64,000 bases of DNA, from NCBI RefSeq assembly GCF_003704095.1, contig NW_020844755.1:124001-188000 (forward strand), given 5' to 3'. Below the pieces are notes generated by a model, which saw only the letters and a list, made by a program, of their open reading frames with translations, did not search any database and was not told where the DNA came from. This DNA comes from Pocillopora damicornis (lineage: Eukaryota). Below are positions 1 to 64,000 of the stretch, piece by piece; the first letter of the stretch is position 1, and every line of letters begins with the position of its first letter. Made by a program: the position numbers and the translations under genes.

Positions 1-403
1 ATCTTCTCCTAAATCATTTAAACAAACAACATGTGAATAGATATTTGACTGGTTAAGTGACCACGTGACCACATGACCACGTAGCAGGAGTGGGACAACC
101 AAAAGACAAAGAAACAGAGCACTAGCAAAGAAATGGCATAAATTTAATTTGGTATGAGCTCAAAGTACTTTAATATGTAAATTAAGTGGCTGGTGGCCGT
201 GGAGAGGACTGGAACTCAAATCCACCAGATCTCATATCTGATTCCTACAATGGTAAACCACTATTACCAGCATACTGTCTCAATAAAATAAGATGGTAAT
301 CCACTGCAAACAGCACCTCTCTTTAGAATTCAATTAAAAGGAGATGAGGCCATCACATTTCTTGAAATAAACTAATTATTGTGCACTGTACATTTGTAAT
401 TAC

Positions 404-3400
404 CTTTCTTAAATTTTTTCGTCGGTATCTTTTTCAAAGTTGATGGAGATAACCTGTTGCGCCTTTGTTCTAGGTAATGTCTGTAGTAGCGACTGATCTG
501 TTCAAAAATCACAGATTTTTTTGTAATATTACAACATATTATATCATCAAGATAATAGGCCCCTCTGTTCAGATACTACAATCAAATTGTTTATGTTAAG
601 GTATTTAACCCTTTCACTACCTGTAATGATCAAGACATAATTTTTCCTTACAGTACCAGTACAGTATCAAGAAGACAAGAGATGAGAATGGTAAAATATG
701 TTAACTTAAGGATTATCAATAGATTCAACACCAAATTCTCAGAATGAACTTTATGAGAAGTGTATGGCCGACTTTACAGAAAATTTTTAATGAGATATTA
801 GGAGTGAAAGTGTTTAAGTAATGGAAAGTTGACGATTGGCATTAACAGCTCCTACTCTTGGCTGTTTCTGAAACATATTGGCTCAGAAGGGAGGGATGTA
901 CATGCATTACGTCCTTTGTCAGTGTGCTATCATATGGTACATAAAACAGACATGATTAGGGAACAAATTTGAGCCAGGGAGGTAAAAAGAAGATTACTTT
1001 GTTCTAAATGTCCAAGTGTGAAATTTACTCTCAAGTAAGGTGATTTCAAAAATAACAATACTACAAAAATGATTTCTCAGTGAAACTGTTGTTACCTCAG
1101 ATACAACCACTAAAACCAATAGATGAACAAAAATTCTTTTGGAATATCTCATGCAACCTTATCCAAACTGAAGGAAAATATATTATTCTTTTGTCTTCAT
1201 TATAATTGTCCTCTTTGCATCACTCCAAGCTTAAAACATTTTTTTAATTCAGAAGGAGTGATGGAAGTAAAGAGGGAAAATTAGCATACACAAATAATTA
1301 TAAAGGTATTAGGATAAAAAAAATAAAAACTGTTATCACTATGGAATAGGGTCTGGGTGGCACACTCACCATAAACATTGCCATCAAAATAAAACAGATT
1401 CCTACAATGATTGCAAAAGGAATCATATAGAATTCATAACTCAAAAGGGGAGGAAGCTGCTGAGGGGTGAGATACACTCTACTGTTTCTGTGGAAAAGAA
1501 TCAAACCAAAAGTCAATCACTTGTCATCAGAATTAATTGCTTCACTTTTCAAATTACAAAAAGTAGGCTTAGATTGAGTGTTTTGTACCACTTCATAGCT
1601 TAATAATGGTTGCACAAACTATTTATGTTTTGTTTTTATGATATATTCTTGAAGCTATTATAACCATGTTTACAGTTACCTTGACATGTACAAAGAAAAA
1701 GCACACTTCCAGTCTGAACAACATGAAAAATGTACATTTTTGGATGCCAACAATTCATGACCAGAACAACTTCTTGCAAGAAAAATAATACTAAAGAAAA
1801 AAAGTCAAAGAAAGAAAAATAACCAGAAGAAAGAAGGAAAGAAAGAAAGATAGGAAAAGACAAGGAAAGGAGTGAAGGAGGGGTGGGGAAGGGCAGAAGG
1901 AAGAAAGGAAGGAGGGAAGGAAGGAAGAAAATAGGGAAGAGATATGCATTAAACCACAAAGCTGATTTACCAAAGAGGGACGGCTTTGCCCTTAAAGGAA
2001 ATTTAAAAAGGTTATTTTCCTAGTGTTCCATGTTTCTCCCAACAGTCTACATGTATTTTTGCACCTCTGTACACAACTAGTCGCACATGAAAAGTACTTA
2101 CGGCAAATTTTCGAAGTCATTATTTTCTAAAATCTCACCAGTTCTCTAAATAGTAGACAGAAAATCAAAATGACACATTCTTCAAATACATGAAACATTT
2201 ATCTACTGATTAATCAGAGATGATGCATTACATATGTCCAATGCACACAATGAGCTAATTCAAAGTAAAACTCAGAGCAACATACCCTAAGAAATCAATG
2301 TCAAAACCAGCAAAACAGAAAATTGAGAAAGAATGTGGGCTGCTTTTCCACTGCTAAGCCAATCATACTCAACTCATTTTTTTCCTCAAACATTTAACCA
2401 CTACATCCAAAGATCTGATTGTTAATTCTACTCTCTAGCTACCAACGATTTCCTTGCATATTAGTTACAAGATTTTGGTGTAAGATCAAGATAACAACTG
2501 TTACCTACTAAGTTTGAGTAGTCTCATCACCTGTTTGCTGGATAATGTATAGATATTACGAGAGAAGTTACATGCAAATCACTTTTCAGTTGAAGGGTTA
2601 AGACTGTTGTTTTTCCTGATAAAAGTTCATTGTTTAACAGTGAGTATATGCCAATTCTTTATTTTCAATGCCTGGAAGTTTGACCATTTTATGTAAATGC
2701 TTCAACAAGTGACTCAGCAGATGTGAGAAACATTCACAACTGCTTCCCTTTACCATACTTACCTTCCCTACAAACACAACTGGTAGATCCACATCATCTA
2801 TCTCTAAAATAAACATAACGATTATATCATAGGAATGTGAGCTGAGAAAATGCAACACATGTGTGTGCACAGAGAAATAAATCATTGTTTGTTGAAAATG
2901 AAGACACAGAGAAAAGCATGATTTCCCAAAAGATTTATACTTCACCTTTTCAAAAGGGTTATGTTATTTAAATAATTATGTTCTCATAAGACAATTAAAA
3001 CAGCACTTGAACGGCAAATCCACCAAACTGCTAAACCTTACCTCCTTCATCAATAGGATCAACTTCATCACTTGTGAGACTTCGTATGATAGCAGCATCA
3101 AAGCCACCTCTGGTAGCCTCTATGCCCTGGAATCAAACCAAAAAAATGTGTTAAACTACTGCCTCCATTAAATGGAGTGTGAGCATCAAGGGTGTCTGGG
3201 GGCTTCCACTGTGTCCAACTGCCACAGCTGCCAAATTCCAGACACCAATCTGAGCCTCCATTTCACACACCTGCCAACACTGTTCTCCTCAATGAATCAG
3301 TGCTGGTTACCTTTTTTAAATTTTCAATTATCAAATTCCAACCAACTGAAGACAAAGCAAGTGCAAAAAGAAAAGAAAAGAAAGAAGATCTGATGTGTAC

Positions 3401-5464
3401 AATCACTATTCCATTGCCACCGCCTTCTACACAATACAATAAATGATCTTTCAATTGCTCATTTGGCAAGGACCAAATCTTGACTCACAGATAGTGCAGG
3501 GTGTATATTTCTGTTACAGTAGATAATAATGCATTAAATGAAATGGACTTGGCATACCTTTTGGAAAGATTTACAATGTCCAAAATCAATGAGGAGAAAG
3601 ACGTTTCCATCATATGAAATATTCGGGTAGCTGCTTTTGTGCATCACTTCCGTGCATGCATCTTTAGGATTAGCCAGGAATACCACACCCTAAAAATCAC
3701 AAAAAACATTGTGTTTATAGCTTTATTGCATAGGATGGTGTCCTATCATTGATTCCCACTTACTAAATGCATTGTTCTTGACATGTGTCTTGGTGCTGCA
3801 GTACATGCGAGGGGTACTACTTAATTGGCATTTGTTTCCTAAAACCAAAACTAATAATTCCTTATTTTGAAAACTCTTTCTCTACACATTTCATATAACA
3901 TTTGACAATTTACACCCTAATATCACTATGCATATTCTCTACACTATTATCTGTATCTTTCCTAAGGTGCTGACAAAGAGAATTTGTTTAAAAATCGAGT
4001 GCTTCTTTCATTGATCATCTCATCTTTCATTCTTGTGACCTTGATGTGTGATTCAATGGTGATATTGGAAGGAGAAATTGGTTGGTGTCACTTTTAGAGG
4101 CCAAAGGGCTAATTAATTGGATTATAAGCACAAAAATTGTCTCCAAGGTTGTCTTCAGCCATTATTTGTTCATCAAACCACACAGTTTTTGCCTCTAAGA
4201 GCTGACAATATCTGTAGGCAAAAATCCAGGCTCCTGTTTGAAAAGGGTGAGGGCTCACCTCAAAGCGTGAAGAAGGAACCATATTGCCAAATGAAACCCA
4301 TTCATAACCATAACAGTCTTCCCTACTAGTACCATTTCCAATCTACAAGAAAATTGAACGATAATACAAAAATCACAAATAATTCAACTTTGGAATTCAG
4401 ATTTTACTAGGTTTAAGATACAATGGTGATTACAGTTCTACTGATACATTTTGTTTGCCACAACAGTAATCTTTCCTGTTAGGGTGTCACAAGAAATTTA
4501 AAAAAACTGTACATGAATCCAGAAATAAACACAATTACTTTCATGTAGAAGTTCTTCTAACAGATTATGAAGTAATACAAACATCTAGAGTCCTTTCAAC
4601 TCACACTCTGCATAGTTGTATGTATCTCAATTTTATATCATGTTCAAAAAAAATATGAGCTTCTTCCAAAGATCATAACTGCATGTCGAAAAATCAACAA
4701 AAAACCTTATTGTTGATGAAACGATTTTCAAATGAGTGCCATAGGTAACCTAGGACTGCACTGCTTTTGACTGTCAAATTCCATCGTTGATATTAAAAAA
4801 AAAACACTTTGATTATAACTAAAAGAGGTGATATGGCTATAAGCATTTACCCATTTACCCCTAACATTAGTATGCATATTTTCCATACTGTTCTCCTTGC
4901 ATTTCCAAAAAAAGCTGACAAGGAGAATTTGTGTAACAGTCAAGAGCTGCTTCAGTTGGTGATCATATCCTCTATTCTCATAACTTTCATATTTGATTTA
5001 GGGATAACAGAGTAAGGAGAAATTAGATGCTAGTCATTCTTAGGGGCTAAAGGATCAATATTTGATGTAAACAAATATATCCATATACAATGTAGTATAT
5101 ATCATTAACATGCTTTGAACAGTTTTGTTTAAAAACTTCTGGCTATATTTCCCTTTTCATAAACAGGAATTTGAATTACAACTAAGGGAAATTCCCAATT
5201 GGAATTAGATGTATTGACACAACAAAGATAGTCATGTAAACAAACAGTACATGCAGGGAAGTTGATCTAAAAGAGTAGTTGAGAGAAAAGAAAAAAAAAG
5301 CATTGCAAAGGTCAACATTTACAACTACGAGGACATTTAGAAACATCAAGTTCACTACAATTTATCCTCACCACACAAACTTGATTGGATAGGTCACAAA
5401 ACCCAAACTGGCTCACATAAAGGAACATGAATCCTTTAATTATCCACCAACTGCCGCTTGACAT
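404..5464 (-). CDS. RNF13: PA-TM-RING E3 ubiquitin ligase, RNF13/RNF167-like; 3'-partial (RING exons lie beyond the left edge)
   Basis: Phase-compatible GT-AG exons: 5372-5464 (MSSGSWWIIKGFMFLYVSQFGFCDLSNQVCV, signal peptide-like), 4259-4342, 3558-3689 (GVVFLANPKDAC...LIDFGHCKSFQK), 3042-3126 (GFDAAIIRS), 2763-2803 (DLPVVFVGK), 2102-2145, 1370-1487 (TM: YEFYMIPFAIIVGICFILMAMFM), 404-497 (RRNRLSPSTLKKIPTKKFKKG). The PA domain, TM and juxtamembrane segment resemble RNF13 (YYLIPFLIIVGICLILIVIFM...RLRKDQLKKLPVHKFKKG). Confidence 0.88.
605..817. mobile_element. piggyBac-like MITE, family A
   Basis: Starts TTAACCCTTT and ends AAAGTGTTTAA; the internal sequence resembles 10243-10453. Confidence 0.6.
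1793..1940. repeat. Purine-rich low-complexity tract (AAAG/AAGG)n
   Basis: Read directly from the sequence. Confidence 0.85.
2394..2601. mobile_element. piggyBac-like MITE, family C
   Basis: TTAACC...GAAGGGTTAA ends; the internal sequence resembles 9856-10040 and the reverse of 30140-30259. Confidence 0.6.
3902..4112. mobile_element. piggyBac-like MITE, family B
   Basis: Shares the core (tacaccctaa..tatgcatattctc..gctgacaaggagaatttg..ggagaaattagatgct) with 4846-5058, 10041-10222 and 25467-25649. Confidence 0.6.
4846..5058. mobile_element. piggyBac-like MITE, family B
   Basis: Same core as 3902-4112, with degenerate TTAACCC/GGGTTAA ends. Confidence 0.6.
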
Positions 5465-6283
5465 AATCAATACTTTACTGAAAAGTGAACCATAAAAATA
5501 CTTTTATATTTATACATAATGAATCGTAGTAACTGAAAAATGTGTAAAAGTAATAGTAAATAACACTAACATCAAATTTTGTTGCCATTTGGGCCAGATG
5601 ACTAAGAGAAAGCAGACATGCTTAAAAGAGTCCATGTTCCAATTTTCAGATCATAATGATAACAGTGTGACATATCCTCTTTATCACAGAGGATTTTTAA
5701 AATAGTTGAGATGATTTTAAAATCACAAGTCCTTGAGCTACATACAGTGATAAAGATGTCCTGACCTGTAAAGAGTTCCACAGTACTGCTCACCACTGAA
5801 TTATGCTGGTTGGTCTTCACCCTTAGGTTTTCAGCAAATGTTTTGATCTTGTGGTGTATCCCTTCCTAAAAAGCCAGAAAACCTGGTGTTTGTCAACAAG
5901 CTTTGGCTAAGAAGTACCCACTTCGTTTAACACATAAAATCATTGCCAATTTACCATGGCAACAACCAATACGGTAACTCAAATGCCTGGTGGATATTTC
6001 ACTTTGGTCAACCTAACTCCTCCTTAATCCTACTTTCCTTCTGCGAAATGTCTCCATTACAACACACTAGTAATGTAATTAATCGTTTTGTATTGCTATT
6101 AGTTCTTCCATCTCCTGATATATATATACATTTAATTTGGCAATACACAAGGAACGATCGAGCTACGTCAGAAGAGATGCTCCTTCGAGATATTTCCTTC
6201 TTGTTGCGAACTTTATCAACCCTGCAATGCATTTCCCAAAATTATCATTTCTCCTCCTTGTACAGACTTATTATTTTTTTTGA

Positions 6284-6323
6284 GCCAAAAAGGCCAAAAA
6301 GGCCAAAAAGGCCAAAAAGGCCA
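6284..6323. repeat. Tandem repeat (GCCAAAAAG)x4.4
   Basis: Read directly from the sequence. Confidence 0.95.
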
Positions 6324-8440
6324 GTTGATCGTGTATTCTCTGGCCTTTGAACAGAGAGATGTCAGTACATCCCATGTCACGCAGCAGAGGTACAAGAAAG
6401 TTTCATGTTACGCCATGCCATTTTGAGGATTTATCTTAAAAACACGAGCAGATCACGAGTATTTGAGCGTGTGGAGGTGCATCTTAACGGACCAAATGCT
6501 CAGATACCTAGATGAAAGCGATACTTTCAAATGATTCGATAATTGTTATAAATAGTCTAAGCGTTTTAGTTGTCATACGACCCATAATTTTCGATTCGTG
6601 TGTCGACGTTGTGGTTTTCTGGTACTCATGTCAAGACAGAACTATACTATTTAAGCTGACAAATCTTATGCAATAAAAAGGTACAATTATTACAAACAAG
6701 CCATAAAGAAATAATTTTTTTCTTTCCTACAACCTAAAGTCTTAAATTGATAGAAAAATAATGTTTAGTAAACGGCGAAGGCTGCGTTTTATAAGTAAGA
6801 ATGAGCTATGTGTTTACATGGGTTGCGTTTCCACAACACTGATCTCGAATCCTCTCTGCGTTATATAAGCATTCGTAGCTTTCTTGATCACTCTCTTGCT
6901 AATTTCAGTGGTCAGATGAAGGCATTTCTTAACCCCGAAACCTTTCCTAAAAATACTGCAAATCATTTCAATGCACGTCGTTTCGACTTAATTTCACTTT
7001 CAGCTGGTTTCAGGCGAGCCCGTCTTCCTGGCTATATGGGCGATTGCAAGACTTAGTTCAACCAATAATCTCAGAAATATCACTTAAAAAATAGCCTTTA
7101 AACCAACCTTAGTGAATTCCTGTTTTGAAACCACTACATGTCATTTAACTGGGACTTTTCTAGCTGTCAGTTATTTTCCTGATTCTGCCCTACCATAAAG
7201 CCTTTACGTTTAGTTGGAGTGTTTCAGGTGTGTTTGCCATTTTTGGTGATTGATTGCGTAGGGACCTTCTAATAGGATCCAAAGACGGCCCTGCTGGGGC
7301 TTGCAGATTAGGGGCTCTAGACGACTAGACATGCAAGATCCGTGCAAGATGGTGTGATCTTTGTTCGCGCCAAAATGCGTCGATGTCCCGCGGTGAAATA
7401 CAAAGGTGTTACAAAGACGCCTCTTTTAAAGCGCGACTAAAACTTTTCGGTTTTTTACTCTCGACCTGCTTGAGCAAAGAGTTTCGCGTTTCAATAGGTA
7501 AAGTGGCCTTTTTTCAGCTTGGACAAGCTCTTTACTCCTGAGAAAGTTGGTAATTGTCAAGGTTTTTATTTCTGGAGTTTAACTGCGTTGTAGTGGCCGT
7601 TAGCATTGCACAGGGGGGCTGGCTACTGGTGGAGGTTTAACTTTACCTATCGTTTTACTAATTTCAACGCCAGTTTTTCACTGCCTACTCTGAGGGAGTG
7701 AAAAAGTCATGAAATTTTTGCCCGCAGAATAGGCGTTACTTTTTAACGCACCCCAACCCTTGCGATTTTCGCCACACGTGCTCGCTTGAAAAACGGAAAA
7801 GAGACCCCCACTCTACCAGCTAAGGGAGTTTAGGGTAAAACAGAGCAGACCCTCAAGCATGTGGGCATATATGTTGCCTGCTCTCCTAACACAAGCCGTT
7901 TGTTGCATAGAGTACAGACCGCGGAGAAGTTAAAGTTTTTGATTGATAGCTGAACTCTGCAGCTACTTTGTAGATGAGCTAGTCAAGTCACTTTTAGGGG
8001 GAGGAGAACGAAGTAACTTTTAGGGAGGGGAAGAACGAGAAGCAATCTCGAGAGGGCAGCAGAATTGATCCTAAAGTATGACGCCTCGCTTGCACTAAAG
8101 AAGAATGCAAGTATTTAAGTATTCTTTTTTTTTTTAATCTTTATTAAAAATTAACGTCGTATGTTAATATCATCACAGATACCAAACTTTAAAATCCACC
8201 TCATTCCATTCGTCTCATCTCAATCAGCATAACTTCCACCGTGAAATATTTGCCCAAAAATGTACTCTAAAAAGTTAGTTTGATTAAGAAAATTTTATTA
8301 TTTGACTATGTACATGTTCACTCTAATATTTTACGTAAACTATCTGTACATGAAACAAGGAAGTAGGTGATAAGTTAACTGACATGGATAGTGTAACTGT
8401 GTGTACAATGGTGGAATTTTCATAAGAAAACATTTTCCAA

Positions 8441-9469
8441 TCAAGACCGCTGCTGGTTATCCAATATTTTGAAGAAGTACTCCACCTGTATCATAAAAAA
8501 AATGGAAGAAATTACCGGCTGAAACTTCAAAGAATTGGAAAATACCCCTTTGCATCCTTGCTACAATTGTTACAATACGGTGCTAACCAATCAATCTGAG
8601 TCTTTTGTGTCAAGTGATTCCTCTTGAACAATCAAACTACAGAAAAGGCTACTGAGCTGGCGGCAGCAGAGAAGTGTGGAAATAGACCTTTAAGGAAAAA
8701 AATTTCCTATAAGCCTTCCTTAGAGAAAATCAAAGAAGAAAACTTGACGGTCAGGGCTTCACAGGAGTTGCAAGTCAATAGTAGGAGACAAAAAAAAACA
8801 ATTACGCTAACCTCTATCAGTCCATCTTCTGGTAAATCAGTGCAGTGGACAGCATTCTTTATCTTGTCTTTGCCAAACATTGCCCGCAATGTTCCAGGGC
8901 GTAGATGGCGAGCGATTTCCTGAAAAAAAGAAAAAAAAAACAGAACAAAACAAAACAAAAAAAACGATTTGTTTTGGTTCAGGTCAGTGTTTTATAACTT
9001 TTGCACAATTCTTCCCTCGCAGTATTGAATATTTAATATTGAATCGTGCAATATTTACAACAACAAACATAGCGGTCTCGTGTTAAGTGACACGAATTCT
9101 AGGAAATAAAACTTCACGGACAAAAGCTTATTTCAAAGTGAAAAAGAACTAATTTCTTCTTGTCTAGCAGTGCTAGAAATAGTACAGGCGCCCACATAGT
9201 GACGATTACTGTTTTGTCTCTTTGAAACAATTTTTCTTTTCACGTCCCGGAAATTATGGACCTTAAAGGAACTTTAAGTAAGGCGAAGAAGCGCATGGTA
9301 AATTTGGTTAATAAGCTTACTGGATCGGAAGGACCGACGAATTCTCTGAATGATACTGGTGCATTAGGAGCTCTGATCTCCATGGCAAGGCACGGTCCAC
9401 AACACAGCTCCTCGACCATACTCTAATTGTGAGAGGAACAAACCAAATAAATCAAGGGGGTTAGTTTCC

Positions 9470-9501
<32 letters not shown>

Positions 9502-12500
9502 TATGACAAGGTGATATAGTATTATCAACTGAGTTGACAACGTAAATCGACCACTGTAAAGAGTTTCAAAGTTTTAATTCGCTCTGACGAAGGGCTAACG
9601 CTCGAAACGTCCACCTTAAAACTCTTTACGTTGCTCAATTTACGTTATCAATTCCGTTGATAATACTTAACTACCGAATAAATCAAGAATTTGAATTTAA
9701 CGGTGTCTTAACGAGTGGTGTTTTTAAGACAATTCCTCGAATTCGGAAAGAGTATTCTTCCAAAATGAATTTAGCAATCAAAGGAAGAACAAAGAAAAAT
9801 ACAATAACAGAGAGGTTCAAGAACTCATATTTGGATGAAATCTCATTTCTTTTGCTTTACTCTTTAACGACTAAGATCAGAATGTTAATTCTACCCTCAA
9901 GCTGTTACACACCTCCTTGTAAATTTGTCAACTGAAGGCAATTTGGTGTTGAAGCAAGATAACAACTTCTACACGATCAGTTTGAGTATTCTCATTACCT
10001 GCTGGATATTATGCATGGGATTGGATCTTATATGTAGAAGTTGACCCTTTACACCCTAACATCAGTATGTACATTCTCCAGAGTGTTCTCTATACATTTC
10101 CTATGGTTCTGACAGGGAGAATTTGTTGGTGATCATTTTCCTTGTGACCTTAATGTGTGATTCAGGGGTGATACAGCAAGGAGAAATTAGATGCTTATCA
10201 CCCTTAGGGTGTAAAGAGTTAAAGGTTAATCACTTCTGAAGGTTAACCCTTTAATTCTCATGAGTGACCAAGACAGAATTTCTCCTTACAATATTAATAC
10301 AATATCAACCAGATAAGGGACAAGAATTAAGAAAAATATCAATTTGGGGATGATTAGTTGATCCAATACTAAATTCTCTGAACCAAAATTGTAAGAATTG
10401 TATGGTTGACAGTAAGGAGAATTACAAACTTGGTTTGAGAGTTAAAAGGTTAAAGGTTCAAAAGTGGTTCATGTGCGGCACCTCACCTGGTATTCATTTA
10501 CAACACCTTTGTAAACTTCATAAAATTCTTCAGCATTTGCTCTTTCAAGATGGAACTGAGGATCAGAGGAAAACTAATATTCATACCTTATCATACAGAC
10601 GTGACCAGAGACCATCAACATTCTCAGTTCCAAATAGAGAAATCTTTAATTGAGTTTCAATACATCTAAGATTGCATTGGTTTGTTCCACAAATCTTTGT
10701 GATTGGTCTAAAAACATTTACGCAACCCTCTTCAACCAATCAGATACAAATTATAACCATGATAACAATAATTACCATTTGGTCACAAGTATTTTCCTGT
10801 GTAGCAGGCAGTTTGCCTGAAAGTATATAATCTTGAATTCTAATTAGCCACATGTGATATACTCCTTTCTTCCACCTAGCTGCTGTGATGACTTACTGTG
10901 AATTTGGTTTTGCGATTCTCCCATGAAAAGTGCTCTTATGTACATGTAACTAATAGTAGTTCATCTTACTAACCATCTGAAGGGCAGAGATCTCAAACCC
11001 CTTGCTTGTTATGGCAGATATGATTTTGCCAGTGTTACCTGAATGCAAAATAATAACAACCATTAACCCTGTAACCCGTAAGAATGGCAAGCATCTAATT
11101 TCTCCTCAAAGTATAACCACTGAATCAAACATTAAGGTCATGAGAATAAAGGTAATGATCAATACCTAAAGAAGAAATTCTCCTTGATAGCATCTTAGGA
11201 AATGAATAGTGAATAGTATGGAGAATATACATACTGAACTTAGAGTGTAAATTAAGGCAAAAAAAAATGCAAATCATGATGCTTGCTTCTGGAGCTGTTT
11301 GCTTAGCTTCCTCAGGAGGGACATGAAGATACAATTACAAGTAGTGGAAGAAGTAGCTTTGAGTGCAAAAAGGGCACACAAATACGATATAAATAAAATC
11401 CTCAACTAAAGACAGCAGTAACTGGCTCCTTTGAAACCATTACAAGAGGCAGTTACAAAATAAACATGGGCCATGTGAGAGGTTTAACTGCATCATAACA
11501 AAACCTCATCAAATTACATGACTGTGTACTTAGCATCGATTTATGATACCTTGAATAATGGCATGAGGTTTGATTATGCAGAGAGTGCAGTTTGAAAAAG
11601 AAGCAGTGTTTTTTCCAATGAAGCTTTTGTCACCAAAGAAAAAATTTGCTTCCTGTAAGTCAAAACAAAAAGAAAGAAATTTTACTCAAAATATTTTGAA
11701 AGAATAGAAGGTAGATAGATACAATGTTACTCTTGTGCTTCCTTCTACCTTAAATTTAGAGCCAATTATTTCACTTAAAGAGCATTCTTCAATCTTTCAG
11801 TCTATTAATCCTATGAATGATGAGCATCTAATTTCTCTGTACATTATCAATACTGACTCAAACATTAACGCTATGAGAATAAAGGAAATGACCACCCACT
11901 CAAAGATCTCTTGATTGTTAAACAAATTCTCTTTGTCAGTACTATATGGGAAATGTATAGAGAAAAGTTCAAGGAGAATGTGCATACTGATCAATGTTTG
12001 ATGTTGAACTGGTTACTATATACCTGAACTCACTACCGACAACTGTTTTTCATTTTCTTAACTAAAGGCAGTGGACTATGTGGAGTTAAAAAAGAATTGT
12101 ATAACTATTAATTTGGCAAGACAATGGTACATAATTACTTAAAATGTTAATTTACCACCAAATAAATGTTCTTACTCTTTCAGCTGCTAGTGGTGAATCT
12201 GAACCATGTGCAGCATCTTTTGTGGTGTCTACAACAAATCCCAACATAGTGGTTAAGAATAGGCAAGTTATTGAAAATGATCTAAGATGTATAGCTAACA
12301 ACAAAAGGCAACTGTTGCAGTAAAATAGGAGTGTAAATTTTAGGGAAGGCATATCAAGGTCATCTTTGTCATCAAAACTGGTACATTAAAAAAAGAAAAA
12401 GGGTTTTGACCCTGGGAAGAATTTTAGCCATGCCAAATTTTCTAAAGAACCCTCAACCCTCCCTGGTTCCTACCAGACTCACATTTGCCTTTATTTTACC

Positions 12501-15500
12501 TTCTCTAATTGTCTTATTTTAAATGTAATTTTGGTTATTCTGTATGATTTTATGAATCTTTACCACATGACTGAATACATACCTGTACCAAATTTTGCTC
12601 TGATTGATAGAGGAGCCTGGATTCTGGCAGTTGCTGAGTCTGTTGGTCCTAAAAGTGTCCGCCACTTTGTAATTGCATTAGCACCTTTCAACTCCATGGC
12701 AACTACAGGACCACTTTCCATGAATTCCACTAAATAGCTAAAACCAGAGCCATTAACCATCAGATATCAGAATGCAGGAAAATTACATAATTTACAGACT
12801 GAAAAATTAGATACTGCCATAGGCTCCTTTCCATAATAAAGCTTGACAGAATAAAAGCTCTAATTACATTTACTTCTGTTAAAACTCATTACTAGATCAT
12901 TTTGTTTCTCTGACTCAGCTTTGAAATTGATGGCAATGGCTGCAGTCTTTAAACAGTCAAACTGACCCCACATCTATAAGTCTGTTTTTTTAATTCTAAT
13001 AATCAATTTTTTCTTGCTGTTGCTACAGCTTTCATTATAAATTTTACACAAGAACTTGCTGTTATTATAATAATATCAACTGGAAAATACATGTAACACC
13101 TAGCTGATACTTTTTCTTAATTATATAGTAGACTTACTCGAAAAAGGGTTTCCCTTTGTGCTCTGAATAGAACAGTGATGCTTCATGCCTACAGAGTATG
13201 GAAATAAAAACTGTCAGGATGAACTTATATTATACTGTTTTTCAGTCAGTCACTAAATATCATTAATACTGAGTCTCCTGACCATCACTTAAATTAGTAT
13301 TTGAATCTGCTCATTATTCAATGTTAGAATGAAAGTTTTATTCAACAAAAAAGTGTTTCTTGAAGTTTATCATCAGATTTACCAAAAGGTTTCCTGCACG
13401 TTGTTGTACTGTACATCTATGCAGTAATAGATCACAGATGACATCAAAATGTGATAAGAACAAGAAAGTGTACACAAGATGCAGTTTATGTCCTTAATTA
13501 CCAAATTTTGACGTGTTATGTGATCAATAAGTGAACCCATGAAAACACGGAATCTATTTGTTTTACAAATAAATAAACAAAATTTTGTTAATTATCTCAG
13601 CTGTGAGTCTGTCCTCTTGTACATCATTTATAAGAACCAATCAAAGCATACAATTCAGCTTATTATACATCTGAAATTTATCTATAATAATAATAATAAT
13701 TGATAGACAGCAATGTCCCAGATTCACCTTGTCAACCTAACCATCTTTGCTTGACAAATGAGGAAGCCTTCTCCATGGATAATGTCAATTATATTCCCTT
13801 AAAATTTTAATAAAAGGCTTTTCAAACCAGTGATTACTTTAAACTGACATGTGTCCCTCATTGAGAACAATATAGCAGACCTCACCATTGTATAACTGGG
13901 TTATTATCACATGGCTGTTTCAATCAGTGATACTGGAAGGATGACATGTACCGGTAGTCAGATCAAACCTTCTTTTTCCCGCCCTTGTGACGAGAAAAAA
14001 ACTTTACCTCTCAATTTCATAACCTAGCCAAAAATTTACCATGATGATCTCTGTTATTCTATTTATGCACATGATGCTTTTGAAAATTCTGATCCCAGCA
14101 GTGTGCTAGATGGATGTCGCACATGGACCTTGTGACGGCTTTTCAGATTTGTAAAGAGTCTCTGTGGCTCAGTGATATGCACAGGAGCATGCAATCTAAG
14201 ACTGAGGTATGATTCTGTGTGGGACTCAGAATCTTTTCCTTACCTATGCTTTTTACAAGACATGAAAAAAATTATTTAAACCTAGCTCCCCATTTATCTC
14301 AGGCAAGCTTAGCCTAAGTAGACCTTAAAATCATAAAAAGATGAACTACATTGTCAAGAAGCCTAAAAACAGATCTTGCCTCAGGAATCTCACCATGAAA
14401 ATCTCCACATATTCTCAGAACTTAAAAGATACTTATAACAACATGGATTAAAAGAATAAAATCATGACATACCCATCTGTGAAACAGCATCTGGTTTTAT
14501 CATAGCTAGTGTTCTGGAGGTAATATGCAAAACATGCATTTATTGTGAGTTACTTTACTAATATTAGGGAACAACAGCTAATTACAAAAAACAAATAAAT
14601 TAAGCCACTCAAATTTTTAATAATATCATTATAACAAAAAATCTGTGTTTCAAACATGAACCATTAACTTTTAACTGGGGTTGTCACAAGAAGCCAAGAA
14701 ATAAATTATTTTGAGACCAAGGATTTACTTACTTTTCATTCTTGTTTCTCAAAAGGTTGGATGTGCGTTCATCGGCATAGTCTGTTATTGACAACTGGAA
14801 TGAGAGATGAGGAAAAAAATAAGGCACCAGTTGACAGTAAATAGTATGAATTTTGCAGTTCAAAACTGTTCAGGTCATTCATTCATTATATACTCCAAGT
14901 TACTAAGAGCTAAGAAGTCTGTGATAATGTCTACTGCAGTGGGCCATTGGACTTGAATGAAGACACAAATACATGCAAACAGCTTTTTAAAAACACAAGC
15001 AAAAATAACCACAAGGTTTGAAACTAACTATCAGTTTTGTAATTAATCAAAACTGTAGTAAAATTTGGTTATCACCAACCCAATTTGAGTACTAAAAGAA
15101 CAGTGTGTGCTGCATGCTTGTAATCAGAGAGTGTAATAGGACAGTTAACACATCATGCCTGCACAATAGGAAAGCACGCATCATGTGTCTGAACTGTTGT
15201 CAAGCAATTTGCAAAGTTAACTTTTGTCTTTTTATGATAATGGGACTTTTTGTTGTCCAATTCCGTCAGTAATCATACTCATGCTTAACAAATCAGACCC
15301 TAGCTATATGATCATCCAATTTTGTTTATCACTCCGAAGGTTACAGACCAAATCAGAATCCCATCAGTCTTATACCATTATTTATCACTAAAAGGTACAG
15401 TTTTTATTTCTGAATGTTGCAAGTACCTGTCGAGAATGAATGTTGACGATGGCTCCTATAAACAGATGCTGAACCTGAAGACCATCTATCATGGATCGTT

Positions 15501-16127
15501 TCAAGAAGAGGCGACGATTTTTTATGTCATACTGCGGAAAAGACATTGTACAATTCAAAACTCGTTAGTAGCAGAGACATACAGTAGAACATCTGTACTG
15601 AGGTACACCACAAATAGATGCACTATCATCTGACAAAATATGGCCATGAAAAGATTCACATGCTCGTTGAAGCTGAGACCAGCGGGAAAAATGTGAGGAA
15701 TGATTTAGGTTGTAACATTCAACTAAACGAAATCGTGGTAAAAAAGTTTACACTAAGGAGAAATCCCAGTTTTTGATACAACATGCGAATGAAAAATCTA
15801 TGCATATATTGATTAACTTCAGAAAAGGATTATGTACACCGATTAAGTGTCATTCTTGCAGAAGAAATCCATCTCGTGTATCGGTGAAAAGTAAAATTGT
15901 AAATGGCATCAGCGTAACATATTCTCACTGATGATTACCATTTCCACAGATGAATCGCTTGGATAGTAAAGAAGTTGGTATTTTCTAATCAGTGAGGCCC
16001 TCGGGTCGTACCATTCGGCTAAAAATGCGTACCGTTCATCTGATGCTGCCTATCGATGCAAAAAAAATATATAGAAACTTAATTTGATATATTTGAGAGC
16101 AAAAAAAATCGCAAAAAAGCTTACCAT
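8441..16127 (-). CDS. NME7: Nucleoside diphosphate kinase 7 (DM10 + two NDK domains), 380 aa, 15 exons
   Basis: Exons 16125-16127 (ATG only), 15939-16049 (AASDERYAFLAEWYDPRASLIRKYQLLYYPSDSSVEM), 15427-15531, 14733-14794, 14473-14513 (TLAMIKPDAV), 13728-13797, 13138-13188, 12583-12737, 12176-12228 (DAAHGSDS), 11550-11652 (CIIKPHA), 10974-11038, 10487-10555, 9321-9422, 8812-8919 (NAVHCTDLPEDG), 8441-8485 (VEYFFKILDNQQRS*). Total 1143 nt, all phases match. Confidence 0.96.
9456..9672. mobile_element. Palindromic Penelope-like non-autonomous element carrying a hammerhead motif
   Basis: Head gtttccaaagaaactgtggtgctgcgtcggtgggagagtat plus inverted arms (gtattatcaactgagttga..gtaaagagttt / aaactctttac..ttatcaa..gataatac). 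Homologous to 57945-58190 and 44555-44755. Confidence 0.6.
9581..9615 (+). ncRNA. Minimal type I hammerhead ribozyme motif
   Basis: CTGACGA (9584-9590), A, stem II GGGC-TAAC-GCTC, GAAA, CG, TC. The 3' strand of stem I is degenerate in this copy. Confidence 0.55.
9856..10453. mobile_element. Nested/tandem cluster of three MITEs (family C interrupted by B, then A)
   Basis: Family C runs 9856-10040, family B is inserted at 10041-10222, the C remainder is 10223-10246, and family A (10243-10453) shares that TTAA. Confidence 0.65.
11063..11255 (-). mobile_element. MITE family B, reverse orientation
   Basis: TTAACCC start; agcatctaatttctcc...gagaataaagg is the reverse complement of the family B core. 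Confidence 0.55.
11805..11992 (-). mobile_element. MITE family B, reverse orientation
   Basis: gagcatctaatttctc..acaaattctctttgtcag..tgcatactga is the reverse complement of the family B core. Confidence 0.55.
14090..14270 (+). mobile_element. Degenerate tRNA-derived SINE-like repeat (related reverse copies near 42990-43140 and 50962-51085)
   Basis: Box A-like gtggctcagtg and box B-like aggtatgattc..gggactcagaat; no intact cloverleaf. Confidence 0.4.
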
Positions 16128-16531
16128 GGTGAATGTTGACGAGCACAATCAAATCCAAACTTTCCTAAGTTTAGATCAAGCGCTCACTCTTGTTTTAGCA
16201 ACGAGCAAGCCTCACTTTCAGGTATCACTAACTCGCCTCCAGTCTCCAGTGTTCACTCTTCACGTCACAGGGTATAGACGAAATTAACGAAGTGAGTTAA
16301 TGTGTGGTGCACGTGTTAATGTTCTTCTTCTAAAAAGGGTTAAACGAACTTTTAATTTTTAAAAAAAGGCTTACGAGAGGCCATTTAGCACTTTTACTAG
16401 AACTACCTCGCGCGGGGTAATTAGTAAGAGTTAGAGCGCAATCAGTAAGAGATAGAGAGCAATCCTTGATCAATCCGAGCGCGAGAAGCTTAATCTATGA
16501 TCACATGAACAAACTCTTGAATCTTATTATT
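16128..16531. promoter_or_regulatory. Bidirectional promoter region between NME7 and the HMT gene
   Basis: Divergent ATGs are only ~400 bp apart. The region contains an X-box-like half site (TTTTAGCAAC, 16193-16202), CACGTCAC (16261), E-box CACGTG (16310-16315) and CGCGCGGG (~16409). Confidence 0.7.
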
Positions 16532-19500
16532 ATGACTGAATGCGTCAACTCAAATGGAGAGGAAAACTTTATTGTACTAGATGGAGGTCTTGGAACAGAA
16601 TTAACAAGGGCTGGATTTAAAATCGATGTACGGTGGTGTAAGATATCTATCTTTTTCTATGAAATGACAATTCTTAACATTATTTTCTTTAAGCAAAATC
16701 AATAAAGAAGATTTAAGTCTGAAAGTCATCGGAGTAAAAAACCTTGGGGCTTTTAGGAGAGAGAATACATGCATATGCCAGTTGATTCGAAGACTTTTTT
16801 TTTCTCAGGATGATCCACTTTGGAGTACCAGAACTCTTATTGAAAATTCAGAGGCAGTGAAAGCTGTCCATAAAAGGTAAGAAACTTTGCAATTTACCGA
16901 CCTAACTTCGTCAAAATGAACTTTTTTAGGTACAGGCTACGATCGGCATTTTGATTGAAGTTTCCCATGAAAATTCCAGCCCATGAGGTTCCTGCCCCCC
17001 CACTTCCCCACAAGCTAATAAAGTTTTGCTTGAGGTACCTTGAGGTGCACTGTAAATGGGTGTGTCCCTTGGTCCTCCCTGTTCACCACTACCCATGCCC
17101 TTGGCCTTTAATTCAGATTGATTTACATCACTAAAAAGAACAAAAATGGATAAAATTTTGTTCCCTTAGCTGGTATAGGAAACTGCCTATAGGTCTCTTA
17201 GGCGAATTATATTCTCAGTACATCCACTAAAAAAAATAGTTTTTGTTTCTTAGTTTCCTTGAAAGTGGGGCTGACATTGTGATAACTGGCACTTATCAGG
17301 TAATCAATCAAACATTGACCAGAAGGTGTTTTGTAGACCATTTATTTTGTGGATAATTTGGTATTTTATGATTGTTTATTTTCTTGAATACAAAAGTTTA
17401 TGTTGGTCGTAACTTGATTTCAAAATGCTCACCCTGTTAACATTTGATTTATGTGTATGCTTTCAGCTCAGCCTGGAGACACTTCATCAACATTGTGATT
17501 TTGATGAGAATAAGGCCTTGGATGTAATTTACAGTAGCGTAAAAATTGCACAGGAAGCTTGTCTTGAAGTTAAAAGGTACTAAAGCTTTCGTTTGAATAT
17601 GAGTCCATGCAATCAGAGAAGAACTATGCCAAAAGCCAACATAGGTTGTGTCTTGAATATGAAATCCTAACAAAAAATTATAATCAAAGAAGGGTTGGTA
17701 TAAATAAATCAATTTCATGTGTGAAAAAAAAAACAGTTCACATAACTTCAGGTGTATACTATATGAATATCATATAACACCTTGATTAAGTTTCATTAAA
17801 CTGTTTTCATGTTTAATAAAGTACATTGGCTGAAAATGAGTACATTTTCATGTAACATCAGTGCAAATTACAAATAGTGTGTGCATGCCTCCAAAACTTC
17901 CTCTGTCTTGAGTCTCTTGATTTTTTTTTGTTTACATTATTAACAAGTAATAACATGATTTCTTTTGCAATTTGGCGTAAAAAGGAAGTAAATTTTTCAA
18001 AGACTGCAAATTGCACTTTCCTTACAGGCTTGTGCAATTCTGTTGTCTTTGAAAAATTTACTTGTGCTTATTAACAACAAATTGCACTCAAAATCATGTT
18101 ATTACTTAAAGATAAAAATTACCTTTTTTCTTTTTACTCATTGTTTATCTAGTAATAATTCTGAATATAAAAGGAGACTGCTGGTTGCTGGATCAGTAGG
18201 TCCATATGGAGCTTGTCAGCATGATTGGTCTGAGTACAGTGGGAATTATGTTGACAACATGACAATCAAGGTAATTAAGACCAGGGTAATTTATGATGGT
18301 TCTCTATAATATTTACGTAACAATTTGTCTAAGTTTGGCCATAGGAAGGAGACATTCACCTTAAACTCTCAAAAATGCTTTATATAACTTTCTTCCTAAA
18401 TTAAATATGTTATAATGATTATCCAGCAAGTTGCTTTCCAATACAAAAGCTTTTGCCTTTGAACTTATCAAATTCTTCGTTATGTTAAATTTGATGTGTT
18501 CACAAAATGCCAATATTATATTATTAAATCAATCAAAGGGAAGGGGTGAGGAATTTCTTACCAGTTCTCAGGAATAAGCTTACCGCTTACTGCTATCTAT
18601 GAAGAAAAATAGCATCACTTAATTTTTTTAGGAACACTCTTTGGAAAAAAATTTTTGAAGAACAGCAGCTTTTAAATTATTTTATTCTGTGATTTAGTTA
18701 TACTTTTGTACTTTTAATTGATCTATCTCTTATCTCCTGTATTTTTATTCGTTATATTATCTCATAGTTATGCCAGAGTTTTTAACATCCGTATTGTACA
18801 TAATTTTAGAGGGCAACTGGTTTGTTAGTATTTTTATACTATTTTAGTGCTACCCTCTTTAAATAAAGTCTTTACTTACTTACTTACTTGCTAATAAAAA
18901 TTTTAATTTTCAATTATGGTTCATGCATGCAAAATAGATCAAATACTTACTCTTTTAACTAAGCAACTGATGGATTGGCACAGGCCCAGAGTGAAAGCAC
19001 TGCTTGAAGCTGGAGTTGACATTCTAGCTCTAGAAACCATTCCTGCTCAGGTACTTTTATATTTTGGATGAATCAGTAATTTCTTATGGCCTAAAAATTA
19101 GAATAAACACAACATGATCAGAAACTGAAATTTAATTTGAAGTGATCAGATTGTGAGAGGTAGATTAAAAAAATGATGAGACCACACAGGCAAACTTAAG
19201 TCAGTACATGCTGTTCCAATAATTTCTCCTAGTACATTAAATAATAGCTTAGCTTCCAGTGAAAATTGATGTGTAAAACTGTAACTTTAACAATCATGTT
19301 GCATTCAAATGTGATCTCTCCAATTGACATGCTGTTCAGAATCTTCTGAAAGTTCATTCAGATAATTAAGCTGTTGTACTAGCCAATTGAAGTTGAAATT
19401 TTTGGGAACTGGCTCCATGTCGAGGAAAGGGTTAACAATAAAGGTACCATCTTTCTGATAATCAGTGTAATATTTTACCTTCCCTTAAGAAAATTGTATT

Positions 19501-22500
19501 CTAGTTCATATTTATTTGCTGATGGCCAGCACAGCACCTTCTAGTAATAAAACCTTTCCAATAACTTAAGGTTACCCTGATAAGTTGGTGGTCCTTTGTA
19601 AACTAACCTCTCTTACTGATTAATAATTTTACTAGAAAGAAGCAGAGGCTCTGATTCAGCTTCTCAAGGAATTTCCTACAGCAAAAGCTTGGCTGTGCTT
19701 TTCATGTAAGGTGTGTGACAATTTGACTACTGTTATGCCTAATGTAGAGGAACAGATTTGCTTTTTTCTATTTTTTTACTGTGCCTTTGATTTTGATATT
19801 GTCCTGACAACTGTAGACTGTTTATGATGTATGATAGAGGGACCATTTACAAGCATAATCATAACCATTACAATTTCCTCAAATGTGATTGGTGAATAGG
19901 CTGCTTTATATTTCACTAATCACTCTGTACAGTTGTAATCAGACAGTTGGCTGTAATCGGACACCTATAATCAGAGAACTGAAACAGCCAATCATACCAA
20001 GTCCACTCAGCTAAATCCACCAATCACAGGATTGATCACAATAACCACAGCAACAACCACTTGCCCTGAAAAGAAAACTGGGAAAATTTCAAATTTTTTG
20101 CTCTAGACGTTTCCTTACTGGAGATGTTTGTCCTAAATGTTTTTTTCTTTCGGAAATTGTAATTATTATGATAAATTGGTAACAGGACTTCGTGTCGTCC
20201 TGTTCTGTCTGTAATCATACTCGTGATTGACAAATCGAACTCCCGCTTCACGGTCGTCTGATTTTGTTAATCACTCGTATGATTACAGACTGAATTGGAC
20301 ACTGTTCTATTAGTGCTCAAATCGGAATGATAGTTACCAATCGCGTTCGCAAATTTTGTGATAGTTTTGACGGTTTGTAAAAGAAATTATAACGCGATTT
20401 CCCAATTGTTTGGTTCGTAAAATGTAGAACGTGTCCGTCTTGGAAGTGGACCTTTTCCGTTCACGAAGTCTGGTCCCTCTTTTTGTGCGTAAGCTTGACT
20501 AGACTCTTTCTGCAGCACTCATGTGTTGACTTCTTCACTATTTTAGAGATCTATTTGGGAGTTTTTGCTTTACGGGAGACATTTTTGGTAACGGCTAATT
20601 CGTCTTGTTCTCTCAAATCATCAAAGAAGTTTCTGTTGCAAAATTTGCTTTTGTAGTAGCTGTGGCTGTCTATTCAAAACGTTTTTCTCTAGCGTAGCTT
20701 GAATCATTTTCTGCATATAAGCTTCTAAACGGTTCATTCTGTTGTCAATAGTAGATTCTGATAGATTGTCAATAATAGATTTGAGGCGCTTCCCGTTTCT
20801 TAAGCTTTTTACGAATTGAGATTAGCTAACACTGAGGGATTGCAACAGGCTGTCATGGCTTTTGGCAAGAAATGCTCATAACGACCATTTTAAATCAGAT
20901 AGTGAACAATGTCATAAAAGGCTACCTTTTTTACTCAGGACCATTTGTTACCCAATTCAGGATCATGGTCACCATCACTGTCGCCTCAACAGTATTACCA
21001 ACTAGTCCTTAGCACTTATGATGCCTTTGCTGAGAACATGCCAGTCATAAGTAATTAGGTCTCTGTTTGACATGCAGGATGAAAGGCACACTTGTCACGG
21101 AGAACTGTTCTCTGAAGTTGTCACTAAAATCGTCTGCCAGTCAGCACAAGTAAGCTACACTCATTCAGTACAGTGTGATCACCGTCCGGATTATTTGTCA
21201 CATTTGAAGTTGGCATTATTTGATATTAAACGTAAATTATAATTATTTCTTATTGCTAGATTGTTGCTGTTGGTGTGAATTGTTCTCCTCCACAATTTGT
21301 AAAGGTGTGTATTTAAATACCTGAATAAATTTCGTACCCAGATCCTATCGTGTTACTGAAGTGCAGGAACCTTACAACTACAGCAACTACTTGACCGCGG
21401 AAGGTCTGGATACGTGACTGTGCCTGAATAGCGACAGTTTGAGGATATTTGTTTCAGAGGAATTTAACTTGAGTTATGTGTTTAATGAACCTCCGCTTGG
21501 TGTAGCGTTTCCCCTCCCACTCCCCTGCCAGTAAGTTTCTTTTTGCAGTTCTTATTGCAGAGCATCCAAGGAAAGGTTGATCTTCCCCTCATTGTTTATC
21601 CTAATGGCTTCGACGGTGGAAAGTGAGTGTTGATTTATTCCATGTTATATTTTCTTTCTTTATCTGTTTGATTGAAAATTAAACCGAATATAAATCATTT
21701 GAATGTGGTTAATATATATTTGAAGGGATACTAGTCCGATAGTAAATACATTGAAGAATACATTCATTTCCATCAATGGTTACAGAGCTATTTACGATCT
21801 TGATGTGATATGGCAGAGGTATTCAATTAAGTGTAATCAGGGATAGTACAGTGGGAGATGTGCTTCAAGACACACCCTTGATATTCCATTTCTGATAAAA
21901 TACGTTCCCATTTTGAATGATTATATTTTATCATAAATGGCGTCCCTTTCCAGTTCAGGGGCGCAGCCATAGGGAGTTCCTTTGCGTATGAGAATCACGA
22001 GTGATCTTCTGTGGGACCATCTACAACCCCAAAACGTTTTTAAGAAGCACCCAGAATCAGTTCTCTATCTCTGGACGTGTACACCGCTAAAAAGACTCAT
22101 TATAATGTTAATGTCACATGACAGCAACGGTTCATACCACCTGAGGAATGCAACTGTAGTGCTTCTCCACCAACAGAAATTTCTATCCCTTCAGATTCGT
22201 CTGGGACGACGATGAACATCAAGTTTTATCTGGTCATGTAATGGAGTGGATAGCAGCTGGCGCTCGTTGGATTGGTGAGGGTGAAGTTGTGGGTACTTCC
22301 CTGTATTTATGTGATAACTTTTAAAACTTCACTTCCTTTCATGGTAAAATAGAGGGGAAATGTGCTCCAACTAGCTAAAGATACTTATTCAAGTTTCCAT
22401 TCATTTGACCTTAAGGCCCCATTCTTCGTGGCCCGCCCTTCCCAAATTATCATGGGGTGTGTCTGAAATTGAAAAGGCGCGTTATGGATAGTGCGGATAG

Positions 22501-23173
22501 GAGCCCGGTTCCCTTAATGTTGTACGGTGAGCGGTAACCCTGCCTCTTGGCCATAAAGACTTCAAGAATGTTAGATCCTTCTATGTTTTCAGTATTTCTC
22601 CGTTCCTTATTTCCCCTCCCTTCTACGGGGAGGGGGGAGTACTTGCGCTCAATTGCCACGAGCTCACTGATCCCCCCCTCCCTTTAAGAATTAATGTATT
22701 CGCCCTCGTTTTTCCCCAATTTTGCGCAAAAATGAAATAAGATTTCACGGAACTCGCACCTTCAAAAAAAAACAAAAAAAAGAAAGTAGGTATTGATACC
22801 CCAACTCCCGTCTGTCATAATTCATGTGGAGGCGTTTAGCCCAACAACTTCGCCTCCAGTTTTCGCCAATTTATCCACCGACAAAATGTGTTTCACAAAG
22901 ACGAAAGCATTCAAGGGTCGTGGATATCATTTAAAAAGATCAATAGTTAAAGCAGGGTGAAGGTGAAGAGGTGGTTTCCTTCAGAAAGATTTCAAGGTAT
23001 TGACTTTCGCTCACTGCATCAGGTATTTCCTCTCCTTGGCATGAAAATGAACATGTCAATTTTACTGTGCGCTAAAAGAGATTTTTTTCTGGGAACGTTT
23101 TGTAGGAGGATGCTGTGGGACGCAGCCGAAGGACATAGCCAAGATAAGAAAGATAGTCGAAAGTATTGGGTAA
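16532..23173 (+). CDS. Homocysteine S-methyltransferase family protein (MmuM/HMT-like, zinc-dependent), 312 aa, 12 exons; an alternative in-frame ATG lies at 16505
   Basis: Exons 16532-16627 (IVLDGGLGTEL), 16809-16876 (DPLWS), 17254-17299 (FLESGADIVITGTYQ), 17467-17576, 18153-18270 (VAGSVGPYGA..DWSEYSGNY), 18964-19050 (WHRPR..GVDILALETIP), 19636-19710, 21078-21149, 21260-21304 (GVNC), 21549-21622 (VYPNG), 22195-22274, 23106-23173 (GGCCGT..DI). All three Zn-ligand Cys are present; 939 nt in frame. Confidence 0.93.
18780..18890 (+). mobile_element. LINE-like 3' tail remnant
   Basis: Hairpin agagggcaac...gctaccctct, then AATAAA and a (TTAC)4 microsatellite tail. Confidence 0.4.
19845..20345. 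repeat. Interspersed repeat with an internal hairpin, related to 15040-15345
   Basis: Shared segments gtaatcatactc(g/a)tg..aacaaatc and inverted actgttctattagtgctcaaat; imperfect hairpin at 20208-20290. Confidence 0.5.
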
Positions 23174-24184
23174 CCATCAACAGATTCGATTTCAGTCTCG
23201 GACTTTATCAAGGCCCTTCGGGTTTTACGTTAATTGCTCCCTGCAAATCTCAGGGACGTGGCGTAAGACGAATTGCTGACTGGACGCGAATCACTTCTCT
23301 TGTTAGTGTCAATGGATTATTTCAGCCAATCGGAAACAAGAACAAGTCAGAAATTTATAATGGAGTTCTTTTTTGCTTTTTGAGTGTCGTAAAACCAAAG
23401 TAATCACAACGACCAATCAGAGGGAAGGAAAATACCTTCAAAGAGCTTAAAGTTTTGCATCTGATTGGTTGAGAGTGGAGTTTCCTAGACCAATCACAGA
23501 GCGAAGTAAAGCAAAAAGAAAATTAATCCTGGATTACTTTTGACACTCAATATTGAAAACTACCCAAAACCTGCCTTAATGTAATCGTGTTGAACAACTC
23601 AGGTGTCCAATACACTTCGCCACTTCTCCTTTCAGAACAAAGTAAGGCTGACACAACTGAAAATTCCGATAATTGTTTTATTTGCGAGAACGTCCTTGCC
23701 AGTATTTGAGTAAGCCAACAGAATATGCACAGTCACAGAAACCAGTTCCATGCACACCAATAACCAAACTTGGTTTTTATCAGATTCCTGACAAGATGCA
23801 CGTAAAATTATTAAGCACACAAATATCTTCTCCGATTAAAAGCTCTTATGTTAAAAAGAAAAACGACATTTTGAGCAGTAACTGTCCCGGGATAAAATAT
23901 CTCTGATTTGTTTTCTTTTCAATCAGGCAATACCAGCAATATCGAACTGCTGCATTCTGCCGTCATCGATATGAAATGGCTCGCAAAATCTTTTCAAGGT
24001 TTCTGAATTTTTTTTCGAGAATGGAATCAACCAATCGGTAAAATGAAGAATAGATTTTCGGTAACAGGACGATCCAGTCATTTGAAAGCAAAGAAATTAA
24101 TAGTGACCGTTTTCCCTCTTGAGAACATAGAATAGATTTCTCGCCGGTTGCCAGGAGTTCTACCGAGAAGCTTCAAGACCTCGT

Positions 24185-33885
<9,701 letters not shown>

Positions 33886-34406
33886 GTAGTGTCAACAGAG
33901 TGTGATCATTAATAAGAAGATGTACGTTGTAATCGTACAAAGTCCACGCGACTTTTGCAACCCGCCGTTAGCATGCGCGCGCATTTCACTAATCACTCCA
34001 CTTTTTTACGCCGTCCAAATCCCAAACCCAGACAGAATTTTCACGACTCAACACGCCTGCGGCAATGTTTCATCTATTTTTAGCCTTGTAATGTTCTGAA
34101 AAAAGGGGTTTGTAAGAGTTCAGTGGAAGCGAACACGTCAGTGAGTGAACGATTCCTCGATCTTTGATCAAGGTCGCTAAAGGACTGTGACGTCATAAAT
34201 AAGTTTGTTCCGGCAGGATCCGGCTGTTACGGCTAACACTTCAAGAGCAGGGGGAGGGTAAACAATTTTGTCAGCGAGGGTGTTACGACTGTAGTGGCTA
34301 TTCTAATAAAATTTTGATATTTTTTAGGCAAGGATTTTTTCTCTCCCTTACTATGTCTCTCCCCGTTTTCAAGATACACGGCACGTGCGTGCGAGAATCG
34401 TGAAAC

Positions 34407-34606
34407 ATGAACTGTATAATGTGGGATAATTACTCTCCCACTTAATAAATCCACTTAATAAATTGGTATGCCATCGTATTTCCATTGTTTTATTTTTTTC
34501 GGTATGGAAGGGCGAACTTCCGTACCGAAAAAATATAAAAATGGAAATACGATGGCATAACAATTTATTAAGCGGAAGAGTGATTATCCCACACGATACA
34601 GTTCAT
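34407..34606. repeat. ~200-bp near-perfect inverted repeat (foldback/MITE)
   Basis: Arms of ~95 bp around the loop ggcgaa (34511-34516); one arm has a 13-nt internal duplication, ccacttaataaat. Confidence 0.85.
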
Positions 34607-34860
34607 TTAAATCATGCCCTAAATCTTGCAACATGACGAAATCAGACAATGAAGTCAATCCACAACTGAAAGCGAAGTCCATTCATCCGTTTGGAGAGAG
34701 GACGAATCAGAGCTTTCTCACATGATTTTGGGCCTGATGGAAGTCCAAGTCCAGCGCGTGTCCTTCATCCGCCATCTTGATCTTGTCTCTTGGGGTTTTT
34801 AAACATTGATTACCGGGATGAAGTGGATTCAATCTTTGACAGGTATTTTCTTACTAGTGC

Positions 34861-34999
34861 TAGACAAGTGCTCGGCTCGATTTCCATCCCTCTCTGGTGT
34901 CCGGTCTTTGCTCCTCTCCGGGTTCGGGGGCAGGGGTAGGGGAGGAGCGCGGGCTCATATTCCAGAACAGCGGCCGATTATCGAGCCTAGACAAGTGCT
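34861..34999. mobile_element. Small TIR element flanked by a 12-bp direct repeat
   Basis: tagacaagtgct at 34861-34872 and 34988-34999 flanks a 115-bp GC-rich insert with ends ggctcgat...atcgagcc. Confidence 0.65.
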
Positions 35000-35785
35000 A
35001 TACTAGTAAGAAATTCAGCGTACGCACTTAAAACAATTTTACTTGTAGTCGCCGATGAAGCATTCGAATTTTCGACTCCTTGCATAGACAAATCAGCAAA
35101 AAGAACAGCATACGCCAGCAGCTAATTTCTCTGCGCGTCTCATAAGAGTTCTTTTAATAGTCACGCTTGAAATTTTTTCATCAGTACGAGAAATATGATG
35201 CGCTGAATAAGAAAACCCTTCCAAAGACTAACAAATGAATGATTAACAAGCAAATTATAGCGTTTCACAGATTTCACGACAAAAAAGAGAAAACCTTCCT
35301 TAAATTGAACTTCAGTAAATTCGGTACGTTGGAGAAAGTTTCGAAGAAATCACAGCCTAATTAAGCGACACCTTGTGATAGAGTCTCTCTGTTGAGAATG
35401 ATCCGTTGACCTCTCCACTTAAGTCTGGAGACATGTGTGTGGACGGGGTCTAATTATAAACCAGAATCTAAAGGGAGAACCATTGGAACCAGGGTGGAGG
35501 GAAATCTTCGACAAACGGAAACAGTCACGCCTCAAGATGTCTCTCGGGAGGGTGCTGTCACGGTGGTTTAATCTTTTGTTTATTAGTATTGTTACCATTA
35601 TTCTTATTATTTCCTCCATTTCAACAATCACAACCTTTGAATAATTACAACAAGATAAAGAAAATGGCGAAGGACATAATATAGCAAGCTAATCAGGTAT
35701 TCCCCTAGTCTCTAGTCTTGCACCCAGACCTCTCACGGCTACGAGGTTGTAAGCTCTCCAACACTTGGGGCCCTACATTGAACGG

Positions 35786-38700
35786 TTACATCCTGAAAAT
35801 AGAAAGAATAGAAAAGATATTCGTCGATAAGTTAAAATTCTTAACTTTAATTTATCCAACAAACAAACGCATAGTGAAAATAATTTTGGAATGATTTTAT
35901 ATGTTAGAGGAGTTAAGAAAAAGAGAACGAAATTTAGAGGTAAGAGGCTATAAGGAGGTCCGTACTATAAGTCAAAGACTGAGTTTTTTTCTACTCTGAT
36001 TTATGGTGCGAACTGCGCGGGCCTCAATGCCGAGCGCAAAAAAAAAAAAAAACAAGCTCCCTAATTTATAGTATGGACAGAGAGAATGAAGTCAGTAAGA
36101 CATTAATTATAAAGAAGGGGAAATTATTTTTTATTCCAACGATCGACCGTTTCTTATCGTTTCTGCTCAGATGATTGGTCGATAAATATTTACTTCTTAA
36201 TTTTAACAAAAAGGGATTTATTTACTTATTTGGTTCAGTTCTGAACGAGAAAAAATTGAGAAAGATAGTCCACCATACGGGTCTTAAGAAAATGTGGATT
36301 TACCTTTGAGACAAATCGGCCATTTCTAATAGTGTTCTCTAAACTTTCCCGAACTAAATCTCAGAAGTACACGTGATTAGTTATCTGTTCGAAGCTGATA
36401 AATGCAATGAATAACCGCAGGAAAGAATTTCGAAAAGCTCACGTTATTCTTCCATGCAGAGCAAAGTAGAGAACTGTGGGTCGGGTACGTACGTTTATAT
36501 CTGTTGATATTGTGGAACTGCACCATCGGAGCAAGCAGAAATAAATAAATTAAAAGTTAAGATGACAAGTATTCGTTAAATTCACCGGAGCAAAGTCGAT
36601 AAGTAATATAAAAGTTTGTTTAGGTTCTCTAAGCGGAGGGAAGATCGGCAATCAGAATGCACAATGCAATACATTGCATTGAAACGCATCTTAGTTCTAT
36701 GTACTTACTTTAATTGATAAACATAATTAGTCAGAACACCGCCAATACCATCTTTACAATTGCTATCTTCCGCTACTTCGTAGGTATTGTAAGCCTCCCC
36801 TAATGTTTTGTCCGTCCAGCACTCGCCATTGTTTTGCAAAGCAAAGTATTCGATCATCTTGTCACGTGCGACGTATGCACATTGCAGGATTGTATACCCG
36901 GGATCGTCATCATTTCGTTGAGCCACGAAGGTCGCAAATTTATCTTTGAGAAGCCTCTTAGAGCCTTTGTTCTCCTTGAAACAGCCAATTGCATTAGGCG
37001 TTGGCTTTGACTCTGGAAAAAAAAAATGGGAAGTTGATAGTCTCTGTTGTGCCAGTTTTCATTCGTCATTAACTAAGGAGCATTTCAGCTTAAGAAGTGT
37101 TCTAGAGGAAAGTGATTTTAGAGGGCAGGCCGCTATCATCCTAGCTGCAATTCACCACTTTTATAATTTTAATTTTTGTCATCTTAACAACATAATATAT
37201 AGATTTAGCCAAGCCTAAAAGCGGAGCTTGCATTTTTTGCCAGGTACTCTTTTATAATTATGGGGCTACGCTCTGTGAGCTCCGCTATTACAACTGGACC
37301 AGACTTGCGTCTCCTTCAACCTTTCCCGACGGTAACCCAGAGCCAATGTTATAGCCAAGTAATACCGAGGGTCAATGAAGAAACATATGTCACAAGCTAG
37401 CTACTCAGATTGTTGTGTTATTCATTCGCTTTCACTTTAAACTCACCAAATGTATACACTTGGATGGAAAATTTTATTCCTATACCATTCTTGCAATCTT
37501 TGGCAGCAGCGGGCCCTTTCGCGTAGTAATTGTTTTTAGCAGTGCTACTGGACAAGCACTTTCCCTTATCGCCCAGTGCGAAATGGCTGTAACCTTTATC
37601 AAATGCAAGCTCTGCACACTCCAGAATGTAACTATTGAAGTTTGCTGGATCATAGTCTTTGTTAGGATATGCAAGAACTTCTTTAAAACCAGTCTTCGGT
37701 ATCTTGAAACAGCCAATATTATTGAAAGATGGTACTAGGATAAAAACAAAACGAACGTGAAGCGAAAAGGCTGTTCTTTTTTACATATGTTCACTAAAAC
37801 AGATTTAAATTACTCAACAAGTCGCTAAATTGTATGTTATGTTTGAGAGACTTAGGGCGAGGTGGCTAGCTTTATAGCTTTAAGACATTTTAATTTTCTC
37901 TCACTGATAACTTCTAAACTGTGCTCACCACTAACTAATTTAACTAGCTGCACATTTAACAGTTCCTTTTTTGCCTTTTAAGTCAAAGTATTTAATGTCA
38001 AAGTACGATTTTTCAGGACTGGAATGGAGTATTGGAAAAGTGATGGGGGGAGGGGTGGAGAATTGGGGATTTTGGAGATGCAGAAAAAAATATGGCTTGT
38101 ATTTCTAAGGAGGAAAACCGCTTTTTTTCTCTTTATGCACCTTTTTTGTTGTCTTTTTTCCCCATTTTTCTAGTAGTCTGTCCCTCGTATTTTCTCAGAT
38201 CTTTCAGCGAACGCTCTCTAGACAGGTTGACATCGTTGGAGAATTTTTACCTTACAGTATAGATCTATGTAGTATGAACTGCCCTTTTTTCTACCATGTA
38301 CAGAGAAAGACGTCAAATGGATAAATGCTTTATTACATACACTTTTCAAGTATTTTGTTTCGATCACTAACCTTGACAATTGACTCCACTAAAGTCGCCT
38401 GTGCAATCACAGTGGTATTCTGTGATGTCTTCTTTATCGTTACGGCAAGCTGCTCCATTTACACATGGATCGCTATCACACGGATAGGACTGAACTGAAA
38501 TCATCAAAACATAGCAACATGTTGGAATCTCTCGTAGCTTAAACCCCTTGAATAATGCTCGGTGAACCGATCACAATGAAAAGTCTCTTCTTTGATTGAC
38601 ACTAACCTTCACAATTCTTCCCACTGAACATTTGCTGACATTCACACGAGTACTGCATAGGATCATCTTTTTCCACCACACAAAATCCATTGTTCTGACA

Positions 38701-41700
38701 AGGATCATCATCACAACCAGTTGGATATGAATACGAGGCTNNNNNNNNNNNNNNNNNNNNNNNNNNNNNNNNNNNNNNNNNNNNNNNNNNNNNNNNNNNN
38801 NNNNNNNNNNNNNNNNNNNNNNNNNNNNNNNNNNNNNNNNAGGCGGATATACAGACCGTCAGACAGAAGATCAAAATTAACGAATAAAAGATAGTCAAAT
38901 CAAAAGAAAATTAAAAAAGACAGGTACTGATGAGGTTTCATCCACCTAAGTATTTAGTACAAGCACCAGAACCAAATAAGCCTTTGCTTGAACGATAAGA
39001 CTCAAGGAAAGCTTTCTGTCTCGTTTTCCAAACTTACATGTAATGAAAACTTATTCGTGGGTGTTTGGCTGCATAGTAAGAACCGTCCATAAATTAGACT
39101 CATGTAACACAAGAAGGAAACAGCGTGGCTGCAAAGTATTTTCAAAGGCACCTTTGATTACGGCCCACATTCGATTTCAACTCACCAAATGTATAAACAT
39201 CAACTGTAGATTTACTTCCTATGCCGTCTTTACAATCCTTGGGACTAGTGCCTCCTTTCAAGTGGTATTCGTTGTTAGCAGTTGCACTGGATAAACAGCT
39301 TCCTTTGTCACCCAAGGCAAAGTATTTGTAACCTTTCTGGGATGCCAACTCGCTACATTCTTTGACATAAGCTTTTGATTTCGCTTTTGCTGGATCAAAG
39401 TCCTTGAAATGACTCGCAAGTACTTTCTTCAAACCAGAATTTGGTTTCTTAAAACAACCAACTTCAATGAATGATGACACTAGAATTCAAAAGGAAAGTG
39501 CACGTATTAACATTGACAGGCGGCTATGCTCATCTCCTCTGGTCAAATGGCGCGACTGTCTAATCACAATGAGCTTAACATTTTACAGTTCGTTATCGTC
39601 CACAAAANNNNNNNNNNNNNNNNNNNNNNNNNNNNNNNNNNNNNNNNNNNNNNNNNNNNNNNNNNNNNNNNNNNNNNNNNNNNNNNNNNNNNNNNNNNNN
39701 NNNNNNNNNNNNNNNNNNNNNNNNNNNNNNNNNNNNNNNNNNNNNNNNNNNNNNNNNNNNNNNNNNNNNNNNNNNNNNNNNNNNNNNNNNNNNNNNNNNN
39801 NNNNNNNNNNNNNNNNNNNNNNNNNNNNNNNNNNNNNNNNNNNNNNNNNNNNNNNNNNNNNNNNNNNNNNNNNNNNNNNNNNNNNNNNNNNNNNNNNNNN
39901 NNNNNNNNNNNNNNNNNNNNNNNNNNNNNNNNNNNNNNNNNNNNNNNNNNNNNNNNNNNNNNNNNNNNNNNNNNNNNNNNNNNNNNNNNNNNNNNNNNNN
40001 NNNNNNNNNNNNNNNNNNNNNNNNNNNNNNNNNNGAGAGTAACCTTCACAATTCTTCCCACTGAACATTTGCTGACATTCACACGAGTACTGTTTAGGAT
40101 CATCCTCGTCCACCACACAAAACCCAGTGTTCTGACAAGGATCATCATCACAACCAGTTGGATATGAATACGAGGCTTGAATACGATACACAAAGTTTGC
40201 CATCTCTTTGCCAACTCCACCTGCACAATTGTCGGACCTTCCGTACTTGTTATATATGTTAGCGATGTCTTTACTAGTCCAACATTGGACTTGATCCAGC
40301 ACAGCGAAATACTGATAACCCATGTCTCGAGCTAGAGTAGAGCAGTAAACAACAGTGGCCTTTGGATCCGAGTTACTAGGGAGGCTGGCAAAATTATCAG
40401 TAAGCAACTTCTCTGTCTTCTCTTTTTCCACAAAACAGCCTTGTGGAACAGATTTAGGGGCCTGATCTGGTTAAAGAGAAAATAGTTTTGACGATTAGAA
40501 TCACGTTTGTGTCATCGAAAGGGACATATTTGAAGGTAGAGTAGTCTTCTTAGCAACGTAACCTCAGTTTGCAAATAAAATTTTGCACAAGTATTTCGGT
40601 CTCTCGAAATACTAAAGAGGTTCTTTGAAAAAAAAAATAGAATTTTTATTTGAATAAAAAAGATTGAAATTACAAGATTTTGTCTTTCAAAACTCCTTCA
40701 TATTTTATTTACGTTTTCAAAGGTGATATTTTGTGTACCAGTCATCAATGGACTGATTGTTGAGGACGTAGAAAGGGTGGGAAGAGCCTCCACAGTCGTT
40801 ATCATTCTTGCACTGTGGCTGTAGTTTGTGTTTGCGTCCTACTCACCAAAGGTATACACGTCGACTGCCATTTTACTCCCTATGCCATCCTTACAGCTAC
40901 TAGGACTGGTTCCTCCTTTTTCAAAGTATTCTTTATCGGCGGTTTTACTCGAAAGGCAGTTTCCTTGATTGCCCAGTGCAAAATGGCTGTAACCTTTGTC
41001 GAATGCCAGTTCGGCGCATTCATATATGTAAGTTTTTACTTTCTTTGAATCAAATCCCTTCGGAGATGTAAGTACCTCCTTAAGACCGGACTTTGGTGCT
41101 TTGAAACAGCCAATTTCAGCAAAAGAAGGAACTAAGAATTACAAAAACCAACAATCTATCAATATCGGAATACGTATGTGCAAATTAATGTTGAAGCAAA
41201 AAGAATAAAGACAGCGGGAACTGACTTTTCTCTCTTTCAAGATCTATAATTGCAGTCCATCTCACACAACAATGTGGACGTCATATCTACTTACATAGAT
41301 ACTAACATGCAAACACTTTATTGAGCATCCCTGATGAGGTTTTTTTTCGATGATACGTCCAAAATTATTCATTTACGTTCAGAAAGCCTCATGGAATACC
41401 TCTGTAATTAATTGCAAGTTATTCGAATCACTTGTCCTATTACCTTGACAATTGACTCCACTAAAGTCGTCCGTACAATCGCAGTGGTATTTTGTGATAT
41501 CTTTTTCGTCGTTGCGGCAAGCTGCCCCGTTCTTACAAGGTTGGCTATCACATGCATAAGACCGCACTAGGAAATAATTTAAAATTAGTAAAGATGAAAA
41601 CTTTCCAATAGAAGTTTGTACATAAACATAGTTAATAACTGATAGTAGATCAACCATATCTCGTTTAAATCACACCAACCTTCGCAGTTCTTTCCACTGA

Positions 41701-44700
41701 ACATTTCCTTACATTCACATGAGTACTGCATAGGATCATTGTTGTCCACCACACAAAACCCATCGTTTTGACAAGGATCATCATCACAACCAGTTGGATA
41801 TGAATACGAGGGTTGAATACGATACACAAAGTTTGCCATCTCTTTGCCAACTCCACCTGCACAATTGTCGGACTTTCCGTACTTGCTGTATGTATTAGCG
41901 ATGTCTTTACTGGTCCAGCATTGTACCTCGTTTTGTACAGCGAAGTACTCGTAGCCCATGTCTCGAGCCAGAGTAGAACAGTACAAAATAGTGGCTTTGG
42001 GGTCAGAGTTACTTGAGAAGCTGGCGTAATTGTCAGTCAGTAACTTCTCTGATTTCCCTTTTTCTATGAAGCATCCCTCAGGGACAGATTTCGGTAAAGG
42101 TTCTGAGAATGAAATCGATACAATTGTTCATTGGAATCATATTCCTTTTTCAGAGTAGACGTTAAAAATTTGTCGAACATGTGCAAATCCTTTCGTTGTG
42201 AAGCGACACGGGATGGCTAACGAATATCACTTTTACTTCCAATGATTACCGCAGAACACATCCACCGCGATAGGTTTGAGCGTCCATTATTTCGATTCCG
42301 TCGTAGTCTTCTCTATTCTTAACCTCTGTACATAATTTTAGTCCATTCTAGCCCTTCCAGTTTGTCAGTACCTCCAAAAATTTGGGAAAGATTTCAGCTT
42401 TTTTCAAAAAGCAGGTTTTAGTCAAATAAACCGACTCAAATTGTTTGAGTTGTATCGAATGTCTATTAAAGTTAGAATCTTCGAATCTCTTCGAATTTTA
42501 CTCACCAAAAGTATATACATGGACTGAAGATTTGCTTCCAATGTCATCCTTACAGTCACTGGCTTTGGTACCCCCTTTCTGGAAGTATTCGTTCTGAGCA
42601 GTTCCACTCGACAAACAAATTGCACGATCTCCGAGGGCAAAGTGACTGTAACCTTTGTCAAATGCAAGTTCGCCACACTCATAAATATACGATTTAATTT
42701 TTTCTGGATCGAAGTCTTGGTTGTGATTTGCCAGTACGCTTTTTAGACCAGTTTTCGGCGTCTTGAAACAACCAATCTCAGAGAAAGGAGAAGCTACGAA
42801 AATAATTAAATGCACGAGCGAATAAATGAATTTAAAAATAAAGGAAAACATAGATCGATAAATTAAACGACAAGAAGATACCAATCTCTACTATATAAAA
42901 TCGTCACACTGGTAAAAAGTTATAAAAACATCACGATAGCTTAGCGAAACAGTGTTTACATTGAATGATTTATTCTGCGACTGAAACAGGCAGACTCGCA
43001 GAAAAAGAATTCCGAGTGCTCGTACCGAAGACCTTCCGATTAGCACTTCGGATGCTCCTTCACTGAGCTATAGGAGAGTGGCAGACTAGGCCGTTTAACG
43101 AGGTCCAGAGTGACAAACCTCTTGTATACTGCTGGGATAGGAATGTTGAATGTGATGCATTTGCGCAATAATGCAAATGAAGGTGGTAAATATTAAGCCT
43201 GGTGATGTAAACCAAAGATGTTGTATTCAGCGAATGACACAGACATACTCGAAGAAAAGAACTACGAGTGCTCCTAATAAGATTGTTTACATTCTGCCAC
43301 TCTGTCGCCTGGAAATCTTCTAAGATCTTACGCGTATATGTAGATTAGCGGTCCCGAAGCCCTCTAGAAGCATGTGAGATAAAGATTTGCAGGAATCCGC
43401 TCAATCGAGAGGATGGCTTAGATTTGCCACACGAGTATATGACTTTGGCACCAGAGGAAAAGACTTAATTAATAACAACTGTTCAAATTTTACATTTCTC
43501 TCTATATTTTGTGCTTTTTAAATTCCTCTTTTTCACTTTCCCCTGATGAGGGCTGGAGTTTCTTAGCCGAAGCGTTGGGATTCTAAAATCATTTTTTTAA
43601 TACTTTTAGAAATTTTTACTCGTATAACGATTTAATATAGTTATGAAGCCACATGATCATAACTCTATTTTTAATATCAATTTTTTTTCATTTATTTTTA
43701 TCTTCATTATTTTCCTATACTAAAATGAAAGGTATGATGATCATTCTAAAACCAGCTCTGACTCAAACAATCTCTACTCTGTAACCCATGACATAATTTT
43801 CTTCCACCCGGGGTGTCAGGTTTTTTGTTTTCTCCGACGACGCTAGAAAGGGTTGTGAAATATGTGTACACTTTTTCCCTAGCCTTTAAGCAGGTCCTCA
43901 CTAATTACTACCGCTTCGGCAAGAGGGTTTCTTCGCCCAGGAAGACATGAACCTGCAACTCGAGCCGCTGAGAATCTCAAGAGGTCAGGCAATGATAACT
44001 TGTGTCGGCACCCCTGCAAGCCTCTCTCTGATTAGTCTCGAATGTTACGGCGGGCGGAGAAACGCGCGTTCTTCGAGGCTGATGAGAGCTTTCTCGCATG
44101 TTTATTTTTCCCTAACCGAGAATGACGCCGACGATTGAGGTTACAGGACTATCAATTAACAGAATCGTACAAGCAAACATAATTTTAGTGACGAATGCCA
44201 ACTTTACAACCTTTTTTTCACAAAACGTCTAAGAGTTGAGATTATAACTTCGCGAGAACTAACTGCTCACCCTTCCAAATCTCTAAAATGGATGGAACGG
44301 CTTAAATACGCAAAAAACCGCTCAGCGTGTTACGTATGCTAAGACGTGGACATTTTTATTACCTTGACATTTTTTCCCAAAGAAACCAGACAGGCAGTCA
44401 CAGTGGTATTCGGATATGTCTGTCTCATCATTCCTACAGGCTGCTCCATTTAGGCAGGGCTTGGAGTCACATGGAAATATTTGAACTGAAAGGAAAATGT
44501 GCTGTTATAGTTATGCTGAGGTTTCTGTTAGTATAAAGGAAGTAAGTTTGTTAATAAATTGTGGTGCTGTGGGTAGGGTGTATCACAAAATAACTTGGTT
44601 TCATCAACTGACTTGATAATGACCGCAAAGAGTTTCGGAGGCTAACGTTTCGAGCGTTAGCCTTACGGCAGAGCGAATTGCGAATGCTCGAGCCGTCAGC

Positions 44701-47700
44701 TTAAGAAAGTAGCAAATTTGCCTTGCCAACCAAGTTGATAAAGCCAAATTATATTTGTTGATATACATTAATTCTGGCCGGTAAAAATTTGCAAAGTGCC
44801 TTGATCTCTCAGTTAACGTTTATTCATTTCAAAATCTCTCGGTAACTATCAACGCTCTAATCATGCGTCAGCTACGAAGGAATAGAGGATTGATGAAGTT
44901 ACTTTTTTTTTTGTTTCCTTGATGTTGCTAGCTTTTTAAAGTACATCTGACTACAATACACCAGAACTACATTCAGTTACAATCTTTCTCTTTACAGTTT
45001 GATGTCATATTCTTTCTTGGGGTCAATCCCTTGGAGGAGGGAGACAGACTAAATGAAACTAAGACAGTTTAAACAAGCCTTCCCACTTACCTTCGCAGTT
45101 GGTACCCTTGAACCAATCCCCACACTGACATTCATATACATCAGGTGTCTTCGAATCACTATTACAGTATCCACCATTTTGACACGGGTCACTGTCACAG
45201 GAGGTCAGTTGCACTGTTGAATCAAGCATATGACATCAGGGGAACTAAGTACTCCTTAGGTTCAACCCATATGCGGATAGATGCCCTGAGGGCAAAATCT
45301 GAGCGATAATGACTAATGAGTCTAGCTATGGCTTGGAATTAGATGGTGACCACATTCCCGGGTTTGACATATATAATTAAAGGGGTAAGTTGCTTAAGAA
45401 ACTGGGATTCTTCGTTGGTGGGGAGTATAACAAGATAATTTGGCGCTGAGGCTCTAAACGACAGCATTACAACCTTTTTAACTCACTTCAAGCTTTTATC
45501 AACTTAAAGCTTAACTTTCCTCGGTAAATGTGTAACCATTTCACTCCCAAGACAGGAAAGGAAATTCCCCCATGTAATTACCATGGAATAACGTTATCTC
45601 CTGGTTCATACCTTCTTTTGATTGGCACCTAAGGATATTGTAGACTGAATCTTATATATATTTTTCCCTTGGGTTCTATCACCTACGTAAAGAGAACTGG
45701 ATGGCCAGCATAGCTATATACTAACTTTACATGTGACACGCGTTCCTTTTATCACTGCTAGGACATGCGAGCGCCTTGTGTGGCGAACGTAAAAATAAGG
45801 AGAGCGCATAGCACGCAAGGTGGTTAATGAGGACATTACTCAATTAAAATGCTTGACGAATAAAAAATATCCTCAAACCTTCACAATTTTGGCCAGTAAA
45901 CCAGGTTGGGCATTGACAATGATGTAATGAGATGTCATCCGGGTCATTGGTGCAGGTAGCTCCATTTTTGCACGGCTTTAAGTCGCAAGGATATATTTGC
46001 TCTAAAAAAGGAAACGAGTGAAAGTATAATCAATAGTCGTTTACAGTATACCTGTAAGCAGTATACAATATATACCTACAGTATACCTAATCGGTTATAC
46101 CTAATCATTTTTTTTCTCTTTAATTATATTCTGGACGTTGGAAAAATCCCTAAACAGTGGAAAAAGGGCGAAATAACTCCAGTGTATAAGAAAGACTGCA
46201 GCCTGTCCAAGGATAATTACAGACCTCTCACCATTCTTCCATCTTTGTCAAAAGTCTTTGAAACGCTCGTTCATTCAAGAGTCAGTCCCCGGTTCAGAAA
46301 TATTCTCCACAAGTTCGTGTTCGCTTATAGAAAGCATCACGGTTGAATTTAGTATTTATTTAGATATAAGATATACTTATTAAGATTTTATTGCTATAAT
46401 TTTAAATTATAGAATATTCCATATCTAGTTTTTTTTTGTTTTTTTTTCAACTCTTAACTTTATTGTGTTTGTGGAATAAATGTAAATTAGCTGGCGTGCT
46501 TTCACAGACCCCGATTTCGGTTCCGTCTGTGAAAGCACACCATTATTGTAGCTAAGTGTATTTTCACAATAAACTCTTATTGTATTGTATCATTGTATTG
46601 TAATGTATTTTCTTTTGAATCGACTGGTCACTCGGATCATGATTTGAGAAAAATAAGAGTATTTAATTGGTTCTTGCATCGTGGTCTATTGGTTCATAGA
46701 CCTCAACCATGGATACCTTGTTTCTATTGGAGGAAAATATTTTTTCCGTCTAAAACTGCGCTTGTTCAATTTTATTTCAACTTTTGTGATTTCAGGGACT
46801 AATTCGACAATTTTTCTTCTTTGTCTGACAACAACAGTCAACGGCGCTACACCACTTGACAAGTTGTTGATAGAAAATTGTTTTTGGTTGGCAGAGTACC
46901 TATTTGTTTCTTACCTATGGCATGCAATTGTCTCAAGATCCATTACGAAACTTACTTTCACAGTGTGTTCCTTCAAACCAGTCTTCGCAGAAGCATTGGT
47001 ACCAGGCTGGGTCTGTTTTCTTACTCAGACAATATCCTCTGTTGTTGCACGGTTCCTCATCGCATTTGTTGGTAGTTACTGTGGATTAAAAGGAATGGTA
47101 ACTGTTAGTTGCCCAAAAGCGAGAAAATTTCTTGAATAGCAAATCTTTAATCTGACATATCAAGGTGAATATATAATATATAGGTTGCATGATTGCGAAA
47201 TCATATCTACACCAGAAAATTGGGTCCCAATTTTTTCTTAATCTCCCTTTCGAAATTTCCCCCAAAGAGACATATTAAGGAAATGTTAGTCAAGTAAACT
47301 GTCAAGGTAAACCTGCCCATGGGAATGTCACTGAACTCACCTTCACAAAACTTCCCAGTGAACCACGGTGGACATTTACATGTGAAGTTTGAGGGATCAC
47401 TAAGACCGTCTATGCAAGTAGCATGGCTGCGGCATGGATGGCTATTACATGGAAAGATTTTTTCTGAAAGGAAGAAACCATTATTGATGAAACTATCATA
47501 AACCTTCACATGGACACATTTATCAAGATAAGTTATTCACTTTTTTCCATGAGGCTGTCATGAATGTAAAATTTTTAGAGCCTTTCTGCTACCAAAATTG
47601 TCCATTTCACTTTCCGAGAGGCCTAACTCGATTTTTCGTTTCAAGTCGCGCAACATCATCTTTTCTCAGGTCGTTTTAAGTTGTCATCTTTCCTGTAGAG

Positions 47701-50700
47701 ACGTCATATCCTTCTCCTTACGTCTATTCTTATAGTTTTGGGTCATTTCCAAGTAGTCTCGTCATTTCAAAGTTCAATAAGACGTTTACTCAACTTACTA
47801 AACATTAATAAAAAACTTCCCTGTAAAGTAAAGCTATTTTGATACTTAAGATAGCTTTACAAAAATAGTTGTGGCGAGCATAAACCAAACAATTTTTTTT
47901 ATTTGTGACCACTGCAATAGCCAATAAATCAGCACTAACCAGTCTACTCTTGAACAAAAATCTGTTGTGTTCATTTGTCCTCATTGATATATCGTTGCAT
48001 GGTACTTACGCTCACAATTCTTTCCCTTGTACCATTCTGGGCAAATACAAGTATATTTGCGTTCCCACTTCGAGGATTTAGCATTACGCACACAAGTGGC
48101 TCCGTTTTGACATGGTTGCTTTTGACAAGGAGTCTCCATCTCTATAGGTAAATGAAAGCTTTGTTTTTACCGCAGGTCATGATCATCAGCGTGTCTAGAT
48201 TCATGCTTCGTTAGCACTCTGGTCATTTTTTTGTGCTATGCGAAAAAGATCAAATTGTAAAACAAATGTCGCTGGGAACCAATGAGAACTTTAAGCAATC
48301 ACTCGTATTGAGGGCTGCCGCAAAAAGGGATGCGTGTTGCTTTTAAGTTTTGCATCTGATTGTTCGAGAAGATGGTTGGGGTTTTCTGGACGAATCACAG
48401 GGCAAAGGAATGCGAAAAAATTGTAACACCGCTTTGTAGTTATTGTTCTTCTTATGTTGAGAGGTTTTCCACGAGTCTTCCAGTTTCTACTCCTGCTCAA
48501 CAACACTCGAAATTCTAATTTTTTTCCTGGGGACTGAGCTCTTTCAGGCATTTCCAGTAATGGTGTTAGCGCAGCACACTTTTCTGTTGACAATACTACA
48601 TACCGTCACAGTTTTTTCCCTTGAATCCTTCCAGACAGTCACAGTGGTATTCGCCTGGCGGCTTTTCGATGCAAACGGCGTCATTTTGACATGGATTAGT
48701 TGGGTAGCACTGATAGTTACCATCTGATGAAAAAAATATCAAACTTAGATAAGTTAAGGAATCTAAAGCGCTAGGTTTCGGAATTTCTTTGCAAGTTCTC
48801 AAGGAGTTTTTCTATTGTGAAGGTCACGGGCTACAACCTCAATCGCATAATCATACTCCTCTTGAATGTATTTAACTTTAATTATGAAAAAGGCGATTTC
48901 AAAAAGTTTACAAAGATCTGATAGAAAGATTAGGTGTTTTGACCAAAATTTCTCATCAGTAGGTTTCACCTTTGTTTGCTTCAAGCCGCTTCAACCTCGT
49001 TTTTTTTGCAACGAGCACCCGTGAAATACAAATATCTACAATAAAAAACATCTAAATGATCGCCATGGTACTCAGACAGTTCCAATTTACTGAGCTTATG
49101 AGACCTAAACGCGGGAAACTGACAAACAGGGAGCACAGCTAGCAGCAAGTGATCAGTTGTTATGTCATTAAACTCACAACCTTCTAAACAGGGTCGCTTG
49201 CTATCACAATCCTCTTTGTCCTTGGGCTTTTTCAGAAAAGAACACTGTTCTTCTGATACTTGAGAGGGTCTTCCATCTTGATCAATAAGGATACAGTTAA
49301 CTGTACGCTGTCGAATGCCTGCACCACACGGAGTAGAGCACTAAAAAAACAAAATGTTCTTAATCAGAAATTTCACCAGCCAGTCAAACTTCAACAGCGG
49401 AGCTAAACCCAGTTGCCAGATTATGGTGGAAGCAATTACCAGCTAGTCAACTCCTCCTGAAGGGTTGTAGTGGCTGGAGAAAGGCTTGTAAGAGTGAGCC
49501 CACAATCCCAACATAATGACCCGATCAGGGCCAGCAAGGAACCCAGGCCTTCCCATCCAGAGTCAGCCCGCAAGCCACTGGTGCAACTCTTTTGCTCTTC
49601 GAAATATCTTCATAAAAATAGATCGTTTAAGTAATCACTTACTGCCGTCCACGTTGATTCAATTTTCCAATCTGGCTTGCAAATGATCTGGTTGCACTGT
49701 CTACTCAGCTGACTGACATCTGGGAGCTTACTTGGGTCACACTTAGAGGTAGATATTTCAGAATAGTGGTGACTGCTCGTTTTCTCGTGACATTTCATTT
49801 CTCGAGTCTGAACACCAGTACCACAGGTTTTCGAACAAGGTGACCAATCTGTAACGATCCACCTGGGAGAAATGGCATGAGAATGATTCAAACTTTCTAC
49901 ATAATGAAAAAACGTTGTCTTGAAGGCTGTTTAGAGTGGCAACGTTTTGGGTAATCCAGTGCGTCTCAATGGAAATTGATAAATAGAGAAATGATCCTCA
50001 CAGGTGAGCTACGACAAAAAGAGGCAGAAAAAAGCATGAAAAAGTTTAGGCTTCGACGGGATTCGAGTCAGTGCCTTCCAGACACTAGTCGCGCCTTACC
50101 AAAACCTTAGTTACGAAGCCATGTTTTAGTAGTTGGCCAATTTTTAGCTTCTTCTTTATTTTTGTAGAGTAATCTGGGCTCCTTCTGGGTATAGAAGACA
50201 CAGGACACGTCACAACAGAACACCGCCTCGTTACTCCATTGTTTTATTGTTTTCGTCGTTTTTTTTCTCTTTTTTTTGTCTTCTACACCAAGTAAGCCCC
50301 GTAATCTGTAAAAAAAACATATTGGGTGGCGGTGGAGGTATGAATGTCATTATATTTATTGAATATTAATACTTGGAATTATTGATGAAGGTGATCAGGC
50401 AAGAAAGAAAAGAGAAAAAAAAATCAGCTTGAGAAGATATTTACTCTGGAGGGCAGGGTTGCTGATTGCATTCATTATTATCATCTGGTCGTAGAAGTTT
50501 ATCACAAGCTTCGTCACTAGCAGGTGTTCCATCCTCTTCTAGAACGCAACGAACTTCTCGAGTTTGAACACCTTAAGAGAAATGAAATACCATTGAACGT
50601 TCATTTCACTGTTGGATGAATTTATCAAGATGTTAGATGAGTACAGTATTTGCGTAAATTGATTCAAGAACGCCGAAATGTGATCCTGGTATCTATTTTA

Positions 50701-53700
50701 TTATTATTTTATTTATCTATTCAATGTTAATGATCAAGATGAAATTTTCTTTGGTTTTCTCACGTGTAGTTTCATAGAAAACTTATCATTCCTAATTACA
50801 GAAAAAAACCTTGAAATGATCATTTGCTGGAGTGGAAGAGCACCAACATTTTAAAAGGAAGGAATAAACCAGAAATGAAGTAGGGTAGACAAGGAATAGA
50901 CGAGGATTTAAAATTATGTTAATAAAAGACTTGAGACTAAGAAAGATGATATTCGTTTTTACCAAGAGCGGGGAACAAAAGAAAAGTTAAGGGTTTTCCA
51001 CAAGGAGGAGAACCTCAGACCATTGTATTCCGCACTGAAATGCTCTCTCGACCGAGTCACAATGAATTCTTTGGTGATAAGGCTAAATTTTTCGTGCCGG
51101 GAAACCTGTAATGCATTCTCCTCAACTTGCCTCTAGCGCATGTAGCAGAACACTCAGACCAATCACCCACAATCCATTTGTAGTCGAGCTTCAGCTTACT
51201 CCAGGAGTTAAGGTGATACCAGATATCATAAGCAACGCCAAGATTCTCTCCATACTCTGCTATAAACTGTGTTAGAGAAACACAGGAAAGTAGAAATGCG
51301 GTACTGATCAAGTAACCTACATGAATTAAGGTGATCAAATGATTCCTATACGCCCCAAGGATTTTTCACCCTGATAAAGCTGAACAAATTATCTCTGGGT
51401 GCTTTGTTGCACACTCAGAGTAAGGTGATGTTTACAAGAAACTTTTTGCCTCTGTTCCTCCATACAAACGTGCTGTTTTATCATTAATCTCTCTTCGTAC
51501 TCTTTATAGAGTGGACACGTCTCTAGTAATTTTTTATCCTCACCATTATCCTCAGTTTTGCTTGAGTTGGTCCTATTATCTTCAGTTGATCTGCATAACG
51601 TTTATTTTTGTTTACATAGTAGATAGAAGCTCCAGCATAAGTAATTTGAACATTTTTATCCTTATCTGGGTCTATTAGATAGTCGCCATCCTTCGACATG
51701 ACACCTGCAGAAGAACGTTTGCATCAATTTGTATTGCAAATGAAAATTAGTATCATTTGCTCTAAATGAAATGAAGGTGTTCTAAGGAACTTAAACTATC
51801 TATGTTATTGTATCAGAGGACAAAATGTACTCCTACAAACATTACGAGAGCAATTTTGAAGACTGAATATTTCGGACGAGTTGAAAATGTAGATCACTTA
51901 TGTGATTGGTAGTACCCTTGTTTTCAGAAATTTAGTATTTACCTATTTTGTTGTACGTCGCAGCGACTTCAATAAAACTTGCAGACATTGTCCCGGGTGG
52001 AAGATCATAAATGGTATCTGCATTCTCCTTTCCTAAGAAAGAATTAGTGAGTTAATTTATTCTTTATCCTTGGGTGCGATGAGAAAGGCGGAAAGATTGC
52101 GTGGATAAGGTCAATTACATATCAAAATATTCCTTACCAGTTTGGTTCCACTGTTTCATGTACTTGTCTACAACATGTTTACACGTATTCCCATTGCCAC
52201 CACACACACTACACCTGTCGATTCTTACATTTGATCCCAGGACCTGATCACAGCCAGCAGCCTGATAAAGGATATAACACATAAAAGTCATCTCCCAGTA
52301 AGAAACAAACTTTGGTAGCAATCTTGAGCTTATAGAAGATAAAAAAAAAAAAAACTCACGAAAACAGTGGTGATTTAACACTATCCTTACGGCTTCATGA
52401 TTATCCTTCTTTAACTGACAGCATTTTGGATTATCTTTTATTCACTTTCCCTTATAAATCATAAAGTTGATAATTCTAGCAAAAAGAGCCCGGTTTTATC
52501 CTCACATATCTCGTTATCCTTGGAAACGATTCTCACAAAACCTCACCAAAATATGTTTTAAGAATTAATAATATACATAGAAAAATTANNNNNNNNNNNN
52601 NNNNNNNNNNNNNNNNNNNNNNNNNNNNNNNNNNNNNNNNNNNNNNNNNNNNNNNNNNNNNNNNNNNNNNNNNNNNNNNNNNNNNNNNAAATTTTGTTGA
52701 CTCCTCAAGTCAAAGTGGCTCTTGTTCATATGAGTAACTCACCTTGCAACTTGCTCCAATACAAACATCAAATATGGCGGGATCTTTGCTGCATCTGGTA
52801 CCATCTAACACTTTTCCATATCCCTTGACAGTGTATCCCAACCGGCAATACAAATCACATGGTCCTAAGGAAGATAGAAAAGGGTACTTTGCGAAATAAT
52901 TTCTTTAAAAATAATCAAAAATTCATTGTGTTATCAACGTTGTTGGGGCTTGTAGTATAGCTGCTTGGAGGAAACGCTTTTAAATGGGGGTAAATTTTTC
53001 AAAAAAAATCTCTTCCTCACAGTGAAAACTTAATAGCAGTTCGTAGGTGTTCAACACGATTGAGAAATAAAAATGCGTAACTGACTGTCCAAAAGTTTTC
53101 ACGGCGTATTTTTCCACAGATGTCTAAGTTTGTTGAGGATAAAATGACAAAGTTAAGGGGACTTCATAGCTCTGTGTATCACCTCCATGATAATATGCTG
53201 ATGAGCCCTCCAGTTTCTTCGCGCACTGTTCATCTCGGTATGTATCTGTAACACTTCCAGGACAGTGCTGAAATGAACCTCATTTTGAAATCAATGTGTA
53301 ACCTCCTCGTTTAAGTAAAAATAGGGGGAGAGACTTCAAAATTTAACTTTGCAAATGTAGTCGTCTGGTCCAGAAGATAACACACCCCAGAAGAATTAAA
53401 CGATCTTCTTTATCAGTTGCGTGGATTGACAGTTCTGTTGCGAAGCATATTATTTTTAAACTAACGATTGAGTGAAACCATATGAGAAAAACTTAATACA
53501 ATTCAGGAAAAAAATTCTGTCCAGTTTCTCGTCAGGAGGAAACAAATTTGACGTGATGATGAAGTTGAGATGAAAAATTCTGCTCTTCCTTCCCCTCTAT
53601 TCATTTTTTTCGGATACGGTTTGCCTAATCTGGCTCGTCTAAACATGTTTCCAAATGATATACTCTCAGATCGAAGAGAACAGTCGATACTTACTAAGAT

Positions 53701-56700
53701 CTCACAGATTCTCCAATGCCCAATTGAATCTCCCTGGCATTCTTTCCCTCCATTTGAAGGCCTTTTCATTCAAGATCAGCAAAAGAGGAAGAAGGAAAAA
53801 AGATCGCTTAACTTGTGCTCACGCACGGACACACTTACAAGATTAAAGCCGAACTTATTTGCACTTTATGCATTAGAATTGTCATTTGATCTTATGAGAA
53901 ACCAGCGGATCTGTGAAATGGACGAGCTCGATGCAAAGTTGCTTTCTAATGCAAAATCTCCACACAGCCAGAGTTGGTGGAGGCAAGGAATCTCGAGGTG
54001 AAATGAAATCATCGTTGGGGAAGAGATCTCACGATTTCAAATGCAATCCCTACCTGAATTAATTATTCATTATAATTATTGATGATTCTCTCACTCACGG
54101 TGGATTTGTGCATGATCTTGTCCTGTGTTGTACCCCACCACCGCATGTTCTCGTGCATGGAGTAAAGTCCGACCATTCGCTCCACCAGCCATCGACCTGG
54201 GGCCGACCGTTGTCAACGCACACTCCTTTGATGCACCACTATAAGAAATTAGATACAAGCACAAATTATGTTCGGTCCCAAGAGAATTATAACTTTGTAC
54301 GAACAGAAAAGCTGACGAGAAAACTTGAACCCCTCCAGCGAGTTCGACCTTGGATGACCTTGCGAGGTCATCCAAGCGCGTTCATCAACATGATTTGAGC
54401 ATAAGATGAGGGAAGTGCTCAGCATTGCTTTAGATCAAACTTACACGCCGAACGTTACGGTTACAATGAATCCTACAGAGAACAGTGATAGCACATAGTT
54501 CGTCTACAACTTGTTTAAACAGAGAATCTTTGTTCAAAATGGAAAAAAAAATTAAAAAGGCATCATCTCATTTTATGGAAGTCAACTAGTTCTAGCTTAA
54601 AGATATCAGGAGTGTTTTGAAGTGACTTCAAAGGAACGCAATGAAACATGTTCTTAAAGCCAGGAGTTTAGCATTGGAAAAGTTCTCTTTGGAGTTTTGC
54701 TTATCACTTCTGGCTGGTCTTAGAATAACGGAGTCCTATGGCGAACTGCAGCAGGGTTTGAACATTTGACTAATAATGACATACATTTCTACTTCCACAG
54801 GGAGTCCCGTCGAGAGCGGGAGCTGCACGTGTATCACACCAATATCCGTTCGGAGTACACCACAGTTTACCACACTCTGCCTGCAAAATGAGCAAGCATC
54901 GCAAGCGACATTAGACACCTTTACAAAATGTTAAAGCAGCGCCTTTTTACAAAGGTTTTATTCAGTTATCTGGAAACTATTTAAAATTCAGCCAATCTGA
55001 CTACATAATTTTATAAGCTGTTTATATTTTTCCATATCTTTCTTGAATAAATTTAGTAATCAGAAAGTGTATTTCCGAACAACTTCCTTTTTTCGCTCGC
55101 AATAAAAACCGATTAATTATAAACGGATTCATAAGAAATAGATGAATGAAATAATAGTTTACAAATATATACACAACTAAATGCATATTGTTTTCTTCGA
55201 CATGATATTTTTAGGAACATAAATGTTATTTTTTACATTGCTTTCAATTGGTAATTAAAAAAGAAAAAAATATCAAAATGAAGACAAACACTGATTAGAC
55301 ATTTGAATCAAAGGTTGGTTTTTTTAGATGGGAATCTCTTACCGCAAATCGAGAACATTGTCGAAAACCAAGTCCATACTGTAAGACGCACTGATCATCG
55401 CCATTCATGATTTCACCAGGAAGTTTTAATACAAAATTATTCGCGTAAAGCTCGCTAGGATCAATTGTCTCTTTTATATCGCGTGCTACCCTGATACTGA
55501 CTTCTCGTTTGTCGGGATCACCTTCATCAATCTTTTCATACACCACAGTCCTTTCGCCGTCCTCAGCCTCTTCGTTCAAACAATTTGACTTGCTACTTCT
55601 GCAAAACACATTTCATGGACAAAGTTAAAAGTCAAATAAATTTGCAAAAGCTTTCTGAATCGCTATAAAACGTGATTCTCCACACAACAAAAACGAGGTC
55701 ATCCAAACGTGTCCATCAACGAGATTTGAGCGTAAGATGAAAGTAACGAAGGCTATTTTTAGTTATGATTTACGTGACTTTCAACACCCTTTTGTTTTGT
55801 GTGACATTCTTTCGAATTGTCAGCATTATGTCTCATTCCGTCAGGTCACGAGACACGTGTTAGTCGCAAGCATAGCCAGATCGAAGGATTGTCGAAATAC
55901 TAGAATAATAGAACGGGGAAAGAGGTATGTCATCTTGTTTATTTTTGTATTTATATACCGAAACGTGTATAATCAAAGGTAGTTTTGTTTCGTTTAGGAT
56001 ATTTGTGTTGTTTGATTTATCTATATACACGCCCCGCGTGTTCGAGTTTAGGACATTCGATTAGCGTATATTGTATGGTAATGGCCTATTTTAGTTTATT
56101 ATATTTCAGTTTTTATGAGCTTTCGAGTTTGATAAACCAACTGAGATTTGATAGACGCTGGGAGGTTCCGTTAATATAAAACATTTCTCTGACGCGGCGT
56201 TGTTCAAGTTTGATTCGATGTATATCAGCGTCCGCCCCGTTACAATGAGGGAATTATATTGCCCACGTTGAGCTGAGATCTGATAGAAATATTTGAAGTG
56301 ACTTCGAGCAAACAGCAGTTTCGATAAATAACTGGTGTATTTTAAGTTCCGCTCAATTTCCGTTATTTTTAGCGTAGTTAAGATAATGATAGACCTCGTT
56401 TAACTCTACAGTATCTTAGCAGATATTCTTTTTACCATTGTCGTCACATTAAACGCTAGTTCATTAAAACCATCTGTTGTGCATTATTAAACAATGTCAA
56501 CCTATGAGTACCCAAGGATTTCCAGTTTGGAAATCACCCCACAAGTTGGGTTAATATCTACCTGAGAAGTTCTTGAATGACTCTCATACTGCAGTTGGAC
56601 CATGTCTCAGCTTTGGAGCCTCCAGGGAGCACCGCGGACATGATGTATGTGTTAGAAGGACACTCGTCTGTTTCATCATGATCCACCCCCATGCTAGAGA

Positions 56701-59700
56701 CAACAATATTTATTCACCGACTTTCATTTTATTCTTGACTGGTGTTAGTCAAAAGTAGACTAACATAAAAGAACGAAATTAAAGAAGGCCTTTTTTGGGG
56801 AGTTGGTCTCTGAAGTTATGCTCTCTCCCCAAACACAGGACATGATGATCATTGGTGCTACACTTATCTGACGATAGAGCTCGATTGAAATATCTTGAAA
56901 TATATTGCTAGCAGAATACAAACTTAGAAGACAGACAAAATTTGGTTCACTTCAGGAAGCTTGCTTTCGAGTTTACGAAATTTAAAGAAAACTAAAAATT
57001 TTTTAAGCTGTTTAAGAAAAGGTCGTTATTAACAGCGTAAAAACCCACTTCAAATGCTGGAGGAACACTCGGAAAACTTGTAAACCCCTCGCTTTCGGCT
57101 CGTAACTGACAAACTTCCATGAATACATTACGCAAAGACAATCAGCTTTTGTTTGTTACGCGAGGTTCTCAAAAGGGTGATAGCCCTTACGGCTAACGCT
57201 TAACATTTTGGCAATTTTCCGGTTCATTTATTTCCGATGCGATTAATTTTTAAATTAAAAAGCTAAAAAAAATCGGGTTAGTTATTTTATGACTTAAGGT
57301 TAAAATTTGTCAAAACTACAGTTAAATTATTTTTCCGTTTTACGGCTAATGGTTTACCCCAGTAAGACCCTCTAAAACTAAACTAAACTAAATTCGACAG
57401 TTCTACAGTTTTCTGTTCTTGATAATTTGAAAAAGAGACATGGCTCTGTCAGGGAACAGTGGTATTTAGGTGAGTATGTCCTTCGGTTACTTAAACTGCA
57501 TTGAAAATAAGCCTTACTTGTGACCAGTTTCATGAGTCACTATCAGAGCTGTTTGTAAGCCCACCATGTTGTTTACGTTTTCTGTCGCTCTGCCGTTACA
57601 TATGGTCTTGAACGGAGCCAATCCTGGTTTATTAAGAACAAGTACAAACCAAACTGTGTTAATGGACGCGCTAACAGAGATAGTCCACCCACGTTAAGGT
57701 GAGCAGCAGGGTTTGCGAAGCGAAATTTAAAATGGCAAACACCAAGGTCGAATTTTAAGACAACTTTCAAACGGTGCTGTCACTCTTTGGAATCTCAAAA
57801 TACGGTCAGTGGTAAAGTTTTTATATTTACTCTCCTATGTGGCTGGTAATTCGTATGATTTTTTGGAGCAAACGCCTCCTCCACGCGAGCTGTATCCCTA
57901 CACAAATGGAGATCATATCGATCGATCAAGTGCTTATAAGAACAGGGTAATTAAGTATTATCAAATGAGTTGATAACATAAACTGGCCACCGTAAAGAGT
58001 TTCAAAGCTGACGTTTCGAGCGTCGGCGAGTCCTATGTTTCACTCTGACGAAAGGCTAACGCTCGAAACGTCAGCTTTGAAACTCTTTACGGTGGCCAGT
58101 TTGCGTTATCAACTCAGGTGATAATACTAGGTTACCCTGCTATACTCTCCCAACGACGCAGCTCCACAGTTTCTTTAGAAAGTTATCTCCTTTATAAATT
58201 TGGATTATGATCAAAATTGGGTAAAATCGATCTCTTAATGAGCCCAGCAAGCCGATCGGTGAGGATTTACGTGTACATTACCAGGAATATCGAAATATAA
58301 CCTATATATGTAACTTATAAGAGTTGCATTGTACTTACCACCAAGTCCTGATTCCATGCTGAATAATAAAGAAGTATAAGTGATAAGTATTATTTTTAGC
58401 ATCTTTGTTATTACACTATTACGTCATCTTACCATATTAGGGCGTGAAAACACGTAAAATATGTGATAATAGCCTAATGTGGAAAAGACAAAAATACGGA
58501 CGGAAAGTAGAGTAACAAAATGTCTGCAGTAAACAATTCAGACTTGGATTTTTTGCCGTTTGTTTAGCTTATTGTTTTCAGCATCGAACTTCAAGCGCAA
58601 GCAAGCATGAATTGATTTAAGCATAAATGAATTAAGCGACTCACTAACTTGCTGATGGACAGACAGAGAGAGTTTTTAAGATGTGCACCTTGCTTTGTAC
58701 ACCGTTTACTTTGCTTTACCTGTACACAAGGGAAAACACATCTTCCCTGCCAGTCTGGTGGGATTTTATATATTTAGCAAACTTCGACAGCCATTGAGTT
58801 TTAGATTCTGAGAACTCCGCACCGAACACCTGAAGAAGACAGAGATGTAACATTTAAACGGCACCGAATGCAATTTTAGAGCTGATTTTTTTATTTCTTG
58901 ATAATTCATGCGAGTCTAGAGTATGGTTTCAGTTTCCAAAGTTCGCTTTGTTAATGAAACGAGTTGTTCTTTGGTCACATACTTTCACTCATTTGTTGGT
59001 CTTTTTCTGGTTGTTAGTAAAATTTCTTTAATTCAAAGTCTGCTATTTTGGTTTACCTTCTTGTCGATAACGATGATTCGCGTAACTTTGTAATAAATAC
59101 GGATCTCTCCAATGCTCGGGTCCATGAAGAGTCCTGAAATCTTGAAAAGAGAAACCCGAATGAAATTCGCAGAATCTTTTCAAAAAGCGTATGGACCTGT
59201 CAATGCATTCTTTCCTCACTCAACATTTTCATTCACATCCACTTCTTGTTGCATTATATTGACGAGAGAATGCTTCACATTTTAATATTTACAGCAAAAG
59301 GTTAATTATTGTCAAATTTTATTTCAAGAGTTAAGCAGGCTCGACGGAAGTCAATGTCTTTCTTTCTCCTAGATAATGGGTGGGTAAAGAAATAAAAATT
59401 CTGGTTTCAACCAGTAAATAACAAGTTCAAAATTCAAACAGAAGGAAAGTATAGAATGTAAATTAAAACTAGGAATTTATTTGTCGAGGGTGCGGAACAA
59501 AGACACTTCTGTGAGTTCCCAATGATGATTCAAGTACGAGTCACTCCTTACAATGTTTGTATGTGGTAGCAAGCGATTTTCACAACTTCAAGATATGTAG
59601 GAGGTGTTTATCAAATCAAAGTTTACAAAAAGATGTTAAATCTAGAACTTACTGTATTTCCTAATAAAAGGAGAAACTCCTTTGGGTCGTGCTTTTCAGT

Positions 59701-62029
59701 CTCCAATGTTGCCGCCGAAGCCGCCTCGAGCATTAAAGCAGCCTCCATAGTTTTTATCGTCAAATTTCCTTTATCTTGTACCTCCAGGCTGTCCGGTATC
59801 TTCCTTCGTGGTTTAAACACTGTAAAGGTAGATGAAGTCAAATATGGAAACTTGTTTCGTTAACATTGCTTAACTTCTCTTTCAGCTTTTTTCCTAAGAA
59901 GTGGTTGTCTAACTTGATTTCGTTGTTGAAAAACCTTTAACTTCTCAAAACTTTAACATTAACATACCTAACCACTCAAAGCTACACAGGTTACCACTTG
60001 AAGAAAGGCAGTTTTTTTGCAGATTTTCAAAAAGGGAGCTGTGGCCTGTTTCTATGAATTTAAGTTAACTACTGGTCCCGGCTGATTTTCTTGTTTACAT
60101 TTATGATCGAGCTGTTGATGGCCTTGACAGTATAACAGTAAAGATACCAGGAAATGAGAGTCTTTGCTGGCCTTGGAGATAAAACTGGCACTATCATTAC
60201 TTGAATTAATATTTTGTTTTAAAAAATAGGTTATCGTCTCTTGGATTCTTACAAAGTGTAAAGGAATGTTAATAGATACCATACAGTGTAATACCTTTCC
60301 TCATATCATGCGGATCAAATTCAACTGGAAGAGACCTCTTGTAAATCAAATGAGGTGTCTTAACTTCACTCGACGCAGCCCGCTTTGCAAGATGGGTCGG
60401 TAACGGGTGAATGAATAAGGTATCGCTGGCTAGTTTCAGCATACCAGTCTAAAATAAGAATGGAATGGAAATTAGAACAAACGGTCTAAACGCAGCCCAA
60501 CAAAGACACATAAAACATGGCATTTTCTGTCAATAAGTAGCCCAACTGAGTTGACCAATTTCACTTTTCCTCTAGGTTCCATTATATATCAGATAAATGT
60601 CTTCTGATATTATCGTCATATTCCCTGTGTAACTGCATAATCATCAAATGAATTTTTTTTAAAAACAAGTTTCATTTATGCGTATCGTATAAAGATCTAA
60701 CTATAGAAATGGCTCGTTGTTTCTGCTAGGGTTCAACTGATTAAGTTACTAAGCTCCATTTGCACATGGATAATATTTGAAATCCTACCCGTTAAACTTT
60801 TTCTTTCTATTTTGTCGCCAGCTATCGAGCTTATCTAGTACACTTCTGTTTCGAAAACTGAGACAAACATTTTACATTAATTTACCAGCCCTCCGTTGTC
60901 ACTAACAGCCACCATTGAATCGGGATCGGACATCACGTTACCAAGGTAGTAATTGTTTGGGGGTGGGGGAGAGTATGATATCGTGCCATCAGCGTATATC
61001 GTCTCCGCAACGAGGTCAGGAGACATCAGCTTTTTGTTCAATGTTAAGTTCAAGTGCAATTCCCGCCCAAATGCCTTGACTTTGTAAAATATGTTTTCAC
61101 GTGATTCCTCTGCCCGCCGTTGACGCCGTTTGAAATTTTCGTTGAGTTGATAAGGGGTGGTTACATCGTACTCGGGAACTACAGCGAAAGAGAAATATAA
61201 TAGGTAGCTTCAGTTGAACAGTTACAAGTGTAAAACCACCTTTTCCCTGCTCTTAAAAAGTGGACAGTTATGGAAACTTTGAATAACATATAAAAGATGC
61301 CATTACCAATAGTAACCAATCAACGGAAGCAGTAGGATATGGTCTTCAGTTTTATGGATGTTTATCAAATACCTAAATACTACGAACGCCCTGATTAGTC
61401 AGAAAACCTATCCTTCCCTTGTGCCGTTAAACCTCATAAAAATTGAGGTTCATTTGATAAAAGCAATAGACCACACTTTCTATTGGATGACTGGCCTAAT
61501 AACCCCCTCAACTAGATGAACTCTAGAAAAGTTGATAAATTCTACGCCTCCAGCTTGAGAAATTTTCTCAAGTTCGTCCATCATCCCACTTAGGTTATTG
61601 GTAAATGATGAAAATGTTTTCTATTGCTTAAGTTACCTTCTGAATGATTATCAACACCGAAAAAGTACTTCAGATCATTTTCTGTCATATGATGGTGAAG
61701 CGTCTGCGGTGAGAACAGTTATTAAAAAATAAAAATAACATATGAACAAAACTATCACAAAAACATGGGTATATAGATATCATCCGTCTGACACCTTCAA
61801 CATGCGAATGAGATCAACTATAAAACTAATGATTCATCGACTTACATTTCGGTGCGTCGTTCGTGCAAAAGCTGTTGATCGAAAAGAAATCAAATTGACC
61901 ATTTACATTAATACTTTGTAACGGAAAAAGTGAGATCTGTGATCATTAGAGCCTCAACAGTGTCTTACCTCCGGAGAGAAACACAATCATAAGAACTGGA
62001 AACGCCAACAGCGGATGATACCAGCCCAT
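35786..62029 (-). CDS. ADAMTS-type secreted zinc metalloprotease with a C-terminal EGF / WSC-like repeat array (~2,300 aa if the gap-hidden exons match their sister repeats)
   Basis: Signal peptide 61969-62029, 61846-61871. Prodomain 61637-61703, 60886-61178 ([10 protein letters not shown]), 60295-60448 (HLIYKRS). Catalytic domain 59653-59819, 59057-59140, 58720-58829, 58339-58358, 57518-57623, 56562-56693 (HETGHNMGVDHD, Met-turn YIMS). Disintegrin-like 55343-55598, 54785-54880. TSP1 54099-54238, 53695-53761. Cys-rich 53183-53267, 52743-52864, 52138-52261. Spacer 51943-52032, 51544-51704. Three TSP1 in 51131-51266, 50445-50571, 49643-49862, 49178-49340. Seven EGF exons 48604-48723, 48010-48141, 47341-47463, 46956-47078, 45879-46001, 45091-45213, 44363-44485. 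Repeat units 42506-42793, 41680-42102, 41444-41566, 40847-41131, 40044-40466, (gap), 39186-39479, 38607-38740 (partial), 38372-38494, 37447-37734, 36709-37012. Last exon 35786-35792 (K-M-stop). A probable non-coding exon ends at 62500. Confidence 0.85.
38741..38840. other. Assembly gap (100 N) hiding most of the third B-domain exon
   Basis: N run; the flanking sequence matches the 3' part of the sister exons. Confidence 0.95.
39608..40034. other. Assembly gap (427 N), probably hiding one 123-nt EGF exon
   Basis: N run at the position where the other repeat units have their second EGF exon. Confidence 0.9.
43539..43580 (+). ncRNA. Type I hammerhead-like motif of a second family (GAAG variant)
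   Basis: tccc-CTGATGA-G-GGCTG(gagtttct)TAGCC-GAAG-CG-TT-ggga. Stem I is TCCC/GGGA (4 bp) and stem II is 5 bp; A15.1 is replaced by G. Confidence 0.5.
44555..44755. mobile_element. Degenerate copy of the Penelope-like palindromic element
   Basis: ttgtggtgctg..tcaactgacttgataa..gctaacgtttcgagcgttagccttacggcagagcgaat. The hammerhead core on the minus strand is mutated to CTGCCGT. Confidence 0.5.
46128..46605 (+). mobile_element. Internally deleted non-LTR retrotransposon (CR1/L2-like): RT fragment plus 3' end
   Basis: 46128-46346 reads [60 protein letters not shown], typical of the LINE RT N-terminal region. It is followed by a 14-bp hairpin (46496-46538), AATAAA and a (TATTG)n tail. Confidence 0.8.
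52589..52688. other. Assembly gap (100 N), intronic
   Basis: The flanking exons join in phase (GASCK|AAGCD), so no missing exon is required. Confidence 0.9.
57945..58190. mobile_element. Palindromic Penelope-like element with ~75-bp inverted arms
   Basis: Left arm gtattatcaaatgagttgataacataaactggccaccgtaaagagtttcaaagctgacgtttcgagcgt pairs with right arm acgctcgaaacgtcagctttgaaactctttacggtggccagtttgcgttatcaactcaggtgataatac. The head is reverse-complemented at 58140-58190. Confidence 0.7.
58042..58076 (+). ncRNA. Minimal type I hammerhead ribozyme motif
   Basis: CTGACGA (58045-58051), AAGGCTAACGCTC, GAAA (58065-58068), CG, TC, AGCT. The palindromic ACGT stem III is typical of dimer-forming Penelope hammerheads. 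Confidence 0.6.
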
Positions 62030-64000
62030 CCTAAAACAATAGCAGCGGCGATAATAAGACGAGTAGATTGTTTAACTTAAAATGAGCATCCCTTGGATTA
62101 AAAAGAATGAGGCTAAGAAGGCAAACAAGACATAAAAGTGAACACCACTCTAGAGGATTAATTAAAAGAGGGATTGTGCATCAAAGTAGATTATTATTAG
62201 AAGATATTACTTTTTGATAAGGATAATCCATGGCCCTCTCTGGTTATGCCCGAAAGGAAACTGCTAGACTACCAGTGAGTGGAACAAAAACCAACAGGGA
62301 TTTTCAGACCGACAAGTCGGCCCCTCCCCACAAACTGACTGCTTGGAAAAAGCGAAATAGCGTAGATTTTCGCTACTCCTCACAAACAAGCTATTGAAAT
62401 CAAGAGTTCAGAAGAATTTCGAGAGTATGGCGTGCCAAAATAACCATTTGTGAGTGTCCTGCCATTTCAAAAAAAGCTGAAGCAACAAGCCATACTCACC
62501 TTTAACGGCTAAAATCCCTTAATAGTTTGATTCCTCAAGGTGTCTTCTTACGACGCATTTGCAGCTCTTGCGTTTGATGACTATCAAATATACACTTTTT
62601 ATTTACACTCTCAAAATGGGTCTATTACTGATAAATTTCCAAAAAAATCACGATATAATTACTATAACAATGGAAACAATTGCATAAGAAACAATGGAAC
62701 GACCAGAGGTAACATAAAAGCTAGGAAGTTAAGAGATCTCTAAACAAAACAAAGAAGATCTATTGATAAAAAATATACAGTTACATCCCAAATACGGTTA
62801 TTGGTTTATCTTGAAACGCTAAGTGGTATATTATTTACTATTAAGTTATCATTAAAGAAACTCTACTTGCTAAAAATGAACTACAGAATTGCAAAAAAAA
62901 AAAACGCTTAAGAGACGATTTCTTCTATTATGTTATAGTTTAAAGTTTGGTAAGTATAACCTTAAATCATACTGAAACTGAAGTTATTCATAGTAATCGC
63001 TCCTGTCAATTCGGAGAATGATGTCTAATTAAGCTACAGATCACCTAATTACAGCTGAATGCTTTCTAATGATGAATAATGTTTTATTGAAGCGGATATT
63101 GTGTTATAACAGGACAGATACCTGATATGGGAAAATATTGCCTAGTTACGGATAATGTGTTCAGTAAAGTGAAATACTGATCAGCACGATATGTCTAGAC
63201 TGTTACCTGAATGAAAAAAAAGTATTTTCATAGTCTCATTGAATGAAAGAAATATAGGAATTCCGACTGTTTTTACAAGATCTTATCAGTTCTTGGCGAA
63301 GGCGAGATACCACAATCTGTATTAGCCATTCACGATCGTAGTTGTCATGGATACTGTGTCGGCTTATTGTCAGCAAGTAATTAATAAAAAGCAGGTTTTA
63401 CTTAACAACTTTCTTAATATTGATTTGAACTTTTTTTTTATTTGAAAAAAAAAAGACTTTTGCATCTTGGAAGATGCCCTAATATCTCATGGATTTCGAT
63501 AAAACTTTGGCATTGAAAGAAATAAGTGCTTCGAAATAAATTTTGAAATGAAGTTGATTGATTTGAATTCATGATCTGTCATAAAATTATACGTCACGAT
63601 CGCTTGGGGATGAGTATTCCAACATCTCTTGCATAGACTGAAAGATGGCGTTTTAGTGCTCCGCGTACTTAAAAGAAGAAATAAAATTTTTGTGCGCCCT
63701 AATTTTTCATAGCCTCATTTTTGTGATAGATTATCTCAGACAAAAAAATTACAAAAAATGCAACAATTTGCATTAAAACTTCTCTTGAAATCTTTAATGA
63801 AAAGACTTCCAATATAGCACCAGTATGAGAAAATATTAATTACCACAGAACTTTTTATAATAACGTACTCTTAGAGGAATATATGACATGTGTGAAACGT
63901 TTTCCACTTAAAAAGTCATCTACAGGGGAAAGTATTGCCCCTGTAAGAATATGCTATGTGTTTTGGGTGATTCTGAGAGAAAACAGTTTTGAATCGGAAT

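What the first reader, a model, noticed from the sequence alone, without database searches (positions are those of the whole stretch)
35786..62029. ADAMTS protease fused to a Notch-like EGF array and eight WSC-like domains
Seen: a complete ADAMTS core (signal, pro, M12B with HETGHNMGVDHD, disintegrin-like, TSP1, Cys-rich, spacer, 3 TSP1) continues by phase-1 splicing into 7 EGF, then [A-B-EGF-EGF]x3, then A-B. There is no stop codon, TM segment or new signal peptide in between. Established: characterised bilaterian ADAMTS tails use TSP1, PLAC, CUB, GON-1 or mucin modules, not EGF arrays. Inference: a lineage-specific secreted protease with a long multivalent, possibly glycan-binding arm, acting on mesoglea, mucus, skeletal matrix or microbial/symbiont surfaces.
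Basis: partly seen in the sequence, partly recalled or inferred. Interest (0 to 1): 0.85.

Follow-up and report, generated by a model that had tools for sequence, protein, structure and literature searches.

The report
Coral ADAMTS protease with EGF/WSC arm
One real, expressed Pocillopora coral gene encodes a secreted ADAMTS zinc protease that carries a long tail of EGF and WSC-fold modules; related corals have the same design in public databases under wrong names such as "Notch", and no paper found here describes it.

Summary
On the minus strand, ATG 62029 to stop 36705, at least 41 exons encode signal peptide, propeptide, M12B catalytic domain (HETGHNMGVDHD, split over two exons), disintegrin-like, TSP1, Cys-rich, spacer and 3 TSP1. 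The frame then continues by phase-1 exons into 7 EGF and A-B-EGF-EGF cassettes, ending in A-B.

- **Conservation:** Intronless cDNA contigs of other corals carry the whole architecture in one ORF.
- **Gaps:** 52589-52688 is intronic. 39608-40034 probably hides one EGF exon. 38741-38840 cuts the B3 exon. So 7 of 8 WSC-like domains and 12 of 13 EGFs are visible.
- **Fold:** A and B are homologous 4-Cys domains whose models match only WSC structures.
- **Family:** A C-terminal B or A-B is common in anthozoan ADAMTS. EGF arrays were found only in Orbicella, Oculina, Stylophora and Pocillopora.

These proteins are in public proteomes, misnamed "Notch" or "ADAMTS6-like". The scan had already found the paralogue on the same contig. 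Glycan binding is inference.

The parts
61969..62029 (-). Exon 1: ATG at 62029 and the signal peptide; donor is phase 1
   Evidence: Aligns to the N-termini of the Stylophora and Oculina orthologues. It is the only strongly hydrophobic 19-mer in the model. Splice context.
61846..61871 (-). 26-nt microexon (phase 1 to 0) linking the signal exon to the propeptide
   Evidence: AG..GTAAGT context and the match to the Stylophora model. It is needed for frame continuity.
60295..61703 (-). Propeptide exons 61703-61637, 61178-60886 and 60448-60295
   Evidence: Pep_M12B_propep, E 1e-14. Orthologue alignments are 64-100% identical. Junctions.
56562..59819 (-). M12B catalytic domain in six exons: 59819-59653, 59140-59057, 58829-58720, a 20-nt microexon 58358-58339, 57623-57518 and 56693-56562. 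The zinc motif HETGH|NMGVDHD is split at 57518/56693 and is followed by a Met-turn (YIMS).
   Evidence: By single exon only Reprolysin_3 hits, weakly. The orthologue cDNA gives Reprolysin at 44 bits against a cut-off of 20.8.
54785..55598 (-). Disintegrin-like domain, exons 55598-55343 and 54880-54785
   Evidence: ADAMTS_CR_2 hits on both exons; junctions.
53695..54238 (-). Central TSP1 repeat, exons 54238-54099 and 53761-53695
   Evidence: TSP_1, E 4.9e-8; 89% identical to Oculina.
52138..53267 (-). Cys-rich domain, exons 53267-53183, 52864-52743 and 52261-52138
   Evidence: ADAMTS_CR_3 weak hit; orthologue alignment; junctions.
52589..52688 (.). Assembly gap inside the intron 52742-52262; no coding sequence is expected in it
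   Evidence: Donor 52743 and acceptor 52261 are both phase 0. Orthologue cDNA is continuous across this join.
51131..52032 (-). Spacer exons 52032-51943, 51704-51544 and 51266-51131. The last also starts TSP1-2 and ends in a GC-AG intron donor.
   Evidence: tblastn to the orthologues; ADAMTS_spacer1 at 36 bits in the orthologue cDNA; splice contexts.
49181..50571 (-). C-terminal TSP1 repeats 2-4, exons 50571-50445, 49862-49643 and 49340-49181
   Evidence: TSP1_ADAMTS hits. RNA joints 49340/49643 and 50445/49862.
49863..50444 (-). 582-nt intron that some RNA contigs of three runs leave unspliced. Read-through meets TAA at 50443-50441, directly after TSP1-2.
   Evidence: Contig pieces 49833-50299 and 49643-50299 (table 8); stop position.
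48724..49180 (-). Intron joining the ADAMTS core to the EGF array (GT..AG, phase 1)
   Evidence: RNA contigs of X2, X6 and X14 (three studies) skip exactly 48724-49180. No contig covers 48900-49099.
44363..48723 (-). Seven single-EGF exons, all phase 1-1: 48723-48604, 48141-48010, 47463-47341, 47078-46956, 46001-45879, 45213-45091 and 44485-44363
   Evidence: Pfam EGF/EGF_2 hits on all seven, five at or above the curated cut-off. RNA joints link all seven. Each has 6 Cys and none has a Ca-binding consensus. Among these seven, three carry C-x-S-x-P-C and three carry C-x4-[ST]-C.
42506..42793 (-). A1, a WSC-fold 4-Cys domain
   Evidence: The RNA loose end at 44363 reads the start of this exon. 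Alignment A2. Model pLDDT 83.4 and WSC structures as top hits.
41680..42102 (-). B1 (WSC-fold) plus EGF8 in one exon
   Evidence: WSC at 27.6 bits (cut-off 27.8) and EGF. Model pLDDT 83.7; top hits are Wsc1, glyoxal oxidase and Kremen.
41444..41566 (-). EGF9
   Evidence: Pfam EGF, E 5.7e-7.
40847..41131 (-). A2
   Evidence: WSC, E 6.5e-3; alignment A2.
40044..40466 (-). B2 plus EGF10; the donor lies 10 nt before the gap
   Evidence: WSC, E 5.8e-5, and EGF; donor context.
39608..40034 (.). Assembly gap where one EGF exon (EGF11) is expected
   Evidence: The Stylophora orthologue has an EGF between B2-EGF and A3. No EGF is readable at 39480-39607. The frame is kept either way because the flanking exons are phase 1.
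39186..39479 (-). A3
   Evidence: WSC, E 6.8e-4; alignment A2.
38741..38840 (.). Assembly gap that removes the WSC core of B3
   Evidence: No B-like reading in 38841-39185. The Stylophora orthologue has a full B-EGF at this position.
38607..38740 (-). Readable 3' part of the B3 exon: linker plus EGF12
   Evidence: 84% identical to the matching part of B1-EGF8.
38372..38494 (-). EGF13
   Evidence: Six-Cys EGF reading with a C-x-S-x-P-C site, phase 1-1 splice sites and 90% identity to the matching EGF of the Stylophora orthologue. This exon was not put through Pfam.
37447..37734 (-). A4
   Evidence: Alignment A2; weak WSC hit.
36705..37012 (-). B4 and the stop codon TAA (36707-36705). The protein ends directly after B, as in the orthologues.
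   Evidence: WSC, E 2.6e-5. The orthologue ORFs end at the same point. Context.
35786..36704 (-). Presumed 3' UTR, with AATAAA/ATTAAA signals at 36222, 36135 and 35851
   Evidence: No RNA was laid here, so the true end is not shown.

Best explanation
**What it is (shown).** This is one gene of a Pocillopora-type coral. It encodes a secreted multidomain ADAMTS zinc metalloprotease of about 2,300 residues.
- The N-terminal half is a complete ADAMTS core with an intact HExxHxxGxxHD zinc site and Met-turn.
- In place of the PLAC, CUB or GON-1 tails of bilaterian ADAMTS, the C-terminal half has seven non-calcium-binding EGF repeats, then three cassettes of A-B-EGF-EGF, then a final A-B.
- A and B are two diverged, homologous 4-cysteine domains with the WSC (PAN/apple-like) fold.

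**How it arose (supported by tree and comparison).**
- Anthozoan ADAMTS form one clade whose members usually end in B or A-B.
- One A-B-tipped ancestor gained an EGF array made of symmetrical phase-1 exons.
- That gene duplicated into two paralogues, both on this contig.
- In the Stylophora/Pocillopora line the A-B-EGF-EGF cassette was tripled. Orbicella and Oculina have one cassette.

**How it works (inferred).** The core cuts extracellular matrix proteins. The long rigid arm, probably O-glycosylated, acts as a multivalent exosite that holds the enzyme on a repetitive, probably glycan-rich extracellular substrate.

**A possible second form (seen at contig level only).** A partly retained intron after TSP1-2 puts a stop at once. 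If translated, this would give an arm-less protease from the same gene.
For: - **Domains:** exon-by-exon Pfam scans.
- **Frame:** continuity from ATG to 40044 and an integer codon count to the stop. No internal stop, transmembrane segment or second signal peptide.
- **RNA in this species:** RNA-run contigs from three studies (X2, X6, X14) splice 49181 to 48723 with GT..AG and chain the TSP1 exons, EGF1-7 and the start of A1. One 4,989-nt contig holds the TSP1 exons (and, by its length, probably most of the upstream core), the EGF array and sequence beyond it.
- **cDNA in other corals:** intronless contigs L007 (1,748-aa ORF) and L011 (2,240-aa ORF) carry propeptide, Reprolysin, ADAMTS_CR_2, TSP1, spacer, EGF and A/B in one ORF.
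- **Colinearity:** genomic contig L002 of a related species has spacer, TSP1s, EGF1-7, A and B-EGF in the same order.
- **Cassette number:** the Stylophora orthologue PFX24446.1, 80-98% identical per exon, shows three cassettes plus A-B.
- **A/B fold:** A and B are homologous (hhalign 98.6%, E 5e-16). AF2 models reach pLDDT 83-84, and their only convincing PDB matches are WSC domains of yeast Wsc1, a fungal glyoxal oxidase and Kremen.
- **Tree:** on the ADAMTS core, the two EGF-bearing types are sisters (SH-aLRT 98), nested beside the A-B-tipped coral ADAMTS (94), inside an anthozoan clade (100).
- **Tails in relatives:** architectures of 45 relatives.
- **Retained intron:**
Against: - No biochemical evidence for protease activity or ligand binding.
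- The catalytic domain lacks a cysteine loop found in other ADAMTS; a 20-nt microexon stands in its place.
- No canonical R-x-K/R-R furin site was seen at the pro/catalytic border.
- WSC hits stay just below Pfam's cut-off. The domains have 4 of the usual 8 cysteines. Profiles of A and B find no PDB sequence.
- RNA support comes from assembled contigs, not reads. It covers only 44300-50299, so nothing shows the A2-to-B4 exons in one molecule in this species.
- Two gaps hide part of the arm.
- Contig depth cannot quantify the retained-intron form.
Confidence: 0.8

Rival explanations
1. There are two neighbouring genes, an ordinary ADAMTS and a separate EGF/WSC matrix protein. Only read-through or mis-assembled transcripts join them.
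For: All arm exons are phase 1-1, so any in-frame join would look plausible. RNA evidence comes from assembled contigs, which can bridge genes (caveat). An ATG-led hydrophobic ORF exists in the joining intron at 49051.
Against: The join is a precise GT..AG splice found in three studies. No contig covers 48900-49099, where that ORF lies. The same continuous ORF is present in cDNA contigs and gene models of four other coral genera. Simpler anthozoan ADAMTS already end in A-B. A-type domains occur almost only in ADAMTS genes in this genome.
Confidence: 0.03
2. The architecture is as described, but the arm is a protein-protein interaction or matrix-assembly scaffold rather than a glycan binder. 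Examples would be binding a matrix protein or receptor as Kremen's WSC does, or forming fibrils as EGF arrays do.
For: Kremen's WSC domain, among the structural matches, works in a protein complex (established knowledge). The domains keep only 4 of 8 WSC cysteines and fall below the Pfam cut-off, so canonical function need not be kept. EGF arrays usually mediate protein contacts.
Against: Fungal WSC domains, including that of an alcohol oxidase related to the glyoxal oxidase hit, are reported to bind polysaccharides (own knowledge, not checked here). Multivalent repetition suits low-affinity glycan binding. Neither point is a test.
Confidence: 0.35
3. The protein is a catalytically dead, ADAMTS-like matrix component. 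The protease fold is kept only as a structural or binding module.
For: The catalytic domain is diverged. Single exons barely hit Reprolysin models. A cysteine loop is replaced by a Gly/Ser microexon. No clear furin site was seen.
Against: All three zinc histidines, the catalytic Glu, the Asp after the third His and a Met-turn are present. They are conserved in the Stylophora and Oculina orthologues. The propeptide is kept. True ADAMTS-like proteins lack both the propeptide and the catalytic domain (established knowledge).
Confidence: 0.1
4. The number of A-B-EGF-EGF cassettes in this assembly is an artefact. Near-identical repeats were collapsed or duplicated around the two gaps, and the true gene has more or fewer than three.
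For: Both gaps sit inside the repeat region. B1 and B2 are 83% identical, which invites assembly errors.
Against: The Stylophora orthologue, from an independent assembly, has exactly three cassettes plus A-B, with one-to-one best matches to A1/B1, A2/B2, A3 and A4/B4. A1-A4 are only 63-67% identical to each other, so they are distinct copies.
Confidence: 0.12

Closest known systems
Anthozoan WSC-tipped ADAMTS, in databases as 'ADAMTS18', 'ADAMTS18-like', 'ADAMTS6-like' or 'ADAMTS7' (Nematostella XP_048588216/7 and XP_048584029, Orbicella XP_020607143; also Acropora, Porites, Montipora, Desmophyllum and Actinia models)
   Same: Same ADAMTS core and same clade on the core tree. Same C-terminal B or A-B WSC-fold module ending the protein.
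   Different: They have no EGF repeats and only one B, B-B or A-B, and are about 1,000-1,200 aa. The window's gene has 13 expected EGFs and four A-B pairs.
Direct orthologues and the paralogue group in other corals: Stylophora PFX24446.1 ('Neurogenic locus Notch protein'), Orbicella XP_020601515/17 ('ADAMTS20-like/6-like'), Oculina XP_078380346 ('ADAMTS6-like'). Paralogue type: Orbicella LOC110040616 ('notch homolog 1-like') and Pocillopora damicornis RMX48625.1.
   Same: ADAMTS core plus an EGF array plus A-B cassettes in one ORF. Stylophora has the same three cassettes.
   Different: Orbicella and Oculina orthologues have one cassette. The paralogue type has four EGFs per cassette and 3-5 cassettes. 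The Stylophora model skips several exons and reads two in a wrong frame.
Vertebrate ADAMTS6/10, and ADAMTS9/20
   Same: Closest bilaterian relatives of the core by sequence, about 25-30% identity over the whole core. Same order of propeptide, catalytic, disintegrin-like, TSP1, Cys-rich, spacer and TSP1 repeats.
   Different: Their tails are TSP1 repeats with PLAC or GON-1 (PF08686, PF08685). None in the list carries EGF or WSC.
WSC domains of known structure: yeast Wsc1 sensor domain (7pz2), Fusarium glyoxal oxidase (9n3u), human Kremen1 (5fws)
   Same: Same fold by Foldseek: TM about 0.52-0.64, and they are the only matches with probability above 0.5.
   Different: 13-19% identity, four instead of eight cysteines, below the Pfam cut-off, and no hit by sequence profile against PDB.
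Hydra zinc-metalloprotease proteins with TSR, WSC and MAM domains (PMC4820225)
   Same: Cnidarian secreted metalloproteases that combine TSP1 repeats with a WSC domain.
   Different: The paper describes them only as having a 'zinc-dependent metalloprotease domain' with MAM. It reports no ADAMTS ancillary domains and no EGF array. Their sequences were not compared here.
Notch receptors
   Same: Tandem EGF repeats, several with the O-glucose (C-x-S-x-P-C) and O-fucose (C-x4-S/T-C) consensus.
   Different: No LNR, transmembrane or ankyrin parts. The EGFs lack the calcium-binding consensus. The database name 'Notch' is a misnomer.

Membership tests
ADAMTS (MEROPS M12B, with thrombospondin motifs) | Signal peptide and reprolysin-type propeptide | tested here: met
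   Signal exon; Pep_M12B_propep at 55 bits against a cut-off of 23.7.
ADAMTS (MEROPS M12B, with thrombospondin motifs) | Catalytic domain with HExxHxxGxxHD and a Met-turn | tested here: met
   The motif is read across the 57518/56693 splice and is followed by YIMS. Reprolysin reaches 44 bits in the orthologue cDNA. Single exons of the window give only weak hits.
ADAMTS (MEROPS M12B, with thrombospondin motifs) | Disintegrin-like, central TSP1, Cys-rich and spacer domains in that order, with no transmembrane segment | tested here: met
   ADAMTS_CR_2, TSP_1 and ADAMTS_CR_3 by exon. The spacer is shown by alignment and by ADAMTS_spacer1 in the orthologue. No transmembrane segment.
ADAMTS (MEROPS M12B, with thrombospondin motifs) | Proteolytic activity | not testable with these tools
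   Needs recombinant enzyme.
WSC domain (Pfam PF01822) | Score at or above Pfam's gathering cut-off (27.8 bits) | tested here: not met
   The best exon is B1 at 27.6 bits. The others score 13-25 bits, and A1 has no hit. A more distant Nematostella ADAMTS tail reaches 40.8 bits.
WSC domain (Pfam PF01822) | Eight conserved cysteines | tested here: not met
   Four invariant cysteines in A and four in B. The canonical count of eight is from own knowledge.
WSC domain (Pfam PF01822) | WSC (PAN/apple-like) fold | tested here: met
   AF2 models with pLDDT 83-84. The seven top Foldseek hits for both A and B are Wsc1, a glyoxal oxidase and Kremen, followed by a sharp drop. These are predicted structures only.
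WSC domain (Pfam PF01822) | Carbohydrate binding | not testable with these tools
   Needs glycan arrays or pull-downs.
EGF-like domain | Six-cysteine EGF pattern with a Pfam EGF hit | tested here: met
   All twelve readable EGFs have 6 Cys. Pfam EGF or EGF_2 hits, E 1e-9 to 4e-4, cover the ten EGF exons that were scanned; about eight reach the curated cut-off. EGF12 and EGF13 were not put through Pfam.
Notch receptor (the name given to relatives in databases) | LNR repeats, transmembrane segment and RAM/ankyrin intracellular domain | tested here: not met
   No such Pfam families in the full-length orthologue and paralogue ORFs. No transmembrane segment in the window's exons.

The most novel reading that the evidence does not exclude
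The A-B WSC-fold pair is an anthozoan-specific glycan-binding exosite of ADAMTS proteases. In robust corals it was multiplied on an EGF stalk, giving a multivalent lectin-protease aimed at a polysaccharide-rich target such as the calcifying matrix, mucus or symbiont/microbial cell walls. Retention of the intron after TSP1-2, which gives an immediate stop, lets the same gene switch between an anchored and a free, arm-less protease.
Probability: 0.15. Interest if true: 0.75.

Novelty: new variant of a known kind. Interest (0 to 1): 0.5.

Why it matters
- **New tail type for a well-studied family.** ADAMTS proteases are defined largely by their C-terminal ancillary domains, which set substrate choice. 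This tail type (WSC-fold pairs, here multiplied on an EGF stalk) is absent from the described bilaterian repertoire. It gives a clear case of domain gain by phase-1 exon shuffling and cassette amplification within corals.
- **Database names mislead.** Members are labelled "Neurogenic locus Notch" or "notch homolog 1-like". Omics papers may then read them as Notch signalling. One Pocillopora larval proteome lists a "notch-1 protein" among TSP1-repeat proteins (PMC12960093). That may be this family, but it was not verified.
- **Candidate matrix enzyme.** If the arm binds glycans, these enzymes are candidates for matrix remodelling at the coral tissue-skeleton or tissue-microbe interface.

Tried and rejected
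- **Representative search with the B1-EGF exon.** None of the 149 listed hits that could be fetched combined a zinc site, TSP1 and EGF. The architecture turned up once a full-length cDNA orthologue was used as query.
- **The look-up of encoding contigs on P0194** returned no DNA.
- **Profile searches of A and B against PDB sequences** found nothing at E up to 1.
- **Literature searches** by accession and by ADAMTS/WSC/EGF/coral terms found no description of this architecture. Subscription journals are not covered, so this is weak evidence of absence.
Exons were searched one by one by reference. Frame continuity was checked by exon-length arithmetic and single junction codons only. Natural cDNA orthologues stood in for the full-length protein.
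  - The assembly gaps were not filled. Two near-identical fragments (P0007, P0197; 92-93% to the B-EGF exons) appeared in result lists and may be the missing exon. They were not used for that purpose.
- **Ideas considered and dropped.**
  - That 46115-46345 is a nested exon of this gene. It is a 98% copy of C1396:10783-11013, and the RNA contig holding it is a different transcript.
  - That the GTAAGT overlapping the stop codon marks a further coding exon. The orthologues end at the same residue.
Full report
**Layout and observation**

The feature lies on the minus strand. Stop-to-stop reading of 33-64 kb shows a row of short open segments whose translations are plainly ADAMTS, EGF and WSC-like. 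Exon-by-exon Pfam scans, by reference, gave these hits:
- Pep_M12B_propep (55 bits), a weak Reprolysin_3 hit, and ADAMTS_CR_2 on two exons
- TSP_1, ADAMTS_CR_3 and TSP1_ADAMTS on four exons
- EGF on seven single-domain exons
- WSC at E 3e-6 to 9e-2 on six of the seven readable A and B exons (A1 gave no hit), and EGF again behind B1 and B2

The zinc motif HETGH|NMGVDHD is split by an intron.

**Gene model**

I placed every splice site using the Stylophora and Oculina orthologues as guides, together with GT/AG and phase rules.
- The model starts at ATG 62029.
- It includes a 26-nt microexon (61871-61846).
- It includes a 20-nt microexon (58358-58339), which stands where other ADAMTS have a cysteine loop.
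- It has one GC-AG intron (donor after 51131).
- Exon-length arithmetic keeps a single frame through 36 exons to 40044. With the two expected hidden pieces, the total is exactly 2,323 codons to the TAA at 36707-36705.
- No exon has a stop in its phase. The only strongly hydrophobic stretch is the signal peptide.
- I did not build or search a joined protein.

**The gaps**

- Gap 52589-52688 sits in an intron. The flanking exons (ending 52743, starting 52261; both phase 0) are contiguous in orthologue cDNA.
- Gap 39608-40034 follows the B2-EGF exon by 10 nt. The next readable exon is A3. The cassette pattern and the Stylophora orthologue put one EGF exon there, and none is readable.
- Gap 38741-38840 cuts the B3-EGF exon. 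Only its last 134 nt are readable.
- So seven of eight WSC-like domains and twelve of thirteen EGFs are actually seen. Because all flanking exons are phase 1-1, the frame is kept whatever the number of hidden cassette exons. Continuity there is still not shown in this assembly.

**Is it one transcript?**

- Twenty-two public runs hold part of a 10-kb stretch of the gene. Seventeen of these, two of them on record as RNA, hold about 0.19-0.24 of its words, close to its exon share.
- Contigs of four runs were laid on 44300-50299. Three runs from three studies (X2, X6, X14) gave spliced joints with GT..AG ends at 49340/49643, 49181/48723, and every EGF-to-EGF junction.
- Loose ends at 44363 read the start of A1, and loose ends at 49862 read the end of the preceding TSP1 exon.
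- One 4,989-nt contig spans the TSP1 exons through EGF7 and runs on at both ends: about 2.8 kb upstream, presumably the rest of the ADAMTS core, and 536 nt downstream.
- No contig covers the middle of the joining intron, where the only ATG-led hydrophobic ORF lies.
- Caveat: these are assemblies, not reads, and only this 6-kb stretch could be laid.

**Independent support from other corals**

- A genomic contig of a related species (L002) has spacer, TSP1s, EGF1-7, A and B-EGF in the same order with short introns.
- A JGI contig (L007, 5,931 nt) is intronless and holds a single 1,748-aa ORF. It runs propeptide, Reprolysin, ADAMTS_CR_2, TSP_1, spacer, 3 TSP1_ADAMTS, 7 EGF, A, B-EGF, EGF, A, B, stop, at 41-81% identity to the window's exons.
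- A second contig (L011, 7,002 nt) holds a complete 2,240-aa ORF of a paralogous type.
- Named relatives were found with the L007 ORF as query:
  - Stylophora PFX24446.1, "Neurogenic locus Notch protein". It is the orthologue at 80-98% per exon, with three cassettes plus A-B.
  - Orbicella XP_020601515/17, "ADAMTS20-like/6-like".
  - Oculina XP_078380346, "ADAMTS6-like".
  - Paralogue type: Orbicella LOC110040616, "notch homolog 1-like", and Pocillopora damicornis RMX48625.1.
- RMX48625.1 maps at 94-100% per exon to the plus strand of the same contig, about 32-52 kb beyond the window. The genome is therefore P. damicornis or a very near relative.
- The assembly's size and contig count match my recollection of that assembly. 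This is recollection, not a test.

**What A and B are**

- Each has four invariant cysteines.
- They are homologous to each other (hhalign 98.6%, E 5e-16).
- Sequence profiles find nothing in the PDB.
- AlphaFold2 models from 17-20-row alignments reach pLDDT 83-84.
- For both, the seven best Foldseek PDB matches are the WSC domains of yeast Wsc1, a Fusarium glyoxal oxidase and Kremen. Scores then fall sharply, and for A some PAN domains of HGF follow further down.
- So the fold is WSC. Membership of Pfam's WSC family is not met by score (27.6 against 27.8 at best) or by cysteine count.

**Family context and origin**

- In this genome, the ten A-type matches at E up to 1e-6 are four in this gene, three in the paralogue, two among the ADAMTS genes on contig C3577 and one broken copy. 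B-type/WSC-like domains are common.
- HMMs of A and B run over the collected relatives show that anthozoan ADAMTS from Acropora, Porites, Montipora, Desmophyllum, Oculina, Actinia and Nematostella usually end in B, B-B or A-B. The vertebrate ADAMTS6 and ADAMTS20 included in that scan do not.
- A quick maximum-likelihood tree was built on the first 960 residues, with the tails excluded.
  - All these anthozoan proteins form one clade (SH-aLRT 100).
  - The two EGF-bearing types are sisters (98).
  - Coral A-B-tipped ADAMTS are their sister group (94).
- This fits one gain of the EGF array in an A-B-tipped ancestor, then duplication, then cassette amplification: one cassette in Orbicella and Oculina, three in Stylophora and this genome.
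- EGF-bearing forms were found only in four robust-coral genera. Absence elsewhere is not proven.

**Function**

- Shown:
  - The protein has a secretory signal and propeptide.
  - The zinc site and Met-turn are intact and conserved in the orthologues.
  - There is no membrane anchor.
  - The EGFs lack the calcium-binding consensus.
  - Five readable EGFs carry the O-glucose consensus and three carry the O-fucose consensus.
- Inferred:
  - The protease is active on extracellular matrix.
  - A stiff, glycosylated, multivalent arm holds it on a repetitive ligand.
- Whether that ligand is a glycan or a protein is open.
  - Glycan: fungal WSC domains are reported to bind polysaccharides (my knowledge, unchecked here).
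  - Protein: Kremen's WSC domain works in a protein complex.
- Contigs of three runs also keep the 582-nt intron 50444-49863 unspliced. Read-through meets TAA at once, so an arm-less protease is possible. Contig data cannot tell this apart from unprocessed RNA.

**Novelty**

- No paper found here describes ADAMTS with EGF/WSC tails.
- A Hydra study notes metalloprotease-TSR-WSC-MAM proteins.
- The architecture is, however, already in public predicted proteomes under automatic and partly wrong names.
- This scan had already reached the same reading for the paralogue on this contig.
- I rate it a new variant of a known kind, of moderate interest.

Noticed in passing
window 49863-50444 (minus): This intron alone is present unspliced in RNA contigs of three runs, beside the spliced form. 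Retention gives an in-frame TAA at 50443-50441, right after TSP1-2. That would yield a protease without TSP3/4, EGF and WSC parts.
   Followed up: partly
window 46115-46345: A 231-nt piece inside the EGF4/EGF5 intron lies in a different RNA contig (1.5-2.2 kb) in three runs. It has a 98% identical copy at G000:C1396:10783-11013. It is probably a duplicated exon fragment of another gene and not part of this one.
   Followed up: partly
window 58339-58358 and 61846-61871: Two microexons of 20 and 26 nt. The 20-nt one encodes a Gly/Ser-rich stretch where other ADAMTS have a disulfide loop in the catalytic domain. Earlier notes report similar microexons in the neighbouring ADAMTS genes.
   Followed up: partly
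window 51125-51131: The intron after exon 51266-51131 starts with GCAAGT, so it is a GC-AG intron. The orthologue alignment leaves no GT alternative in frame.
   Followed up: partly
window 36705-36712: The stop codon TAA overlaps a perfect GTAAGT donor. Orthologues end at the same residue, so it is probably unused or belongs to a 3'-UTR intron.
   Followed up: no
G000:C1390 about 191-251 kb and G000:C3577 about 814-886 kb: ADAMTS genes are clustered. Propeptide matches lie at C1390:203590 (-), 213575 (+, the EGF/WSC paralogue) and 250226 (+). Four more lie in tandem on C3577, with A and B exons beside two of them.
   Followed up: partly
Stylophora PFX24446.1 against window 54097-54882: The Stylophora gene model reads the disintegrin-like and central TSP1 exons in a wrong frame and skips EGF1-3 and two TSP1 exons. 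This probably explains its 'Notch' name and the lack of TSP1 Pfam hits.
   Followed up: partly
PMC12960093 (Pocillopora larval proteomics): The paper counts a 'notch-1 protein' among proteins with TSP1 repeats and discusses Notch signalling. True Notch has no TSP1 repeats, so this entry may be a member of this misnamed ADAMTS-EGF-WSC family. The accession was not traced.
   Followed up: no
window 49051 (minus), inside intron 49180-48724: An ATG-led ORF with a hydrophobic start lies here. No RNA contig covers it in any of the four runs laid.
   Followed up: yes
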